From NCBI GenBank assembly GCA_963850305.1, contig CAWKKR010000008.1, positions 480,001 through 544,000 of the forward strand: a stretch of DNA of 64,000 bases. Reading direction: 5' to 3'. The notes under the pieces were generated by a model. That model made no database searches and was not told where the DNA came from. It saw only the letters and a program-made list of their open reading frames with translations. A program made the translations under genes and the position numbers. Shown here piece after piece: positions 1-64,000 of this stretch (positions are counted from its first letter, which is position 1; each line of letters begins with the position of its first letter). Source of the stretch: an uncultured delta proteobacterium. Lineage in GTDB: Bacteria; Myxococcota_A; Polyangia; Polyangiales; Polyangiaceae.

Positions 1-1045
1 TCATCGCCATCAGGATCGTGCCGTAGTACCCGAACGGCATCTTCGGGGACTCCGCGAAGTAGCGCAGCTTTTGATACGGGCGCGATGCCTGCGCGTGGTG
101 ATCGGCGTGGCGCGACAACCCAACGAGCGTGCGGAGGGTGAAGGCGTTGTCCGTGTCCCAGGAGTCGACCGGCGTCACGGTGCGCGTCGCGCGCGTGATC
201 CCCCAGTGTTCGATGTAGTTCACCGTCTCGAGCAGCGTGATGGCCGAGCGAGACTGGAACAGGAAGAACACCATCGCGACGGGCCCGAACACGACGAAGT
301 AGGCCGCGACGATGAGCACCTCCGCGACGACACCCTGAAGCACGCGATGCCCGATCATGCGGCCGTCCGTGAATTTCATCTTCTCGTCGCCGAGCCTGAT
401 CTTTTCGAGACGCCACGCGCTGACGAACTGGGCGGGGATCGTGCGCCGCATGAACTCGCGGAGCGTTTCGCCGAAACGTGCCGTCGCCGGGTCCGCTCGC
501 GTGCCGAGGCGCGGGTGGTGCCCTCGCACGTGTTCCGTCGCGAACTGCTCGTACAGCACGAACATCAGCAGGAGTCGCCCCAGGAAGAAATCGAGACGCC
601 CGCGCCGGTGAACGAGCTCATGACCCAGCACGATGCCCGAATATCCCGCGGTCGTGCCGCTCACGATGAGGACCCCGAAGAGATTCGCCAGCGTCATCCC
701 AGCCGCCGACCAAGAGGTGAAATGAAGCCTCGAAGCCATGACCCCGAGCAGCACGTGATTTGCGAGCTGTAGGCCGACCAAGAGGTACATTTGCAGATCG
801 AATGGCCAGCTCGGAAGATCCTCGGGAGGTTGCCGGTGATCGACTGGACTCTCGTTGTCCACCACGACCAGGATCCAGATGGGCATCGTCCAGAGCAGCG
901 CGCTCCACCAGACGTGCGGGCCCGTGATCAAGAACACCAGGTTGATGATGGGCAGCACGAAGGCCCAGAGGTGCAGAGACCAGGTGCGCAGCGCGCTTAT
1001 CGTCGGGGTGTTGGCCGGTCCGATGGCAAAGGCGGCTCGGTTCAT
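1..1045 (-). CDS. alkB: Alkane 1-monooxygenase (AlkB)-like membrane di-iron hydroxylase, 3' end outside window
   Basis: Not in the ORF track because it has no stop in the window. Manual minus-strand translation from ATG 1045 (MNRAAFAIG...) gives hydrophobic segments and the AlkB His boxes HELVH, EHVRGHH, NYIEHWG and LSRHADHH. Confidence 0.85.
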   Translation of the reverse strand, partial: MNRAAFAIGPANTPTISALRTWSLHLWAFVLPIINLVFLITGPHVWWSALLWTMPIWILVVVDNESPVDHRQPPEDLPSWPFDLQMYLLVGLQLANHVLLGVMASRLHFTSWSAAGMTLANLFGVLIVSGTTAGYSGIVLGHELVHRRGRLDFFLGRLLLMFVLYEQFATEHVRGHHPRLGTRADPATARFGETLREFMRRTIPAQFVSAWRLEKIRLGDEKMKFTDGRMIGHRVLQGVVAEVLIVAAYFVVFGPVAMVFFLFQSRSAITLLETVNYIEHWGITRATRTVTPVDSWDTDNAFTLRTLVGLSRHADHHAQASRPYQKLRYFAESPKMPFGYYGTILMAM

Positions 1046-1089
1046 GATTGACTCCCGCGTGAGGATCTCTGCACCCCTCGGTTTATTTC

Positions 1090-1132
1090 AGATACGACTC
1101 CGTATGTCAATGACATGCGGTTTAGTATGTTG
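1090..1132. promoter_or_regulatory. Putative operator: palindrome ATGTCA-A-TGACAT (1104-1116) flanked by two imperfect dyads, in the divergent alkB/ferredoxin intergenic region
   Basis: AT-rich 105-bp intergenic stretch. CGTATGTCA-A-TGACATGCG is a near-perfect inverted repeat, and ATACG-ACTC-CGTAT overlaps it. Confidence 0.45.
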
Positions 1133-1150
1133 AATGGAGTTACGTGAGAG

Positions 1151-1339
1151 ATGAAAATCATTGTCGATTTCGATGTTTGCCAGAGTCACGGGCTGTGCAC
1201 GGAGGCCGCCCCGGAGGTCTTCGAGATTCGGGACGACGGCTTCCTCTACATCCTGAACGAGACCCCACCGGAGTCACTCCGCGCGAAAGTCGAGAAGGCA
1301 ATGCGCGAATGCCCGACCGGCGCCATACAGCTGGGCTGA
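1151..1339 (+). CDS. Small ferredoxin (3Fe-4S/4Fe-4S single-cluster type)
   Basis: 62 aa with CQSHGLC...CPTGAI (CxxHxxC...CP). Confidence 0.9.
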   Translation: MKIIVDFDVCQSHGLCTEAAPEVFEIRDDGFLYILNETPPESLRAKVEKAMRECPTGAIQLG

Positions 1340-1343
1340 GGTC

Positions 1344-2510
1344 GTGACCCGAGAACACGTCGCCGTCGTCGGAGGGTCGCTTTCGGGACTTCGTGCGGTG
1401 GAGGCCCTGCGACGGCGTGGCTTCGACGGTACGATCACCTGGATCGGTGCGGAACCGCATCGTCCTTATGATCGCCCGCCGCTGTCCAAGCAGATCCTGC
1501 GCGGTGATTGGGAGCCTGAGCGCGCGACCCTGAAGGCCACCTATGAAACCCTCGACGTCGAATTCCGGTTCGGGACGCGCGCGACGGCGCTCGAGGTGCG
1601 ATCGCGGCGCGTCCAGCTGTCCGACGGCAGCTCGGTCATGTACGACCGCCTCGTCATCGCGACGGGCGCGACCGCTCGCGCGTTGCCGGGAGCCGAATCA
1701 CTGCCCGGTGTCCATAGGCTCCGCACTCTCGAGGACGCGATCGCCATTCGGCGCGCACTGGTGGAGAAGCCGCGCGTCGCGATCGTCGGGGCCGGCTTCA
1801 TCGGACTCGAGGTCGCCGCTTCCTGTCGCGCGCTCGGCATCGACGTCACGGTCGTCGAATCGGCGCCGGTCCCGCTCGCCAACGCCATCGGGGAAACGAT
1901 GGGAACGGCGATCGCGGAGCTTCACCGCGCGCGCGGCGTGCAACTCGTGACGGGCGTCGGCGTCGAGCGCGTGCTCGGCGATGGGCGGGCTCGCGGGCTC
2001 CACTTGACCGACGGCCGCGCCGTGTCGGCGGACCTCATCATCGTCGGTATCGGCGTCGTGCCGAACACGGATTGGCTCGAGGGTTCGGGCCTCGTCGTGT
2101 CGAACGGCGTCGTTTGCGACGAATACGGGCGCACGAGCGTGCCAGGGGTGGTCGCGTGTGGAGACGTCGCGCGGTGGCGGAACCCGCTCTTCGAAGAGAG
2201 CTTCCGCGTCGAACACTGGACGAACGCCGTCGAGCAAGCCAACAGCGCCGTCGCCGCACTCTTCGACGATACGTCCGAGCTCGTGCCGATCGTTCCGTAT
2301 TTCTGGTCGGATCAATACGACGCGAAAATCCAATTTGCGGGGCGGATCGCACCCGGGGACGAGCTCCGTATCGAAGAAGGCTCCGTTGCGGCCAAGAACC
2401 TCGTCGCGACGTACGGGCGTCAAGGCCGTCTGCGCGGCGTGCTCACGGTGAACAAGCCGGCAGCGCTGGTTCGGTTCCGCCGCGCAATCGCTGCGGGGGC
2501 AGCTTTCTGA
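1344..2510 (+). CDS. FAD/NAD(P)H-dependent ferredoxin reductase
   Basis: GGSLSG, PYDRPPLSK, ATG, GAGFIGLE, GD and PYFWSDQY motifs; starts 4 nt after the ferredoxin. Confidence 0.9.
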   Translation: MTREHVAVVGGSLSGLRAVEALRRRGFDGTITWIGAEPHRPYDRPPLSKQILRGDWEPERATLKATYETLDVEFRFGTRATALEVRSRRVQLSDGSSVMYDRLVIATGATARALPGAESLPGVHRLRTLEDAIAIRRALVEKPRVAIVGAGFIGLEVAASCRALGIDVTVVESAPVPLANAIGETMGTAIAELHRARGVQLVTGVGVERVLGDGRARGLHLTDGRAVSADLIIVGIGVVPNTDWLEGSGLVVSNGVVCDEYGRTSVPGVVACGDVARWRNPLFEESFRVEHWTNAVEQANSAVAALFDDTSELVPIVPYFWSDQYDAKIQFAGRIAPGDELRIEEGSVAAKNLVATYGRQGRLRGVLTVNKPAALVRFRRAIAAGAAF

Positions 2511-2543
2511 ACCGCGCGTTCGCGTGGGCGCGCTTTCAGCCTT

Positions 2544-3863
2544 CTACTGGATTTTCTCGATCTTCGTTGGGCATCCCAGCACCACCTGCACGGTACCCCC
2601 GCCCTGCGCGAGCTTCTGACAGGTGTTCGGGCAGAGCGTGAGCTGCGTGTTGCCGGTGTCGAAAAACCACTCGTCGTTGGCCGTGCTGTCCCCGGCCGCA
2701 GCGCAATCGCCGGAGGTGGGCACCTGGAAGACGTCCGAGGAGCCCGCGTTGGGCGGCGAGTACGTCACGTTCACCTTCGTCGGGTCGACGGTGCCGTCGT
2801 TCGGCACGCCGAAGTCGCACGAGATCGCCTGGCCGCGGATCTGGTCGAGCGCGGCGGCAAATTGTTGCCCGACGTTGCCACCGGTATCGACGATGAACGC
2901 AGTCTGGGTTCCGCCCGCCTGGGCGAGCGCGTTCAGTGACGTGAGCGAGCTGCCGACGCCAATCACGAAAGTCGGAATGGACGGAACCGGCGGATTCGCG
3001 GTCGGATTCCCGGCAAGGGCCGGCGCCACGAGATCGCCCGCGATCGTTCCAGGGGTCGTCCCGGTGCCAACCACGTCATCCGCGTCGCAGCCGTTCGGAT
3101 CGCCGTCGGTTGCGAGCACGACGACGGTCTTCTCACCGAGATGGGACTGCGCCCAGCCAGTGGCGTATTGGTAAGCACCTTGCAGCGCTGGATAGGTCGG
3201 CGTTCCGCCGCCCGGACCGTGGTTGCCGAGGGATGTCGAGATCGCCGGCCCCACTCCCGGAAGCAATCCGATCCCCACGTCCGGGGTCGCATAGTCGGAA
3301 GCGGTGCACGAACCGCCCGTGGCCGAGAAGCATATGTTTATGAACGGAATACAGGTGCACCCGGATTGCCCCGAGGTGCACTGGCCATTGCCGCTCGTCG
3401 TGTACGGGAAATATCCAATGCCCGCGCTCGTGCCCGCATTCGCCGGATCCGCCACGAAGCCATCGAGCGAGCCCGAAACCGCTGCCCACTTCGATGGGCT
3501 GCCGTCGTTCATCGATCCGGATTGATCGACGAGGAAATACATGTCGAGCGGCTGGCGTTCACCTTGATGAACTTCAGTCGCGCAGCCGGCGTCGGCACCG
3601 AGGTCGCCTCCACCGTTGTCGCCTCCGCTCGAAAATAGAGCGCCCCCAAAGCTCGAGTTCCCGCTGCCCTCGCTGGAGCCCGAGCCATCTCCGCCGGATG
3701 AGCCCGATGATCCTGCGCCCGCCGATGAACCTTGAGAGCCACTCCCGCCGCCGAGGCCAGCCTGGCCGGTCGACGGGGAGCACGAGGCCAGCCAAGATGC
3801 GGACGTGAATGCGGCGAGAAGCGCGAGCGCCGCGTGCGGTCTCTCGTTGCGAAAGCTATGCAT
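2544..3863 (-). CDS. vWA-domain lipoprotein
   Basis: Lipobox-like WLASC, Gly/Ser-rich linker, MIDAS DQSGS, TPT and VLATDG, Cys-rich C-terminus. Confidence 0.8.
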   Translation of the reverse strand: MHSFRNERPHAALALLAAFTSASWLASCSPSTGQAGLGGGSGSQGSSAGAGSSGSSGGDGSGSSEGSGNSSFGGALFSSGGDNGGGDLGADAGCATEVHQGERQPLDMYFLVDQSGSMNDGSPSKWAAVSGSLDGFVADPANAGTSAGIGYFPYTTSGNGQCTSGQSGCTCIPFINICFSATGGSCTASDYATPDVGIGLLPGVGPAISTSLGNHGPGGGTPTYPALQGAYQYATGWAQSHLGEKTVVVLATDGDPNGCDADDVVGTGTTPGTIAGDLVAPALAGNPTANPPVPSIPTFVIGVGSSLTSLNALAQAGGTQTAFIVDTGGNVGQQFAAALDQIRGQAISCDFGVPNDGTVDPTKVNVTYSPPNAGSSDVFQVPTSGDCAAAGDSTANDEWFFDTGNTQLTLCPNTCQKLAQGGGTVQVVLGCPTKIEKIQ

Positions 3864-4009
3864 GGCTGAACCTCGTCGGACGCTCGTGAACTCCTGAACC
3901 CGCGCCAGCGTGTTTCTCGAATGAGTCTAGTCGATCCTTCGCGCCCTTGCCTGCGGTTCCGGCCCGGAGGCGTCGCGAGGACGCGCGACTCCCTGCGTCA
4001 CAGCAGCGT

Positions 4010-5704
4010 CTATTTGCGCAGGCCGTATTTCTCGATCTTGTAGATCAGCGCCCGCCGGGACATTCCAAGGCGCCGCGCGGCTCGAGTCTGATTGCCATTT
4101 TCCGCGCCCAGTGCTTCTTCGATGCTCCGGCGCTCCAGATCCGCGAGCTTGTCCTTCACGGTTCCTGCGGTGGCAGTGGGAGAACTGGCTACAGGCGCAT
4201 CCCGCCGGCGCAGAGATTCCGGGAGGTGCTCGACGCCGATCCGGCCTCCGTCGGCAAGAACGACGGCGTGCTCCATCGCGTTCTTCAGCTCGCGCACGTT
4301 GCCCGGCCATGGGTGACGAACGAGCGCCGCGACGGCCGAGTGGTCGAACGTCGGTGGTGCACGATCCGCCCGTCGCGAACTCTCACGCGCGAACATCTCC
4401 GCCAACAGCGCGATCTCGGCGTGACGCTCACGAAGCGGCGGCACGTTCAGCGTGAACGCGCTCAGCCGATAATAGAGGTCCTCGCGAAACCGTCCTTCCG
4501 AAACTTCATTCTGCAGATCGCGGTGCGTTGCCGAGAGGACGCGAACATCGATCGGGTGTTCCTGGGTGCCCCCGAGGCGCCGGACTTCGCGATTCTCGAG
4601 CACGTTGAGGAGCTTCACTTGCACCGTGACCGGCAGCTCCCCTATTTCATCGAGGAACAACGTGCCGCCCTGCGCACCTTCGAGATAACCGATCTTGCGG
4701 CGATCGGCGCCGGTGAAGGCGCCGCGTTCGTGACCGAACAGCTCGCTCTCGAGCAGAGTCTCCGGCAACGATGCGCAGTTCAAGCGAACGAAGGGCCCCT
4801 GCGCGCGCGCGCTCCATCGATGAATCTGCTCGGCGATGACCTCCTTGCCGACGCCGGTCTCGCCCAGGATGAGCACGGTCGTCTGCACGGCCGCGAGCTT
4901 CCGCGCGAGCTGGAACACCTGCACCATCGCCGGATCGGCGACGACCACGCCATCGCGCGTGTCGGGTATCGGCGCGGCGACGCCGGCTGAGGTGCGCGCC
5001 CAGAGTTCCTGCGCCGTCGACCCCTGATCCGGGAAGCGCGCAGTCGTGAGCTGTACGCCCGGTCGCGAGCGCAGCGGCGACAAGACACGCTCGACGATGG
5101 CGGCGTCCCCCTCCTCGAGCAGCGCAGCGTATTCGCCGTCACCGCGCTCCTCGACGACAGCCATGGGGCCGAGAAGCTCGGTGAGCGACCCTAGCCCGTC
5201 GGGATACCGCTCGAGGTCCATCACGATGCGGCAAAGGACGGCGCGTGCTCCTGGCGCCGCGAACCGCGCGAGCTCGCGCTCGAGCCGGCTACTCGATACA
5301 CCGGGGCCGCGGGTCTCGGCCGTTGCCACGATTGCCTCGACGTCACCGACGCGAATGACGTCACCGCCGACGACGGGCGAGGTCTCGCCGCGCAGGCGCT
5401 TCTCGTTCACCTTGGTGCCGTTGCGACTCCCGAGATCGATCAACTCGAGCTCGCGACCGCTGCGACGGAGCTCGGCATGACGACGCGATGCGCGGGAATC
5501 GTCGACGCGTACGTGCGACTCCGGGGCGCGCCCGAAAACGACCGTGCCACCATCGGATAGATCGACGACGCGCGTCGATTCACCGTCGGTTACGAGCAGA
5601 TACACCCGGAATCCGGTGGCGGGCGTCACGCCGTCGAGCCCGTCCACCTGCGTTCCCGGATCGAACTCCGTCGGGCCCTCGATGGGGTTCCGCTTGCCGT
5701 TCAT
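4010..5704 (-). CDS. FHA-domain sigma54-dependent transcriptional activator (Fis-type HTH)
   Basis: FHA (GR, SRRH, SRNG), Walker A GETGVGKE, GAFTGA, LFLDEIG, WPGNVREL, C-terminal HTH (NQTRAARRLG). Confidence 0.93.
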   Translation of the reverse strand: MNGKRNPIEGPTEFDPGTQVDGLDGVTPATGFRVYLLVTDGESTRVVDLSDGGTVVFGRAPESHVRVDDSRASRRHAELRRSGRELELIDLGSRNGTKVNEKRLRGETSPVVGGDVIRVGDVEAIVATAETRGPGVSSSRLERELARFAAPGARAVLCRIVMDLERYPDGLGSLTELLGPMAVVEERGDGEYAALLEEGDAAIVERVLSPLRSRPGVQLTTARFPDQGSTAQELWARTSAGVAAPIPDTRDGVVVADPAMVQVFQLARKLAAVQTTVLILGETGVGKEVIAEQIHRWSARAQGPFVRLNCASLPETLLESELFGHERGAFTGADRRKIGYLEGAQGGTLFLDEIGELPVTVQVKLLNVLENREVRRLGGTQEHPIDVRVLSATHRDLQNEVSEGRFREDLYYRLSAFTLNVPPLRERHAEIALLAEMFARESSRRADRAPPTFDHSAVAALVRHPWPGNVRELKNAMEHAVVLADGGRIGVEHLPESLRRRDAPVASSPTATAGTVKDKLADLERRSIEEALGAENGNQTRAARRLGMSRRALIYKIEKYGLRK

Positions 5705-5799
5705 GTGCCCGCACGATCGATGCGCACGTTGTACGCCGCGTGCGCAGGAAATTTGAGCTTCTCAGCCACTTCTGTGGACGACTAGCGCGTTTGCAAGCG

Positions 5800-5815
5800 C
5801 GGCACCAGTCTTGCT
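5800..5815 (+). promoter_or_regulatory. Putative sigma54 (-24/-12) promoter
   Basis: CGGCACCAGTCTTGCT has GG-N10-GC spacing matching the TGGCAC-N5-TTGC consensus. It lies between the sigma54 activator and the divergent TPR/kinase genes. Confidence 0.6.
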
Positions 5816-6035
5816 TTATGAGCGCATCACGCACTCGCCGGCCGCTCGCGCCATCGTGTTAACGCGCCGCCCTCGATGGCGCGGGCGGTCCGGCGGGAAG
5901 CAATTCGAACTCATCGCCACTCCCGTTGCAACATTCTGCAAAGCCAAGCGTCCCGGAGCCTCGATGACTGACAAGTAGAAGGCCGATTCGCCGCTCTGAT
6001 GCGACGGGAGCGGACCTTTCTGTTATCGTGGCCAC

Positions 6036-7034
6036 GTGCTTCGGCGCTTGCTTGGCCCCGCCTTGGTCGCCGCGGTTTTAGCCTCTTCAGGGCACGCCCG
6101 CGCTCAGGACGCCCAGGGGCTGTTCGACGAGGGGCTCAGTGAAATGAAGGCTGGGCGCTACAAGCTCGGCTGCGCGCTCATCAAGCGCAGCCTGGACGTG
6201 GACGCGCGTCCAGGGACGCTCTTTACCTTGGCCGAGTGCTACTCGCGCGCGGGGAAGTACGCGTCGGCCGTGTCGCTGTACGATCGTTTTCTCGCCGTCT
6301 ACGAGAGCATGCCAGCGGACGAGAAGCCGCAGCAGCAGGCTCGCGCCGATATCTCTCGCACGGAACGAACCCGCCTGGTGACTCAAGTTGCGTGGCTTAC
6401 CGTCAGGCTACCCACGTTCGCGCCGCCCAACGTCGTCGTGACCCTCGACGGGGACGATTTCGCCGCGAGCTTGTTCGGAGTCGCCACCGCGGTGGATCCT
6501 GGCCCGCACGTTTTCACGACGCGCGCCACGGATGGCCCACTCATCGAGCAGCGGATCGACATTGCGCCTGGAGAGCGCAAATCAACGGTGCTCGAGGTGA
6601 GATCTGCCGGGTCGTGGACACCACCGGCCGACTCCTCGCCACAGCCCGCGGGAGCCGTCCCCGAGACGACGCAAGCGAACGGAACACATACGAACCCCTG
6701 GGTGTATGTGGCCGGCGGCATCGGGGCGGCGGGGCTCGTCACGGGAACCGTCACCGGCGTGCTACTTCTCGGCAAGCGAAGCACCATCGAACGCGATTGT
6801 GCGACCAATCGAATCTGCACGTCGCAGGAAGGTTTCGACGCCGTTCACGCCGCGCAGGGAACGCTCGCCCCCATCACCACGGTAGCGTTGACCGTGGGCG
6901 TCGCTGGAGCGATCACCGCCGTCGTGCTGATGGTTACCGGCGGGTCCCAGAGTGCGACGCCTCAGGCGGCGACCACGCCGGTTGTCGGGTTCTCGCCCTC
7001 GGGCGCAACACTGGGGCTGCACGCCACCTGGTGA
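6036..7034 (+). CDS. Secreted TPR/PEGA-like protein with C-terminal hydrophobic segments
   Basis: Signal peptide (ARA-Q), TPR-like helices (LFTLAECY), PEGA-like beta domain (VDPGPHVF), C-terminal TM-like segments. Confidence 0.7.
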   Translation: MLRRLLGPALVAAVLASSGHARAQDAQGLFDEGLSEMKAGRYKLGCALIKRSLDVDARPGTLFTLAECYSRAGKYASAVSLYDRFLAVYESMPADEKPQQQARADISRTERTRLVTQVAWLTVRLPTFAPPNVVVTLDGDDFAASLFGVATAVDPGPHVFTTRATDGPLIEQRIDIAPGERKSTVLEVRSAGSWTPPADSSPQPAGAVPETTQANGTHTNPWVYVAGGIGAAGLVTGTVTGVLLLGKRSTIERDCATNRICTSQEGFDAVHAAQGTLAPITTVALTVGVAGAITAVVLMVTGGSQSATPQAATTPVVGFSPSGATLGLHATW

Positions 7035-7213
7035 ATTTCCGAACCGGACAGATTCCATCCTAGGCGCATCGCGTTATGCGACACCGGCCGGGAGGGACGC
7101 CCTCGTTCGCGGCCGTCGCCACCGGATTTCGAGCGGAAATACCCGCGTTTCCGGGCCTTTCCTGGGGAATCGCTGCACGCTCGACCGCTATCTTGTACGC
7201 TGTTTCAGGCTTC

Positions 7214-8818
7214 ATGGCCGCGGCGGCGCTTCAGGAAGGCGATGTCTTCGCCAGTCGATACCGTATCGTGCGCGAACTGGCGTCCGGCGGGATGGGAGCG
7301 GTGTACGAGGTCGTCCATAACGTCACCGAGCGGCGATGCGCCCTCAAAGTAATGCTCTCACACACGGTCGAGCGCGAGCAGCTCCGCAAGCGGTTCATGC
7401 AGGAGTCGCGGCTCGCTGCGCAGATCGGTAGCGACTACATCGTCGACGTTCTCGACGCGGGCGTCGACGAAGAAACCAAGGCGCCGTACTTGGTAATGGA
7501 GTTGCTCGAGGGCGAAGACCTCGGTCAGCGCCTTCTGCGACAAGGTCCGTTGTCTCGCGAAGAGGCCGTCGGTTATCTCTGGCACGCCGCGCTTGCGCTC
7601 GACAGAACGCACCAGGCCGGCATCGTCCATCGGGATCTCAAGGCGAGCAATCTGTTCTTGACGCGACGCGAGGACGGCACCCCACTCGTCAAGGTTCTCG
7701 ATTTCGGTATCGCGAAGGTGCTCACGATGGAGCGCTCCGGCGAGCAACGGACCCAGACCGTCGGTACGCCGATCTACATGGCGCCCGAACAGTTCCGAGC
7801 AGACGGGCGCATTTCGTCGGCAACGGACATCTACGCTCTGGGCATGCTCGCGTACACACTCCTCGTCGGGGTTCACTATTGGACCCGCGAACACGAGAAA
7901 TGCGAGAACCCGTTCGCGTTCGCCAGTATCGCCGTGCACGGACCGAAGGAGGATCCGTCGGCACGCGCTGCGAGAGAGAACGTGACGTTGCCGGGCACCT
8001 TCGATGGTTGGTTCTTCAAGGCCACGAGCCGATGGCCGCAGGATCGATTCTCGAGCGCTACTGCCGCGGTCACCGAACTCGCGCGTTCCCTCGAAGTCGA
8101 AGCCCCGCTACAACCCCCTGCATCCGGGACGCAGACGATCGAGGCCCCCTCGGGGGATCGCATGCCTGCTGGCGCCGCGCTCCCGGCAACACTCGAATCG
8201 CCGTCGGGAAGAGTCCAGGGGCTGGGCGTGCGCCCCCCGACCCCGGCACCCGTTTCAGGCAAGACGGGTCCCTCGAACGGATCGCCGCGGGAACAACACA
8301 CTCAAGTCTCGCTCTCCGTGACGAGTGGCGAGTTGCCGTTTTCGCTCGCCCAACAAAAGCAGCCGCGCAGCCGCCTCATGGCCATCAGCGTCGCGACAGG
8401 TCTGGTCATCGCGGTCGCGACGACGGTAGTCGTCGTATCCGTCCGGTCCAGCGAGACGCGTGAGATCGTGAGGTCGGGACCCGCCGCCTATTCGTCGCCA
8501 TCCGTTGCCTCGACGGCGCCCGCCACTCCAGCAATGCCGCCGTCCGCCAACCCAGGCGACGGCCCGAGCGTCACACGGATCGACCAGCTCCCGTTCGCCC
8601 CGCCTGAGCAACCGCACGCGATCTCCGAACAATCGCTTCCGCTGGCGCCTCCGGTCGTCCCCGTTCATTCACGCGGACGCTCGGCTCTGGAACGGCATGT
8701 GGAGAGCCCTCGCCCGGAGGTCCCAATTCCCCCCGTGACCGAGCCCCCGGGGCGCGCGATCAGCTCGCCCCCGGTAACCAAGCCCATCGATCGTTACAGC
8801 CTCTACGGCCGCGACTGA
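7214..8818 (+). CDS. Membrane-anchored Ser/Thr protein kinase
   Basis: ASGGMGAV, ALK, HRDLKASN, DFG, GTPIYMAPE, TDIYALG, then a TM segment and Pro-rich tail. Start placed at the internal ATG. Confidence 0.92.
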   Translation: MAAAALQEGDVFASRYRIVRELASGGMGAVYEVVHNVTERRCALKVMLSHTVEREQLRKRFMQESRLAAQIGSDYIVDVLDAGVDEETKAPYLVMELLEGEDLGQRLLRQGPLSREEAVGYLWHAALALDRTHQAGIVHRDLKASNLFLTRREDGTPLVKVLDFGIAKVLTMERSGEQRTQTVGTPIYMAPEQFRADGRISSATDIYALGMLAYTLLVGVHYWTREHEKCENPFAFASIAVHGPKEDPSARAARENVTLPGTFDGWFFKATSRWPQDRFSSATAAVTELARSLEVEAPLQPPASGTQTIEAPSGDRMPAGAALPATLESPSGRVQGLGVRPPTPAPVSGKTGPSNGSPREQHTQVSLSVTSGELPFSLAQQKQPRSRLMAISVATGLVIAVATTVVVVSVRSSETREIVRSGPAAYSSPSVASTAPATPAMPPSANPGDGPSVTRIDQLPFAPPEQPHAISEQSLPLAPPVVPVHSRGRSALERHVESPRPEVPIPPVTEPPGRAISSPPVTKPIDRYSLYGRD

Positions 8819-8909
8819 GACGGCCGCCATCGACCGGGCGCGGACTTCGCGCCGGCAGATCCGTTGGCGGGGCGTTCCCCTTGGTTTCGGGGCGGAGGAA
8901 CCAGCCGCG

Positions 8910-10397
8910 TCAGTCCGCCGCGCGATACCGGAGCTGAGGCTTGCGCGCCGCCCGGGCCTCGTCGAGGCGCCCAACGCGCGTGTCGTGCGGCGCTTGTTTG
9001 ACGAGATCGGGCGTCACGTCTGCCTCTCGGCGGATGGCGACCATCGCCTCCACGAACGCGTCGATCGTTTGCTTCGTTTCCGTCTCGGTGGGTTCGATCA
9101 TGAGCGCCCCACGCACGACGAGTGGAAAATACACCGTCGGCGGATGAAAGCCGTAATCGATGAGGCGCTTCGCGATATCGAGCGTCTTCACTCCCGTCGT
9201 CGCTTCCACCTCCCGATCCGTGAACACCGCTTCGTGCATGGGAGGCTCGTCGAAGGCTAGCGGGTAGTGATCTCGGAGACGCACCGCCAGGTAGTTCGCG
9301 TTCAGCACGGCCATGTCCGTGACGTCCCGAAGACCGTCGGGCCCGAGTTCCCTGATGTACGCGTACGCACGCACCATCATCCCGAAGTTGCCGAAGAACG
9401 ATCGAACTTTGCCGACGCTGTTCGGCAGATCGTAGTCGACGATGAATCGGCCATTTTCAGCTCGAACGACCGGAATCGGCTGAAAAGGGGCCAGGTGGTT
9501 CTTGAACGCCACGGGGCCCGAACCCGGACCACCACCGCCATGCGGCGTCGTGAAGGTCTTGTGGAGGTTGTACTGGATGACGTCCAAGCCGGCGTCCCCT
9601 GGACGTGCGCGCCCGAGCACGGCGTTCATGTTCGCTCCGTCGCCGTAAACAAGGCCGCCGCGCTCGTGGACGATCCGGCAAAGCTTCGGGATCGAGCGCT
9701 CATAAAAGCCGATCGTGTTCGGATTCGTGATCATCAGCGCGGCGATCTCGCCCTGGGAGCGCTCGATCGCAGCCACGAGATCCGCTGGATCGACGATCCC
9801 GTTTCTCGCGGGCACGGCGACGGTCTCGAACCCGTTGAGGGAGCAACTCGCCGGGTTCGTCCCATGCGCGCTGTCCGGGATGAGCACTTTGCGCGGCGAA
9901 CGCCCGCGCGCCTCGTGGTAGGCGCGGATCATCATGAGCCCGGTGAGCTCACCCTGCGCTCCCGCCGCGGGCTGCAGGTTCGCGGCATCCATGCCCGCGA
10001 TCTCGGCGAGCATGGCTGCGAGCTCCACCATGAGCTCGAGCGCGCCTTGTGCGAGATGCGCGGGTGCGAGGGGATGAAGGCCGGCGAACCCCTGCAGACG
10101 GGCCGCCCATTCGTTCACCTTCGGATTGTATTTCATCGTGCAGGAGCCGAGCGGATAGAACTGCGTGTCGATGCAGAAGTTCCACTGACTCAGTCGCACG
10201 AAGTGCCGGAACGCTTCGGGCTCGCTCACCTCCGGCAACGCCGCCGGATGAGATCGGGCGAGGTTGCCAAACGTAGTTGCGACATCGACGGAAGGGACGT
10301 CGAGCTTCGGGAGTGACGCGCCACTCCGGCCCGGAGTCCCGCGTTCGAAGATGCTGGGCTCGACAAATTGAATACCGCGCGTGGCCTCGGAAGGCAT
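8910..10397 (-). CDS. gcvPB: Glycine dehydrogenase (decarboxylating) subunit 2
   Basis: YPLGSCTMKYNPK, QPAAGAQGE, NLHKTFTTPHGGGGPG (PLP Lys), IEPTETE. ATG overlaps the upstream stop (TGATG). Confidence 0.93.
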   Translation of the reverse strand: MPSEATRGIQFVEPSIFERGTPGRSGASLPKLDVPSVDVATTFGNLARSHPAALPEVSEPEAFRHFVRLSQWNFCIDTQFYPLGSCTMKYNPKVNEWAARLQGFAGLHPLAPAHLAQGALELMVELAAMLAEIAGMDAANLQPAAGAQGELTGLMMIRAYHEARGRSPRKVLIPDSAHGTNPASCSLNGFETVAVPARNGIVDPADLVAAIERSQGEIAALMITNPNTIGFYERSIPKLCRIVHERGGLVYGDGANMNAVLGRARPGDAGLDVIQYNLHKTFTTPHGGGGPGSGPVAFKNHLAPFQPIPVVRAENGRFIVDYDLPNSVGKVRSFFGNFGMMVRAYAYIRELGPDGLRDVTDMAVLNANYLAVRLRDHYPLAFDEPPMHEAVFTDREVEATTGVKTLDIAKRLIDYGFHPPTVYFPLVVRGALMIEPTETETKQTIDAFVEAMVAIRREADVTPDLVKQAPHDTRVGRLDEARAARKPQLRYRAAD

Positions 10398-10990
10398 CAG
10401 TTCCAACCGTCGCCGCTGGAACTGCTGTCGCTGTCTCCTTCTCCAGGCTTCTTCTTCTTTTGGTCCCACCCGCCTCCCTGAATCGACTGCGTCTCGTCGG
10501 GAACGACAGAGTCCGGATCCGGCTTCATGTTGCGCTGCTTGATCGCATCCCAGGAGACCCCGGTCTGCTCTTGGCCGAGGCCCCATTGGCCATGGATCTC
10601 GTCGAGCACATTTTTCCCAGCGGGGTGGACATAGACGAAATAACCCCGGCCGCTCGTCGTCGCAGACGGACCGACCATGCCGATCCTCGTTTCCTTCCAC
10701 TCGTAGCTGAAGAGATTCCCGGTGACCTCACCGTGCAGCTCGCCCCACTTCTCCCCCGCGGCCGTTCGCCACTTACCGCTGATGGTGGTCCCGTTCTTTA
10801 TGATGTGCAGATATCCGTACGTCGGACTGTAGAAGACGCCGGTCCAATCCCCGCCTTCCGGCATGTCGCCGGCCTTGGGGATCGACTGAGCCGCGGAGTT
10901 AGCTGCGCCGCCGCAAGCGGCCACAGTGAAAAGCGGTGCGGAGAGCGCCGCGATGATACCGAAACGAACCATGCCGCGAGAGACGACCAT
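10397..10990 (-). CDS. Lipoprotein of unknown function
   Basis: Lipobox VAAC-GG, beta-rich body, coupled to gcvPB. Confidence 0.7.
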   Translation of the reverse strand: MVVSRGMVRFGIIAALSAPLFTVAACGGAANSAAQSIPKAGDMPEGGDWTGVFYSPTYGYLHIIKNGTTISGKWRTAAGEKWGELHGEVTGNLFSYEWKETRIGMVGPSATTSGRGYFVYVHPAGKNVLDEIHGQWGLGQEQTGVSWDAIKQRNMKPDPDSVVPDETQSIQGGGWDQKKKKPGEGDSDSSSSGDGWN

Positions 10991-11003
10991 GGCTCGCACC
11001 TTA

Positions 11004-12011
11004 TCACGGGTTTCGGGCTCGGATCCGGTCGATCGCGGCGTCCGGAAGGTGGATGTCGAGGTCCAGCAGAATGATCTCGGACGCCTCGAACGTCGCACCG
11101 ATCTTCGTCGCACATTTCGGCGTGGTGAGCCACACATCGACGCTTCCGCAGCGCCGCCGAGAACCCACTGGGCGCGCGTGATCCGGGAAAAGTCGCACGT
11201 CGATCGGTCGAACCCCGTGCGCTGCGAGAGAGCACAGGATGCGATCCGGGCGCGCGACCGCCACGACGAGCCCCACGCGTCGAGACGCGAGGTCCGAAAA
11301 GGACACGAGCGTGCGATCGCGCCGACGAGCGACCAGGTCCGTTGTCGCGGGGAATACGGGTGGCACCCGTAGCGCGCCGGGCAGAGTCAGGGGTTTTCCG
11401 GACATGCCCTGGGTCGAAACCGCAATGATCACGTCCGCAGCCCGAACGAGCCGGTCCTTTTCTGCGCGCAGATCGCCAGCTGGCGGACAATTGCCAGCGC
11501 CCCAGGGCGCCACGGCGTCCATCGCGAGGATCGACAATCCGAGACGCTCGGGACGTGCCTGAAGAAGTCCGTCGACGAGCACCAGCGGGGCTGCTTTTGC
11601 CGCCAGCGCGATGGTCGCGGACCGGTTGCCTCCGACGAAGACGTCTACCCGCCATGGTCCAAGATCGCGGGCGAGGCAGAGCGCATCATCCCCAACTCGA
11701 CGAACGTCGTCCGTCGCTTCGACGCGTCTCGCGGATGACGCACGCACGGCATATCCATGCGCGACCACCGCAACGCGGTCCCCGCGTGACGCAAGCTTCC
11801 TTGCGATGGCCAGCACGAGCGGAGTCTTGTACGAGCCACCGAGCGTCGCGCCTCCGACGCCGACGACGCGCGCGTCCTCGGGGAGGCAAACCCGGCGCGC
11901 CACGACTGCACTTCGAGCCCAGACCTTCGATAACCCGAGCGCCGCGGGAAAAGGGCTCATGCCACGCTCGAGCGCACGAGCCGCGACGCCGCCGAGCGCA
12001 GTTCGGATCAC
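11004..12011 (-). CDS. lpxK: Tetraacyldisaccharide 4'-kinase
   Basis: VGVGGATLGGSYKTP (variant P-loop), HGY, VGDD, TTPKCATK. GTG start overlaps the hemC stop. Confidence 0.75.
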   Translation of the reverse strand: MIRTALGGVAARALERGMSPFPAALGLSKVWARSAVVARRVCLPEDARVVGVGGATLGGSYKTPLVLAIARKLASRGDRVAVVAHGYAVRASSARRVEATDDVRRVGDDALCLARDLGPWRVDVFVGGNRSATIALAAKAAPLVLVDGLLQARPERLGLSILAMDAVAPWGAGNCPPAGDLRAEKDRLVRAADVIIAVSTQGMSGKPLTLPGALRVPPVFPATTDLVARRRDRTLVSFSDLASRRVGLVVAVARPDRILCSLAAHGVRPIDVRLFPDHARPVGSRRRCGSVDVWLTTPKCATKIGATFEASEIILLDLDIHLPDAAIDRIRARNP

Positions 12012-12907
12012 GCGGCCTTGAGCTCGCGTCCGAGCGCGACGCCGAGTTCGAACGCTGTCCCCTCGGAGCTGGGCCACCGGGTTCTCGACTCGCGGAAGCG
12101 AGCCCGGCTTCCGTCGGGATCGGCCAGCATCGCGCGAAGCCAGATTTCGTCAGCCTGTCTAACTGCATATGCCGCCACGGGAACCTGGCAGCTACCCTCG
12201 ACGACTTTCATCACGCCCCGCTCCGCCATCACGGCGAGCGTCGTGTCGGAATCACCGAGACGCTCGAGAAGCGCCGCGACGCGAGCATCCGCCCCCCGGC
12301 GCTCGACGGCCAGCGCTCCCTGGCCAATCGCCGGCAGGCATCGCGAGGGATCGAGGATCTCCGTGGCTCTGGCGCCCAGACCCAGCCGACGGAGGCCGGC
12401 GCCAGCGAGCGCGAGCGCGTCCACGACCCCCTCCTCGCACTTTCGAAGCCTCGTGTCGACGTTGCCTCGAATCGGGACGTATTCGAGGTCCGATCGCCAC
12501 GCGCGCAGCATCGAGATGCGCCGCAGCGACGAAGTTCCGACTTTGCTCCCGGACCGGAGTTCCTCGAACCGACATCCTTCGCGGGTCACGATGACGTCGC
12601 GAGGGTCCTCGCGTGCTGGGATGCATCCGACGACGAGCCCCGCCGCGAGATCCGCTGGCACGTCCTTCATCGAGTGGATCGCGACATCCGCGCGCCCCTC
12701 GACGAGCGCTTCCTCGATCTCCTTGATGAAGACGCCCTTCCCGCCGATCTGCGAGAGCGCGACGTCCTGAATACGATCGCCCGTCGTCGTGACGTGCAGT
12801 TCTTCCGTCAGGACGCCGGTGAGTCGCGTGAAGTCGCGCATGAAGGTCCTTGCCTGCGCGAGGGCGAGCTGGCTCTTGCGAGTCGCAACGATGACAGAAC
12901 GTGTCAC
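12008..12907 (-). CDS. hemC: Hydroxymethylbilane synthase (porphobilinogen deaminase)
   Basis: ATRKSQLALAQ, GKGVFIKEIE, HSMKDVP, GTSSLRR, RGNVDTRL, EGSCQVP. Confidence 0.96.
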   Translation of the reverse strand: MTRSVIVATRKSQLALAQARTFMRDFTRLTGVLTEELHVTTTGDRIQDVALSQIGGKGVFIKEIEEALVEGRADVAIHSMKDVPADLAAGLVVGCIPAREDPRDVIVTREGCRFEELRSGSKVGTSSLRRISMLRAWRSDLEYVPIRGNVDTRLRKCEEGVVDALALAGAGLRRLGLGARATEILDPSRCLPAIGQGALAVERRGADARVAALLERLGDSDTTLAVMAERGVMKVVEGSCQVPVAAYAVRQADEIWLRAMLADPDGSRARFRESRTRWPSSEGTAFELGVALGRELKAA

Positions 12908-14250
12908 GACGCCTCCCGCTCGGCACTGGCGTGCTCAGGCAAGGCCTCCTCCTCGGCCGCGTCCGCGCTCGACCCCGTTTCGAGCGCGAAGAGCTCGTTC
13001 AGCGTCACGAGCGCCTGCTCCAGGTCCGCGCGAGAAGCCGGATCCGTCGCGAGGCGCCGCAATCGCTGCGTGGTCGGATGAAGCATCTTGTTCAGCGCGG
13101 CTTCTACCATGACCTGAAGTGCGTCCCGATCCGGAGGGGCGAGGTGCTTCAGCTTGCCCGCGAGGCTTCGCTCCACTTCGCCCTGGAGAATGTCCCGGAG
13201 TCGCTCACGGAGCTGCACGATGGTCGGCGTGACCTGCTCCCCGTCCGCCCACCGTTCGTAACTTGCAGCCTCCTCGGCAACGATCTCTTCTGCCCTGTCG
13301 GCCTCTCGACGACGGGTCACCAGGGACTCTGCGACGACCTTGGAGAGATCGTCCACGTTGTACAGAAACACGGAGTCGAGGCGACCTACGTCCGGATCTA
13401 TATCGCGCGGCACCGCGAGATCGATGAAGAACAAGCTTCGACCTCGTCGAGCGCGACGTAGTCCGTGAACGCGGTCGTGGTCCACCACGTACCCCGACGC
13501 GCTCGTCGTGGAAATCACGACGTCGGCTTCGCGCAGCGTCTCGTCCAGATCGGCAAAGGATCGAGGCGCGCCGTCCATCGCAACCGCGATCTCGCGGACG
13601 CGGTCGGCGTTTCGTCCGAGGACCAGCAGCCGCGAGCCCGCCTGTCGTAACAGCCGCGCGACGGTTTCCCCCATCTCACCGGACCCGATGAGCGCCACCG
13701 TATGTCGTGACAGGTCACCGAAAATCTGTCGCGCCAGGTCGACGGCAACGCTCGGCACGGAGACCAGTCCCGACCCGACCGTCGTTTCGGAGCGCACCCG
13801 CTTGGCGGCCTTGATCGCGCGGGGGATGACCCGGTTGAGTACGCTGCCCGCCGTGCCGATCTCGCGCGCAAGATCGTACGCGTCCTTCACCTGACCCAAG
13901 ATCTGCGGCTCCCCCACGACGAGCGAATCCAGCGACGCAGCGACCCGAAACAAATGACGAACCGCGTCGCGTCCGACGTGGTGGTAGAGGTTCCCGGAAA
14001 CCCCGGGCGCCCGGGCGATGACAGTTTCTTCCGTCGCGCGAGCGACCTCTGCGAGGTTCGATCGCGGACCGTCCATTCCGGCGGCAACGATCTCGACGCG
14101 ATTGCACGTCGAAACGACCAGCGCTTCGCCGATCGAATCGCGACCGACGAGACCGCGAAGCAGCTCCGGGACGTGCTCCGCGGGCAGCGCCAGGCGCTCC
14201 CGAACTTCGATCGGCGCGGTGCGATGCGAGAGCCCTACGACGACGATCAA
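12904..14250 (-). CDS. hemA: Glutamyl-tRNA reductase
   Basis: GLSHRTAP, STCNRVE, SLVVGEPQILGQVK, DLAVPRDI. TTG start overlaps the upstream stop. Confidence 0.96.
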   Translation of the reverse strand: MIVVVGLSHRTAPIEVRERLALPAEHVPELLRGLVGRDSIGEALVVSTCNRVEIVAAGMDGPRSNLAEVARATEETVIARAPGVSGNLYHHVGRDAVRHLFRVAASLDSLVVGEPQILGQVKDAYDLAREIGTAGSVLNRVIPRAIKAAKRVRSETTVGSGLVSVPSVAVDLARQIFGDLSRHTVALIGSGEMGETVARLLRQAGSRLLVLGRNADRVREIAVAMDGAPRSFADLDETLREADVVISTTSASGYVVDHDRVHGLRRARRGRSLFFIDLAVPRDIDPDVGRLDSVFLYNVDDLSKVVAESLVTRRREADRAEEIVAEEAASYERWADGEQVTPTIVQLRERLRDILQGEVERSLAGKLKHLAPPDRDALQVMVEAALNKMLHPTTQRLRRLATDPASRADLEQALVTLNELFALETGSSADAAEEEALPEHASAEREAS

Positions 14251-15065
14251 AGGCCGCCCCGCGAGCCGGAATGCGCGACGTAGATCCCGACGACGAGCAG
14301 CACGCAGGCGACGCCCGCGAGCGTTCCATAAGCCGCACGACGGCCGCGCCATCCCGCCACGGCGCGGAGCACGAGCACCGCAGCGACCAGGAACCAGGTC
14401 GTATAACCCAGCGCCGTGCGGGCGAGACTCGCCGCGGTCTGGACGTCGAGGCGAGCCGCGAAGACCGCCCCGCTCACGATACCGAACGTGAGGAGCGGGA
14501 ATCCCGCGAGCAAGAGTCGGTGTAGGGTGAGATCGAGCGCATCGAGCGGCGGCAGCTTGCCCTGAAGCGAGGTGACCCTCTTGGCCTTGAGCCGCCGCTC
14601 CTGGAAGAGATAGAAGGCGCCAGCCGCGCCGGCGAGAAGAAACAAGCCGACCCCGAGCACGTTGGCCGCAATGTGCATCATGAGCAGGGTCGCCGGGAAG
14701 TCGGTCACGGGTGCGCTCGCCCGGAGAAACTGTGCCCCGACGAGCACGGCGAGCGCTAGCGGGGCGACCACGACGCCGATCGCGTCGATGCGAGTCCGAC
14801 GGCGGAGCGCGAGGTAGGCGATGGAAAGCGAGGCCGCACAGAGCGACAAGCCGAAGCGAAGCGACCGTGCTGTCGTCTCGCCGGTGGCGAGAGTCGAGAC
14901 CATGTGTGCAATCTGAAACAGAACGCCGGTCGAGAGCGCGAGCGAACCCCAGCGCGCGGCCGGAAACGACCGGTCGGGGCGAGCTATCTCGACGAAGAAC
15001 AGCGTAGCGGCTGCTGAATACGCGACCACCCCGACGTAGAAGACGATGTCTACGACGAATGCCAA
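14247..15065 (-). CDS. Cytochrome c assembly (CcsA/HemX-like) membrane protein
   Basis: About 8 TM helices, QERRLK..LPPLDALD, GFPLLT; directly upstream of hemA. Confidence 0.8.
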   Translation of the reverse strand: MAFVVDIVFYVGVVAYSAAATLFFVEIARPDRSFPAARWGSLALSTGVLFQIAHMVSTLATGETTARSLRFGLSLCAASLSIAYLALRRRTRIDAIGVVVAPLALAVLVGAQFLRASAPVTDFPATLLMMHIAANVLGVGLFLLAGAAGAFYLFQERRLKAKRVTSLQGKLPPLDALDLTLHRLLLAGFPLLTFGIVSGAVFAARLDVQTAASLARTALGYTTWFLVAAVLVLRAVAGWRGRRAAYGTLAGVACVLLVVGIYVAHSGSRGGL

Positions 15066-15066
15066 A

Positions 15067-15477
15067 TCAGAGCCTCTCGATCAGGTAGCGAGCGAGCAAC
15101 TCTTCGTCGCTCTGCTTTTCGGATAGCTTCGTGAGCAGACCCAGAAGCGCGGCGGTCGCGACACGACCGCCGGGGCGCCCGACGGGCGACAGCAAGTACC
15201 CGGGGATCACATCATACGCAAGCTCCCCGATGACCATCGACCGATGGAGGACCTCCGCGCCGAGCGCTGCGAGAACCGAGAGCGGTTGCACGGCTCCGAG
15301 GAGGCCGTGAGTGTCCCCCGACCCGCTCACCTCCGCGACGACATGCGCAGCTTCCTCGACCAGGAACCGCGCCGCATCGTCCGTCACACGCAGCTCGCGA
15401 CCGTCGAACTCGACGCGCCCGGCAGCGATCCAGCGATCGAGGAGCGCGCCGCTCATGAACACGCGGTTCGGTGACAT
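15067..15477 (-). CDS. Hypothetical protein
   Basis: Coherent ORF in the operon, ending SDEELLARYLIERL. Start uncertain (15477 or 15546). Confidence 0.65.
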   Translation of the reverse strand: MSPNRVFMSGALLDRWIAAGRVEFDGRELRVTDDAARFLVEEAAHVVAEVSGSGDTHGLLGAVQPLSVLAALGAEVLHRSMVIGELAYDVIPGYLLSPVGRPGGRVATAALLGLLTKLSEKQSDEELLARYLIERL

Positions 15478-15538
15478 CGGAACGGAATGGTAGCGCGAGA
15501 CATGGGACACCGGGATCTCGGGGTGCACTTCCGGGCCG

Positions 15539-17032
15539 TCAGGCAAGGGACCGGGCGATTTGCTCGGCGTTTCGCTCGGCGAGTGCCATGACGGTGAGGT
15601 ACGGGTTCACGTGGCTGCTCGTGGGAAACAGCGACGCGTCGGCGACCACCATTCCGGGGTACCCATGCACGCGACCCCACGCGTCGGTGACGCTCGTCTC
15701 CGGATCGGCGCCCATGCGGCACCCGCCCATGGGGTGCGCGCTGCTCAACACGACCTTGCCGCTCAGGAGGGCACCGGGATGTATCGCGGCTTCGAGCTCG
15801 GTCGGGCGCGTGACGGAAAAGCGATCGCTCACGAGCGAAACGTACTCCTCCGCTCCGGCGGCAAAATAAATGCGGCCGACCTCGCGCTGGGAATGAACGA
15901 TCGCCTCCTTCGATTTCGCGTTGACGCGATAATCCAGGATGGCCCTCCCCCCTTCGAGCCGAATCGCGTTCCGTTCCTCGGCGTCGTCGTGCACGAGCGT
16001 GATCGCGCAGGCGAGATACTGATAATCGCGCATCAGCCGCTTCAAATCCGCACCAAACCCCGGAAGCGACTTCGCCGTCACGAAAGGGAAATAGAATGCC
16101 GTCTCGACGTAGTAGTGGTGGGCGTCGCTGAAATAATCCGTGAAGTGCAGCTTCGGAAACCCTTCGAAGCCACGAACCGGTTCCTTCATCCGGCCGAACG
16201 AGGTCAGCGCGGGGTGCAGCGTGACGTACTTGCCGCAGGCAGCGCTCAAGTCATCCAGACCGGAGCGCAAGAGGAGAGCGGCCGACCCGAGGGTGCCGGC
16301 GGCGATGACGATAACCCGTGCTCGAAACTCGACTGCACCCGGCGCGTGAGCTCCGGCGCGAGACCCCTTCGGCGCGGCCGAAATGACTCCTTCGGCCCCG
16401 CCGTCCCAGACGCGCGTGACGCGGCAGTTAGGAATGAGCTCCACGCCATTGGCTACGGCTCGCGGGATCTGGACCTCTAGCGTGCCGCGCTTGGCTCCGT
16501 ACGGGCAGCCGAGATTGCAGAACCCACACCCGACGCAATCCGTGATGTTCACTCGAAATTGCTTCACCGCGAGACCGAGGCGCTCGCAACCCTCACGAAA
16601 GATCCGGTTATTCCGGTTCTCCACCTCAGGTCCGGGGAAATGCGCGTCAATCTCTTCTTCGATGTGGGGGAAGCGCGCCTGCACGTCGGCTTCGTTCAGC
16701 TCGCGGAGTCGCCCGGTTCGTGCCCACCCGGCGATGAGTCCCTCCGGAGGACGAAACGTGACGCCCGTGTAAACCGCCGTGCTGCCGCCGACGCACTCGG
16801 CGGCCGAGACGGCGATCTCGAAGTTTTTCGATGGAACGGCGCCGTTGTCCTTGAAGAGCCCGATCATGTCGGCTTCGCGCATGTTGAAGGCATCGCGCCC
16901 CCAGAAAGGGCCGGCTTCGGCGATCGCGATACGCGCGCCGGCGCCGCACAGGTGCGAAAGGCGCGCTGCAACGGTACCGCCGCCCGCGCCGGAGCCGATT
17001 ATCAGCACGTCGAGTTCGATCGGGCGCGGCAT
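15539..17032 (-). CDS. GMC-family oxidoreductase
   Basis: GSGAGG FAD motif, VGGST, CVGCGFCNLGC, SAHPMGG, NP at the C-terminus. Confidence 0.9.
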   Translation of the reverse strand: MPRPIELDVLIIGSGAGGGTVAARLSHLCGAGARIAIAEAGPFWGRDAFNMREADMIGLFKDNGAVPSKNFEIAVSAAECVGGSTAVYTGVTFRPPEGLIAGWARTGRLRELNEADVQARFPHIEEEIDAHFPGPEVENRNNRIFREGCERLGLAVKQFRVNITDCVGCGFCNLGCPYGAKRGTLEVQIPRAVANGVELIPNCRVTRVWDGGAEGVISAAPKGSRAGAHAPGAVEFRARVIVIAAGTLGSAALLLRSGLDDLSAACGKYVTLHPALTSFGRMKEPVRGFEGFPKLHFTDYFSDAHHYYVETAFYFPFVTAKSLPGFGADLKRLMRDYQYLACAITLVHDDAEERNAIRLEGGRAILDYRVNAKSKEAIVHSQREVGRIYFAAGAEEYVSLVSDRFSVTRPTELEAAIHPGALLSGKVVLSSAHPMGGCRMGADPETSVTDAWGRVHGYPGMVVADASLFPTSSHVNPYLTVMALAERNAEQIARSLA

Positions 17033-17037
17033 GACGG

Positions 17038-17475
17038 TCAGTCGTCTCCACGACGCAGGCGATAATACGGCGCGTCGAGACGTGGCCCCGGATAGCCGAG
17101 CTCCCGCCAGGTGTCGTCGAGCGCGTAGTAACCGAGCAGAGCGAACGTCTTCAATCCGAAGAACCCTTGCCTGAATCTGACGAAGAGTCGCGTGGTCTCG
17201 AGGAACCGGAGAACCGCCTCTTGCTGCTCGCGTCCCAGCCTGGAAAATCCGCGTCCGTAGCGAAAACGTGGCAGGATCTCGACGGCAGCGAGAAACGTGG
17301 CGAGGAGTTTACGATCGCGTTCGGGGCGGGCAGCAAGGGCCCGATCCGCGATCTGGATCGCACGCTCGTCGTCCGCACCCGGCGAATCTGGCTCCGCGGG
17401 GACGATGCATGCGGCCGCGGCGCGAAACGTCCGCGCCGTAGCGGGGGTGAAGAAGCGGTACTCCGTGCCGGTCAT
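17038..17475 (-). CDS. Gluconate 2-dehydrogenase subunit 3-like partner of the GMC oxidoreductase
   Basis: Small helical protein ending GYY...WRELGYPGP, immediately upstream of the GMC gene. Confidence 0.7.
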   Translation of the reverse strand: MTGTEYRFFTPATARTFRAAAACIVPAEPDSPGADDERAIQIADRALAARPERDRKLLATFLAAVEILPRFRYGRGFSRLGREQQEAVLRFLETTRLFVRFRQGFFGLKTFALLGYYALDDTWRELGYPGPRLDAPYYRLRRGDD

Positions 17476-17483
17476 CGCGAGAG

Positions 17484-19769
17484 TTACTTTCCCGCCATCG
17501 CGATGTGCGTCGAGACTCCGCACTTCACGATCTGCACCACCCCATCGCCCTGCCAGGCGCCCAGCGCGGTGCCGAGTCGGATGAAGCGAGGACCGCACTT
17601 CGTCGTGATCGGTTCGTTGGTCCGACCGGCAAGGAGCCCGTAGATGTAGACGTTCGTGGCGACCGGCGAGTCCACATAGAGAAGCGCTTGCCCCTTTTTC
17701 AGGACGGCGAGGTCGGCGCTTTCCGAGAGTCGTGCGGCCAGGGGCGCCGGCGCGAGCGGGGCCACCGGTGCAGATGCGGGCACAGACGCGGACGGAGCTA
17801 CCGGTGCGGCGACGAGCGCGGGCAACGCTGCCGGTGCGGCCACGGGCCGGGGTGCGGGCGCAGAGGCGACGGGCGGAGGTGAGAGGGTCGTGGCGACGAG
17901 TTGTGACGTCGGCGCGGCGCCATCCGAATGCCGGGAAGGCAAGACCGTCGCAGCGACGGCACCCGCCGCCACGAACGCGGCGACTGCCCAGATGATGGGT
18001 GAAACCTTGCGCGTCGGGACGCGCAGCTCTTCGGGGGCGTCTGTCGTGCGCTTTTCCGGCGAGAATTCCTGATAAGTCTGCACGGGCGAGGGCAGCGGCT
18101 CGCCCGACTCGGGACGAAGCGTATCTGCGTAGCCAGGGTTCTCCCCCGACATCGACACGGATTCGACTACCTGAGTAGTCGCTCCCGCAGGGGCGGGCAT
18201 CTCGCGTGAGAGCGCTCGGCCGGACACGGATGCGACATCCGCGATGGGGATGCTCACTGCAGGAAGACTCACCGCCTCATCCATGAGATCGAACCCGAGC
18301 AACGCGGGCGTGATCTCGGACGCGTCGATGGCGGGTGCGGCGACGTCGTCTTCGGGAGGTTCGACGGGAGGGGGTGCCTCGGTGCGCAGCGCCTCTGCGA
18401 GTGAGGGAACCGGCGACGCCCGCGGCGGCTCGCCGCGACTTTCCATTGCGTTCATCTCAACCACGGCGTCACCGTCGATACTGAGCGGCTCCGACCCGAC
18501 GGGCTCCTCATCCGGAATCGTCTCGTTCAGAACGGATGCAAGCATCTCCTCGACGGACGACTGCGGCTCGCGCGGGCGGATCTCGACGTCCCCGGGAAGC
18601 GCGATGGCCGCGAGATTCGTGGCGGACGTGGCGCGCTGACTGGGTCTCGAGTCTCGAGGCGGGGCCTCCGAGCCCATTGTGGGCCGGAGCGAGGGAGCGC
18701 GCGGACATGCCTCCGCCCAATGCTCGAGATCGCCACCGACGATCTGGACGCCAAAGCCCGCGGGGACCGGCTCCTTGCGCGTCGTGCCGAACTCCCGGCG
18801 CCAGACGACTTTGCAGTCGAGCTGGACCTTCGCGTCACCGCCGGGCGGCGTCACCTCCACACCCACGGTATCGCCTGCGGGAACCACCAGCGTGCGCACG
18901 AACAATCCGAGCGAACTCACGTTGTACGAGTATCCGATGTCTTCGGCACCATTCGCGCCCCAGCGCAACTTGAGGATCGTCCCGTACAACGAGCGGGCGT
19001 CCGCGCGTCCGTCGGCGTCCTTTTGCTCGAGCAAGCGGTTCGTCTCGAAGAGCACGTCGTCGGGTGGGCCGTAAGCGCTCACGACCGCCACGCAATCGTT
19101 CATTCCAAACTTCGCGCGCAACTCGTCGAGTTGTTCGGGACGCGCCCGCACAATCCAGGCGCAACGGGCTCCCTTGCTGCGAACCTGCCCGATCAGCGCC
19201 GGCACGTCGTCGAGCGACGCATCGACGACCGCGACCTTCAGCGACGGTCGTCCGGCCTGAAGGCGCGTCGAGAAACCGTCGACCGCAACCTCGACGCGAA
19301 ACCCGGCGTCGCGAAGTACCCGTTCCACCACTTCGGCACGCGTGCGGTCCGCGTCGGCGACGACTGCATCGCCTCGCGAGTTCCCAGGCTGCGGTATGCT
19401 CGGCTTCGGCAAGGCGCGCAAGCGTGCCGCCAGCCACTCCGTATGCTGCACGGGAAGCACTTCGTCGGCTCCCGCGCGGTAAGCTCGCGCGAAGGCCCCA
19501 TCCTCCTCACCCTCCACGAGGGCGACGACGGGGACGCGCACGCGCAGGAGTTTTCCTCGCGCACGCATGCACGCGAGCGCCGCACCGGGTGTCCCGAGAT
19601 GCACGACGAACGCATCGAAGCGTTTGCCCGTGAGCTTGCTGATCGCCGTCTCGGCGGATGACTCCACGAGGCCAACGAATCCAGCGGCGGAGCACGCCGC
19701 TTCGAGCCGCGCGCGCTCGTCGTCGTCCACCTCTGCGAGAATCAGAACGGTGGCCTGCTGGGCCATCAC
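17484..19769 (-). CDS. Receiver-like x2 / PilZ-domain membrane protein
   Basis: Two degenerate REC-like segments, PilZ motifs RADAR and NVSSLG...CKVVWRR, long Pro/acidic linker, one TM, Cys-containing C-terminal domain. Confidence 0.7.
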   Translation of the reverse strand: MMAQQATVLILAEVDDDERARLEAACSAAGFVGLVESSAETAISKLTGKRFDAFVVHLGTPGAALACMRARGKLLRVRVPVVALVEGEEDGAFARAYRAGADEVLPVQHTEWLAARLRALPKPSIPQPGNSRGDAVVADADRTRAEVVERVLRDAGFRVEVAVDGFSTRLQAGRPSLKVAVVDASLDDVPALIGQVRSKGARCAWIVRARPEQLDELRAKFGMNDCVAVVSAYGPPDDVLFETNRLLEQKDADGRADARSLYGTILKLRWGANGAEDIGYSYNVSSLGLFVRTLVVPAGDTVGVEVTPPGGDAKVQLDCKVVWRREFGTTRKEPVPAGFGVQIVGGDLEHWAEACPRAPSLRPTMGSEAPPRDSRPSQRATSATNLAAIALPGDVEIRPREPQSSVEEMLASVLNETIPDEEPVGSEPLSIDGDAVVEMNAMESRGEPPRASPVPSLAEALRTEAPPPVEPPEDDVAAPAIDASEITPALLGFDLMDEAVSLPAVSIPIADVASVSGRALSREMPAPAGATTQVVESVSMSGENPGYADTLRPESGEPLPSPVQTYQEFSPEKRTTDAPEELRVPTRKVSPIIWAVAAFVAAGAVAATVLPSRHSDGAAPTSQLVATTLSPPPVASAPAPRPVAAPAALPALVAAPVAPSASVPASAPVAPLAPAPLAARLSESADLAVLKKGQALLYVDSPVATNVYIYGLLAGRTNEPITTKCGPRFIRLGTALGAWQGDGVVQIVKCGVSTHIAMAGK

Positions 19770-19871
19770 GCCGACGCTAGCGCGCTTTTTGCCCTCGTGG
19801 GCCAGGATCGTCTCCCCAGCGCTTCTCGAACGGCCGGGCAGCCCCCCGGGCGTGAGCGAATCTCGCCGGGC

Positions 19872-19920
19872 CTCGGGCCTCAGTGCTCAGTGCTCAGGAC
19901 TCAGTACTCAGTACTCAGTA
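19872..19920. repeat. 7-bp tandem repeat: six CTCAGtr units plus one degenerate unit
   Basis: ctcgggc ctcagtg ctcagtg ctcagga ctcagta ctcagta ctcagta; the last unit contains the LysM gene stop. Confidence 0.9.
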
Positions 19921-21333
19921 CCCCTTGCGCGCGATGGCGCGGTCGCCCGGTTCAATCTCGACTTTGGACGCCGTCACCAGAGTCACAGAGCTGTATTCGT
20001 CAGCACGGAGGACGCGGAGTTCACCGGTAACCTCTTCGGGGAAATCCTTGGCCTTCCCGACGAGCGGAGTCACGACCGTCTTGACGTGCTCGGGCACGTC
20101 GGTGCGCACCTGCGTGCGCGCCATGATGGTCGTCGTCTCCAGGGTGCGGCGCCAGCTGTCTCCTCGCCGAACTAGCTGCAGGCGATTCCCGGCCACGAGC
20201 CCGTCCCTCGCGCCTCGATCGATGAACGCGATCTGGTTTTGCCCGAGGATCTCGTGCGGATAGATGCTCGTCAGCACGCGCGCCTCGACGTCCACGTCGT
20301 CGCGGCGTGGAGCGATCACGTCGAAACGACGTCCAACGGGTCCCACCTTGTCGCCGCGCTCCACGACGTCGAGCGACTCGATCAATCGTCCGCGCGCGAT
20401 GCGCGTCTTCGGATTCCAATCGTCGATCTTGACCGTCCCCTTGAACGCGATGATGTCGCCGGGCGGACGGCGCGCCCCCGGGATCTCTGCCGGTGTTCGC
20501 ACGGAGTGAAATACCGTGAGAAGCTCGCCGAGCCGGAGATCCGCTCCCGGCCGCATGATCATGTAGACGTTGTTGCCCTGCGTGAGGAGCATCTGCTCCT
20601 CTTCGGCGCCGACGAGCTCCCCCCAGACGTCCTTGTTCGGATCATCGATGTAGCCGACATCGCGCAAGAACACGGTGTCCGACGAGACGAGCGGTCGGCG
20701 ATTGAGGAAGCCCCCCGCTCGAGGACGCGCCCCCGACCCGGCACCGGGGGAGGCGCCGATGACAATTGAATCGCGCGGCGCCTCGCTGGTTGCATCCATC
20801 CGAAGCCGCACCTGGTCGCCTGGATAGATCCAGTGAGGGTTCTGAATCTGGGGGTTATAGCTCCAGATCGTCGGCCACAGCCAAGGGTTCTGGAAATAGC
20901 CGTTGCAGAGATCCCAGAGCGTATCGCCACGCTGTACTTGGTGCGTGCTCGGAACGCCGGAGCCGTTCTTCTTCAGGATCGCGGGACCGTTGTCGGTGCC
21001 GTGGACGGTCCCGCCCTCGCCGGCGGATGGCAGCAGATCGAACCCGTCCGACGAGGACGATGCGTCCGTCGTGGCGCGAGAGTCCGACGGCAAATGCGAG
21101 TCGGGGTTGAAGCCCGGCGAGGGCAGCCCGAAGACGCTGTACGTGGTCGTCTGCGTCGGTCCGGTGGCGTTCGTGGGACCCTGACCGCTCGGTCCCCCCG
21201 CGCCATCTCCGGACGGCGCTGCCGGCCCGGGTGACGACGCGCCCTGGTCGCCGATCGTTTGCGCAGACGCCGCAGCCGTCAGCAGCGTCGCGCCGAGCGC
21301 GAGCAAAAGCGTACCCTTCCCACGAACGGTCAT
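19915..21333 (-). CDS. Secreted LysM peptidoglycan-binding protein
   Basis: Signal peptide (ASA-Q) and HQVQRGDTLWDL...NPQIQNPHWIYPGD. Confidence 0.9.
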   Translation of the reverse strand: MTVRGKGTLLLALGATLLTAAASAQTIGDQGASSPGPAAPSGDGAGGPSGQGPTNATGPTQTTTYSVFGLPSPGFNPDSHLPSDSRATTDASSSSDGFDLLPSAGEGGTVHGTDNGPAILKKNGSGVPSTHQVQRGDTLWDLCNGYFQNPWLWPTIWSYNPQIQNPHWIYPGDQVRLRMDATSEAPRDSIVIGASPGAGSGARPRAGGFLNRRPLVSSDTVFLRDVGYIDDPNKDVWGELVGAEEEQMLLTQGNNVYMIMRPGADLRLGELLTVFHSVRTPAEIPGARRPPGDIIAFKGTVKIDDWNPKTRIARGRLIESLDVVERGDKVGPVGRRFDVIAPRRDDVDVEARVLTSIYPHEILGQNQIAFIDRGARDGLVAGNRLQLVRRGDSWRRTLETTTIMARTQVRTDVPEHVKTVVTPLVGKAKDFPEEVTGELRVLRADEYSSVTLVTASKVEIEPGDRAIARKGY

Positions 21334-21335
21334 GC

Positions 21336-21803
21336 TCAGGACCCGTGTGATTCCTTATCGAGATCGGCCACAGGAGTGGTCGGACCGTCGCGGAGCGTTG
21401 ATTCCCCGTCGGTGTCACCAACCTTGATCACTCGGTCCCCTGTACCCCGGATAACGGGTCGGGGCGCGGTCGAATCCGGCGAATTCGCCGGAGCCGGGTC
21501 TGCGGGGGCGGTCGAATCCTGCTGTTCGTCCGGCTGGAGGTGAATCACCTTCAGCCGGGGGCGCTCCACCCGATCCGCGTTCGAAGCAGCCGTCGGTTCG
21601 TGGGCCACCGAGGCGCCGAGCTCCAGCGCGGCGACGCGCTCTTCCATTCGATCCTGATCGCCGCGGAGCGTCGTGAGCTCCATCTGCAAACCCGACACTT
21701 CCTTTTTGAGGCGATCGCTTCCGCCACAACCGACGAGCGCCAAAGAGGCGAGCAGAGTCGCGGCGATGACCCCGGATCTGGCGAAAATGAGGGTTTGGTC
21801 CAT
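21336..21803 (-). CDS. Coiled-coil lipoprotein (resembles the CpoB/YbgF N-terminus)
   Basis: Lipobox LVGC followed by a coiled coil. Family call is tentative. Confidence 0.6.
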   Translation of the reverse strand: MDQTLIFARSGVIAATLLASLALVGCGGSDRLKKEVSGLQMELTTLRGDQDRMEERVAALELGASVAHEPTAASNADRVERPRLKVIHLQPDEQQDSTAPADPAPANSPDSTAPRPVIRGTGDRVIKVGDTDGESTLRDGPTTPVADLDKESHGS

Positions 21804-21918
21804 CTCGCGCACATCGTACGGCGCGGAGAGGCTAGGGGCCAAATTGTGGTGACCCCGGCTGGTGCGCATTTGTCCGCAAGTGGACGGAACGGGCCTTCGT
21901 CGCTACGCTTGGGCTGAA

Positions 21919-22761
21919 GTGACGCGAGAACCGAGGCGCCGCAGGGGCAGGGCTCAGATCCGTCGGGTGGACCTGCGGAAGATGCTGTTCGTCCTTCCGA
22001 ACCTCATCACACTCGCGAGTGTTTTTTGCGGATTCAATGCGGTCTGCGTGGTGGCGCAGGACAACCCCTCGGTCGACGACTTCTACCGCGCCGCCGTCCT
22101 CCTTCTATGTGCGATGCTATTCGACTTGATGGACGGCAGGGTGGCCCGCATGACGCGCACGCAGAGCGCCTTCGGTCTGCAGCTCGATTCGCTCGCCGAC
22201 ATCATCTCGTTCGGCGTCGCGCCTGCGGTGCTCGTCTATAAGTGGGTGCTCCACCGGTACCCAGTTCCTGGCATCCTGACGGCGTTCTTGTTCACCGCGT
22301 GCGGTGCCATGCGGCTCGCGCGCTTCAACGTCCTCGCCAGCACGGACAGCGGAGCCCAGGCGAAGCCGGGGAAATATCTCGTCGGGCTTCCGATCCCGCC
22401 GGCGTCCGGAATCCTGATATCGCTTCTGGTCGCAAACCACGCCGTGGGCGGCGCCCTCGGCGCCCAGCGTTACACGTTGGCGCTATTCGCCGTCACCGTG
22501 GCGCTATCGCTCCTGATGGTCTCGAACATCAAGTTCCGTTCTTTCAAGGATCTCGAGTTCAATTTCGGGACGGCCTTCCTGGTCCTGTTCGCCATCGCGT
22601 CGAGCGCCATCGTGTGGCAGCTCACGCGTCCGCCGTTCGTGCTCCTCTGGCTCATCACCTTCTATGTGTCGATCGGCCTGATCGACGCCGTACGAAGCCT
22701 CGCGGCGCGGGCACGGGGTGTGGAACGGCGGAGCATCCACGATCACATCGCGGGGAGCTGA
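21919..22761 (+). CDS. pssA: CDP-diacylglycerol--serine O-phosphatidyltransferase
   Basis: LPNLIT, DGRVARMT..SAFGLQLDSLADIISFGVAP, RLARFN, GLPIP, LMVS. Start approximate. Confidence 0.9.
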   Translation: MTREPRRRRGRAQIRRVDLRKMLFVLPNLITLASVFCGFNAVCVVAQDNPSVDDFYRAAVLLLCAMLFDLMDGRVARMTRTQSAFGLQLDSLADIISFGVAPAVLVYKWVLHRYPVPGILTAFLFTACGAMRLARFNVLASTDSGAQAKPGKYLVGLPIPPASGILISLLVANHAVGGALGAQRYTLALFAVTVALSLLMVSNIKFRSFKDLEFNFGTAFLVLFAIASSAIVWQLTRPPFVLLWLITFYVSIGLIDAVRSLAARARGVERRSIHDHIAGS

Positions 22762-22792
22762 TGCGGCCGGACGTGCTAGACGTCCCCGGAAC

Positions 22793-24763
22793 GTGTCGCT
22801 CCTCGAAGTAGGCAACCTCCGCTTCGGCTACGCCGGCGACGCCCTGTTCGACGGGGTGACGTTTCGACTGAACGCGGGCGAGCGCGCCGGTCTCGTCGCA
22901 CCCAACGGGGCTGGGAAGAGCACCCTCCTCCGCCTCATCGCGGGTGAGCTCTCGCCGGACCGCGGGATGGTGACGATAGAGAAGAATCGAGCGTTCGGCT
23001 TTTACCGGCAGAGCCACGAAGTCGGGCATTCGGGCACCGTCCTGGACGTGCTCCTTTCGGGCTTCACGGAGGCCGTCGCGCTCCGACGCGAGCTCCAGGA
23101 AGCGGAAGCCGCGGCCAGCAGCGGCGCGAAAGCGGATCTCGACCGGCTCGCATCCGTCATCAATCGGCATCAGGCGCTCGGAGCCGACGCGCTCGAACAC
23201 CGTGTCGCGTCCATCGCGTCGCAGCTCGGGTTCCCCGACGCGTCCCTCCATCGCCCGGTAGCGAGCCTTTCAGGGGGCGAGCGGGGGCGTCTGGCGCTCG
23301 GAGCGGTCCTCGCGCGGGAGCCGGACCTGTTGCTCCTGGACGAACCGACCAACCATCTCGATCTGGGCACGATCGACTGGCTTGCAACTGTCGTACGAGG
23401 GATGAAGGCGGCCGTGCTGGTCGTCTCGCACGATCGCGCTTTTCTGGACGCCGTGTGTCCGATGACGCTCGAGCTCGGCCGGACACGCTTTCGCGCCTAT
23501 CCGGTCTCGTTCACGGAGTACCAGCGAGCTCGCGCGGAAGATCTGGCGCGAGAAGCCAGGTCCGCAGAAGAACAAGCTGCGTTCGTCGAGAAGACCGAGG
23601 ACTTCATCCGCCGAAACATCGCCGGCCAGAAGACGAAGCAGGCGCAATCGCGAAGGCGCATGCTCGAAAAGCTCGACCGCGTGAAGGGCCCGGAAGACGT
23701 GTGGGCACGAGCGGGTCGTGTCCGGTTTCGGTTCGCCGAAGCGCCGCGTAGCGGCGACATCGTCATCGAGGCAAAGGGGCTCTCCGCGACGCGAGGTGGC
23801 CGTGAGCTTTTCCGGAGCGTGGACCTCCTCGTGCGACGCGGGGCGAAGATCGGCATCGTCGGGCCGAATGGTTCCGGCAAGACAACCCTCCTGAGGCGAC
23901 TCGCGGCCAGCGCCGAAAGTGAGGACGAGGGGACGGTCCGTCGCGGAACCAATCTCCGCGAAGGCTATTTCGATCAACACCTGGGCTCCCTCGATCCCAA
24001 GCTCTCGGCGATCGACGAGATCCGCCGGGTTCGCGGCGACATGACGGTCGAGGCCGTCCGCGAGTACCTCGCGCGCTTCCGCTTCCATGGCGATGACCCG
24101 TTCCGGAGCGTGGCGAGCCTTTCGGGGGGTGAGCAAAGCCGCCTGGCGCTCGCGAAGCTCCTGCTCGAGCCTCGGAATGTACTATTTTTGGACGAACCGA
24201 CGAACCATCTCGACATCTTCGCGGCCGAAATCCTAGAAGAAGCCATCTCCGATTTCGAAGGCGCTGTAGTGCTCGTCTCTCACGACCGGCGTTTCCTGGA
24301 AAACGTGACCACACGCATGGTCGCTTTCACGGCCGCCGGCGTGGAGACGTTCGAGGCCGGCTTCTCCGATTACGAGGCGACGCTCCGTCGCGGAGCGTCG
24401 AAGCGGACCGCCCCGCCGACCGCCGCGGCGCCTAGAACGAACCTCGCCCCGGCGAAGCCGACGGCCAGCGGGGAGCGGGGAGCCGACCGGCACAAGGCGC
24501 GGCAAACCGCTCTGCGCGATCTCGAGAGGAAGCGACGCCTGACGGAAAAGCTGGAAAGTGACATCCAGACCGGCGAGGCACGGCTCCGGGAACTCCGCGA
24601 GCAACTGAAGACCTCTCCCGGGTCCGCCTGGGAAAAGCTCCACGAATTGTCCCGCGAAGAGCAGGCGCTCGCGAAGCGGATCGACGGGCTGGTGAAGGAC
24701 TGGGAACGCATCTCGGAAGAGCTCGCGTCCGTCGAGCCCCAAGCCACCGAGGCTGGCTCGTGA
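22793..24763 (+). CDS. ABC-F family ATP-binding protein
   Basis: Two ABC cassettes (NGAGKST/LSGGE/LLDEPTNHLD and GPNGSGKTT/LSGGE/DEPTNHLD), no TM segments, C-terminal coiled coil. Confidence 0.93.
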   Translation: MSLLEVGNLRFGYAGDALFDGVTFRLNAGERAGLVAPNGAGKSTLLRLIAGELSPDRGMVTIEKNRAFGFYRQSHEVGHSGTVLDVLLSGFTEAVALRRELQEAEAAASSGAKADLDRLASVINRHQALGADALEHRVASIASQLGFPDASLHRPVASLSGGERGRLALGAVLAREPDLLLLDEPTNHLDLGTIDWLATVVRGMKAAVLVVSHDRAFLDAVCPMTLELGRTRFRAYPVSFTEYQRARAEDLAREARSAEEQAAFVEKTEDFIRRNIAGQKTKQAQSRRRMLEKLDRVKGPEDVWARAGRVRFRFAEAPRSGDIVIEAKGLSATRGGRELFRSVDLLVRRGAKIGIVGPNGSGKTTLLRRLAASAESEDEGTVRRGTNLREGYFDQHLGSLDPKLSAIDEIRRVRGDMTVEAVREYLARFRFHGDDPFRSVASLSGGEQSRLALAKLLLEPRNVLFLDEPTNHLDIFAAEILEEAISDFEGAVVLVSHDRRFLENVTTRMVAFTAAGVETFEAGFSDYEATLRRGASKRTAPPTAAAPRTNLAPAKPTASGERGADRHKARQTALRDLERKRRLTEKLESDIQTGEARLRELREQLKTSPGSAWEKLHELSREEQALAKRIDGLVKDWERISEELASVEPQATEAGS

Positions 24764-25503
24764 AGGTCGGTCGCACATGGCTCGTGGGGTCGCTGTTCGT
24801 GCTTGCGACGCAGACGTCGTGTCACCGGAGAATCACGGGCGGAAAACAGGCGTCCGCCGCTGGCTCTTCCGGGGAGCCGGCGCTTCCGCCCCTGGTATTC
24901 AAGGACGACACGCCGAATGCCCTCCTCACCTGGATCGATCCGCAGGGTGACTTTCACGTGGTCGAGCACGCTGCGGATGTCCCGGAGGCCTCGCGAGAGG
25001 CCGTGCGCGTCGTGCTGGCGGATCGCTCGGATGGCACCGGTGAAACCATTTATGTCGCGGACCTGCGCGCGAAACAGACGGACGGGTCGTACTCCGTGCG
25101 GCCGATGTCCCGGGCCGCATGGGACGAGCTCGGGGCGAGCAAACGCAAGGCGCGCCTCGAGGCCCTGGCCCCGAAGGCGACGCCTCCCGCCGCAAGCGGC
25201 ATCCCCGCGCCGAGTTCTTCCTCGGGCCTAAAGCGCGAGGTGACCGCGACCATCTACGGCGCTTCCTGGTGCGGCCCGTGTCACCAGGCGGAGGCGTTCC
25301 TGAAGTCACTCGGGGTCAAGGTGACCAAGAAGGACATCGAGGCGAGCGACGACAACGAGCGCGAAATGCAGGAGGTCCTGCGCCGCGCTCACCGGCGCGG
25401 CGGCTCGATCCCGGTCATCGACATCATGGGGCAGATCTTCGTGGGCTTCAGCGACTCGGCGCTCCGCGCGGCCGTCGAGCAGGCGCGTACCGCGACGCTA
25501 TAG
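24760..25503 (+). CDS. Exported glutaredoxin-domain protein
   Basis: N-terminal signal/lipoprotein-like segment; YGASWCGPC...SIPVI...GF. Confidence 0.8.
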   Translation: MKVGRTWLVGSLFVLATQTSCHRRITGGKQASAAGSSGEPALPPLVFKDDTPNALLTWIDPQGDFHVVEHAADVPEASREAVRVVLADRSDGTGETIYVADLRAKQTDGSYSVRPMSRAAWDELGASKRKARLEALAPKATPPAASGIPAPSSSSGLKREVTATIYGASWCGPCHQAEAFLKSLGVKVTKKDIEASDDNEREMQEVLRRAHRRGGSIPVIDIMGQIFVGFSDSALRAAVEQARTATL

Positions 25504-26877
25504 CTCTTTTTGCCACGCCTCGGCGACGGCGCGTGCCACCGCGGCATGCATTCCGAGGTCGAACATGTCCGGCAGGAGCTCGCCGGGTTTCGCCGCGCTT
25601 GCGACGGCATTGGCGGCAGCGAGTCGCATCGACGTCGTGAAGCGGGTTGCCCGGGCATCGAGCGCGCCGCGGAAGAGCCCCGGATACGCGAGGGCGTTGT
25701 TCATCGAGCGGCCGTCGAGCGCGATGGCCGCGCCCGCTTCGTGCGCCTCCTCGACAGTGATCTCCGAGACGGGATTCGCGAGCGCGAAGACGATCGGATC
25801 CCTTGCCATCGACCGGACCATTTCCTTCGATACCTGATTCGCCGAGGACACGCCGACGAAGAGATCCCGCCCCCTCATGACCTCCGCCAACCCGCCTCTG
25901 AGGTTGTCGCGATTCGTCAGTTCCGCCATCTCGCGCTTCACGTCGGTCATGTGCTCGGTACGGCCTCGGTGAACCGCACCCGCGCGATCGACGAGCACCA
26001 CGTCCGAGACCCCGTATCCGACGAGCGTCCGCGCGATCGCGATACCACTTGCACCGCAACCCAGAATGATCGCCCGTGTCTCCTCGGGTTTCCGCCCGAC
26101 CCTGCGGAGCGAGTTGATGAGCCCCGCGAGCACGACCGTCGCCGTACCCCACTGGTCGTCGTGGAGCACCGGCTTCCCGAGCCGCGCCTGGAGTTTCTGC
26201 TCGACCTCGAAGCACACCGGAGCGGCGATGTCCTCGAGTTGGATCGCACCGAAGCTCAGATGAATCCGCTCGACGACGTCGATGAGCGTCGCTGGATCCT
26301 TGGCATCGATGAGCACCGGTTCCGCACTCAGCTGCGCGAATCTGCGGAAGATGGCGGCTTTGCCTTCCATCACGGGCAGTCCCGCGAGCGGTCCGATGTC
26401 ACCGAGCCCGAGAATCGCCGTACCGTTCGTCACGATGGCCACCTTGTTGCCGATATGCGTGTAGTCGTACGCGCGTTTCGGCGACGCATGGATGAGCTCG
26501 CAGGCAACCGCGACGCCGGGCGTGTACACGCGCCGCAAGTCCGCGATGCTCTCGAGCGGAACCCGAAGCTGCGTCTCCACCACGCCGCCTTTCCGGATCT
26601 CGAGCACGTCGTGCAACACGTCGAGGAGTTCCACACCGTCCAGAGTGCGGACGCGTCCAGATAGCGCCTCGATCTCCGCGTCGCCCCGAAAGTAGAGCGT
26701 GATGTCGCGGACGCTCCCCGCCCCCGGCTCGACGCGTACCGCCCGGACGTCGCCCACGGGCGCGCCGGCTTCGGCCGCGATCGCGAGGATATTCACGAGC
26801 GATCCGGACCCCTCGCCCGCGCGCACCCGGAAGGTACGGGCTTGAAAGCCTGGATACATTTCGCCTGAAGTCGACAT
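25498..26877 (-). CDS. NAD(P)-dependent malic enzyme with N-terminal ACT-like domain
   Basis: [50 protein letters not shown]. Confidence 0.92.
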
Positions 26878-26916
26878 GATCGCGGAGTTTATCCCTTTAT
26901 TTGCGTTCGCACTACC

Positions 26917-28247
26917 ATGGGACCCGTGCGGGAGTACAACTTCGACGGCCTCGTTGGACTCACGCACAACTACGCGGGGCTCAGTCGAGGCAACCTCGCG
27001 AGCGAGCGCCACCAAGGCCGCATCGCGAACCCGAGGGCTGCGGCGCTTCAGGGTCTTTCGAAGGCTCGCCTGTTGTGGCGACTCGGCGTGGGACAAGCCG
27101 TGTTGCCTCCCGCGGCGCGTCCCGACATCGACGCGCTGCGGCGCCTGGGCCACGCGGGGACGGACGCGCAGGTACTCGAACGCGCCGCGCGCGGCGACGG
27201 GCATCTGCTCCGACTCGCGAGCAGCGCTTCGTCGATGTGGACCGCCAACGCCGCGACCGTGGCCCCTTCCCAGGACACCGAGGACGGGCGCCTGCATTTC
27301 ACGATCGCCAACCTGTCGTCGATGTTCCACAGAAGCCTGGAAGCCCCGCACACGCTAGCGACGTTCCGCGCGGTCTTCGCCGACCAACGGCGCTTCGCGG
27401 TTCACGAATCGCTCCCCGCCGGCGCGCACTTTGCCGACGAGGGCGCCGCTAATCACTCGCGGCTCGCAACGGATGCGGGAGTCGTACACCTGTTCGCGTG
27501 GGGTCGCTCGGGGTTCGATCCGAACCCGGACCGGAGCTTCTTTCCACGACGACAGACGCGCGAAGCGAGCGCCGCGGTGGCGCGCCGCAACGCGCTTCCG
27601 GAAGCCATGGTGCTCGCCTGGCAACAGGACGGTTACGGGATCGATCAGGGCGCGTTCCACACCGATGTGCTCGCCGTCGCGAACGAGGGCTTTCTCATGC
27701 TCCACGAGCATGCGTTCGCGCATCATCGCGACTTCATCGCCGAGCTCAGGAGGCGACTCGGGGAGTCGCTTCACGTCGTCCTCGCGCAGGAGTCGGAACT
27801 CCCGGCGCGCGAGGCCGTCGGGAGCTACCCTTTCAATTCGCAGATCGTCACCTTGCCGGGCGGCAAGATGGCGATCATCGCGCCCATCGAGGCGTTCGAA
27901 AACACCGACGCTCGCGCCTTTCTCGAACGCGTCGTCGCCGACGACAACCCCGTCGAGACCATCCACTACGTCGACGTGAACGCTTCCATGAACAACGGCG
28001 GCGGCCCGGCATGTTTGCGCCTCCGGGTCGCCATGAGCGACGAGGAGCGCGCGGCGGTGCGGGCGAACGTCTTTTTCGACGAATCGCTCGGGGATCGGCT
28101 CGCCGCATGGATCGAAAAGCACTACCGAGATCGAATGGCGGCGGAAGATCTTGCCGACCCGAAGCTCCTCGTCGAGGTCCGCAGCGCCCTCGACGAGCTC
28201 ACGGGGGTCCTCCGCTTGGGTTCGATTTACGATTTCAGAAACCCTGA
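26917..28247 (+). CDS. astB: N-succinylarginine dihydrolase; 3' end frameshifted or read-through in this sequence
   Basis: EYNFDGLVGLTHNYAGLS, SASSMWTANAAT, DEGAANH, SMNNGGGPACLRLRV. The family C-terminus (GSIYDF) is reached at about 28236, but the nearest TGA (28245-28247) is out of frame; the in-frame ORF runs to 28899. Confidence 0.88.
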
Positions 28248-28671
28248 GCCGCGCCTCGTTGCTTTCCGCGACGAATCCAAGCTTGCCGGACTCCGGATAC
28301 TCGGCAACCTCGGGCGCGAGCGCCGTGCTCACCGCGAGGTATTTCAGATCCGACCGCGACGTGTTCAGGATCTGATGCGCCGTCTCCCGCCCGCCCGACG
28401 GGCACGAAATCGCGTCGCCCGGGCGGATGGGATAACGCCCGTCGCCGATCCTCACCTCCCCCTCCCCCTCCAGCACGAAGAACATCTCTTCGTTCACGCG
28501 ATGGTTGTGAAACGGGAACGCGCGCTTTCCGGGGGGCAGAACCACCAGGTTATACCCGAGCTGGCGGGCGCCGAGACTCTCGCCCATCGCATAGATCCTC
28601 GCTTCGCCTCGCACCTCGCGCCCCCAGAGGCCGCACGCCATCTCGTCGACGTTCACGATGGGTCGATTCAT
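28237..28671 (-). CDS. Cupin-domain protein; 3' end/stop missing in this sequence
   Basis: LPPGKRAFPFHNHRVNEEMFFVLEGEG...PGD...AHQILN...AEYPESGK. The ORF reads through antisense to astB as far as 27355. Confidence 0.8.
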
Positions 28672-28796
28672 GAGAGGGAATCTAGGGCCCGCACCGGCGC
28701 TCGGTATCCCCGCACGAACCACGCGTCCGTTAGGAGCTCACCCCCGAGATCGCCCGGGTCGACCCGGCCGGGCGCTGGGTCTAAGGTACCCGCCCG

Positions 28797-28958
28797 ATGT
28801 CAGCGAACTCCTTGTCGGATCCCGGAGGGTCGAAACCTCCGGGGAGCCGTCGCATCCGCCGTCCGGCTTCGTGGAGCACCGTCCTGGCGCTGCTCTTGAT
28901 CACGGGCCTCGGAATGCTGTTTGCCATCTACTGGGTCGTGCACACCGCAAAACTCTGA
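28797..28958 (+). CDS. Small (53 aa) single-TM protein
   Basis: Manual translation MSANSLSDPGGSKPPGSRRIRRPASWSTVLALLLITGLGMLFAIYWVVHTAKL*; below the ORF-track cutoff and fills an otherwise empty gap. Confidence 0.55.
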   Translation: MSANSLSDPGGSKPPGSRRIRRPASWSTVLALLLITGLGMLFAIYWVVHTAKL

Positions 28959-29036
28959 GAATCGCCCGGGAATCCTCTCAGATTCTTGGCTCTGGCACCC
29001 GGCACCGCGTGACCGAAGCTCAACAGAGGGTGGCCG

Positions 29037-29927
29037 TTAGGCCGACGACGAGCGGCGTCCGAACCACACCGCGACGCGCTCGAAGTCGTCATGCTCGAGG
29101 AACGCGGGGTATAGCGACACGATGCAGAGCGAGAAGAGCGCGATCTTGGACGTGACCGCGATGCCGAAGTGAAGCGCCACGCCGAGGAAGAGCCCGAGAA
29201 ACCGCGTCTTGCGGATCCAGAGCAAGAACGGCAAGGTCGCCTCCACGATGAGCGTGCCGAACGTTGCGAGCGCACCGAGGACCGGCAAGTGCGCGTACGC
29301 GGGACTCGGCAGGCGCGAGAACATGGACATCCAGAAGTACGGAATCGCGTCCCCGTTCCGCCAGAACGGGTCGGGCGCCTTGAGCCAGGCGGTCGTCACG
29401 TAGATGAGCATGACTTGCCACTGCACCAGCCTGAGACCGTATGCCGGCGGCGGAGGGCGGACGCGACGTGAGCCGACGCTCCACGTGGACACGGTCGGGC
29501 TCACGGCGAGCGCGAAGCCGATGACGCGCAGGATGACGTCGAAGCCCGCCTGTGAGAGCGGCGCCGCCGCGGTGTAGGAAGCCGCCCAAGCGTACGCGAT
29601 CCACGCCGTCGCGCGTGGATAGATCCCGAGCGCGAGCGCCATCAGAGCCGCCGCGACGACGACGAACAGGGTCGTCACTGCCGCCTCGCTCGACCCGAAC
29701 GCGAACATGTCGAAAATTGGCAATCCTCCTTGCCGAATTGCGCCTCCGAACATCCCCGAAGACGCGAAGAGCGTGTACCGCACGGGCCACAGATCGACGA
29801 GCACGGCGAGCGCGGACACCGCGTAACCGATCCGCAGCGCGGCGTAGGCGCGCGGATCCGATGGCGCGAAGAACCACGCCTCGACGTCGCGCGCCACCGC
29901 GCCAATCGTTCGCGCGAGGAGGCTCAT
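29037..29927 (-). CDS. HTTM-domain membrane protein (SdpB/gamma-carboxylase-like)
   Basis: AALRIG, LALGIYPR, QVMLIYVTTAWLK, WRNG, LIVE, LHFGI. ATGA overlap with the upstream gene. Confidence 0.8.
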   Translation of the reverse strand: MSLLARTIGAVARDVEAWFFAPSDPRAYAALRIGYAVSALAVLVDLWPVRYTLFASSGMFGGAIRQGGLPIFDMFAFGSSEAAVTTLFVVVAAALMALALGIYPRATAWIAYAWAASYTAAAPLSQAGFDVILRVIGFALAVSPTVSTWSVGSRRVRPPPPAYGLRLVQWQVMLIYVTTAWLKAPDPFWRNGDAIPYFWMSMFSRLPSPAYAHLPVLGALATFGTLIVEATLPFLLWIRKTRFLGLFLGVALHFGIAVTSKIALFSLCIVSLYPAFLEHDDFERVAVWFGRRSSSA

Positions 29928-30490
29928 CGCGGACATGGCACCGGCCCGAATCGCATGACCCTCGACTGAGCGATGCGGCCATCCGCGCGGATGTCCTGCA
30001 TGGGGCGAAGTTCCTGAGTCGCGAGCTGAAACGCCACCTTGGCGGGGACCTTGCCGGTACGCACGGTGATGGCGCGACATACCGCCACCAGATACCGCAC
30101 CGAATAACCAGGATAACCCTGGGCGTAGAAGGCGAGGCGCAGGAACGTCCCGAAGAACCGCGGGTCTTTCGGGTACGGCCGAAAATCGGGGAGCAGCGGG
30201 CCGTAGTTCGTCTCCACGCCGTTCGCGTCGATGGCAACCAGATGCCCGCCCATGTCGAGGTAATGCGGGATCGTGGTGAACATGTCCCAGCTCTGATCGA
30301 GCCGGAACAGGGCGAGGTACGGATCGAAGGGCCGATGAAACGCGGTGCCGAGTGCCGTCGTGCGCGACACGTTCGCCATGGTGATCGCGGCGAGGTGATA
30401 GACCAATGCGACGCACGCGAGCCCGCGGAGCCACGGCCGGCGCCGTCGTTCACTCACGGCAGCCGAGGGCTCGAGCACCAGGGGCGACAC
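29924..30490 (-). CDS. HTTM partner protein (SdpA/DUF5819-like)
   Basis: N-terminal TM, LDQSWDMF motif, translational coupling to the HTTM gene. Confidence 0.55.
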   Translation of the reverse strand: MSPLVLEPSAAVSERRRRPWLRGLACVALVYHLAAITMANVSRTTALGTAFHRPFDPYLALFRLDQSWDMFTTIPHYLDMGGHLVAIDANGVETNYGPLLPDFRPYPKDPRFFGTFLRLAFYAQGYPGYSVRYLVAVCRAITVRTGKVPAKVAFQLATQELRPMQDIRADGRIAQSRVMRFGPVPCPR

Positions 30491-30650
30491 GGAGCCGACG
30501 ATACCCGGGAGCGCGCGCGAAGTCTCACCTGGGACGGGGGGGCGTATCCGCCCCCGCAGCTCTCCACGCGACTGCTCCCCCGGCTCGCTGCGCTCGCGTA
30601 GTTCGGCACCTCTTTGATCCCTCGGGGACGGCGCTGTCGGCGATGCGGGA

Positions 30651-31316
30651 CTACGGAGAGCCGCGACCGTGCTTATCGTCGGAACCGGACGCGCGCTGGG
30701 AGTACCAGTTCAGGACCACGACGACCGCGATCGACAGAACGGTGGCAGCGACCATATGCCCCTCGAAAAACGAGACGAGGGCACGGATGGGACGATCGAA
30801 CACATCCCCGAACCAGCGCGCCACGACGACCGTCAGGACCGTCCCTACGATGTTCACCACCACGAACATCGGGAAGCGAACGCGCGCCGCGCCGGCAAGC
30901 GTGCTCATCAGCACATCGGGGCTCAGGAGCAACGCGACCGGACCGACCTTCGCGAACACCCGCTCGAGCAGACGCGCCGTCTTGCCGACACCTGGAGAGT
31001 TTTTTTCCGCCCACTCGAGGCCGAGCGGCCCGTACTCGCGCCCGAGAAAGTACATGAACGGGTCCGGCGCGAAGTGTCGCGGGACCACGACGGCGAACAG
31101 CGACGGCGCGTGAACGTACGGCGCAACGAGCACGATGTGCCGAAATACTGGACTCAACCCGACGAGCACGAGCGGCGCGTGTGCGAGCAAATACGGCATG
31201 AACGCCGACCCCACGAGGTTCCCGACCGTCATCAGGCCGAGCGGGATCGCGTAGACGAGGATTCGTCCGGAGCGGGGCTCGTCGAGCGGCACCCCGGGAC
31301 CGCTCTCATCGTTCAT
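30651..31316 (-). CDS. DedA/VTT-like membrane protein
   Basis: YFLGREYG, LAGAARVRF..F..VN, multiple TM segments. Confidence 0.65.
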   Translation of the reverse strand: MNDESGPGVPLDEPRSGRILVYAIPLGLMTVGNLVGSAFMPYLLAHAPLVLVGLSPVFRHIVLVAPYVHAPSLFAVVVPRHFAPDPFMYFLGREYGPLGLEWAEKNSPGVGKTARLLERVFAKVGPVALLLSPDVLMSTLAGAARVRFPMFVVVNIVGTVLTVVVARWFGDVFDRPIRALVSFFEGHMVAATVLSIAVVVVLNWYSQRASGSDDKHGRGSP

Positions 31317-31326
31317 GGGGCGGCTT

Positions 31327-32592
31327 TCAAATCAAGATGCCTGGCGCAGGAAACGACGCGCAGAGCTCTTTCACTTCGGACGCGACGCGTTCGAGCAGCT
31401 GCTCGTCCTCCGGAGCGCGCACGACCTGGTCCATCCAGTCCGCGAGCTTCAGCATCTCGCTCTTGCCCATCCCCCGGGACGTGAGGGACGGCGTTCCGAT
31501 GCGAAGCCCGGACGGGTCGAACGGCTTTCGCGGATCGAACGGGATCGAATTGTAGTTCGTCTCGATGCCGGCGCGATCGAGCGCGCGCGCAGCGACCTTG
31601 CCGGGCACGTTCTTCGGCGTGAGATCCACGAGGATGAGGTGATTGTCGGTCCCGCCGGTCACGAGCTGGAAGCCCTTGGACAGTAGCGCTTCGGCCAGGG
31701 TCTTGGCGTTCGTGACGATGTTCTTCGCGTATTCCTTGAACTCGGGCGTCGCGGCTTCCTTCGCGGCGACGGCGATGCCCGCCGTGGTGTGATTGTGGGG
31801 TCCGCCCTGGAGCCCCGGGAATACGGCCTTGTCGATCGCTGCCCGGTACTCGGCCTTGCAGAAGATCATGCCTCCACGCGGCCCCCGGAACGTCTTGTGC
31901 GTCGTGGACGTCACGACGTCCGCGATGCCGATCGGGCTCGGATGCACGCCCCCGACGACGAGCCCGGAGATGTGCGCCATGTCGACGCACAGCTTCGCGC
32001 CCACGGAGTCGGCGATCTCCCGGAACCTGGGAAAGTCGAGCACCCGCGGATACGCGGTCGTGCCGGCCCAGATGATCTTCGGTCTGTATTCCCTCGCGAG
32101 CGCCGCGACTTCGTCGAAGTCGATGCGGTGATCGTCGCGACGCACGCCGTAGCCGTGGCTCGCGAAGAATTTCCCCGTGATGCTCACGTTCCAGCCGTGC
32201 GTCAGATGTCCACCCGCGGGAAGCGCGAGCCCCATGATCGGATCGTGCGGCTCGCAGAAGGCCAGGTATACGGCGAGGTTCGCCGGACTCCCGCTGTACG
32301 GCTGCACGTTCACGTGCTCGGCGCCGAAGAGCGCCTTCAGCCGGCTCACGGCGAGCTCTTCGAGTGGATCGATGTTCTGCTGCCCCTCGTAGTAGCGTTT
32401 GCCCGCGTAGCCCTCGGAATACTTGTTGGTCAGAACCGAACCGCTCGCCTGGAGGACCGCGCGGGAGACGTAATTCTCGCTCGGAATGAGCCGCAGCTTG
32501 TCGTGCTGGCGTCGTTCCTCGGCCGTGATGAGCTCGAAGACTCGCGGGTCGGACACCGAGAGTGACGGATCGCGCTGGGCGGGGTCGGTCAT
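31327..32592 (-). CDS. glyA: Serine hydroxymethyltransferase
   Basis: LIPSENY, NKYSEGY, GGHLTHG, TTHKTFRGPRGG, GGTDNHL. Confidence 0.97.
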   Translation of the reverse strand: MTDPAQRDPSLSVSDPRVFELITAEERRQHDKLRLIPSENYVSRAVLQASGSVLTNKYSEGYAGKRYYEGQQNIDPLEELAVSRLKALFGAEHVNVQPYSGSPANLAVYLAFCEPHDPIMGLALPAGGHLTHGWNVSITGKFFASHGYGVRRDDHRIDFDEVAALAREYRPKIIWAGTTAYPRVLDFPRFREIADSVGAKLCVDMAHISGLVVGGVHPSPIGIADVVTSTTHKTFRGPRGGMIFCKAEYRAAIDKAVFPGLQGGPHNHTTAGIAVAAKEAATPEFKEYAKNIVTNAKTLAEALLSKGFQLVTGGTDNHLILVDLTPKNVPGKVAARALDRAGIETNYNSIPFDPRKPFDPSGLRIGTPSLTSRGMGKSEMLKLADWMDQVVRAPEDEQLLERVASEVKELCASFPAPGILI

Positions 32593-32736
32593 GCGCGGAG
32601 ACTACCGATGGGCGTCCGCCATCGCCAGCAGCCGATTCCGAATCCGTAACATCCTGGAATCATTAGCCATCGAAATTTCGGTTCGCACGGGTCTCGACGT
32701 GGTGCGTCAAATCGACGATAGACTTCACTCACGCGA

Positions 32737-35700
32737 ATGGCCCCCCGCAGGACCCAAGATCGGCCCACTTCACCGACCATCCAGGTCGGTTCGGTCCCGG
32801 CCATGGGAAGCGGGGCCGGACTCCCGCGAGTGCGGCGCGGGACGGACGACCAAGAAGTGGATAGCATCGTCGAGATCGAACCGGATCCCGACAGCGCTCC
32901 GCCGAGCATCCCATCGGCCGCCGCGGCGAGCGCCCCGGGCGCAGTGCCGGCACAGCCCATTTTGCCGGGCCACGTGATCGCGGAGCGGTACGAAATCATC
33001 AACGTCCTCGGCGAGGGCGGGATGGGCATCGTCTATCGCTGCCGGGACCAGTCGACCGGGGATCTCGTCGCGCTGAAGCGCGTGATCTTGCCCGAACAGC
33101 AGCTCGCGGCCGAGTACATCGGCTGGTTTTACAAGGAGTCGCGGGCCCTGGCAGCGCTCGCGCACCCGGGCATCGTCCGCGCTCGCGACTTCGGGCTCCT
33201 CGCTGACGGCTCGCCGTTCCTGGCGATGGATCTCGTCACCGGGGTCTCTCTGCACGACCTCTCGCAATCCCGGCTCAGCTTCCCGATCACCTGGTCCATC
33301 GTGGACGGCGTGCTCGGCGCCCTCGCTCATGCGCACGCTCGAGGCGTCATCCACGGCGATCTGAAGCCTTCCAATGTCATCGTCGAGCAGCGCGTCGACC
33401 AGGCGCCCCGGATCCACATCCTGGACTTCGGGCTCGCGTGGCTCCGCCAGGATCCCCATGACGAGCGCCTCGACGGGGAAAAGTCCATGGAGTTTGCGCC
33501 GCACGCCGGCGCAGGAACGCCCGGGTACATGGCCCCGGAGCAAATCCAGCACGAGATGCACCACGTCCAGGGCGCGACGGACCTCTACGCGCTCGGGTGC
33601 ATCCTCTACAAGCTCCTCACTGGCCGCTCGCCGTTCTCGGGCGACCCGAAGGAACTCCTCAAGCTCCACGCTTATCATCAGCCCCCCGCACCGGAGCTCA
33701 TCGCCGGAGTCCCGCCGGGCGCCGATAAATTCGTCATGCGCCTGCTCGCGAAGCGTCCGTGGGACCGCTGGGAGTTCGCGTCGGAGGCGCGCCGGGCCTG
33801 GCTCAAGTTCGTGCCCGAAAGCATCGACCCGGAGCTACTCAAGTTTCCGAGTGTCGGCGTCCACGAAGACGACGCCAAGACGCCGAGCCGCCGGACCGCG
33901 CCGCGAAAGAGCGCCACGCTTCCGCGCGAACCTCTGGCGGACCGGGCACCGGGCCTTCTGAGCATCCGGCCGAGCCCGATGGTCGGCCGCGACGAGATCC
34001 GGACGCGCTTGCGAGCGGCAGGCGCGGAGATGATCGCCGGCAAAGGACCGCCGCATCGGCTCATCATTCTTCTCGGACCCGCAGGAGTGGGAAAGACGCG
34101 CATCGCCGAGTGGCTCTGCGAGGCCGCGCACGAGGACGGCCGCATGGTGCCCCTCACGGCGCGGTACCGCCCGGTCCGGACGGCGCTCGACGGCATGCTC
34201 GGCGCCGTCACCCAGTATTTCAACTTCGAGCGCGCGGATCGCGACACCGTCGAACGCTCGCTCCTCGATCGGTGGAAGATCGACAAGAACGATCGCAAGG
34301 GGCGATCCTGGGTCGCGGGAGCGGCAGAGTGGCTCCGTCCCATCGCACCGGGCGACGAGCGCGTGGGCCCGAGCGGGGTGCGCTTCACCCTCGACACCCT
34401 CGAGCTCCGCCGCCTCGTCATTCAGTACACCATCCGTCGCGTCGCCGACGGCAAGCCGCTCCTCTTTTTCTTCGATGATCTCCACCACGCCGCGCAGACG
34501 ACGTTCGACGGTCTTCTGAAGATTCATCGCGAGGAGCAAGACCAGCGGATCCTCATGCTCGTCACGGTGCGTTCCGAGGATGTGCAGCTCGGAACCCCCG
34601 CCGCGGAGCGCCTGCGCCAGCTCCGCGAGACGATGGACGGCGAGGTCATCGAAGTCGGACCGATGGATCGTGAAACGACCTGCGCGCTCGTCCGGGCCGC
34701 GCTGCCGCTCGACGAGGAGGCGACGTTGGAAGCCGCCCGCCGGAGCCGCGGTTTCCCGCTGTTCGCCCTGCAGCAGCTCCACTCCTGGGCGCACGCCGGA
34801 AACCTGGAGTTCGTCGGCGGCTCGTATCGCGTACCGCGCGACGTCCTCGCGGTGCGGCCCAAAACGACGGCCGATCTCTGGGACAGCCGCGTTGCCGCGG
34901 TGCCGCGCCAGCTCCGCGTCGCTGCCTATGCCGTCGCGACGCTCGGTACCGACATCCGGCGCGACGTCATGGTCGCGCTCCTGAACGACCTGAAGCTGCC
35001 GGCGGAAGAAGCCATCGCCCAGCTGCAGAAGGCGGAAATTCTGCTGCCGCGCGGGCCGGGTCGCTACGGGTGGCCGCATGCGCTCCTGCAGGAGCATCTC
35101 TTCGGCCGGCTCTCCGAACGCGAGGACGCGCGCCGGATGTTCACGGCGTCGGCGAAGGCCCTCAAGCTGCACCCGCTCGCGAACACGCGTCGCATCGTGC
35201 GCCAGCGCGTGATCAACCTGCTGTACGCGGGGGAGAACGACGTCGCGGCCGATACGTTCTTCGACTTCCTCCAGAGTTCGTGGAACGGCGCCAAGGAGCC
35301 CGCGCCGACGCTCGCGGATCTCGAGCTATTTCAGGGCCGGCTCGCGGGAAGGAGCCTTGCACTCGAGAACCGCTGGCGCGCAGAGGTCCTGCGCCATGTC
35401 GGCCGGACCGAGGAAGCGACGCACTCCGCACAGATGGCGCGCGAGCGCTTCGAACGGCTCGGCGATCGCGAGAACCTCGGGCACTCGTTGCGGCTCCTTG
35501 GACACCTGGCGAGCGAGCAAGGCGACACGGACGAGGGACTGCGGCTCGTCGCGCACGCGCACGACATCTTCGCGCATCTCGGCAACGTGCTTGGGCTCGC
35601 CCAGTGCGAGGCGGTCGCCGCGTGGATCGAATACTTGCTCGGCAACCACGACCGAGCGCGAACGATCGCGCTCGCCGGCGAGGGCCATTTCGCGTCGCTC

Positions 35701-36426
35701 GATCAGCCGCTCGGGCGCGGCCAGTGCCTGCTGGTGCTGTCGTGGATCGATCATCACGAGGGCGCGACGGAGCGCTCGCGCCGGCTCACCACCGAGGCGC
35801 GCGGCGAGTTCGAACGCGCTGGCTACCGACTCGGGCTCGCGCAGACCGACGCCTCGCTCGCGCACATCGAGCACCGGCTCATGAATTACTTCAGCGCCGA
35901 GCAACGCGCCAAGGAGGCCTCGGGGTTGTTCGAAGGCCTCCGCACGCCGCGCGGCCAGGCCGAGTGCGAGCGATTGCTCGCCATGGTCGGCATCGACACG
36001 GACGAGCCCGACGTTGCGGATCTTCGCGCAGACCGCGCGCTCGACATGTACACGAAGATGAGCGACCCCTGGGGCGTCGTGGAAGCCAAGCTGCTGAAGT
36101 GCCAGGCGTCGCTCTCGCGCGGCCGGCTCGACACCGCGCGCTCTCTGCTCGGCGAGATCCAGCGCATCGGCGCGCGCGAGCCCGAGCCGAAGCAACACGC
36201 CCTCCTCACCGAAGCCTGGCTCGCGCTCGAGTCCGGGGACCCGGACGGCGCGACGGCCGCCCTCGACGCGGCCGCGGACGTGTTCAGCGACCGCACCCGG
36301 GTGGGCGATCACACGCCGCACCTCCTCGGCCGCCTCGCCAGATTACCGTGGCCCGCGGACGTGCAGCCGCGCCTCGAGGCCTGGCGCGCGCTCGTGAATG
36401 ACCGTGGGCGGCGCGAACGGACCTAG
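32737..36426 (+). CDS. Ser/Thr kinase - P-loop ATPase - TPR multidomain protein
   Basis: GEGGMG, ALK, HGDLKPSN, DFG, GTPGYMAPE; GPAGVGKT and FFFDDLH; C-terminal TPR-like repeats. Confidence 0.9.
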   Translation: MAPRRTQDRPTSPTIQVGSVPAMGSGAGLPRVRRGTDDQEVDSIVEIEPDPDSAPPSIPSAAAASAPGAVPAQPILPGHVIAERYEIINVLGEGGMGIVYRCRDQSTGDLVALKRVILPEQQLAAEYIGWFYKESRALAALAHPGIVRARDFGLLADGSPFLAMDLVTGVSLHDLSQSRLSFPITWSIVDGVLGALAHAHARGVIHGDLKPSNVIVEQRVDQAPRIHILDFGLAWLRQDPHDERLDGEKSMEFAPHAGAGTPGYMAPEQIQHEMHHVQGATDLYALGCILYKLLTGRSPFSGDPKELLKLHAYHQPPAPELIAGVPPGADKFVMRLLAKRPWDRWEFASEARRAWLKFVPESIDPELLKFPSVGVHEDDAKTPSRRTAPRKSATLPREPLADRAPGLLSIRPSPMVGRDEIRTRLRAAGAEMIAGKGPPHRLIILLGPAGVGKTRIAEWLCEAAHEDGRMVPLTARYRPVRTALDGMLGAVTQYFNFERADRDTVERSLLDRWKIDKNDRKGRSWVAGAAEWLRPIAPGDERVGPSGVRFTLDTLELRRLVIQYTIRRVADGKPLLFFFDDLHHAAQTTFDGLLKIHREEQDQRILMLVTVRSEDVQLGTPAAERLRQLRETMDGEVIEVGPMDRETTCALVRAALPLDEEATLEAARRSRGFPLFALQQLHSWAHAGNLEFVGGSYRVPRDVLAVRPKTTADLWDSRVAAVPRQLRVAAYAVATLGTDIRRDVMVALLNDLKLPAEEAIAQLQKAEILLPRGPGRYGWPHALLQEHLFGRLSEREDARRMFTASAKALKLHPLANTRRIVRQRVINLLYAGENDVAADTFFDFLQSSWNGAKEPAPTLADLELFQGRLAGRSLALENRWRAEVLRHVGRTEEATHSAQMARERFERLGDRENLGHSLRLLGHLASEQGDTDEGLRLVAHAHDIFAHLGNVLGLAQCEAVAAWIEYLLGNHDRARTIALAGEGHFASLDQPLGRGQCLLVLSWIDHHEGATERSRRLTTEARGEFERAGYRLGLAQTDASLAHIEHRLMNYFSAEQRAKEASGLFEGLRTPRGQAECERLLAMVGIDTDEPDVADLRADRALDMYTKMSDPWGVVEAKLLKCQASLSRGRLDTARSLLGEIQRIGAREPEPKQHALLTEAWLALESGDPDGATAALDAAADVFSDRTRVGDHTPHLLGRLARLPWPADVQPRLEAWRALVNDRGRRERT

Positions 36427-36462
36427 CGACGGCGCGTGCGCTCTGCGAGGCCAAACGAGTCA

Positions 36463-37368
36463 CTACCGATGTCGGTATGCGAAGCGAGCGCGGTCGACGC
36501 CCTGCTCGAAGGAGCGGCACGCGCCGACGACGACACCGTAGACGAAGCCCAAGCCTGTCGGACGGCTCGCGCGGACTGCGTTCTGAAGGCTTCGTGAACC
36601 GTGGTGGGCGACGAACCTGGCGAGAAGCCCGGCGCTATCCTTGGTCCGCAAACGAACGTGCTTGGCAAACGCGGCCCCCAATCCCACGCCGTAAGCTCGC
36701 ATGAGCTTGGACGCATCGGCCCCGTGTCGAACACCTAGGTGAACGACGGCTATCTCCTTGACATGGAGGACTTTTTCACCGGCTGCGATGACTCGAATCG
36801 TCAAGTCCGTCTCTTCGCCCGCCGGAAATTTTGCGCCGGCGCCGAGAAACGGATCGAAGGTACCGACTTGATCGAACACCCGCCGCCGGAAGGCCATGTT
36901 GGCGCCGATCCCCCAGGGCGCCTCAGGGTCGGGAAAGCTATGCTGATATTGGCGCTGGGTCGGATCGAACGTTGCCGCGTGGCCAGATCCTTGGAGCTCC
37001 TCCGGGAGGACAACGCGCCCGAACGCAAGCGCGGCCTCCGCGTCGTCGGAGAAAAGCTGATGCCACAGCACGACCCAGTTGTCGGGTACGCGACAATCAT
37101 CGTCCGTGAACGCCACGATCGGCGCGTGGGTACTTCCGATGCCGACGTTGCGAGCCGCAGAAAGCCCTCGCGTTTCGCTTCGAATGTAGCGGAGCCGCGG
37201 ATCTCGAAACGCTGCGAGGGCTTTCTCGGTCGCGCGGTCATCGCTCTGATCGACGACAGTGAGATCGAATCCGTCGCCCGGATTGCGCAGAATCGTTTCG
37301 ATGCAGGCCCCTATGTCTCCAACTCGGTTGCGAGTGCACACGATTACCGAGAGGGCCGGCACTGACAT
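36463..37368 (-). CDS. Glycosyltransferase family 2
   Basis: SVIVCTRNR, VVDQS, GLSAARN, FTDDD, GANMA, GEE. Confidence 0.9.
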   Translation of the reverse strand: MSVPALSVIVCTRNRVGDIGACIETILRNPGDGFDLTVVDQSDDRATEKALAAFRDPRLRYIRSETRGLSAARNVGIGSTHAPIVAFTDDDCRVPDNWVVLWHQLFSDDAEAALAFGRVVLPEELQGSGHAATFDPTQRQYQHSFPDPEAPWGIGANMAFRRRVFDQVGTFDPFLGAGAKFPAGEETDLTIRVIAAGEKVLHVKEIAVVHLGVRHGADASKLMRAYGVGLGAAFAKHVRLRTKDSAGLLARFVAHHGSRSLQNAVRASRPTGLGFVYGVVVGACRSFEQGVDRARFAYRHR

Positions 37369-37477
37369 GCGCCGCGACGTTAGCAGCCTTGGCGGCGCTG
37401 CGCTGCATGCCCGAGCAAGGGAGGGGTCGCGCACCCGCAGGCGGCTGCCGCCGAGGATGCGCGGGGGTGGGCAGCCC

Positions 37478-38350
37478 TTATCGCAGCGCCGCGGCCACGG
37501 CGTCGCGCACGGTCGGCCTGAATCTCTCCGAGAGGGGCGTCAGGGGCAAACGGATGCCGGAGCCGATGCGACCCATGACCTCGAGCGCCCATTTGACGGG
37601 GATCGGGTTCGATTCGAGGAAGAGCACCTTGTGGAGCTCGGCGAGCTTCTGGTCCATCGCGCGCGCGGTCGTCGCGTCGCCGGCGACCGCTGCGGCGCAG
37701 ATCGCGTGGAACTCCGCGGGCGCGACGTTGGCCGTGACCGAGATGCAGCCATGTGCTCCAGCGAGCATGAGATCCACGGCGGTCGCGTCGTCACCCGAGT
37801 AGACCGCGAACTCGCTCGAGACGCGGCCGAGAATGTCTTTCGCGCGCTCGACGCTGCCCGTCGCTTCCTTGATGCCGACGATGCGCGGCACCTTCGACAG
37901 CCGCTCCACGGTTTCGGGTAGCAGGTCGCAAGCCGTTCTCCCCGGAACGTTATAGAGGAGCTGCGGCACCGAGACGGCGTCTGCAACGGCCTTGTGGTGC
38001 AAGTAGAGGCCCTCCTGGGTCGGCTTGTTGTAATAGGGCGCGACGAGGAGGCACGCATCACACCCGACATCCTTCGCGGCCTGGGTGAGCTCGATCGCTT
38101 CGCTCGTCGCGTTCGCGCCCGTGCCGCCGATGACCGGTAGCCGCTGTCGCGCTTGCTCGACGATGAAGGCCATCACCTTGCAGTGCTCGTCGAAGGCGAG
38201 GGTCGGCGATTCGCCGGTGGTGCCCACGGCGACGATGCCGTCGGTGCCGGATCGCGCGTGCCAATCGACGAGACCGGCAAGCGCGTCCCAATCGATGTGC
38301 CCGCTCGCGTGCATGGGAGTCACGAGCGCAACCAGACTGCCTTTAATCAT
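37478..38350 (-). CDS. dapA: 4-hydroxy-tetrahydrodipicolinate synthase
   Basis: MIKGSLVALVTP, GTTGES, PYYNKP, YNVPGRT, IKEATG, SNPIPVK. Confidence 0.96.
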   Translation of the reverse strand: MIKGSLVALVTPMHASGHIDWDALAGLVDWHARSGTDGIVAVGTTGESPTLAFDEHCKVMAFIVEQARQRLPVIGGTGANATSEAIELTQAAKDVGCDACLLVAPYYNKPTQEGLYLHHKAVADAVSVPQLLYNVPGRTACDLLPETVERLSKVPRIVGIKEATGSVERAKDILGRVSSEFAVYSGDDATAVDLMLAGAHGCISVTANVAPAEFHAICAAAVAGDATTARAMDQKLAELHKVLFLESNPIPVKWALEVMGRIGSGIRLPLTPLSERFRPTVRDAVAAALR

Positions 38351-38572
38351 GAAGGGTTCTATGGGGCTCGAAACGAGCGCGGCACCATAGCGCGGAGACC
38401 GGTCGAATTCACCCGACGCCGCACGGACCGAGGGGGGAGGGCGCCGAGGGGGCAGCGCAACGTCTTCGATCGGGACGCATCGAATGAGAGAAACGACCCC
38501 GGGCGCAGATGACCCCACGGTCGGCACAAAAGCCGTGGTAGGGCGATGCCGGGCGAGATCGGAGCGATCACA

Positions 38573-39904
38573 ATGGGCGAGACGGAAGCCGCCGGAGAAC
38601 AGGGCCTGTCGCGGGAGGACTTGCGCGACGCTTGGGCCGTCCTCTCGGCGGAGGATCGCTGGCGTGGGTTTCGCCTGCTATCCCAGGAAGATCAGGAGGA
38701 ATTTTTCCTCGGACTCCCGTCCAGAAATCAGTCCGCGCTGCTCCTTTCCCTGCCCGCCGGCAACCGGCGCTCCTGGATGCGCATGCTCGCCCCGGACGAC
38801 GCGGCAGATCTCGTCCAGGAAGCACCTGCGCCGGAACGGGAGGGTTTGCTGTCGCTCCTCGACGACCCGACGCGGAAGGAGGTGAACGCGCTCCTCGCCT
38901 ACGCGGAGGACGAAGCGGGCGGCCTCATGAGCACCCGGTACGCGCGGGTGCGCCCCGAGATGACCGTCGACGAGGCCATCTCGTACCTGCGAAAGCAAGC
39001 GCGCGGCAAGCTCGAGACGCTCTACTACGTCTACGTGCTCGACGAGCACCAGAAGCTCCTCGGCGTCGTATCGTTCCGCGAGCTGTTCGCGTCGCAGCCG
39101 AGCACGCGGGTGCGCGACGTCATGCACCGCGAGGTCGTGAGCGTCCGCGCCGACCAGGATCAAGAATCCGTCAGCCGCGTGTTCACCGAGAACGACCTCT
39201 TCGCCATTCCGGTCGTCGACGCCGAAAACCGGATCCAGGGCATCGTCACGTTCGACGACATCGTCGACGTCGTGCAGGAAGAGGCGACCGAGGACATCCA
39301 GAAGCTGGGCGGCATGGAGGCCCTGGACGCGCCGTATCTCTCCGTCGACCTCGCGAAGATGGTGAAGAAGCGTGCCGGCTGGCTCTCCGCGCTGTTTCTC
39401 GGCGAGATGCTCACCGCGAGTGCGATGGCGTATTTCGAAGACGAGATCGCGCGCGCCGTGGTGCTCGCGCTGTTCGTACCACTCATCATCTCCAGCGGCG
39501 GCAACTCCGGCTCGCAAGCGACGACACTCGTCATCCGCGCGATGGCGCTCGGCGAGGTCCGACTCCGTGACTGGTGGCGCGTGGCACGCCGCGAGATCGC
39601 CGCGGGGTTCACCCTGGGCGCCGTGCTCGGCTCGATCGGCTTTTTGCGGATCGTCCTCTGGCAAGCCATCAAGCCGCTCTACGGCCCGCATTACCTTCTC
39701 GTCGCGATGACCGTATCGGGGAGCCTCATCGGCGTCGTCACGTTCGGCACCGTCGCCGGTTCGCTCTTGCCGTTCATCCTTCGCAAGCTCGGCTTCGATC
39801 CGGCGAGTGCCTCGGCGCCGTTCGTGGCGACCCTCGTCGACGTCACGGGCCTCGTCATTTACTTCAGCGTCGCGAGCGCAATCCTTCGCGGAACCCTTCT
39901 TTAG
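38573..39904 (+). CDS. mgtE: Magnesium transporter MgtE
   Basis: N-domain, CBS pair, GNSGSQ, DPASASAPFVATLVD. GGAG precedes ATG 38573. Confidence 0.95.
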   Translation: MGETEAAGEQGLSREDLRDAWAVLSAEDRWRGFRLLSQEDQEEFFLGLPSRNQSALLLSLPAGNRRSWMRMLAPDDAADLVQEAPAPEREGLLSLLDDPTRKEVNALLAYAEDEAGGLMSTRYARVRPEMTVDEAISYLRKQARGKLETLYYVYVLDEHQKLLGVVSFRELFASQPSTRVRDVMHREVVSVRADQDQESVSRVFTENDLFAIPVVDAENRIQGIVTFDDIVDVVQEEATEDIQKLGGMEALDAPYLSVDLAKMVKKRAGWLSALFLGEMLTASAMAYFEDEIARAVVLALFVPLIISSGGNSGSQATTLVIRAMALGEVRLRDWWRVARREIAAGFTLGAVLGSIGFLRIVLWQAIKPLYGPHYLLVAMTVSGSLIGVVTFGTVAGSLLPFILRKLGFDPASASAPFVATLVDVTGLVIYFSVASAILRGTLL

Positions 39905-40001
39905 GGCGGGCCCCGTCGACCACTCCAGAGGAATGGAACAAGAAGTCGGGAGGTAAGGAAGTGACTCTCCGGCTTCCCGTCGATCTCGCCTGAGCCGTCA
40001 G

Positions 40002-40487
40002 TCAGTACAGAACCTTGTCCCGCTTGTCCCGCCATTCGGCGAAGAGCGCACGACCTTCGGGCAATTCGATCTGCCGTAACGGAAGGGACCGGCGTTCTGG
40101 CGGCGCAGTGAACTCGTCGTACAGGAACGCGTCGTCGAAGCCGACGGCCGCAGCGCCGTCGCGTCCCGTCGCGTAGACGACGGCGTCGATGCGGGCCCAG
40201 TAGATGGCCGCGAGGCACATCGGACACGGCTCGGAGCTCGCGTAGATTATCGTGCCGCGCAGGACGAACGTCGCCAGATTCTTCCCCGCAGCGCGGATGG
40301 CCATCACCTCGGCATGAGCCGTCGGATCGTTCGAGATCGGGACTGAGTTTGCACCCTCGCCCACGATCACGCCGTCTCGCACGACGACCGCGCCGAACGG
40401 CCCGCCGCGGTTCGCTCGAACCGTCTCGGCGCCGAGCTCTATGGCGCGAAGGAGAAAGCCGCGGTCGTCGATTCGGGGACGATACAC
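40002..40487 (-). CDS. Zn-dependent nucleoside/guanine deaminase
   Basis: GGPFGA, DPTAHAE, EPCPMC, GFDD. Confidence 0.9.
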   Translation of the reverse strand: MYRPRIDDRGFLLRAIELGAETVRANRGGPFGAVVVRDGVIVGEGANSVPISNDPTAHAEVMAIRAAGKNLATFVLRGTIIYASSEPCPMCLAAIYWARIDAVVYATGRDGAAAVGFDDAFLYDEFTAPPERRSLPLRQIELPEGRALFAEWRDKRDKVLY

Positions 40488-40522
40488 GATCCGGCGCTCG
40501 TTCGTGCGCCGTCAGCCGACCG

Positions 40523-41485
40523 TCAGCCGGCGGGCGCGAAGCGATCGGTCGCTAGGATGAGCTCGTGCACGATACCGGGCTCGAACGCGGAGTGACCGGA
40601 GTCGGCCGCGACGCGGAGGTCCGCTTCGGGAAACGCGAGGTGAAGATCCCAGGCGGTCACCATCGGGCAGACGACATCGTAACGACCCTGCACGATCACG
40701 GTCGGAATGTGACGGATCTTCGGTACATCCTCCAGGAGCTGCCCCTCGCGTTCGAAGAACCCCTCGTTCACGAAATAATGGCACTCGATCCTCGCGAACG
40801 CGAGCGCGAACTTGTCTTCGCCCGCGCGCGCAACGTAGTCCGCGTTCACGTAGAGATGACTCGTTGCCGCTTCCCAGATGCTCCACGCTCTCGCGGCCGC
40901 AGCGCGCACCCCTTCATCTTCGCTCGTCAGACGAGCGTGGTAGGCGCGCATCAGATCTCCGCGCTCGGCCGGCGGAATGTGGTCGAAGTACTGCTGCCAC
41001 GCGTCCGGGAAGAGCTCGCTCGTCCCCCACTGATAGAACCAGCGCAGCTCGCGTTTCCGCAACAGGAAGATACCGCGCAACACCAGCTCGGTGACGCGCT
41101 CCGGATGTTTCTCGGCGTACGCGAGCGCGAGCGTGCTTCCCCACGAGCCTCCAAACACCTGCCAGCGCTCGATGCCGAGGTGAACGCGCAGCGTCTCGAT
41201 GTCCGCTACGAGGTGCCACGTCGTGTTGTCCTCGAGCGACGCGTGCGGCGTGCTCCGGCCGCAACCACGCTGATCGAAGAGCACGATCCGATACTTCGAC
41301 GGATCGAAGAAGCGACGCTGCTTGCCGTCGGTGCCGCCGCCCGGACCGCCATGCAGGAACACGACGGGTTTGCCGTCCGGGTTTCCGCTCTCCTCGAAAT
41401 AGAGGGCGTGCGCGCCGCCAACCGGCAACATCCCGGTGCGATAGGGTTCGATGGGCGGATAAAGAACGCGACGATCGGTCGTCAT
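40523..41485 (-). CDS. pip: Prolyl aminopeptidase
   Basis: LYPPIEP, HGGPGGG, DQRGCGRS, GGSWG, GRYDVVCP, GHS. Confidence 0.95.
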   Translation of the reverse strand: MTTDRRVLYPPIEPYRTGMLPVGGAHALYFEESGNPDGKPVVFLHGGPGGGTDGKQRRFFDPSKYRIVLFDQRGCGRSTPHASLEDNTTWHLVADIETLRVHLGIERWQVFGGSWGSTLALAYAEKHPERVTELVLRGIFLLRKRELRWFYQWGTSELFPDAWQQYFDHIPPAERGDLMRAYHARLTSEDEGVRAAAARAWSIWEAATSHLYVNADYVARAGEDKFALAFARIECHYFVNEGFFEREGQLLEDVPKIRHIPTVIVQGRYDVVCPMVTAWDLHLAFPEADLRVAADSGHSAFEPGIVHELILATDRFAPAG

Positions 41486-41505
41486 TGAGCTCACGGTCGT
41501 CGAGA

Positions 41506-42555
41506 TCACCCGAGACCAAGGCGTTCGCGACGGTAGGTGCCCTCGGTGACGCGGTCGCACCAGGTACGGTTGTCGAGATACCACTCCACCGTCCTTCGGA
41601 TGCCGGCTTCGAAGGTCATCGATGGACGGAAGCCGAGCTCGGCTTTGATCTTCGAGGCGTCGATCGCGTAACGCCTGTCGTGCCCGGGCCGGTCCTTCAC
41701 GAACGTGATCTGTCGCTCGTGGGGGTGCGGCGTCGGTCGAAGTTCGTCCAGCACCCGGCAGATCGTCTGCACGACCTCGAGATTGGTTCGTTCCGAATTT
41801 CCCCCGACGTTGTAGGTTTCACCAGGGGTTCCACGCTCTGCGGCGAGTAACAGCGCCGCGCAGTGGTCGTCCACCCACAACCAGTCCCGTACGTTCTTCC
41901 CATCGCCGTAGACGGGCAGCGGCTTCCCTTCCGCCGCGTTCAGGGTGACGAGGGGGATCAACTTCTCGGGGAACTGATACGGCCCGTAGTTATTGGAACA
42001 ATTGGTCGTCACCACGGGCAACCCGTACGTATGAAAGTAGGCGCGCGCAATGTGATCGGCGCCGGCCTTGGACGCCGAGTACGGTGAGTTCGGGCGGTAC
42101 CGCGACTCCTCGGTGAAGAACCCCGTCGGCCCCAGGGAACCGAACACCTCGTCCGTCGAGACGTGCAGGAACCGCGGCGACGACACGTTCTCCGATTCGC
42201 GGCTCAGGGACAGCGCCGCGTCGAGCATCTGAAACGTCCCGATGACGTTCGTTTGCATGAAGAGCGCCGGACCGTCGATGGACCGATCGACGTGCGACTC
42301 CGCGGCGAGGTTGAAAATGACGTCGGGCTTCACGCGCCGGAGCGTGGCGCGGACGAGCTCCCGATCGCAAAGGTCGCCCTCCACGAACTCGAACCCGGCG
42401 CGCTTCGCGACGGGCTCCAGGTTGTCCAGATTCCCGGCGTACGTGAGCTTGTCGAACACGACGACGCGCGCCCCCGGGCGGGCCGCGACGAGATGATGAA
42501 CGAGGTTCGCCCCGATGAACCCGGCGCCGCCGGTGACGAGGTAAGTGTGGGCCAT
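41506..42555 (-). CDS. rfbB: dTDP-glucose 4,6-dehydratase
   Basis: TGGAGFIG, DKLTYAGN, AAESHVDRSI, STDEV, YSASK, DRPGHDRRY. Confidence 0.96.
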   Translation of the reverse strand: MAHTYLVTGGAGFIGANLVHHLVAARPGARVVVFDKLTYAGNLDNLEPVAKRAGFEFVEGDLCDRELVRATLRRVKPDVIFNLAAESHVDRSIDGPALFMQTNVIGTFQMLDAALSLSRESENVSSPRFLHVSTDEVFGSLGPTGFFTEESRYRPNSPYSASKAGADHIARAYFHTYGLPVVTTNCSNNYGPYQFPEKLIPLVTLNAAEGKPLPVYGDGKNVRDWLWVDDHCAALLLAAERGTPGETYNVGGNSERTNLEVVQTICRVLDELRPTPHPHERQITFVKDRPGHDRRYAIDASKIKAELGFRPSMTFEAGIRRTVEWYLDNRTWCDRVTEGTYRRERLGLG

Positions 42556-42644
42556 CCCGGCGGAACGTAATGGAGCCCGGCGAGCCACGCCACCCTGCCG
42601 GGGGACCCATGGAAATGTGGCGGCTCCCGGGATACCCTGAGCGG

Positions 42645-42974
42645 ATGCTCGAACGCCTCGATCGGCCCACGCGACTCCAGCTCCTGCGCGTGCTCGCCGC
42701 GGCGGCCTGGGTCGACGGCGAGGTGCAAGATCACGAGCGCGCATTCGTCGGGAGGATCCTGGACAAGCTCCCCATCGACGAGGAAGAGCGGGAGACGGCG
42801 CTCGGCTACCTGGACACGCCACCCCACCCGGCACAGACGGATCCGCGAAAGATTCCGCCCGAGTACCGCGAAGCGCTCGTGAAGCTCGTCTGGCAGCTCA
42901 TCGGCGCGGACGGACAGGTGAGCGAGGACGAGCTGCAAGCCGTGAAGGATCTCGAAGAGCTTCTGCTCGACTGA
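42645..42974 (+). CDS. TerB-family protein
   Basis: AWVDGEVQDHE and ADGQVSEDE repeats of the TerB motif. Confidence 0.8.
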   Translation: MLERLDRPTRLQLLRVLAAAAWVDGEVQDHERAFVGRILDKLPIDEEERETALGYLDTPPHPAQTDPRKIPPEYREALVKLVWQLIGADGQVSEDELQAVKDLEELLLD

Positions 42975-42983
42975 GCCCGTCGG

Positions 42984-44534
42984 TCAACGACGGGACAGAG
43001 CGCTCTTCTGAATCTTGCCGCTGGGGTTCTTCGGAAGGTCTGCCGCGATCTCGACGCGGCGCGGACACTTGTAGCCGGAGAGCAAGGTGCGCGCGAGCGC
43101 GTCGAGCTCGTCACTCGTGATCGTCGCACCGGGTCGGGGTACGACATACGCGACGACGACCTCGCCCCAGTCCGGGTGCGGTTCGCCAACGACGGCAGCC
43201 TCGAGCACGCCGGGGTGAGTGGCGAGGGCCGCCTCCACCTCGGCCGCGTAGACGTTGAAGCCGCCACTGATGACGACGTCTTTCTGTCGTCCGACGATGT
43301 AGACGTACCCGTCCGCGTCCTTTTTTCCGATATCGCCGGTGGCGAGCCAGCCGTCGCGCAGCACTTCACGGGTCGTGTCGTCGTCGTCGAAATAGCCGCT
43401 CATGACGTTTCGTCCGCGCACCTGGATCTCGCCGACTTCGTCGGGGCCGAGCTCGCGTCGCTCGGCATCCGCGATCCGGACTCTGCAAACCGCCGTCTCC
43501 TTGCCGACAGAGCCGAGACGCGGGCCCAGAACCAAATGATCTTCGGGGCCGAGTCGAGTGATCGGCCAGGGCGCTTCCGTCATTCCATAGATCTGGTGAA
43601 GGGCCTGCCCGACCTTCTGGATCGCCGCGCGGAGCTGCGCGTCGGGCATGGGCGCTCCGCCGTAAATGAGCGCCCGCAAGCTCGAGAGATCATGCAAGGT
43701 CCAGCGCGGCGACGAGACGAGACGCGATAGCATCGTCGGAACGGTGAACATGAGGGTCACGCGCCACCGTTCGATGCCCGCGAGCACTTCTTCGACGCCG
43801 AAGTGACGGACGAGAACGTTCGTGCCGCCCGCGAACAGCGTCGGATAAAGAAGTGCACCGGAGCCATGCGTGAGCGGCGCAGCGTGAAGCGAGCAATCTT
43901 GCTCGGTCACGGGCGCGAGTTCATGCAGCAAGTTGTCGAGCGACGCGTGATAAACGCGGTGCGGGAGCACGGCCGCTTTCGCGCTGCCGGTCGTGCCGGA
44001 CGTGTAGCGAAGCCGCGCCGGCTCCTCGAGCCCCACGTGAACGTCGGGGCGCGCGGGCGAGTGCATCGCGAGGAGCGCTTCGTACGAAACCGCGTCCGCG
44101 GGGAACCGCGCATTCTTCGCGTCTCCCGTCACGACGAGAGCTGGCAAAGAATCGAACGGTAGAGTTTCGACGCCCGCGGCGATCTTGGCGGCGCCCTCTG
44201 GGTCGGTCACGATGAGGCGCGGCTCGCACGAGGCAAGGACGCCACGTACTTCAGGCCAGGTGAGTCGCGCGGTGAGCGTGATCCACACCATGCCGGACGC
44301 GAGAACGGCAAGCTCGCACTCGACCGCTTCGTGAACGTTGGGCAGGAACGCGAGCACCGCCTCGCCGCGGCGAAGGCCAAGCGAGACGAACGCCGCTGAC
44401 AGGCGATCCACGCGGCCGAAGAGCTCCGCGTAGGTGAAGCACGCGTCACCGTCGACGAGGGCGCTGCGCGACGCGAACGCAGTTGCGTGGTCTCGGACTC
44501 GATCTACGACCGTGTTCGTCAATGCGCCTCGCAT
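42984..44534 (-). CDS. AMP-binding acyl-CoA synthetase
   Basis: YTSGTTG, YGMTE, ATGD, GRQKD, PKNPSGK. Confidence 0.9.
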   Translation of the reverse strand: MRGALTNTVVDRVRDHATAFASRSALVDGDACFTYAELFGRVDRLSAAFVSLGLRRGEAVLAFLPNVHEAVECELAVLASGMVWITLTARLTWPEVRGVLASCEPRLIVTDPEGAAKIAAGVETLPFDSLPALVVTGDAKNARFPADAVSYEALLAMHSPARPDVHVGLEEPARLRYTSGTTGSAKAAVLPHRVYHASLDNLLHELAPVTEQDCSLHAAPLTHGSGALLYPTLFAGGTNVLVRHFGVEEVLAGIERWRVTLMFTVPTMLSRLVSSPRWTLHDLSSLRALIYGGAPMPDAQLRAAIQKVGQALHQIYGMTEAPWPITRLGPEDHLVLGPRLGSVGKETAVCRVRIADAERRELGPDEVGEIQVRGRNVMSGYFDDDDTTREVLRDGWLATGDIGKKDADGYVYIVGRQKDVVISGGFNVYAAEVEAALATHPGVLEAAVVGEPHPDWGEVVVAYVVPRPGATITSDELDALARTLLSGYKCPRRVEIAADLPKNPSGKIQKSALSRR

Positions 44535-44914
44535 GGTGCCACGGAGCCGCCGACACCTCGCGACGGGACGAACCAATCCGGGGAGCGGTTGCGGCCCGCA
44601 CCTCCGGGCCGCAGGAATCCCACGACGTTTTCATGTTTCGATGGGAGCGGTTAGACCGACTCGACGCTCGCGGGTCCTCGGAAAACACCGCGAATGCGCA
44701 AGGTTCGTACAGGGCGAGGCGCGGTGTCCCGCTGGACGGGCACGCTCGTCAACGCTGCGCTTCGCGACGCGATGGCCACGAGAACGAAACGCGGGCGTGC
44801 GGGCGGGCGTGCGTAGAAGTTCCATGACCAAGAGAAAAAACTCACAGCGGTGTCACCGCTCGCTTGCTATAACGCGGACAGTCAGAACTGTGACCAGACG
44901 GAGAGTAATCGGTA

Positions 44915-46330
44915 ATGCCTGAAACGCCCGATCGGGGGCTTCTACGGACCTACGAGTCGGTAGTCGCGCTGATCCAGCGACTCGCCGATGCCGGCTGGAT
45001 CGTGTTGGCGCAGTACGTCGCGTGCTGGCTCTATCCGGAGGAGTGGAAGCAATCGAACACGGTCGCCGCGCTCGTCGCGATGATCGCGTTCCATCTCGTC
45101 GCCGAGGTCAACGGCCTCTACCGTTCCTGGCGCGGCGCGCCGCTCAAGCACGAGGCGTTTCAAGCCCTGGCGACCTGGACGATCGCCGCGCCCGTCATCC
45201 TCTTCGTCGCGTTCATCACCAAGACCACGACTCAGTACTCGCGTTTCATCACGACCGTCTGGTTCGTCCTCGTCCCGGTCTTCGTGGTCTCGTGGCGGCT
45301 CGCCTTGCGGTTCGCGCTGATGGAGCTCCGTCGTCACGGCCGGAACTCCCGTACGGTCGCCATCGCCGGCCTCACGCCCATGGCTCAGCGCATCGCGCAG
45401 CGGATCGCGGCGGATCCGTACTCGGGGATGAAGATCCTCGGCTTCTACGACGATCGCAAGCCGGGGCGCCGCCACATCTTGCCGGACCTGTACGGCCCGC
45501 TCGTCGGCGATCTCGACCAGCTCGTCATCGACGCGCGGGACAGCAAGATCGATCGCATCTACATCACGTTGCCGCTCAAGGCCGAACCACGCATCAACTC
45601 GATCGTCCGAAAGCTGGCCGACACGACCGCGACCGTCTTCGTCGTGGCCGACTTCCTGGTGTTCGATCTGCTCCACGCCCAGTGGAGCCAGGTGGGTGAC
45701 ATCCCGGTCGTCAGCATCTTCGACACGCCGTTCCACGGCCTCGGCGGCTGGCTCAAGCGGCTCGAGGACATCGCGTTGAGCCTGCTGATTCTGACGATCA
45801 TCGCGATACCGCTCGCGCTCATCTCGATCGGCGTGAAGCTATCTTCCAGGGGCCCGGTGTTCTTCAAGCAGCGCCGCTACGGGCTGAACGGCAAGGAAAT
45901 CCGCGTCCTCAAGTTCCGGAGCATGACCGTCTGCGAAGACGGGCCCGTCGTCACGCAGGCGACCAAGCATGACGAGCGCGTGACGCGATTCGGCGCGTTC
46001 CTCAGACAGACGTCGCTCGACGAGCTCCCGCAGTTTCTCCAGGTGCTCACCGGGGAAATGAGCATCGTCGGCCCGCGTCCGCACGCCGTCGCCCACAACG
46101 AGCTGTATCGCGGCAAGATCCACGGTTACATGCTGCGCCACAAGGTGAAGCCGGGCATCACCGGCTGGGCGCAGGTGAACGGTTGGCGCGGCGAAACCGA
46201 CACCGTCGACAAGATGGAGAAGCGCGTCGAACACGATCTCGAATACATCCGGAATTGGGGACTGATCTGGGATCTGAAGATCATCATGCTGACCGTCTTC
46301 GGCGCAAAAAAGAGCGAGAACGCGTATTAG
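44915..46330 (+). CDS. wcaJ: Undecaprenyl-phosphate glucose phosphotransferase (WcaJ/EpsZ-type priming transferase)
   Basis: N-terminal TMs, KFRSM, SLDELPQ, MSIVGPRPH, KPGITGWAQVNG, DLEYI. Confidence 0.92.
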   Translation: MPETPDRGLLRTYESVVALIQRLADAGWIVLAQYVACWLYPEEWKQSNTVAALVAMIAFHLVAEVNGLYRSWRGAPLKHEAFQALATWTIAAPVILFVAFITKTTTQYSRFITTVWFVLVPVFVVSWRLALRFALMELRRHGRNSRTVAIAGLTPMAQRIAQRIAADPYSGMKILGFYDDRKPGRRHILPDLYGPLVGDLDQLVIDARDSKIDRIYITLPLKAEPRINSIVRKLADTTATVFVVADFLVFDLLHAQWSQVGDIPVVSIFDTPFHGLGGWLKRLEDIALSLLILTIIAIPLALISIGVKLSSRGPVFFKQRRYGLNGKEIRVLKFRSMTVCEDGPVVTQATKHDERVTRFGAFLRQTSLDELPQFLQVLTGEMSIVGPRPHAVAHNELYRGKIHGYMLRHKVKPGITGWAQVNGWRGETDTVDKMEKRVEHDLEYIRNWGLIWDLKIIMLTVFGAKKSENAY

Positions 46331-46366
46331 CAGGACCGCCGTCGTCTCCAGCGGGGCTCGGGGGCC

Positions 46367-47065
46367 GTGACTGCCCGGCTGCTCGAAGGTCTCCTCGACC
46401 CGTGCGTGGAAACGGAAGAAGTCGATCCGTTCCGGGATCCGATCGACGAGCTCTTGCCGGAGGAGGCGCATACGATCGCGAATGGTCGCGACGCGCGACT
46501 CCTGGAGTTCCGCGCCGGTCGTCACTGTGCGCGGACGGCGCTTGGGCGGCTCGGGGCACCGGCGGGTCCGCTCCTCAGATCGGAGGATAGATCGCCGATC
46601 TGGCCGGCGGGATTCGTCGGCTCGATCACCCACACGCGCGGCGGCGCTCGCGCCTTCTGCGGCGCGGCCGTCGCGCGTTCGAGCGAGGTGCACGCGCTCG
46701 GAATCGATGCAGAATTCGACACGCCGCTCGAGCGCGCGCTCTTTCGCCGGATCTTGACGGAGGTCGAGCGCGCGTGGATCTCGGACGCAGCGGAGAGCGA
46801 CCAGCCGGTGCTCGCGAAGCGCGTCTTCAGCGCGAAGGAAGCCGTGTACAAGTGTCAGTACCCGCTTTCGCGCACGTTCCTGGAATTCGCCGACGTCGAG
46901 CTCGCGCCGTTCACCGGGACGACCTTCACGGCGATGCTTCGAAAGCGCGCGCCGCCGTTCGGAGAGGGGCACACGTTCACGGGTCGGCAAGCTTTGCGCA
47001 GCGGCCTCGTCGTCAGCGCCGTCGCGATCGCAGCTCGAACGAGCGTCACGTCCGCGGGGCGCTGA
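46367..47065 (+). CDS. 4'-phosphopantetheinyl transferase (EntD/Sfp-type)
   Basis: EFRAGR, PIWPAGFVGSITH, LGIDAE, FSAKEAVYK. Confidence 0.92.
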   Translation: MTARLLEGLLDPCVETEEVDPFRDPIDELLPEEAHTIANGRDARLLEFRAGRHCARTALGRLGAPAGPLLRSEDRSPIWPAGFVGSITHTRGGARAFCGAAVARSSEVHALGIDAEFDTPLERALFRRILTEVERAWISDAAESDQPVLAKRVFSAKEAVYKCQYPLSRTFLEFADVELAPFTGTTFTAMLRKRAPPFGEGHTFTGRQALRSGLVVSAVAIAARTSVTSAGR

Positions 47066-47143
47066 CGACACGCGGGCCGGTCGACACGCTTTGCAGATCC
47101 TCGCGCGCATCCCTACATCCAAGTCTCTAACGGGCTGGGGCCA

Positions 47144-48524
47144 TTGGAGAGCGCCAATCTCGTCGCCTACGTTGCTTTGATCGTGTTCGCGCCGGTCGCC
47201 GTCGCGATCTACGGCGTGGTGCGCCCGACGCTCGCGACGGCCGCCGTACTCCTGGGCGCCGTGATGTATCTGCCCGAGCGAGTGAACTTCGATCCGCCCG
47301 GCCTTCCCCCGTTCGACAAGGCAACGATCGGCGGGCTCGCCGCTCTGGTCGGCAGCGCACTGGTCGCTCGACGAACGCTCACGAGCGCGCGGCCGGGCCG
47401 CGGATTCGATCTGTTCGCCCTGTTGCTCATCGCGGGCACGCTCGGCACCGCGCTCACGAACCCGGACGCATTGACTTATGGGTCGTCGTCGCATCCAGGC
47501 ACTGACTCCCTATGACGCCGTGTCGGACACCATCCGGGACTTGCTTTATCTGGTGTTCCCCTTCTTCCTCGGTCGCGCGCTCTACCGCAGCGCACGGGAT
47601 CTGAGAGATCTCATGGGCGTCGTGGTCATGGGCGCGCTCCTGTATTCGCCCCTGGTGCTCATCGAGCTCTGGCTGAGTCCGCAGCTTCACCGCTGGATCT
47701 ACGGCTTCCATCAGCACGACTTCTCGCAGGTGCTCCGGGACGGCGGATACCGGCCGATGGTCTTCATGGAAAACGGTCTCGCACTGGCACGGCTTCTGCT
47801 GACCGCGGCGCTCTTCGCCGCAACGCTCGCGCGGGCGCGCGAGAAGCTTCCCTTCTCGATCCCTCCGGCGCCGGTCGCCGCCTTTCTGACCGTGCTGTTG
47901 CTCGCGTGTCACAGCATGGGCGCCGCCGTGTACCTCCTCGTCTGTCTGCCCCTCCTGATCCTCGCTCGCCCGCGAGTCCACGTGCGCGTGGGAGCAATGC
48001 TCGCGACCGTCGTGCTCGCTTATCCCGTTCTCCGCGCCGCGGATCTGTTCCCCGTGAAACCCCTGCTCGATGTCTTCGCGAGGTTCAGCCAAGACCGGGC
48101 GGATTCGCTCGCCTTCCGCTTCGACAACGAGGCACAGCTCGTCCAGAAAGCGCTCGAGCGAGTCGTGTTCGGTTGGGGTGGGTTCGCGCGGGCCCACATT
48201 TTCGGGGAGTGGGGGAAGGACATCTCCGTCACGGACGGTCAGTGGATCATCGCCTTCGGAGATACGGGCGCGGTGGGCTTCCTGGGTTTGTTCGGGATGC
48301 TCGTGGGGCCCGTCGTGCTCGCCTGGCGGCGCATCACCGCCATCCCACGCGGGCCGACGCGCGTCCTGGTCGCGGGCATGGCGCTCACGACGGCGCTGAA
48401 CGTCGTGGACCTGTTGCCGAACGGGCTCTACTCGGCCCTGCCGCTCTTTTACGCAGGCGCTCTCGCAGGCGTCACGTGCGCACTTTCGAACGATTACGCG
48501 CTCGAAGGAGGAGTCGCCGAATGA
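47144..48524 (+). pseudogene. Wzy polymerase / O-antigen ligase-family membrane protein, frameshifted at about 47480
   Basis: Two overlapping hydrophobic ORFs (47144-47515, 47478-48524) join if one G of GGG at 47480-47482 is removed. Motifs SPQLH, RPMVF, SLAFRF, FGWG. May be a sequencing error. Confidence 0.78.
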
Positions 48525-49517
48525 GCCGAGTGGGCTGCGTCGTCATCGGTCGAAACGAAGCGTCGCGCCTCGGCCGGTGCCTCGCATCGGTGAAGCCTGA
48601 GTGCGATCGCATCGTCTACGTCGACTCCGCATCCGAGGACGCAAGCGTCGGTGTCGCGGAGCGGATGGGCGTGGAGGCGATCACACTCGACTCGAGCAGT
48701 CGTCTTTCCGCGGCCCGCGGCAGAAACGAAGGGTTTCTACACCTGACACGAACGGCGCCGGAGCTCGAGTTCGTGCAGTTCATCGACGGGGACTCGGAGC
48801 TCTCGCACAGCGTGGATCTCGCACGGGGTGGCGGAACTCGACCGCGACGGGGACGTCGCAGCGGCGTGTGGTCGGATCCGAGAACGGCATCCGCGGGCGT
48901 CCATTTACAACGCCATCAACGACATGGAGTGGGTCCACGGCACCGGAGACGTGGAGTGGTGCGCGGGCACGGCATTGTTCCGCGTCGCGCCGTTCCGGGA
49001 TGCCGAGGGATTCGATCCGACGCTCATCGCCGGTGAAGAGCCGGACCTGTGTGTGCGCCTGCGCGCGCGCGGATTTCGCTTTCGCGCGCTCGATCGGGAG
49101 ATGGCGGTCCACGACGCCGACATGACGCGCTTCTCGGAGTGGTGGACTCGCAACGTCCGTACCGGCCATGCCTACGCGGAAGCCGTCGCCAGGAGACCGG
49201 ACGACCCGGCGATGCACGCCGCCAGTGCCGTCCGGAGTATCGCGATCTGGGGACTCGCGCTGCCGGGGTTCTCCGTCGCGTTGATGCCGCCGACCCTCGG
49301 CGCGAGTCTCCTCGCGCCGTTCACCGCCTACCCGGCGTTGTTCGCCCGCGTGTACCGGACCATGCGCGCGCGCGGCTTTTCCCGCGACGACGCGCTGCTC
49401 TACGCCACGTTCTGCGTCCTGGGAAAGTTCCCGCAAGCGTTCGGACTGCTTCGCTTTCAATGGCTCAAGCGAAAAGGTCAGTCGAGCGATCTCATCGAAT
49501 ACAAGAGGCCCGCATGA
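48521..49517 (+). pseudogene. Glycosyltransferase family 2, frameshifted at about 48805
   Basis: MSRVGCVVIGRNE...YVDSAS...AARGRN...QFIDGD in one frame; WISHG...IAGEEPDLC...HDA continues in another. Confidence 0.82.
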
Positions 49518-50491
49518 AAGTTTTGGCGATCGTCGTGAACTATCGAACGGCGGAGCGCACGGTCGAAGCGGTCGCGTCGCTCCTCGACGCCCTCACGCAC
49601 CTGGACGGACGCGTGGCCGTCGTCGACAACGACTCGCAGGACGGCTCGCGTGAGCTCCTCGCTCGAACCATCGCGGAACGCGGCTGGAGCTCGCGCGTCG
49701 AACTCCTTTGCTCGCCGGTCAACGGTGGCTTCGGTTATGGCAACAACCTGGCGATCCGCCGGACCTACGACGCGGAGGATGCTCCCGAGTTTTTCTTCAT
49801 GCTGAACCCCGACGCCGTCGCGGAGCCGGACACGATCGCCGCGCTGCTCGAATTCATGGGGGAGACTCCCGACTGCGGCATCGCTGGGAGCCGCATCTTC
49901 GGCTTCGACGGCGAGCGACACGTCTCCGCGTTCCGCTTCCCGAGCCCGCTCGGCGAGCTCGAGGCTGGTCTGAAGCTCGGGCTCGCGACGCGCGTTCTGC
50001 GGCCCTGGGTCGTCGCGCCGCGTCCGCGCCACGCCACGGGAGAGGTCGACTGGGTGGCGGGCGCGAGCTTCATGGTGCGGCGCACGGTGTTCGATCGTGT
50101 CGGCCTCTTCGACGAGAAGTTCTTTCTCTACTTCGAGGAGGTCGATCTCTCTTTGCGGGCGAAGGCGCAAGGCCTCAAGACCTTCTACGTCCACGAAAGT
50201 CGCGTCAGCCACGAAGGGGCCGTGGCGACCGGCTTGAATGACACGAACCAGCCAGTTCCACCGTACTGGTTCGACTCGCGGAAACGGTTTTTCGCGAAGC
50301 ATCACGGCACGACGACCCTTTTGGCGGCAAACGTCTGCTTCACCGTCGGATTTCTTCTCTTTCGAGTACGGCGAAGGATCCAGCAGAAACCCGATCGCGA
50401 CCCGCCCAATCTTCTCTTCGACTTCATCCGGCACAACCTCCCCACACTCCCGGCCGCTCCGCAGGCCGGAGCTGCGGCGCTCGTTCAATGA
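49514..50491 (+). CDS. Glycosyltransferase family 2
   Basis: IVVNYRT, VVDNDS, GFGYGNN, LNPD, FDEKFFLYFEEVD. ATGA overlap with the previous gene. Confidence 0.92.
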   Translation: MKVLAIVVNYRTAERTVEAVASLLDALTHLDGRVAVVDNDSQDGSRELLARTIAERGWSSRVELLCSPVNGGFGYGNNLAIRRTYDAEDAPEFFFMLNPDAVAEPDTIAALLEFMGETPDCGIAGSRIFGFDGERHVSAFRFPSPLGELEAGLKLGLATRVLRPWVVAPRPRHATGEVDWVAGASFMVRRTVFDRVGLFDEKFFLYFEEVDLSLRAKAQGLKTFYVHESRVSHEGAVATGLNDTNQPVPPYWFDSRKRFFAKHHGTTTLLAANVCFTVGFLLFRVRRRIQQKPDRDPPNLLFDFIRHNLPTLPAAPQAGAAALVQ

Positions 50492-51072
50492 ATCGCGCTG
50501 GGCTCATGGTCGTCGCGGCGCTCGCATGTTCGGCCTGCGGAGCGTCCCACCCCTATGTGTGGGTGGATGATCTCCCTCGCTCCGCAACGGCCGAGGTGCC
50601 CCAGATTCGAGCGGGCGATCGACTGTACGTCCTAGTCAAAGGGCAGGATGCGCTGACCGGCGAAGTCCCCGTTCGTCTCGACGGCAACATCGTTCATCCC
50701 GTCTTCGGCGTCGTGGCCGTCGCCGGCACATCGCCTCGCGAGGCAGCGCGACGCATCGAGGCGCGCCTCCGGAACGTCGTACTGGATGCGAACGTCTCGG
50801 TCGCCATCGCGGCGCGCCTTCCATACCAGGTCAGCGTGGTCGGAGAAGTGACGCACCCTGGACCGCTCGAGCTCGAGCCGGGGGAAGGCGTACTGCAGGC
50901 GCTCGCGAGAGCCGGCGGGTTCACCGAGTTCGCGAACAGAAGCGGCATCTACGTCCTTCGCCAGCGCCCCGAGGACGAACGCGTCCGCTTTCGCTACGAC
51001 GATCTCGCGGGCGGCGATGCACGGAGTCTAGGGTTTCGTCTGCACGACGGTGATGTCGTCGTCGTCGAGTAG
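50488..51072 (+). CDS. Short OPX (Wza-like) polysaccharide export lipoprotein
   Basis: Lipobox CSAC, PES motif (GD..V.V...VRLDGNI..P..G), SLBB (VVGEV..PG, AGGFTEFA). Ends at DGDVVVVE without an outer-membrane-spanning helix. Confidence 0.9.
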   Translation: MNRAGLMVVAALACSACGASHPYVWVDDLPRSATAEVPQIRAGDRLYVLVKGQDALTGEVPVRLDGNIVHPVFGVVAVAGTSPREAARRIEARLRNVVLDANVSVAIAARLPYQVSVVGEVTHPGPLELEPGEGVLQALARAGGFTEFANRSGIYVLRQRPEDERVRFRYDDLAGGDARSLGFRLHDGDVVVVE

Positions 51073-51077
51073 CTATC

Positions 51078-52382
51078 ATGCACTTGGCTCTCGGCGCGCT
51101 CGCTTTCACGCGATTGCTCGGCGCGCTGACCGCGGACGCCGTCGCAGGCGGCCGAACCGAAGTCATGGCCGGCATCGCTCCCGTGCTCCCCGGCGAGTCG
51201 TCCGAGGGCTCCGTCGGCGCGGCGCTCACGCCGTTCGGTGCGCTGCAACTCTCCGAAGAGACGTGGCACCTCGGGCTCAAGTACGCGCCGCGTCTTCTCT
51301 GGCGCGCACCCAACGCCGTCAACGACGGCCGTCCACTGCTGCTGCAGAGCGGCGCGCTCGAACACGAGGCCCTGCTCGGACGTTCGCTCACGCTGACGAC
51401 CGAGGTTCAGGGTAGCGCCGGACGCGTCGACTACAGCATGTACGCCCTTCAGGCGACACCGGGCGGCTCGGTGTCGCCCGCGGGAACCGGCGCTCAACCC
51501 GGGCAGCCTCAGACGACGACACCGGGAACCGCTGCGCCCTCCGCGACGACTGGACAGGCGGGAGTAGCGCCGTCCCAGCTCTCCCTGACGGTCATCGATC
51601 TCTACGACGTGTCGGCGGACACGAAGCTCCAGGCCCACACGGACGCGCGCACGACGCTGACGCTCGGCGCGTCAGGCGGCGACAACGGCCCAATAGGCGC
51701 CGCGAGCGAGAGCTACCCGCGACACACCCGCGCCGCGCTCGAGCCGTCGCTTCGATACCAGCTCTCACCCACCGACAACCTCCGCATGCCGCTCTCGAGC
51801 GAGTACCATCGGGTCAACGGTGTCACCCTCGTGGACGACAGCGCCGAGCTCGAATGGGAGCATCGCTTCCTGCCGCAGACGACACTGCTCCTCGCCGCGG
51901 GCGGCTTGTACGCGAAGCCCCTCGACCCCGCCGGCAACGGCACCTTCTTTCCCTCGGCCGACGCGAGCCTCTCGCACGCCCTCGTGTACGAGCGCGGCTT
52001 GCGGATCCAGGGGACGCTCGATGTCGCTCTTCAGCCGCTCCTGTTCGTGCTCGATGCAGACTTTCGTCCCATCGCGAGCGTGCAAGCGGCGTTCGACATG
52101 ATCGTGCCGCCGCGCCTCCGAGCCGGCCTCCGCGCCTCCTTCTCCACGACGGCCACGGCCAGGCCGTACACACCGGGCGAAGTCGAAACTTACTTCGTCG
52201 CGGAGGCGCCCATCGTCTACGACGTGAGCCCCAACGTCTCGTTCGAGTGCGGCGCGCGGAGCATCTGGAGCGCGCCTCATCTCTCCGAGAGCTTCCAGCT
52301 CGAGAACGCGCAGCTCTGGGGCTACCTCGCGATCACCGCCGTGCTCGGCACGAACGACGATCCGATCGAGATGACGCGGTAA
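51078..52382 (+). CDS. Putative outer-membrane beta-barrel partner of the OPX protein
   Basis: Signal peptide, alternating amphipathic beta-strand pattern, position 5 nt after the short OPX. Confidence 0.65.
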   Translation: MHLALGALAFTRLLGALTADAVAGGRTEVMAGIAPVLPGESSEGSVGAALTPFGALQLSEETWHLGLKYAPRLLWRAPNAVNDGRPLLLQSGALEHEALLGRSLTLTTEVQGSAGRVDYSMYALQATPGGSVSPAGTGAQPGQPQTTTPGTAAPSATTGQAGVAPSQLSLTVIDLYDVSADTKLQAHTDARTTLTLGASGGDNGPIGAASESYPRHTRAALEPSLRYQLSPTDNLRMPLSSEYHRVNGVTLVDDSAELEWEHRFLPQTTLLLAAGGLYAKPLDPAGNGTFFPSADASLSHALVYERGLRIQGTLDVALQPLLFVLDADFRPIASVQAAFDMIVPPRLRAGLRASFSTTATARPYTPGEVETYFVAEAPIVYDVSPNVSFECGARSIWSAPHLSESFQLENAQLWGYLAITAVLGTNDDPIEMTR

Positions 52383-52734
52383 GAAAGCCTGGGCGGCCTC
52401 GGAGGGCACTACCGCCTTCCACGAGGGCTGGAGGCTTGGGCTGGCGAGCGAAACGCTCGAACCCGATCCCCGGCGGTCCCTCGCGACCGAAGGCGACGAC
52501 ATCCTTGCCCTCCGCCGAGACGGTGGACGTTTGCACACCGGTGCTCGTCGCGCTGCAGGACGAGGCCCGTGGTCCGATGGACGCGCCGCGCCCCTGCCAG
52601 GTGGGGGGCCGCTGCGCAACTCTGGGGTTACGTTGCGATCACCGCCGTGCTCGGCACGAACGACGATCCAATCGAAATGACGCGGTGAGAAGGCCTGGGC
52701 GGCCTCAGAGGGCACTACCGCCTTCCACGAGGGC
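52308..52734 (+). repeat. Imperfect 121-bp direct repeat (52308-52428 and 52614-52734)
   Basis: Manual alignment shows 9 mismatches and no gaps. The repeat covers the last 24 codons, the stop and 46 bp downstream of the beta-barrel gene. Confidence 0.93.
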
Positions 52735-52780
52735 GTGTCGAGGTTGAGGTCGATAGCTGCGACGACTGGCGCGAGCCCGC

Positions 52781-53211
52781 ACGCTCGAGACGTGCCTCTC
52801 GACGCTCGAGACGTGCCTCTCGACGCTCGAGACGTGCCTCTCGACGCTCGAGACGTGCCTCTCGACGCTCGAGACGTGCCTCTCGACGCTCGAGACGTGC
52901 CTCTCGACGCTCGAGACGTGCCTCTCGACGCTCGAGACGTGCCTCTCGACGCTCGAGACGTGCCTCTCGACGCTCGAGACGTGCCTCTCGACGCTCGAGA
53001 CGTGCCTCTCGACGCTCGAGACGTGCCTCTCGACGCTCGAGACGTGCCTCTCGACGCTCGAGACGTGCCTCTCGACGCCGACGGACGCATCCTCGCGCCG
53101 CGTGATGCGCCTCTCGACGCTCGAGACGTGCCTCTCGACGCTCGAGACGTGCCTCTCGACGCCGACGGACGCGCCCTCGCGCCGCGTGAGCTGGCTCTCG
53201 ACGCCGACGGA
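52781..53211. repeat. Tandem array (VNTR): 21-bp unit ACGCTCGAGACGTGCCTCTCG x14, 42-bp unit, 21-bp x2, 42-bp variant, partial unit
   Basis: Counted directly from the sequence; 21-bp units are identical and there are no spacers. Confidence 0.95.
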
Positions 53212-53284
53212 CCCTATCGTTCCATTCAGGGTCGACGTAGCGCGGAGCGCTTACTCACTCGCGCAATGCGCGGCGCAGCGCGCC

Positions 53285-53698
53285 CTAGGGCACTTGGAAG
53301 TCTTGGCGGACCGTGAGACCGCAGGAGACGTACTCCGCCTCGAGAGGGGGATGCTTGCTCGCTAGATCGCCATCTAGGTCGCAGAAGATGAGCTCCCGCT
53401 CTCCCGCTGAGTAGAGGTCGGTCGCTTTCGAGAGAACCGCTCCCAGGACCATCTCGTCGAACGGCTTGAGGGACTTCACGGTGAAGACTTTCAGCGTCCG
53501 AGCGACTACGGCGGGTGACGGATTTATCCGCTCCATCGCACCTACGGCGGTCTGGACCTGCTGTTCGAGTGTCGAAAGCGCTGTCTTTCGATCGGCGTCG
53601 GCGAGGTCGCTCAGCTCATCGCGGGTTCGCCGCGAACGGGTCCGGGCATTCGACGACCCTGCCGACGTCTGCGAGCAAGGGCGCGCCTCAGAATTCAT
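53285..53698 (-). pseudogene. Probable 5'-truncated PIN-like protein remnant
   Basis: The C-terminal ~110 aa (LKPFDEMVLGAVL...LIFCDLDGDL) resemble the second half of a PIN-like fold. No convincing N-terminus before the copolymerase stop. Confidence 0.4.
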
Positions 53699-55466
53699 TT
53701 TCGCGGACGTATCTTCGGAGCTCGACGAACGCGATGAGCAAGGTCGCCAGGAGCAAACCAAGCACCGAGCCAATGCCGGACCGCAAGAAGACGGTCCGGC
53801 GAAGCGGCGGGGTCGTGGGTTCCGTCGGGGACGTGATCTGGTAGCGCGCGGCGGCCAGGGCTTTCTCGAGATCGAGGTCGAGCTCGCTCGCCTTGTAGCG
53901 GGCGAAGAGCTTGGCATGAAGCTCTTTGGTGCCGGCATACGTGCGCGTGAGCTCGGCGTATTGCGCTTCGACGTCCGGGAGTTCGCGAGCGGCTCGGTCG
54001 AGCTCCGCGAGGTCTCCACTCACGCGTGCCAGCTCTCTCGATGCGGCATTCTTCGATACCCGAAGGTCCGCGATGCGATCGTTCAAGGCGCGGAGCGCGG
54101 GATCGGCGCGGCGCTCGGTGTCCGTGATGGCGCCCTGAACGGTTTGCCTGGAGAGCCGTTCGAGTTCCTGCTCTTGCCGTTCGAGATGCTGGACCTCGGG
54201 ATGCTCGTCACCCAGCCCGGAAGCGCGTGCTTGACCGAGCTTCTGCTTCACGTCGACGAGAGCCGTCTCGTAAGGCGCCGCGGCCTCCACCTTGTGCGAG
54301 AAGAGCGGATCGTCGGCCGTGATCTTGTTTCGCTCGGCGGCGAGCGCGAGGGTCGAGCGCTCCACCTCCGCAGCCAGATCCGTCTGACGCGCCTTGAGCG
54401 ACAGGCGCGCCGTGAACTCCTCTTTTGCCTGGTCGGGGAGACCATCGGGGTGTCGCTCCTTGAAGTCCCGGAGCGACGATTCCATCTTCGTGAGCTCGGC
54501 GTCGTTCGTGTCGAGCTGGCCTCTCAGGAACGTCACCTCCGCACTCATCACGTGCAGCGTCTTCTCGACCTCGAACGCGACGAACTCCTTCGACTGCTGC
54601 TCGAGAAAGCGCGTCGCGTCGCGCGTGCTGCGGTCCGTGAACGTCGCGCGGTAGGTCCCGAGTGCGATCCCGTCGAATTGGAGGCGGTTCCGCGCGGAGA
54701 CGACCTCTTCCCGCGTCGGAGGACGCGGCGAGAGAGCGGTCAGCGTGCGACCGATGAGTTCCGGACTCCTGAAATCCATCTCCGCGGCGGAGAAGAACCT
54801 GTCGTCGGACTGTGTCCCGGGGTTGTCGGAGGGTTTCGGAGTGAGCCGGATCTCGAATGCGGCGCGACCTTGCGGCGGTTTCACCCGCACGCTCGCGGCG
54901 CCGGCGAAGCTTGCCGCGAACACACATCCGGCAATCAATGGGTGATACGGGCGAAGGAAACGTCCGCCGCGAATGATGCCGCCCACGACGTCGTGGAGCG
55001 TGAGTCCCTCGTCACCCGCACGAAACTGCAGGTCGCGATTCTGACCCGGGAACTTCGCGAGGGACCGCACGCCCTGGTGCGTGATCGCGTCGATCGGGAC
55101 GTGGGAGATGGCGATCGTCGACGGGCGGCCCGGATCCTCGGGCTGCGAGAGAAAGCTCATCACGGTCTCGCCGACGCGGAGCACGTCACCGGCGCGCAGC
55201 AACCCGTCGGCGGTGACCCGTTCACCGTTCACGAAGGTGCCGTTGGTGGACTTGAGATCGACGACGCGATGCTCCCCGTTCACGAGAATGAGCCTCGCGT
55301 GGCGTTGCGACACCGACGCTTGGTCTAGCCGGATGTCTGCATCTCTCGCACGCCCGATGACATACTCGCCGGGCCTCAGCGGAAATATGGACCCGGGGCG
55401 CGCGCCCGCTAGCACGAGCAGGAACCCGCCGTCGCCGAAGTCCGCACGGTCCGAAAGCGGCCCCAT
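53688..55466 (-). CDS. FHA domain fused to a polysaccharide copolymerase (Wzz/Wzc periplasmic part), without a tyrosine-kinase domain
   Basis: FHA motifs IGR, SQRH, STNG; then TM1, a long periplasmic coiled coil (DEHPEV), Pro-rich plus Gly-rich TM2 (GIGSVLGLLL) and a ~10-aa tail. Confidence 0.85.
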   Translation of the reverse strand: MGPLSDRADFGDGGFLLVLAGARPGSIFPLRPGEYVIGRARDADIRLDQASVSQRHARLILVNGEHRVVDLKSTNGTFVNGERVTADGLLRAGDVLRVGETVMSFLSQPEDPGRPSTIAISHVPIDAITHQGVRSLAKFPGQNRDLQFRAGDEGLTLHDVVGGIIRGGRFLRPYHPLIAGCVFAASFAGAASVRVKPPQGRAAFEIRLTPKPSDNPGTQSDDRFFSAAEMDFRSPELIGRTLTALSPRPPTREEVVSARNRLQFDGIALGTYRATFTDRSTRDATRFLEQQSKEFVAFEVEKTLHVMSAEVTFLRGQLDTNDAELTKMESSLRDFKERHPDGLPDQAKEEFTARLSLKARQTDLAAEVERSTLALAAERNKITADDPLFSHKVEAAAPYETALVDVKQKLGQARASGLGDEHPEVQHLERQEQELERLSRQTVQGAITDTERRADPALRALNDRIADLRVSKNAASRELARVSGDLAELDRAARELPDVEAQYAELTRTYAGTKELHAKLFARYKASELDLDLEKALAAARYQITSPTEPTTPPLRRTVFLRSGIGSVLGLLLATLLIAFVELRRYVRENEF

Positions 55467-55501
55467 CTACGGTTTCTAAGACTCGTGAGGCCGCGTTGGG
55501 A

Positions 55502-56566
55502 CTAGGCCGTCGCCTGCACCGCGGACGTCACGAGGTCGACCGGCTCCGGCGTCGCGGCGCAGCTGTCGGCGCGAGACGCGAGCGCGCTGCCATCGGCCGT
55601 GCCGCACTGCCCCGCGCTTCCCGTCGCGAGGCGCCGGGCCTCGAGCTCCGGACCGAAGGTCTCCCGCACCCACCGTCCGACGTCGCTCGGAGGCGCCAGG
55701 AGTTCGGCAGACATCGCGACCGCGTGCAAGTCTCGGATCATGTCTTCGGCGGACCGGTACCGAGCCCGGACGTCGTGCTCCAGAGCTCGGAGGCACACCC
55801 CATCCAGACAGCGGGGCGGCGCGAGACCCAAGCTGCTCGGCGCCGGAGCCGGAGTGGTCTGCAGGCGCGCGAGCATGTCTTCGTAGGTCGATGCGTCGAC
55901 GAGTTCCTGACCGGTGAGTGCGTTCCACAGAATGACCCCAGCCCAGAAAACGTCGGACACCAGACCGCCACCGGCGAGCCCGATACGGGACATTCGGCAC
56001 GTGCCGTCGAGTCCAACGAGCAGGTTGCGCGGAGACAGGTCGCGAGAAGGCAGGTCGATGACCCTGGGGGCGTCCCGTACGAGGTGATGGGCCGCGCGGA
56101 GACCGCCGAGCGCGTCGAGGACGATGGGAACGATGAGCCGCGGCGGGCGGTACGTCGGGTGCCGCGACAGGAGGTCGTGGAAGCTGCCCCCGTGGACGTA
56201 GTCCATGACGACGTAAGGCTGCTCCCGGTAAAAGCCGGTATCGACGACGCCGAGGACGCGCGGGTCCGAGATGGTGCCGGCGATTCGCGCTTCTTCGAGG
56301 AGCGCGCGCGCCATCGCGCGGTCGCTCGCGAGGCTCTTTCTGAGCATCTTCAAGGCGAACAGGCGCTCGAATCCACCCTCTCCCCTCGCTCGAACGAGAT
56401 AGACGATGGTGACCGGGCCCCGCGCGATGCGGCCTAGAACCTCGTATCTGCCGAGCGTCTGCACTCCGGCGGCCCCGAGCGAACGTAATGTTGGCTGGTT
56501 GCCGAGAACGGCCCGGTCGTCGGCGTGACCGGTCGGCCCTGCGTCTTCAGTGATGGAGGTGGACAT
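55502..56566 (-). CDS. Degenerate Hanks-type Ser/Thr kinase (pseudokinase)
   Basis: LGRYEV, FALK, EARI, VVMDY, RDLSPRN and SDVFWAG present. Gly-loop degraded, DFG replaced by RIG, activation segment/APE absent. Confidence 0.8.
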   Translation of the reverse strand: MSTSITEDAGPTGHADDRAVLGNQPTLRSLGAAGVQTLGRYEVLGRIARGPVTIVYLVRARGEGGFERLFALKMLRKSLASDRAMARALLEEARIAGTISDPRVLGVVDTGFYREQPYVVMDYVHGGSFHDLLSRHPTYRPPRLIVPIVLDALGGLRAAHHLVRDAPRVIDLPSRDLSPRNLLVGLDGTCRMSRIGLAGGGLVSDVFWAGVILWNALTGQELVDASTYEDMLARLQTTPAPAPSSLGLAPPRCLDGVCLRALEHDVRARYRSAEDMIRDLHAVAMSAELLAPPSDVGRWVRETFGPELEARRLATGSAGQCGTADGSALASRADSCAATPEPVDLVTSAVQATA

Positions 56567-57950
56567 TCGGCAAGTACCGATCGAGCCCGATCTTGAGGAC
56601 CAGACCGAGCGCCGCTCCGACGCCGGCCGCGACCGGGGCGATCAATTCGCGCGAGATACGGAGCAGCCCGAAGCGACGGAATGCGAACCAGAACACGACG
56701 AGCATCGGCAGCTCGCTCACGGTCGTTCCCCACAGCACGCCTTTGAGGTGGCCCAGGTACCAACCGAGCGGGATGCCGATCCAGACGGCGATGAACCGTC
56801 CTGCGTTGGCGATCAGGTGAAAGCGCGGATGCCCGAGGGCGATGATGCACACGCCGCACGGATACAAGATGCACTGAAGCCCCACCCGCACGCACAGAAA
56901 CTGGAGCATGTACCCCGCGGCGCGATATCGCGGGTCATACAGGAGGCGAACGACGTTCGGGCCGAGCACGACGAGGGCGCCAAGCGCCGGCATCGCCAGC
57001 AAGTCGAGCTTGAGGCGTGCAGCGTAATAGTGACGCCCGACCTCGGCGGGCCGCTCCCGGACGACTTGACTGAACAGCCCGAAGAAGACGGCGTACGTGA
57101 GCCTGTTCACGACCTGTCCCACCGCCGAGCCGAGCATGCCGGCGACGCTGTAGACACCGAGCGTCGCCATCGTGAGGAAGCGCCCGAGCAGGATCCGGTC
57201 GCCCTCGCCAGCGAGAAAGGTGAAGAGACTCGAGCCGAAGATCCATTTTCCGAAATTGGTGATCGTCCGCGCCGCAGTCTTGTCCCACCGGAATCGATTC
57301 ACGTAGCCAGTGGGCAACAGGTGACTCCCGACGACCTCGAGGACCGATTGCGTCATGCCGCCGGCGATGAGCGCCCACACGGTCGGGGACAGCTTCGCCC
57401 AGACGAACATGACGATCATGGCCGCCACCTTCGACGTGACCTCGACGACGAGAAGCGGACCGCGGCGCACGTGGCGGGCGAGCGTATCGAGCTTCGTCGA
57501 GCCGAACCCGTGGATCACGAGCGCGAACGACGCGACGGTGATCATCGCGAAGAGCCGTGGCTCGTGATAGAGCAACGACACCGGGTACGCGAGCGCGATC
57601 GCCGCGCCCCACAGCATGAATCCACGAATCACCTGGATGGTCCATGCTGTGTTCAGGAAGTCGAGGTCGTCCCCATGCTCGCTGGAGATGATGCTGTCCT
57701 TGAGCCCGACGTCCGTCAGCATGCCCAGCGCGACCATGAACACCGTGACGATCGCCGTCAGCCCGTACGCCGCGGGGAAGAGCAGACGCGACAGGATCAA
57801 GTTCGTCGCCAGACGGAGCCCCTGACTCAGCAGATACCCGATGATCTCGATGACGGAGCCGCGAACGACGAGGCGCCGCAGCCGATTCGAATGCTCCGCG
57901 GTGTCTGCGGCGGCTGCGCGAATCGGGTGAACGACGCCGGTGTCGGTCAT
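56547..57950 (-). CDS. wzx: Wzx oligosaccharide flippase
   Basis: About 12 TM segments, ILSRLL.P..YGL, TDVGL, TAWT, DRILLGRFL, LGVYSVA, LYDPRY. Confidence 0.9.
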   Translation of the reverse strand: MTDTGVVHPIRAAAADTAEHSNRLRRLVVRGSVIEIIGYLLSQGLRLATNLILSRLLFPAAYGLTAIVTVFMVALGMLTDVGLKDSIISSEHGDDLDFLNTAWTIQVIRGFMLWGAAIALAYPVSLLYHEPRLFAMITVASFALVIHGFGSTKLDTLARHVRRGPLLVVEVTSKVAAMIVMFVWAKLSPTVWALIAGGMTQSVLEVVGSHLLPTGYVNRFRWDKTAARTITNFGKWIFGSSLFTFLAGEGDRILLGRFLTMATLGVYSVAGMLGSAVGQVVNRLTYAVFFGLFSQVVRERPAEVGRHYYAARLKLDLLAMPALGALVVLGPNVVRLLYDPRYRAAGYMLQFLCVRVGLQCILYPCGVCIIALGHPRFHLIANAGRFIAVWIGIPLGWYLGHLKGVLWGTTVSELPMLVVFWFAFRRFGLLRISRELIAPVAAGVGAALGLVLKIGLDRYLPNVHLHH

Positions 57951-57953
57951 CGG

Positions 57954-60900
57954 TCACGTCGCGAAGTTCGAAGTACTCGAGCGCTCGACCGTGGGGACAT
58001 CGCCCGGCGGGGCGGCCGCGAACTCGGCGGGCGGAGCGTCGTCGAGATCGGCCCTGGGCGCAAACAGCTTCCGCACGCCGGACCGCGGCACCCGGGCCGT
58101 TGCGAGCACGTTCGAGAGACACGTGGACGTCAGTTCCGCATGTTCTTCGCTCACGAAGCTCGTGTGACCACCGCTCACCTCTACGACGAAGAGTTCGCCC
58201 AGCACCACCGGGCCCCAGCCGTTGCGAGGGTCGAAAATCTTCGTGTCGCGTTCGCGAGACCGAAGCAAGAAGACCGTGCCGGGGTACGGCTGCGGCTCGT
58301 AGCGGCTCTGCATGTCGGTCCACGCTGCCGCCACGGCCTCGTTCCGGAACTCGTACGGAAACCACCGAGACAAGCGCGAAAGCACGGACACTCGCAAATC
58401 CTGCCCGCGACGCAGGAGTCCCTCACCGAACGCCGTCAGCGCGTAGGAGACGCCATCGGACCGAACGCGAGTCGAATGGTATGCGACCCTTTCCGCGAGC
58501 GACCACATGGGGATCTGCGGATTCACGGCATCCAGCAGGACGAGCGCGCCAATCTGCTCGCCGCTCGCTCGAAGCTGCATCGCCATCTCGAGCGCCGCGG
58601 TCCCTCCCCCGGAGAAGCCCCCCAGGAAATAGGGGCCGTGCGGTTGCACCTCGCGCATGTCCTCGATGAACTCGCGAGCCATCTCCTCGACGGAGGTATG
58701 AGGAGCCCGTAGTCCGTCGACGCCGCGATGCTGAAGCCCGTAGAAGGGTTGATCGTCCCCGAGCTTCGCCGCCACCGGGCGGAGATTCATCGGATTGCCG
58801 CCTCGGCCCGCGACGCAGAAGAACGGGGGCAGCGACCCTTCGGGCTTCATCGGCACGACGGTCGACCAGGAACGCGACGCCCGTCCCTCGGCCCGCGTCG
58901 CGACGGTCATCTCCTGTCGAACGCGGACCGCCATCCTTTCGACTGTCGGAGCTTCGAACAGCGCGGACAGCGACAGGCGCACGCCGAACTCCTGGCGAAC
59001 CCGCGAAAGCAACCGGACCCCGAGCAGGGAGTGCCCGCCAAGCGCGAAGAAGTCGTCGGAAAGGCCCACATCGGGAATCTCGAGACTCGTCTGCCAGACA
59101 GCGACGAGTCGCCGTTCGACCTCATCGCGGGGCTCGTGGCGCGGTTCGGCGGACCCGAGGCTCCGGACCGGCGCCGGCAGGGCGTTCCGATCGATCTTGC
59201 CGCTCGGCGTGAGCGGCAGTGCGTCCATTCGCACGAACGCAGCCGGAACCATGTGGATCGGCAAGTACCGCCTCGCGTGTTCGCGGAGCGCGGAGGTATC
59301 GAGCGAGATCCCGGCGCGAGGCACGAGGTAGGCGACAAGTTCGAAGGAGCTGTCAGGCCGCGCGACGACCACGGCCTCCTTCACCGTCCGGTGCCCGGCG
59401 AGCACGGCCTCGATCTCACCGAGCTCGACGCGGTGCCCGCGCACTTTCACCTGATGGTCGTTTCGCCCCAGGTACTCGAACACACCGCCGGCAGCGATCC
59501 GGACGAGGTCGCCGGTTCGATACATCCTTGCGCCGGACACGAATGGGTCATCGAGAAATCGCTCCCGGGTGAGCTCCGGACGCGCGTGGTACCCGCGCGC
59601 CACCGACGGCCCGGCGATGTGGAGCTCACCCGCGGCGCCGATGGGTCTCTGACGGAGCTCCGGATCGAGCACGTAAAATCGCGTGTTCGCGATCGGACGC
59701 CCGATCGGCACGGGCCCCGGCTGGGCCTGGACAGCATGTGCGCTCGACCAGACGGTAGTCTCCGTGGGGCCGTACGCGTTCACGATCTGTCCTCGAATGA
59801 CCTTCGAGAGCTCCAGAACGAGCGTCTCGGAGAGCGCCTCGCCGGCGAGAATCAGCTGCCGGAGTCGACCGAGCGCGCTGCGCGTTTCCGGATCCTCGAT
59901 GAGCGTCGCGATCTGCGAAGGCGTACACTGAAAATGGGTTATGCCGAAACGTTCGATGAGTCTCGCGATCCCGAAGTCGGACCGACGCGCGTCGCCGAGC
60001 AGCTGATCTCCGAGCAGGACCACCGTGAGCCCGTGGGTGAGCGAACCGAGGATCTCGAGCACGCTGATGTCGAACGACACGCTCGTGCCGGCAAGCCAGA
60101 CGCCGTGGTCACGGAGATCGACGATGTCCTCCATGCCCCGAAAGAACGCGATGACGTTCCGGTGCTCGACCAGCACTCCTTTGGGTTTGCCCGTGGAGCC
60201 CGAGGTGTAGATGGAATAAGCGAGCTGATCCGGCGCTCCCGGTACGTCGAGAGGCTCCGCACTCTCGCGCAAGATGCTCGCCCGTGTGTGGTCGTCGTCG
60301 AGCACGAGCCGCTCCACGGGAGACTCGACGAGATCCATCGTCGAGGTCTCCGCGACGAGAAAGCGCGCCCCCGAGTCGGCGAGCATGAAGGACAGTCGCT
60401 CGCGCGGGTACGATGGATCGAGCGGGAGGTATCCACCGCCGGCGGTATGGACGGCAAGGAGCGCAACGACGAGGTCGAGCGATCTGTGCAGACAGACGCC
60501 GACCGGCGCGTCTCGCTTCACCCCCAGGGACCGGAGCGCACGAGCCAGCCTGTTCACCCGCACCCGCAGCTCTCGGTAAGTGACGCTGTGGCCCTCGAAC
60601 CAGACCGCGATCTTCTCCGGCCTCCGATCGACCTGCTTCTCGAAGAAGTGATGCACCAGAGCGTCCCGGGCAAGCGGTGGCTGCGCCGCGTTCCACTCGA
60701 GAAGCTCGGCACGCTGCGCGTACAGACCGTCGAGATCCCCGATGCGCGTCTCCGGCGCGGTGGCGACCTCGGAAAGGAGCTCTTGAAAGCACGCGACGAA
60801 GCGCCGGGCCGTCGCTTCCTCGAACAGATCGAGCGCGTACTCGAGGGCCCCAGAAACGGTCGCACCGTCATCGCGAACGTAGAGCGCCAGATCGGTGAGC

Positions 60901-63900
60901 GAACTCCCCGCATGGACCTCGACTTCCCGAAGGTCGAGGCCGGAAGCGATCGGGGTCACCTGGCGAAACGCGAAGAAAACCTGAAAGAGCGGCGTCCGGC
61001 TGCGGTCGCGCACCGGTCGGAGCGCCTCCACTACTTGCTCGAAGGGGATTCTTCGATGCTCGTACGCGCCGATACACGTCTCGCGCACGGCGGCGAGGAG
61101 CACCGGAAACGGCGCCGTATCGTCCAGCTTCGTGCGGAGGACCAGGGTGTTCACGAAGAGGCCGATCGCGTCCTTCAACTCGGGTCGAACGCGCTCGTCG
61201 ATCGCCGTCCCCACGACGAGGTCCCGCTCGCCCGTGTACCGGTACAGAGCGACGTTCAGCACGGCGAGCAGAACCATCTGGAGGGTGGTGCCTTCCGTTT
61301 TACCGAGATCCCGCAGGCGGGAGAGAACGTCCGCGGGAACTGCGAACGGCACGACGCTGCCGCGATAGCTCATCTGCGCAGGTCGCCTTCCGTCGAGCGG
61401 CAGCTCCAGGTTCGCGGGGATGCCTTCGAGGTTCCGGATCCAGTAGTCGAGCTCTCGCCTTCGCGTTGCGTCGTCGCGCGACGAGAGCTCCCACTCGACG
61501 TAATCGGCGTAGCTGACCTGCACGGGCGGCAGCGGGGATTCGCCTCCCTTCGCAAAGGCGTCGTAAAGCACCCGAAACTCGCGCTCGAACAGCTCGAAGG
61601 AAACGCCGTCCCAGATCAGGTGGCTCGCGACGAACCAGAGCACCTTATCTCCCTCGGCTAGTGTCGCGATGCCGGCGCGCCACGCCGGACCGTGTTCGGG
61701 GTCGAGCGGGCGAGCCAACCACGGAAAGAGCCGCTCTTCGATCGGAGGCTCGCGACCGGGCCACGAAGAGAGATCGTCGAGCTCCAGGTTCACCTCGATC
61801 GAATCGTGAGCGAGCTGCTTCGGCCCGGTATCGTCTTGAACGATCGACGTCCGCAAGACATCGTGTCGCCGGACGATCTCGCCGAGCACGCGTCGCGCGA
61901 TCTCTACGTCGAATTCACCGCGGATCCTGAACGCGCAGGGGAGGTTCAAGAAAGACGTACCGGGAAGCAACGCGTCCATGAACCACAGGCGCTGCTGTGA
62001 GGGCGACAGCGCAGCGGGACCCGCGTGCGTCCTCGGAATGATGGGATTCTCGGCAGATGGCTGAACACTTCCCTGCTCGACGTATCTGGCAAGGGCCTCT
62101 ACGGTCGGTTTACGAAAGAACCGCGCGAGCCCGACGTCGACACCCGAGGACTCGCCGACTCGGGCGAGCATGCGCGCCGCAAGCATGGAGTGTCCCCCCA
62201 TGGCAAAGAAGTCCTCGTCCACCCCGACGCGCTCGACCCCGAACAGTGTGCTCCAGATTCCGGCGACGATTCGCTCCGATTCACTCCGCGGGAGCACACG
62301 CTCCCGCGCCGACTCACCGGATGCGTCCGGCAGTGGCAAGCCGTTCCGATCGATCTTCTGGTTTGGCGTGCGAGGAAGCTCGGAAAGCACGACGAAGTGC
62401 TGCGGGATCATGTAACCAGGCAGGCTTTGCTCGACTCGCGCCCGAAGCTCGGGTGGCTTGACGGGACCGGAACTCGCCACGTATGCGACGATCCTTCGAT
62501 CGCCTGGAACGTCCTCGCGCACCACGACCGTGCACTCGCGAACGCGAGGGTCTTCGGCGATCACGCTCTCGATCTCGCCGAGCTCGATCCGGTAGCCGCG
62601 CACTTTGACTTGATTGTCGGCGCGCCGCGAGAAGAGCAGCGTGCCGTCTCGACGCCAGTGAACCAGGTCACCGGTTCGATAAAACACGCCGCTACCGATA
62701 TCGGCCCTCGAGATCGTGATGAAACGTTCTCGGGTGAGCTCCGGACGACCTAGATAACCGCGCGCGACGCCTTCGCCACCGATGTAGAGCTCGCCGAGCA
62801 CCCCGACGGGAACCCTCTCGCGGCGCTCATCGAGAACCAGAAGACGAGTGCCGGCGATCGGTCGTCCGATCGGCACCGAGCCTGGGACGTTTTCGACGCG
62901 ATGGCACGTCGACCATACGGTGGCCTCGGTCGGCCCGTACATGTTCCAGACGCTCCCGCACCTCTCGACCATGGCGAGCGCGAGCTCTCGAGGGAGGGTC
63001 TCGCCCCCGATGAGTGCCTTGAAGCGCGCGCCGAAGGGGAAGCGGGCCTCGACGAGCAACCGGAAGGTCGACGGGGTGGCTTGCAGGAATGTCACGCCAA
63101 ACCGAACGAGCAGTTCCGCGAGCGCACGCCCGTCCATGCCGACCTCGCGCGGGATCACGACCACCTGGGCCCCGACGGTGAGGGGCAAGAACAGTTCGAG
63201 CACGGAAATGTCGAATGACAGCGTCGTCACGGCGCCGACGACGTCGTCCGGCGAAAGCCCGGGTTCGCGCGCCATCGCGGCGAGGAAATTCGCGATGGAG
63301 CCGTTCGCGACGAGTACACCCTTGGGTTTGCCCGTCGATCCGGACGTGTGGAGCACGTAGGCGATCTGCTCCGCGTCGTCTTCGCGGGGTGGCCGTTCGG
63401 ACGAGCATGCAGCGATCCGGTCGGCGTGCGCATCGAGAACGACGCGCGTCTCGACTTGCAGAGGCGTGTCGTCGAGCGACGCTTCGGTCACGAGCGCGCT
63501 AAGCCCCGCATCGTTCGCGATGAACGCGAGGCGCGACGCGGGAAACTCCGGATCGAGCGGCACGTAGGTTGCTCCGGCCTTCAGCACGCCGAGCAACGCC
63601 ACGAGGAGCTCCGTTCCGCGACCGAGCGAGATACCGACGCGGTCCGCCGGTTTCACGCCGAGGGCGACGAGATGCCGGGCGAGGCGATTTGCTCGCTCGT
63701 CGAGCTCGCGATACGTGACCGCGGCGGTGAGAGAACGCGCGGCAACGGCATCCGGCGTCCGGCTCGCCTGTGCCTCGAAGAGCCCGGCGATCGTCCTCAC
63801 GGGCGGAGATCCGGGCGCGGCAGTTTCCCACGATTCGAGGAGCGAACACTCGCGAGGGGGAATCAGGGGCAGCTCACCCAGACGTTGAGACGAGTCACGA

Positions 63901-64000
63901 GCCACACCGTCGAGGAGGACCGTGAACTCCTCGAGACGCAGTCGCACCGTTTCGCGGTCGAAGAGATTCGTATTGAAGCTCGCTTCCAGAACGACGTCTT
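57954..64000 (-). CDS. Non-ribosomal peptide synthetase, (C)-A-T-C-A-T-TE; 5' part outside window
   Basis: Frame stays open to the window edge (…FNTNLFDRETV, end of a C domain). A-domain motifs TSGSTGKPKG, FDIS, YGPTE and YRTGD occur twice; T domains GGHSML and GGHSLL; C motif SHLIWDG; TE GFSGG. Confidence 0.96.
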   Translation of the reverse strand, partial: DVVLEASFNTNLFDRETVRLRLEEFTVLLDGVARDSSQRLGELPLIPPRECSLLESWETAAPGSPPVRTIAGLFEAQASRTPDAVAARSLTAAVTYRELDERANRLARHLVALGVKPADRVGISLGRGTELLVALLGVLKAGATYVPLDPEFPASRLAFIANDAGLSALVTEASLDDTPLQVETRVVLDAHADRIAACSSERPPREDDAEQIAYVLHTSGSTGKPKGVLVANGSIANFLAAMAREPGLSPDDVVGAVTTLSFDISVLELFLPLTVGAQVVVIPREVGMDGRALAELLVRFGVTFLQATPSTFRLLVEARFPFGARFKALIGGETLPRELALAMVERCGSVWNMYGPTEATVWSTCHRVENVPGSVPIGRPIAGTRLLVLDERRERVPVGVLGELYIGGEGVARGYLGRPELTRERFITISRADIGSGVFYRTGDLVHWRRDGTLLFSRRADNQVKVRGYRIELGEIESVIAEDPRVRECTVVVREDVPGDRRIVAYVASSGPVKPPELRARVEQSLPGYMIPQHFVVLSELPRTPNQKIDRNGLPLPDASGESARERVLPRSESERIVAGIWSTLFGVERVGVDEDFFAMGGHSMLAARMLARVGESSGVDVGLARFFRKPTVEALARYVEQGSVQPSAENPIIPRTHAGPAALSPSQQRLWFMDALLPGTSFLNLPCAFRIRGEFDVEIARRVLGEIVRRHDVLRTSIVQDDTGPKQLAHDSIEVNLELDDLSSWPGREPPIEERLFPWLARPLDPEHGPAWRAGIATLAEGDKVLWFVASHLIWDGVSFELFEREFRVLYDAFAKGGESPLPPVQVSYADYVEWELSSRDDATRRRELDYWIRNLEGIPANLELPLDGRRPAQMSYRGSVVPFAVPADVLSRLRDLGKTEGTTLQMVLLAVLNVALYRYTGERDLVVGTAIDERVRPELKDAIGLFVNTLVLRTKLDDTAPFPVLLAAVRETCIGAYEHRRIPFEQVVEALRPVRDRSRTPLFQVFFAFRQVTPIASGLDLREVEVHAGSSLTDLALYVRDDGATVSGALEYALDLFEEATARRFVACFQELLSEVATAPETRIGDLDGLYAQRAELLEWNAAQPPLARDALVHHFFEKQVDRRPEKIAVWFEGHSVTYRELRVRVNRLARALRSLGVKRDAPVGVCLHRSLDLVVALLAVHTAGGGYLPLDPSYPRERLSFMLADSGARFLVAETSTMDLVESPVERLVLDDDHTRASILRESAEPLDVPGAPDQLAYSIYTSGSTGKPKGVLVEHRNVIAFFRGMEDIVDLRDHGVWLAGTSVSFDISVLEILGSLTHGLTVVLLGDQLLGDARRSDFGIARLIERFGITHFQCTPSQIATLIEDPETRSALGRLRQLILAGEALSETLVLELSKVIRGQIVNAYGPTETTVWSSAHAVQAQPGPVPIGRPIANTRFYVLDPELRQRPIGAAGELHIAGPSVARGYHARPELTRERFLDDPFVSGARMYRTGDLVRIAAGGVFEYLGRNDHQVKVRGHRVELGEIEAVLAGHRTVKEAVVVARPDSSFELVAYLVPRAGISLDTSALREHARRYLPIHMVPAAFVRMDALPLTPSGKIDRNALPAPVRSLGSAEPRHEPRDEVERRLVAVWQTSLEIPDVGLSDDFFALGGHSLLGVRLLSRVRQEFGVRLSLSALFEAPTVERMAVRVRQEMTVATRAEGRASRSWSTVVPMKPEGSLPPFFCVAGRGGNPMNLRPVAAKLGDDQPFYGLQHRGVDGLRAPHTSVEEMAREFIEDMREVQPHGPYFLGGFSGGGTAALEMAMQLRASGEQIGALVLLDAVNPQIPMWSLAERVAYHSTRVRSDGVSYALTAFGEGLLRRGQDLRVSVLSRLSRWFPYEFRNEAVAAAWTDMQSRYEPQPYPGTVFLLRSRERDTKIFDPRNGWGPVVLGELFVVEVSGGHTSFVSEEHAELTSTCLSNVLATARVPRSGVRKLFAPRADLDDAPPAEFAAAPPGDVPTVERSSTSNFAT

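Follow-up and report, generated by a model that had tools for sequence, protein, structure and literature searches.

Gene Content of the Island

The locus lies in the right-hand part of a 64,000-nt stretch of DNA (the window) from a probably soil-dwelling host, genome G000, and continues past the window's end. It is an island of ~27 kb and 13 genes, running from wcaJ to a PKS gene, that combines a kit for the assembly and export of a sugar polymer with a small peptide-polyketide line. Its genes form two convergent arms: a plus arm (wcaJ to a predicted beta-barrel gene) faces a minus arm (NRPS to a copolymerase-like gene). An initial annotation had credited the locus with a full Wzx/Wzy kit, and every gene that it named was recovered at or near the expected position by profile searches and ORF calls. 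Absent from it were a kinase-like gene next to wzx, the part of the assembly line that continues past the window, and two frame breaks in the plus arm.

The plus arm opens with a gene for a WcaJ-type initiating phosphoglycosyl transferase (44915..46330, plus strand). Its product carries Bac_transf and CoA_binding_3 domains, is 79–82% identical to counterparts in congeners G001 and G006, and qualifies as an initiating polyprenyl-phosphate sugar-phosphate transferase at 532 bits against TIGR03023 (cut-off 410.75). Next is a gene for an Sfp-type 4'-phosphopantetheinyl transferase, or PPTase (46367..47065, plus strand; 4PPT_N and ACPS domains), which does sit within the glycan operon between wcaJ and wzy, as first described. 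The wzy polymerase gene (47144..48524, plus strand) shows a weak Wzy_C match and in the assembly occupies two different frames, one at 47144-47515 and the next at 47478-48524. Its stop shares an ATGA overlap with the start of GT2a, a glycosyltransferase gene (48521..49517, plus strand) that is likewise divided between two frames. A second glycosyltransferase, GT2b (longest ORF 49049..50491, plus strand), matches Glycos_transf_2 and Glyco_tranf_2_3 at aa 158-394; roughly the first 155 codons of this ORF overlap the end of GT2a in a different frame, and translation probably begins close to 49.5 kb.

Two export genes complete the arm. The first (50488..51072, plus strand) encodes a short OPX protein of 194 aa with a lipoprotein-type signal (the N-terminus ends ...ALAC) and with Poly_export and one SLBB as its only domains. 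Its best NCBIfam match is EpsY, at 158 bits and under the cut-off of 320, and like the OPX of a composite EpsY/EpsX-type translocon it has no membrane-spanning C-terminal part. The second (51078..52382, plus strand) encodes a 434-aa protein with no Pfam or NCBIfam match, predicted to be the EpsX-like beta-barrel partner of the OPX. In the Atlas, a feature search that uses neither alignment nor fold puts it closest to the EpsX family cluster (score 0.98), with porin families of the beta-barrel type ranking next; by BLASTP it resembles a 400-aa protein adjoining the short OPX of genome G145 (E 6e-07). For the beta-barrel gene of the initial annotation, the barrel is thus a prediction from the Atlas cluster. 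The commonest phylum of that cluster is Myxococcota.

In the minus arm, the reported 3-nt gap between the NRPS stop and the wzx start is exact, since the junction reads TGA-ccg-ATG. The Wzx flippase gene (56547..57950, minus strand; Polysacc_synt_3, E 1.2e-46) overlaps by 20 nt a gene for a Hanks-type kinase-like protein (55502..56566, minus strand), which is followed after 35 nt by the copolymerase-like gene (53688..55466, minus strand). Active Hanks-type kinases are marked by a Gly-rich loop, the catalytic loop HRDxKxxN, and DFG and APE motifs. None of these was found in the 354-aa kinase-like protein, whose Pkinase match spans only profile positions 1-145 of 263, and it is predicted to be inactive as a Ser/Thr kinase. 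Homologues of it adjoin wzx in the metagenome locus L101 (42% identity) and in G057 (30%), and another occurs in the G145 locus. The copolymerase-like protein has an N-terminal FHA domain (aa 35-99), a hydrophobic C-terminal stretch at about aa 558-587 and no Wzz Pfam match; aa 271-589 match the TIGR03007 chain-length determinant profile with 82.5 bits, short of the 278.85-bit cut-off.

The island thus encodes both a Wzx flippase and a Wzy polymerase, but the plus arm has neither a flippase nor a copolymerase, and the genes for both lie in the NRPS arm only. Between the convergent arms is a 21-nt tandem array (52781..53212; 18.2 copies, 93% matches by Tandem Repeats Finder). Pattern scans for promoters and terminators from 52 to 59 kb gave site numbers no higher than in shuffled sequence. 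Judging from the gene spacing, each string of genes would be co-transcribed.

Frame Breaks

The breaks in wzy and GT2a fall within 1.4 kb of the assembly. The wzy product is 42% identical to the intact 476-aa Wzy of G044, residues 6-122 of which align in one frame and residues 113-444 in the next, placing the break near 47.50 kb. For GT2a, residues 9-100 of the 332-aa GT2 of G060 align in one frame and residues 102-332 in the other, with the break near 48809 (48.81 kb). A near-identical short-read contig from run X1 has one letter fewer at exactly this site, which would close the GT2a break; this correction comes from one record at a depth of 2, and run X1 may be the source sample. The public data comprised three soil-metagenome runs from one study, available as contigs (shares 0.13, 0.09 and 0.00), and the near-identical contigs span only 48034-48184 and 48527-48859, with the wzy break outside both. 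No RNA run turned up among the public data. An assembly error, as at 48809, may also account for the wzy break.

The Peptide-Polyketide Assembly Line

The NRPS (minus strand) occupies 57954..64000 of the window and runs on to ~65228. It is preceded by two genes beyond the window, one for an ACP-aminotransferase (65225-67297) and one for an A-T-KS-AT protein (67308-71942). Pfam domains give the hybrid line the order A-T-KS-AT, ACP-aminotransferase, C-A-T-C-A-T-TE, with the NRPS as its end. Translation of the NRPS probably begins at residue 234 (Met) of its longest ORF. This start overlaps the stop codon of the gene ahead, and the aminotransferase and NRPS genes are joined by an ATGA overlap. 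The NRPS and PKS reading frames are uninterrupted over about 12 kb. The two condensation domains of the NRPS are the only ones in G000, and the terminal TE has its active-site GxSxG. The module after the aminotransferase carries the Gly-type adenylation code DILQLGMVW; the same code recurs in G254, G013, G222 and G046.

Iturin lipopeptide lines are PKS-aminotransferase-NRPS hybrids of the MycA/ItuA type. Like these, the island has a KS, a carrier and a class-III aminotransferase followed by C-A-T, here spread over three adjacent genes. It also has no KR, DH or ER, so the beta-keto group would be left for the aminotransferase to convert into a beta-amino group. Unlike MycA/ItuA, the line is loaded by an amino-acid adenylation domain (434 bits against TIGR01733, cut-off 317.4) rather than a fatty-acyl ligase, has just two NRPS modules after the aminotransferase, and is embedded in a glycan locus.

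Distribution among Congeners and Relatives

In congener G004, the AMP-ligase gene and 269-aa ORF that flank the island directly abut, so the 13 genes from wcaJ to the PKS are absent as one block, and the island is a single 27-kb indel between the two genomes. Other congeners have part of the plus arm: both G001 and G006 carry a wcaJ-PPTase pair, which in G001 adjoins a glycan locus of another kind, containing GT2 genes and an ABC-2 transporter. When wzx was searched for among 60 relatives, none of the six congeners proved to have a close orthologue, the best match having 26% identity.

More distant homologues of wzx (34–47% identity) adjoin wzy homologues in G044, G060, G054, L084, L102 and L104. 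The initial annotation had allowed that its case would suffer if wzx/wzy homologues usually occurred without the NRPS and PPTase, and half of this is what was found: an NRPS lies near the wzx homologue at 0 of 11 loci, and none was seen at L084 or L102-L104. Among species-representative genomes, the search for the NRPS-wzx junction returned only six wzx relatives, the best of which (47%) has a wzy beside it and no NRPS.

Two loci do repeat the arrangement. The nearest wzx, at 65% identity, belongs to L101 and also follows an NRPS; there, an NRPS (C-A-T-TE), a GT4 gene, wzx, a second GT4 gene and a kinase gene share a strand and are spaced by no more than 24 nt. In G145, a member of another genus, orthologues of the NRPS (45–48%), aminotransferase (48%) and PKS (49%) lie interspersed with glycan genes, namely a Wzx-like gene, a short OPX (38%), GT2, Wzy and wcaJ (61%), such that PKS/NRPS genes flank the glycan genes on both sides. 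A MatE exporter gene directly follows the G145 NRPS. The ORFs upstream of the NRPS in G145 (221 aa) and L101 (211 aa) were considered as counterparts of one another and are not alike.

At the level of the family, the PKS/NRPS cassette is present in 33 of 251 genomes. A Poly_export match lies within 30 kb of it on the same contig in eight of the other 32, against a chance expectation of ~0.6 genomes by rough arithmetic (83 OPX matches, 32 genomes of ~8 Mb), and the linkage of cassette and glycan genes is seen in eight genera. Glycan genes stand beside the cassette in G186, G254, G238 and G222, and an OPX alone in G013, G278 and G315. The suggestion that NRPS/PKS-plus-glycan pairings recur is supported by L101, G145 and these seven further family genomes. 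The remaining 24 of the 32 have no OPX on that contig within 30 kb of the cassette, and in G162, G333, G210 and G020 between 77 kb and 3 Mb separate it from the nearest one. At seven loci outside the family (G102, G074, G110, G046, G128 twice, and G053) the cassette has neither wzx nor OPX nearby.

The PPTase

The PPTase inside the glycan operon had been offered as evidence that the NRPS and glycan genes are linked. It is one of just two PPTase-family genes in G000. Of 20 PPTase loci sampled from the order, 13 keep the wcaJ-PPTase pair, as do congeners G001 and G006; in both congeners and in 11 of the 13 loci, the pair has no NRPS as a neighbor. Moreover, the wcaJ-adjoining PPTase is the sole PPTase-family gene found in G044, G076, G097 and G001, and a search of all of G044 found no megasynthase carrier domain. 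G000 itself holds other carrier-domain proteins that the enzyme could serve. Because the pair is conserved without an NRPS, and is the only source of a PPTase in several relatives, the argument fails, and the PPTase is ruled out as proof of the linkage.

Comparison with Known Systems

The glycan genes resemble the Wzx/Wzy-dependent EPS pathway of Myxococcus xanthus with respect to the phosphoglycosyl transferase, Wzx, Wzy and, putatively, the copolymerase (PMC9601211, PMC9603273, PMC7484181). That pathway also offers a parallel in EpsY (short OPX) and EpsX (beta-barrel), since the island has an OPX of ~200 aa followed by a ~430-aa protein nearest the EpsX cluster. Unlike the M. xanthus system, the island has no BY-kinase part and instead has an FHA domain on the copolymerase and a Hanks-type pseudokinase; it also has a PKS/NRPS line in the wzx string, and its OPX and copolymerase fall under the NCBIfam cut-offs.

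Two published cases bring assembly lines and glycan genes together. In the Roseobacter group, a conserved orphan cluster of NRPS, PKS, glycosyltransferase and PPTase genes, present in 28 of 57 genomes, has a product reported as uncharacterized (PMC4337385). The island is like it in gene content only, having a small NRPS and PKS with a sugar transferase and a PPTase; unlike the island, the Roseobacter cluster comprises four genes, occurs in Alphaproteobacteria and is reported with no Wzx/Wzy/OPX kit (PMC4337385). The carenaemins of Collimonas arenae require both a polysaccharide locus of the Wzy-dependent type and a PKS-NRPS locus that includes a PPTase (PMC8313283). Those two loci are widely separated in the chromosome and their product diffuses, unlike the single island with OPX and copolymerase described here. 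In the main texts of the literature, no characterized product was found for an NRPS/PKS inside a Wzx/Wzy locus, and these were the only two cases, in agreement with the initial annotation, which knew of no characterized product. The island is a further variant of an uncharacterized architecture with orphan analogues already published.

Proposed Pathway and Alternatives

The initial annotation had read both arms as one pathway, in which an NRPS-made peptide is transferred onto the glycan. That the arms form one glycan system is supported: wzx and the copolymerase gene are in the NRPS arm only, wzx and wzy are neighbors elsewhere, and the island is a single indel. This unity and the recurrent pairing of cassette and glycan genes support the one-pathway reading, whereas the PPTase argument does not. 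Because the pairing is repeated in related genomes, it is likely that the peptide is either bound to the sugar chain or exported together with it. We give about an even chance to the reading that the locus is one island in which a small glycine-containing peptide is joined to a lipid-linked sugar unit, which is then flipped by Wzx; the attachment itself is an inference.

In such a pathway, the line would load an amino acid and add one malonyl unit, the beta-keto group would be transaminated, and Gly and a Gly-like residue would be added to give a 3,4-diamino-acyl dipeptide. The terminal TE would then unload the chain to a sugar nucleophile on an Und-PP-linked repeat unit, itself built by WcaJ and the GT2 enzymes; among the 13 genes of the island, no candidate coupling enzyme other than the TE was found. 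The decorated unit would be flipped by Wzx, polymerized by Wzy and the copolymerase, and exported by the EpsY/EpsX-like pair. For the unloading step there is a precedent in the thioesterase of Pks13, which passes its chain to trehalose (PMC12933137). The comparison concerns this step; the Pks13 TE differs in family, acceptor and organism group. More tentatively, the TE may unload a diamino-acyl-Gly-Gly straight onto the undecaprenyl-diphosphate-linked unit, the translationally coupled Wzx being specialized for flipping the peptide-bearing unit, in a family of exopolysaccharides with a covalently bound non-ribosomal peptide; assembly-line and Wzx/Wzy chemistry would then meet at a new junction that recurs across phyla. 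We consider this fuller version possible but doubtful.

It is also possible, if somewhat unlikely, that the locus yields two products, namely a free small metabolite (a signal, chelator or antibiotic) from the cassette and an ordinary polysaccharide from the Wzx/Wzy genes, which would at most be co-regulated, the cassette having merely inserted in a variable part of a surface-glycan locus. The site is indeed variable among congeners, being empty in G004 and represented by wcaJ-PPTase in G001 and G006, with another glycan locus in G001. Yet the flippase and copolymerase that the plus arm needs sit in the NRPS string, behind a 3-nt gap. Many cassettes lack glycan genes and many wzx/wzy pairs lack an NRPS, as two products would predict, but the linkage extends over eight genera of the family, far above the rough chance estimate, and is found again in L101 at 65% Wzx identity. 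Similarly, the MatE exporter right behind the G145 NRPS suits a free metabolite, while the glycan genes of the same locus are enclosed by PKS/NRPS genes. The TE favors separate products as well, as such domains normally hydrolyse or cyclise.

An improbable alternative, which shares the linkage evidence of the preferred reading, is a small glycoconjugate rather than a decorated polymer, the peptide bearing just one oligosaccharide unit, or individual sugars from the GT2 enzymes, with Wzx exporting the glycopeptide. Such a unit could form without Wzy, whose gene is frame-broken in the assembly (although the break may be an assembly error), and the carenaemins, as a diffusible metabolite, depend on two separate loci, one for a PKS-NRPS and one of the Wzy type (PMC8313283). 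On the other hand, G000 keeps the copolymerase, short OPX and predicted barrel, which are parts for high-polymer export, and an OPX is present in the loci of relatives. Very improbable is a decaying locus with no product, as might be read from two frame breaks in 1.4 kb and a kinase-like gene without catalytic motifs, given that the extra letter at 48809 is missing from the X1 short-read contig (one record, depth 2), the NRPS and PKS frames stay open for ~12 kb, and pseudokinases can serve as functional regulators, an example being EcpK (PMC12004946).

Significance

The proposed attachment of the peptide to the sugar chain, or their export together, would be chemistry so far undescribed. Surface polysaccharides and non-ribosomal peptides are now handled as two distinct chemistries, each with genome-mining tools of its own. 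If the peptide is in fact assembled onto a lipid-linked sugar unit, one class of orphan NRPS/PKS clusters would be glycan-tailoring systems rather than antibiotic clusters, a new mode of thioesterase unloading would be defined, and the polysaccharide structures of soil bacteria would need to be re-examined for amino-acid substituents. The island offers a compact, 13-gene case with several independent relatives for comparison and, because one congener is without it, a natural control.

Gene Organization of the Island

The window occupies positions 480001–544000 of contig C8 in the genome of the source organism (G000), which comprises 6.26 Mb in 11 contigs, with ~66% G+C. Gene calls in the window, made from an ORF listing together with Pfam and NCBIfam, resolve two convergent arms and bear out the list of glycan genes in the initial annotation. 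The plus-strand arm consists of wcaJ (44915–46330; above the TIGR03023 cut-off), a Sfp-type PPTase (46367–47065), wzy (47144–48524), two GT2 genes (GT2a at 48521–49517 and GT2b ending at 50491), a 194-aa lipoprotein OPX (50488–51072) whose top model is EpsY, below cut-off, and a 434-aa protein with no family match (51078–52382). On the minus strand lie a copolymerase-like protein bearing FHA at its N-terminus (53688–55466), a kinase-like protein (55502–56566), Wzx (56547–57950), and an NRPS from 57954 that runs past the window. From the stop codon of the NRPS to the start codon of wzx, the sequence reads TGA-ccg-ATG, and the 3-nt spacing first described is thus exact. The wzx ORF overlaps the kinase-like ORF by 20 nt, and the copolymerase gene follows 35 nt further on.

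A beta-barrel had also been listed; the gene is present, whereas the barrel is only predicted. The nearest Atlas cluster of the 434-aa protein is the EpsX family (0.98), with porin families next, and the protein is weakly similar (E 6e-07) to a 400-aa protein adjoining the short OPX of G145, a genome from another genus of the family. The short OPX and putative barrel match the composite translocon described for Myxococcus (PMC9601211, PMC9603273, PMC7484181). The gap between the convergent arms holds a tandem array (52781–53212) of ~18 copies of a 21-nt unit with 93% matches, in which long repeat-coded ORFs on both strands are probably spurious.

Evidence for One Glycan System across Both Arms

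The flippase and copolymerase genes are missing from the plus arm, and both sit in the NRPS string. Elsewhere, homologues of the G000 wzx (34–47%) lie directly beside wzy homologues (genomes G044, G060, and G054; loci L084, L102, and L104), from which we infer that wzx and wzy of G000 are partners placed here in opposite arms. The proposal that both arms form one glycan system is supported on these grounds and by the congener G004, in which the AMP-ligase gene found left of wcaJ abuts the 269-aa ORF found right of the PKS; this genome thus lacks, as a single block of ~27 kb, all 13 genes from wcaJ to the PKS.

The PPTase

The PPTase inside the glycan operon had been read as a sign of a link to the NRPS, an argument that fails because wcaJ and the PPTase form an old pairing that does not depend on NRPS genes. 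Of 151 genomes of the order, including the unpublished G155, on which no claim relies, 86 gave a PPTase homologue. Among 20 loci with such homologues, wcaJ lies within the fetched stretch in 13, and an A-T gene adjoins the PPTase in three; 11 of the 13 loci with both have no NRPS beside the pair. Across the order, the two genes occur within a few kb of one another, and adjacent in congeners, at L033, L044–L051, L053, L056, L057, L059, L063, and L094–L097. In the congeners G001 and G006, the same site carries wcaJ (81–82%) and, after it, the PPTase; the G001 pair adjoins a different glycan locus.

The argument has some initial appeal in G000, which has only two PPTase-family genes, the wcaJ-linked one and an AcpS-like one, and only two condensation domains, both in this NRPS. 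Elsewhere in the genome, however, carrier domains also occur in proteins such as those encoded by open frames of 2161, 1413, and 649 aa (C8:1714272, C4:336805, and C8:1600862, respectively), possibly further clients of the single Sfp-type enzyme. The wcaJ-linked gene is the only PPTase-family match in G044, G076, G097, and G001; in G044, which lacks a megasynthase, carrier proteins number just four, all of them small, and its PPTase is nonetheless in a Wzx/Wzy locus. The NRPS-free loci, G044, and the additional carrier proteins of G000 together rule out the PPTase as linkage evidence. Most simply, it would be the cell's general enzyme at a conserved position. In several 4-Mb genomes, the PPTase beside wcaJ was the only PPTase-family gene found.

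The three A-T genes directly beside a PPTase belong to genomes of other families (L059, 10435–13422; L060, 5964–8972; L063, 10424–13393); wcaJ lies ~3 kb further on in two of these, and the A domains are interrupted by ~1 kb. The G145 equivalent (L066, 13458–18011) consists of formyltransferase, A, and T, its A domain carrying an inserted luciferase-like monooxygenase.

A Hybrid PKS/NRPS Line

Analysis of the next 40 kb past the window gave the NRPS domain order C-A-T-C-A-T-TE. The Arg-rich N-terminus of the longest ORF looks spurious; translation more likely begins at Met-234, overlapping the stop codon of the preceding gene. Preceding the NRPS on this strand are an ACP plus class-III aminotransferase protein (690 aa) and an A-T-KS-AT protein (1544 aa), so that the "NRPS" is the end of a hybrid line. 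The A-T-KS-AT loading domain reaches the amino-acid adenylation model TIGR01733, and no KR, DH, or ER domain occurs in the line. Given that absence, the loading domain would load an amino acid first, one malonyl unit would be joined next, the beta-keto group would then be transaminated, and two residues would be appended last.

Motif anchoring gave the putative adenylation codes DILQLGMVW for the module after the aminotransferase and DILQIAAVW for the last module, which we take to be a glycine code and a glycine-like code, respectively. The second C domain has SHLIWDG (SHxxxDG) instead of the usual HHxxxDG, at residue ~1445 of the longest NRPS ORF, with the second His kept. The loading A domain code differs in nearly every orthologous cassette (G186, G120, G053, G013, G145, and G162), while the next module keeps its glycine-type code across them, a pattern that suggests a product family with a variable first residue.

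The TE retains its GxSxG serine. Because the island offers no candidate for the coupling other than this TE, we infer a peptide-to-sugar step from it; the Pks13 TE unloads its chain onto a sugar. The most likely explanation, to which we give about an even chance, is one pathway in which a small peptide ends on the lipid-linked repeat unit. That the island instead makes a low-mass glycopeptide is improbable.

Recurrence beside Glycan Genes

Several loci elsewhere favor membership of the NRPS/PKS in the glycan system. The closest wzx among all searched (65%) is on a metagenome contig (L101), which carries, on one strand, NRPS C-A-T-TE, GT4, wzx, a second GT4, and a kinase. In G145, the orthologous NRPS, aminotransferase, and PKS genes (45–49%) are intermingled with genes for a Wzx-like protein, a short OPX (38%) and its 400-aa neighbor, GT2, Wzy, and WcaJ (61%); its locus holds further PKS/NRPS genes. 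The aminotransferase cassette is present in 33 of 251 family genomes. A Poly_export match lies within 30 kb on the same contig in eight of the 32 others, from seven genera (G145, G186, G254, G278, G013, G315, G238, and G222), against ~0.6 expected by chance (83 OPX matches, 32 genomes of ~8 Mb), a rough figure, and related genomes are not independent. By tblastn and Pfam, PGT, OPX, Wzx, Wzy, GT, and sometimes PPTase genes accompany the cassette in G186, G254, G238, and G222.

That the island encodes two co-located products we consider somewhat unlikely. Other results speak against membership of the NRPS/PKS in the glycan system. No OPX lies near the cassette (≤30 kb, same contig) in the other 24 of those 32 genomes, the separation being real (77 kb to 3 Mb) in G162, G333, G210, and G020. 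Cassette orthologues occur without glycan genes in G074, G110, G010, G162, G128 (two loci), G053, and G102, and no NRPS was found at 11 wzx-homologue loci in ten relatives. The six congeners, moreover, gave no close wzx homologue.

The island has two published analogues. A four-gene NRPS/PKS/GT/PPTase cluster of Roseobacter with an uncharacterized product is reported in 28 of 57 genomes (PMC4337385), and Collimonas carenaemins depend on two separate loci, one PKS-NRPS and one of the Wzy type (PMC8313283). No characterized product for an NRPS/PKS in a Wzx/Wzy locus was found in the literature searched.

Frame Breaks

The wzy gene is split across two frames near 47.50 kb (47478–47515) and GT2a near 48.81 kb (~48809). 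A decaying locus, which these breaks would fit, is very improbable. The two breaks fall inside 1.4 kb, while ~12 kb of NRPS/PKS frames are open. A near-identical 151-nt soil-metagenome contig has one letter fewer at 48809, which would close the GT2a frame, and the assembly may therefore carry indel errors. This evidence is one record at depth 2 from a run that may be the source sample, with the wzy break uncovered by reads, and gives only a hint that the GT2a break is an assembly error.

The Kinase-Like Gene and Copolymerase

The Hanks-type kinase-like protein lacks every catalytic motif sought (Gly-rich loop, HRD...N, DFG, and APE). Its gene is the upstream neighbor of the FHA-copolymerase gene (53688–56566, minus strand), and no BY-kinase part is present. 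Control of polymerization of a phospho-threonine or pseudokinase type may replace the usual tyrosine kinase. Kinase homologues adjoin wzx in L101 and in G057, and another sits in the G145 glycan/PKS locus.

Follow-up and report, generated by a model that had tools for sequence, protein, structure and literature searches.

Introduction

The polysaccharide co-polymerases (PCPs) of the PCP-2 class that have been described use either an active BY tyrosine kinase or a BY pseudokinase. In PCP-2a proteins such as Wzc, the BY kinase, with its Walker A, A' and B motifs and a Tyr cluster, is fused to the PCP, and in PCP-2b systems such as CapAB and CpsCD an active BY kinase is a stand-alone protein, usually the product of a neighboring gene; how PCP phosphorylation controls polymer length and export is, according to passages of PMC12220298, still an open question. 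In Myxococcus xanthus, EpsV is a PCP-2 protein that lacks a fused BY kinase, and its C-terminal tail docks a BY pseudokinase (EcpK) independently of phosphorylation (extracts of PMC12004946 and of bioRxiv 10.1101/2022.04.04.486985). HfsA/HfsB is grouped with this type. We consider here a myxobacterial locus, contained in a DNA stretch of 64,000 nucleotides (the window), in which the cytoplasmic control module of the PCP is an FHA domain rather than a BY kinase.

Results

An FHA domain fused to a PCP, without a BY kinase

The features of the locus are collected in Table 1. Pfam places the FHA domain at residues 35–99 of the FHA-PCP (E 1.1e-18), and the motifs of a phosphothreonine (pThr) reader (G38-R39, S53-x-x-H56 and T74-N75-G76) are all present on a predicted FHA sandwich, so that pThr binding itself is predicted. 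An AlphaFold2 model built from 94 sequences (mean pLDDT 89.6, pTM 0.56) arranges the protein as FHA, a disordered linker (115–151), a helix running through TM1, an alpha/beta PCP motif, a long coiled coil and TM2; by hydropathy TM1 is only moderately hydrophobic (peak 1.73, against 2.35 for TM2). The first-pass annotation, made from the letters alone, had proposed just this order of an intact FHA, TM1, coiled coil, TM2 and a very short tail, and Pfam, hydropathy and the model agree with it.

That the C-terminal part is a PCP, as also proposed there, is borne out by several comparisons: residues 271–589 match the chain-length determinant family TIGR03007 (E 1.9e-23, under the family cut-off), a profile search of PDB sequences finds Wzc (E 2e-12) and PslE (E 4.8e-12), and Foldseek on the model finds a resemblance to Wzc (9r68, E 8.5e-9); the Pfam Wzz family has no match in the protein. 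The modeled layout, with two TM helices around a putatively periplasmic alpha/beta motif and coiled coil, is that of a PCP.

The lack of a Walker A motif or Tyr cluster, which the annotation had read from this one protein, extends to the family (0/108 members have either). Neither does a partner BY kinase appear nearby: no TIGR01007 match falls inside the window, as had been claimed, and a cognate BY kinase somewhere in the cluster, which the annotation had named as one finding that would count against it, is absent, no BY-like or EcpK-like ORF occurring in any of the 76 FHA-PCP loci described below. On sequence grounds, the protein thus has the hallmarks of neither PCP-2a nor PCP-2b.

Table 1. 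Features of the FHA-PCP locus, in window coordinates.
Feature	Position	Strand	Remarks
FHA-PCP, 592 aa	53688..55466	-	FHA fused to two-TM polysaccharide co-polymerase without BY kinase
FHA domain, residues 14–107	55146..55427	-	pocket R39, S53, H56, T74, N75
T117-I-A-I120, T-x-x-hydrophobic motif behind FHA	55107..55118	-	candidate phosphosite and FHA ligand
FHA-PCP TM1, ~residues 175–195	54882..54944	-	hydropathy and helix in model
FHA-PCP TM2, ~residues 560–583, then tail of ~9 residues	53718..53789	-	hydropathy and model
Hanks-type pseudokinase, 354 aa	55502..56566	-	in kinase clade neighboring FHA-PCP genes
Wzx-type flippase	56547..57950	-	Polysacc_synt_3 E 1.2e-46; 20-base overlap with kinase start
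NRPS (A, PCP carrier, C, TE domains)	57954..63998	-	continues past window edge; stops 3 bases before wzx
WcaJ-type priming phosphoglycosyl transferase	44915..46330	+	TIGR03023 above cut-off
4'-phosphopantetheinyl transferase	46367..47065	+
Wzy-type polymerase, two frames, break near 47500	47144..48524	+	Wzy_C E 7.3e-5
GT2 glycosyltransferase, two frames, break near 48805	48530..49517	+	probably assembly indel
GT2 glycosyltransferase	49499..50491	+
Short D1D2-type OPX, EpsY-like, 194 aa	50488..51072	+	Poly_export and SLBB; NF041843 EpsY E 1.7e-46, below cut-off
EpsX-like outer-membrane beta-barrel	51078..52382	+	Atlas top match EpsX PF28089, score 0.98
21-base tandem repeat, 18 copies	52781..53162	.	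separates two converging gene blocks

The gene directly upstream of the FHA-PCP, which the first-pass annotation overlooked, is a Hanks-type kinase homolog (55502–56566) that lies 35 bases away. Together with the 3-base gap and the 20-base overlap further upstream, this spacing makes the minus-strand block of NRPS, wzx, kinase and FHA-PCP operon-like; a promoter and terminator scan gave nothing above chance level. The FHA-PCP is encoded together with genes assigned by sequence to a Wzx/Wzy/OPX pathway, and the short OPX with its adjoining EpsX-like barrel corresponds to a D1D2-OPX/beta-barrel pair, the recognition value of the barrel's EpsX match being slightly below the Atlas mark. The broken wzy is 40%–48% identical to intact relatives on both sides of its break; since 6/22 conserved loci tested throughout the assembly are likewise split across frames, the breaks in wzy and the glycosyltransferase gene are probably sequencing indels, and we rejected them as proof of pathway decay.

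The FHA-PCP is a conserved family

A profile built from 7 sequences matched more than 100 clusters at 50% identity. Among 156 proteins examined, 112 of the 131 full-length PCP matches carry an FHA domain, a count favored by the presence of the FHA in the query profile; many of the remaining 19 start within the linker, and about 5 appear truly FHA-less. The existence of complete-looking FHA-less members (P0139, P0149 and P0156–P0158) suggests that the PCP may function without its FHA.

Searching with the PCP part alone, we collected 76 loci from 69 genomes, with up to 20 kb around each match (36 of 37 strong places in the window's taxonomic family plus 40 of 81 further places, picked by score and contig extent). 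The FHA is fused in 74 of these loci, one other being cut at a contig end and one lacking the domain, and on this basis we rejected a gene-fusion artifact as the source of the architecture. Pocket residues are well conserved among 108 members (R in 102, S in 101, H in 108, N in 98), and an Asn-to-Glu change occurs as a natural variant of the pocket. The architecture recurs with export-pathway genes: across the 76 loci we count a phosphoglycosyl transferase (PGT) in 51, an OPX in 53, a barrel in 49, Wzy in 21 and Wzx in 8, numbers lowered by the many loci that end at contig edges. In-frame PCP–OPX fusions occur in 6/76 loci, and the 40 largest neighbor clusters, inspected by eye, contain no conserved phosphatase and no conserved unknown 200-aa gene.

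Strong PCP-part matches are found in 32/300 genomes of the window's taxonomic family and in 37/71, 31/71 and 2/2 genomes of three further families of the class. A sample of 401 genomes from across the phylum yielded none beyond the class, and 6 same-genus genomes had no strong FHA-PCP match. The Atlas assigns the nearest cluster to Myxococcota; Nannocystaceae/Nannocystales are frequent among 24 records retrieved with six PCPs of one family. These records include Paraliomyxa miuraensis SMH-27-4, a named strain in which the FHA-PCP has an intact pocket but no linker motif and the clade kinase is encoded at a distance. A search of metagenomes with the PCP part of the window protein gave 1 short locus, and a cluster look-up for 10 relatives returned uninformative names.

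The annotation had not recognized this architecture among characterized systems, and a literature search, with supplements and subscription papers outside its scope, likewise found no FHA-bearing PCP. None of the main texts of PMC12004946, PMC12819527, PMC12220298 and the 2022 OPX preprint mentions FHA; the supplementary cluster surveys of PMC12004946 and of the preprint could contain FHA-PCPs. The FHA passage met in a direct literature query concerns VanZ. Judged from its sequences, the FHA-PCP family is a real, conserved and apparently undescribed PCP-2 variant.

A clade of non-RD Hanks-type kinases accompanies the family

Members of one kinase clade lie no more than 900 bases upstream of the FHA-PCP in 30/71 loci, 0.9–2.6 kb upstream in 17 and downstream in 3, with none in 21; five loci with too little upstream DNA were left out and an unrelated kinase in locus L041 was not counted. 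Several of the loci without a nearby kinase have a clade member elsewhere in the same genome. Random spots in the window's genome lie near a kinase in 4.2% (900 bases) and 6.6% (2.6 kb) of cases. The other FHA genes of that genome do so in 4 and 6 of 28, respectively, and thus adjoin kinases more often than random spots, which weakens the argument from linkage.

The linked kinases form a single branch relative to the closest HRD kinases (support 0.92; SH-aLRT 97 in a second tree), and all 48 complete domains are non-RD. The K, E, D, N, DFG and PE residues are invariant in 37 aligned domains, so that the relatives' partner kinases have the residues expected of active Hanks-type kinases and are predicted to be active. 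Most have a C-terminal TM helix and some an N-terminal DUF4388. Their HxD[VIF]SPxN and G-K-P motifs deviate from the textbook HRDxKPxN and G-T-P, and for this reason specificity for Thr is deduced from the FHA partner and the conserved Thr residues rather than from the kinase.

Paired T-x-x-hydrophobic motifs in the PCP linker and the kinase

Directly behind the FHA, 79/108 members have a T-x-x-[L/I/V/M] motif, against 34.7 ± 4.3 in 1000 shuffles (maximum 47), with 60 of the 79 at offsets 6–9; the S-x-x version is found in 41/108, and only 5/26 other FHA domains of the window's genome are followed by a T-x-x-hydrophobic motif. We first noticed the motif by eye and counted it afterwards; a second set of loci gave 26/39 against 13.6 ± 2.6 in shuffles. 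An equivalent motif stands just before the kinase TM helix in 20/28 cases versus 7.2 expected in a window count, while other TM kinases of the window's genome, taken as a control, have it in 20/54 versus 18.1. In the second set the juxtamembrane motif is found in 19/19 kinases, four lower-scoring ones having been dropped by the score cut (two of these have no match at that place); an alignment that includes the lower-scoring kinases puts the Thr at 38/42, with L or I at +3 in 33 of the 38. The linker motif shows the same +3 preference for L/I/V, and a hydrophobic +3 residue is, in sections of PMC6733907, a key feature of FHA recognition. Both the linker and the juxtamembrane Thr may accordingly be regarded as candidate phosphosites.

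Possible decay of the FHA pocket where no kinase is found

The R/S/N pocket is intact in 60/61 loci whose genome has a clade kinase and in 1/10 where none was found; for the linker motif the figures are 52/61 and 2/9. The nine kinase-positive exceptions include a whole sub-lineage with an intact pocket and a distant kinase. This comparison covers 71 loci, with L053 (frameshifted FHA) and four unresolved or unsearched genomes left out; the eight kinase-less genomes are 86%–97% complete, and in genomes G318 and G464 150 of 338 and of 785 kinase candidates, respectively, were scored and the best matches placed on the tree. Mapped onto the PCP tree, three independent pairs run in the same direction, none in the opposite one and one is tied (p 0.25), so pocket decay with kinase loss appears in about three independent lineages, a pattern that is suggestive and non-significant. 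In the main kinase-less clade, the reading frames of 6/7 PCPs run on without a break through a lipobox-like segment to a short OPX.

A proposed phosphothreonine switch

We favor, with somewhat better than even confidence, the reading that this family relies on Thr phosphorylation and FHA docking in place of the Tyr cycle to gate polymerization or export. By homology, the FHA-PCP would serve a Wzx/Wzy pathway as its inner-membrane PCP, and the product would leave through the short OPX and the beta-barrel. The non-RD Hanks-type membrane kinase would autophosphorylate its juxtamembrane Thr, creating a docking site for the FHA of the PCP, and the kinase may also phosphorylate the linker Thr behind the FHA. 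The FHA would in turn bind a phosphorylated linker, more likely that of the neighboring protomer because the linker Thr lies only about 10 residues past the last FHA strand; this is the weakest step. Contact between FHA and linker would finally decide whether the cytoplasmic ring of the oligomer is open or closed, much as the Tyr-cluster cycle does in Wzc. The first-pass annotation had suggested a Thr-phosphorylation input to the PCP, and the kinase clade, the paired motifs and the pocket decay lend that suggestion support at the sequence level.

A fuller version, which we put forward tentatively and consider a little more apt to fail than to hold, makes this a fourth PCP-2 regulatory class, in which a dedicated non-RD Hanks-type kinase and an inter-protomer FHA–pThr latch drive ring assembly, while the FHA pocket of kinase-less lineages has decayed and one clade has become a kinase-free scaffold by fusing PCP and OPX.

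The same observations bear on another proposal, in which the FHA serves for recruitment only: it would hold the PCP at the phosphorylated kinase, or at some other pThr protein, placing or timing export with the oligomeric state left unswitched. The juxtamembrane Thr is more conserved than the linker motif, the sub-lineage noted above keeps pocket and kinase and lacks the linker motif, and the kinases' frequent DUF4388 domains and long disordered N-termini could serve to localize them. Tethering alone, however, has no need of a linker motif, and the one observed is far over chance, at a fixed position and with the same +3 preference as the kinase motif; we judge this proposal unlikely.

The kinase in the window appears to be a pseudokinase

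The window's own kinase nests in the partner clade as sister to an intact 514-aa relative, and lacks the Gly-loop consensus (GGMG changed to GPVT), the catalytic-loop His (now S), the DFG motif (now RIG), the activation segment with APE (some 30 residues deleted), the juxtamembrane Thr motif and the TM helix; the missing parts are absent from the other reading frames. It retains K73, E92, D176 and N181, but without the full residue set of an active Hanks-type kinase it looks inactive, and we call it a pseudokinase. No second clade member was found in the window's genome, which holds about 105 kinase-like ORFs.

Next to this pseudokinase, the FHA has kept its pocket and the linker its T117, which counts against strict dependence on the partner kinase. 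Given a soluble pseudokinase as partner, T117 would be phosphorylated by another kinase, or else the switch would be in early decay. Any of the roughly 105 kinase-like ORFs could stand in, by analogy with the pknF deletion of Mycobacterium tuberculosis, after which other kinases can take over phosphorylation of Rv1747 (parts of PMC3138270).

Decay may also be taken further, to a window locus that is dying while the family reading stays intact: the kinase dead, Wzy and the glycosyltransferase broken, and the pathway silent. The kinase's end branch is longer than that of its intact sister (0.67 versus 0.26), its identity to intact clade members is lower (44%, versus 50% among intact ones), wzy and a glycosyltransferase gene have frame breaks, and same-genus genomes have no strong FHA-PCP match. 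Against this, the breaks are probably the indels discussed above, the kinase ORF is open for 354 codons with a GC3 of 0.82, keeps 56/71 conserved columns (69 in the sister) and is modeled with a PknB-like fold (pLDDT 82), and the PCP is intact. We regard a silent locus as improbable; it would be compatible with the switch and with tethering alike.

Readings with little or no role for phosphothreonine

Alternatively, the FHA might be purely structural and indifferent to phosphorylation, like that of T3SS SctD-type proteins, with the kinase merely adjacent. The Pfam family Yop-YscD_cpl scores equal to FHA on the N-terminal domain, and the window holds a pseudokinase. On the other side, more than 90% of members keep the pocket residues, whose decay is seen in genomes that gave no kinase, and the closest structures found by Foldseek are the pThr readers GarA, OdhI, FhaA and DgcB (the FHA domains of GarA, OdhI and DgcB at about 1 Å rmsd). 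We think this reading very unlikely.

A BY protein could also act from another cluster. In the window's genome, the sole TIGR01007 match over the cut-off falls on the C-terminal domain of a full-length but frameshifted Wzc encoded on a different contig; the remaining matches, which by their motifs read as ParA-, Mrp- and MinD/FlhG-like proteins, were rejected as BY kinases. BY domains in other clusters of that genome include this fused Wzc and a PCP with a fused degenerate BY domain. In 45 other carrier genomes, 47/47 over-cut-off BY matches lie in frames of at least 473 aa (44 of them over 700 aa), the shortest three having a hydrophobic helix ahead of Walker A, and 6 of the 45 have no BY match at E 1e-22. 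An EcpK-like candidate family, first picked up next to an EpsD-like gene and tentatively identified as EcpK by its location plus a weak BY match, has a member in the window's genome (C8:1728899-1729423, E 8.3e-31 to the candidate profile) some 1.19 Mb from the FHA-PCP. That member adjoins an EpsV-like PCP of its own, with an L-P-V-L-G-type segment in the tail; such segments occur in EpsV-like and Wzc proteins and have a docking role, described in part in passages of PMC12004946.

That the EcpK-like pseudokinase or a BY kinase of another cluster acts in trans, with the FHA as an accessory input, is likewise a very unlikely reading: these proteins are present in the window's genome, and the ecpK gene of M. 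xanthus also lies apart from epsV (extracts of PMC12004946), but the candidate has a PCP of its own, the L-P-V-L-G-type segment is found in 0/105 FHA-PCP tails, the putative EcpK family, by a narrow profile, occurs in 2/46 carrier genomes versus 4/4 non-carriers, and six carriers have no BY match.

Discussion

If the FHA-PCP family does the job of a PCP-2 system through another kinase fold and a distinct reader domain, it would be reversible contacts at the cytoplasmic face that matter, not the chemistry of the BY kinase. The family would represent a different on/off switch for surface sugars in a group of myxobacteria, linking Hanks-type signaling straight to the export machine. The pThr switch offers single-residue test points (two Thr, three pocket residues and one Lys), and the kinase-less, FHA-less and PCP–OPX-fused variants provide natural comparisons.

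Among systems that join FHA domains to Hanks-type kinases, PknF–Rv1747 of M. tuberculosis has a kinase encoded in an operon with a transporter whose FHAs bind pThr in its own linker (portions of PMC3138270); Rv1747 is an ABC transporter with two FHAs, whereas ours is a PCP. DgcB, GarA and OdhI, the best structural matches to the FHA, likewise carry the FHA ligand, with a hydrophobic +3 residue, within the same protein, but they are soluble and have the Thr in an N-terminal tail (sections of PMC6733907), whereas the FHA-PCP would be a membrane oligomer with its Thr just C-terminal of the FHA. In PknB–MviN–FhaA, a Hanks-type kinase, a pseudokinase and an FHA govern a lipid-linked glycan pathway, as we propose for the FHA-PCP; in that system the FHA belongs to a protein of its own, and control falls on the peptidoglycan flippase (passages of PMC12599244).

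With Wzc and CapAB/CpsCD, the FHA-PCP has in common the two TM helices, the alpha/beta motif and the coiled coil, and likewise a cytoplasmic phospho-module positioned for control of assembly (parts of PMC12220298); it differs in having no P-loop BY kinase or Tyr cluster and, in their place, a separate Hanks-fold membrane kinase and an FHA reader. EpsV/EcpK with EpsY/EpsX comes close in being a PCP-2 system without a fused BY kinase, in the long helices of its periplasmic part and in its short D1D2 OPX with a beta-barrel as partner (extracts of PMC12004946 and of bioRxiv 10.1101/2022.04.04.486985). The EpsV family model NF041864, with a cut-off of 800 bits, gives the FHA-PCP fewer than 19, and where EpsV has a 37-residue N-terminal extension (same extracts) and a docking tail, the FHA-PCP has an FHA domain and lacks the tail segment.

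Co-polymerases fused to export proteins or lacking FHA

At six of the loci fetched around polysaccharide co-polymerase (PCP) matches, and in three PCP-family proteins from the profile search, the PCP runs in frame through a lipobox-like segment into a short outer-membrane polysaccharide export protein (OPX; Poly_export plus SLBB). These fusions, of which the literature matches listed hold no description, belong to a PCP clade without a detected partner kinase (the non-RD Hanks-type membrane kinase often encoded upstream of FHA-PCP genes). Other family members (P0139, P0149, P0156, P0157 and P0158) lack FHA and have short N-termini, and appear complete.

PCP-OPX fusions, and a tandem repeat in the window
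Feature	Location	Description
PCP-OPX fusion	L121:8812-11370
PCP-OPX fusion	L130:8569-11310
PCP-OPX fusion	L133:8748-11333
PCP-OPX fusion	L136:8740-11304
PCP-OPX fusion	L137:8812-11688
PCP-OPX fusion	L140:8793-11291
PCP-OPX fusion	proteins P0143, P0186, P0194
Tandem repeat	window 52781-53162	21-base unit, 18 copies, 93% matches; between converging gene blocks

At one fetched locus the clade kinase is duplicated in tandem, with both copies upstream of a single FHA-PCP (L036:9423-14594). In the window, 17 kb from the FHA-PCP, lies the gene of another Ser/Thr kinase (32737-36426), not assigned to the partner clade; its 1229 aa include regions resembling ATPase and TPR domains.

Genomic context

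The window's own genome (G000) carries a second EPS cluster (C8:1703600-1732470), in which an EpsV-like PCP and an EcpK-like candidate occur together with a PKS gene. Another PCP of this cluster has a BY domain, fused after a long Pro-rich linker, that lacks a Walker A consensus and a Tyr tail. Elsewhere (C5:265700-267890) a frame break splits the gene of a full-length Wzc, in which the BY kinase and the Tyr cluster are both intact. Frame breaks occur in 6 of the 22 conserved loci tested in this assembly; split-gene findings from it call for caution.

In the window, polysaccharide genes are interleaved with genes for an AMP-binding enzyme and a PPTase (42984-47065) and for a large NRPS (57954-63998), and several related loci also contain PPTase and NRPS-like genes; the polysaccharide of the window cluster is possibly peptide- or acyl-decorated.
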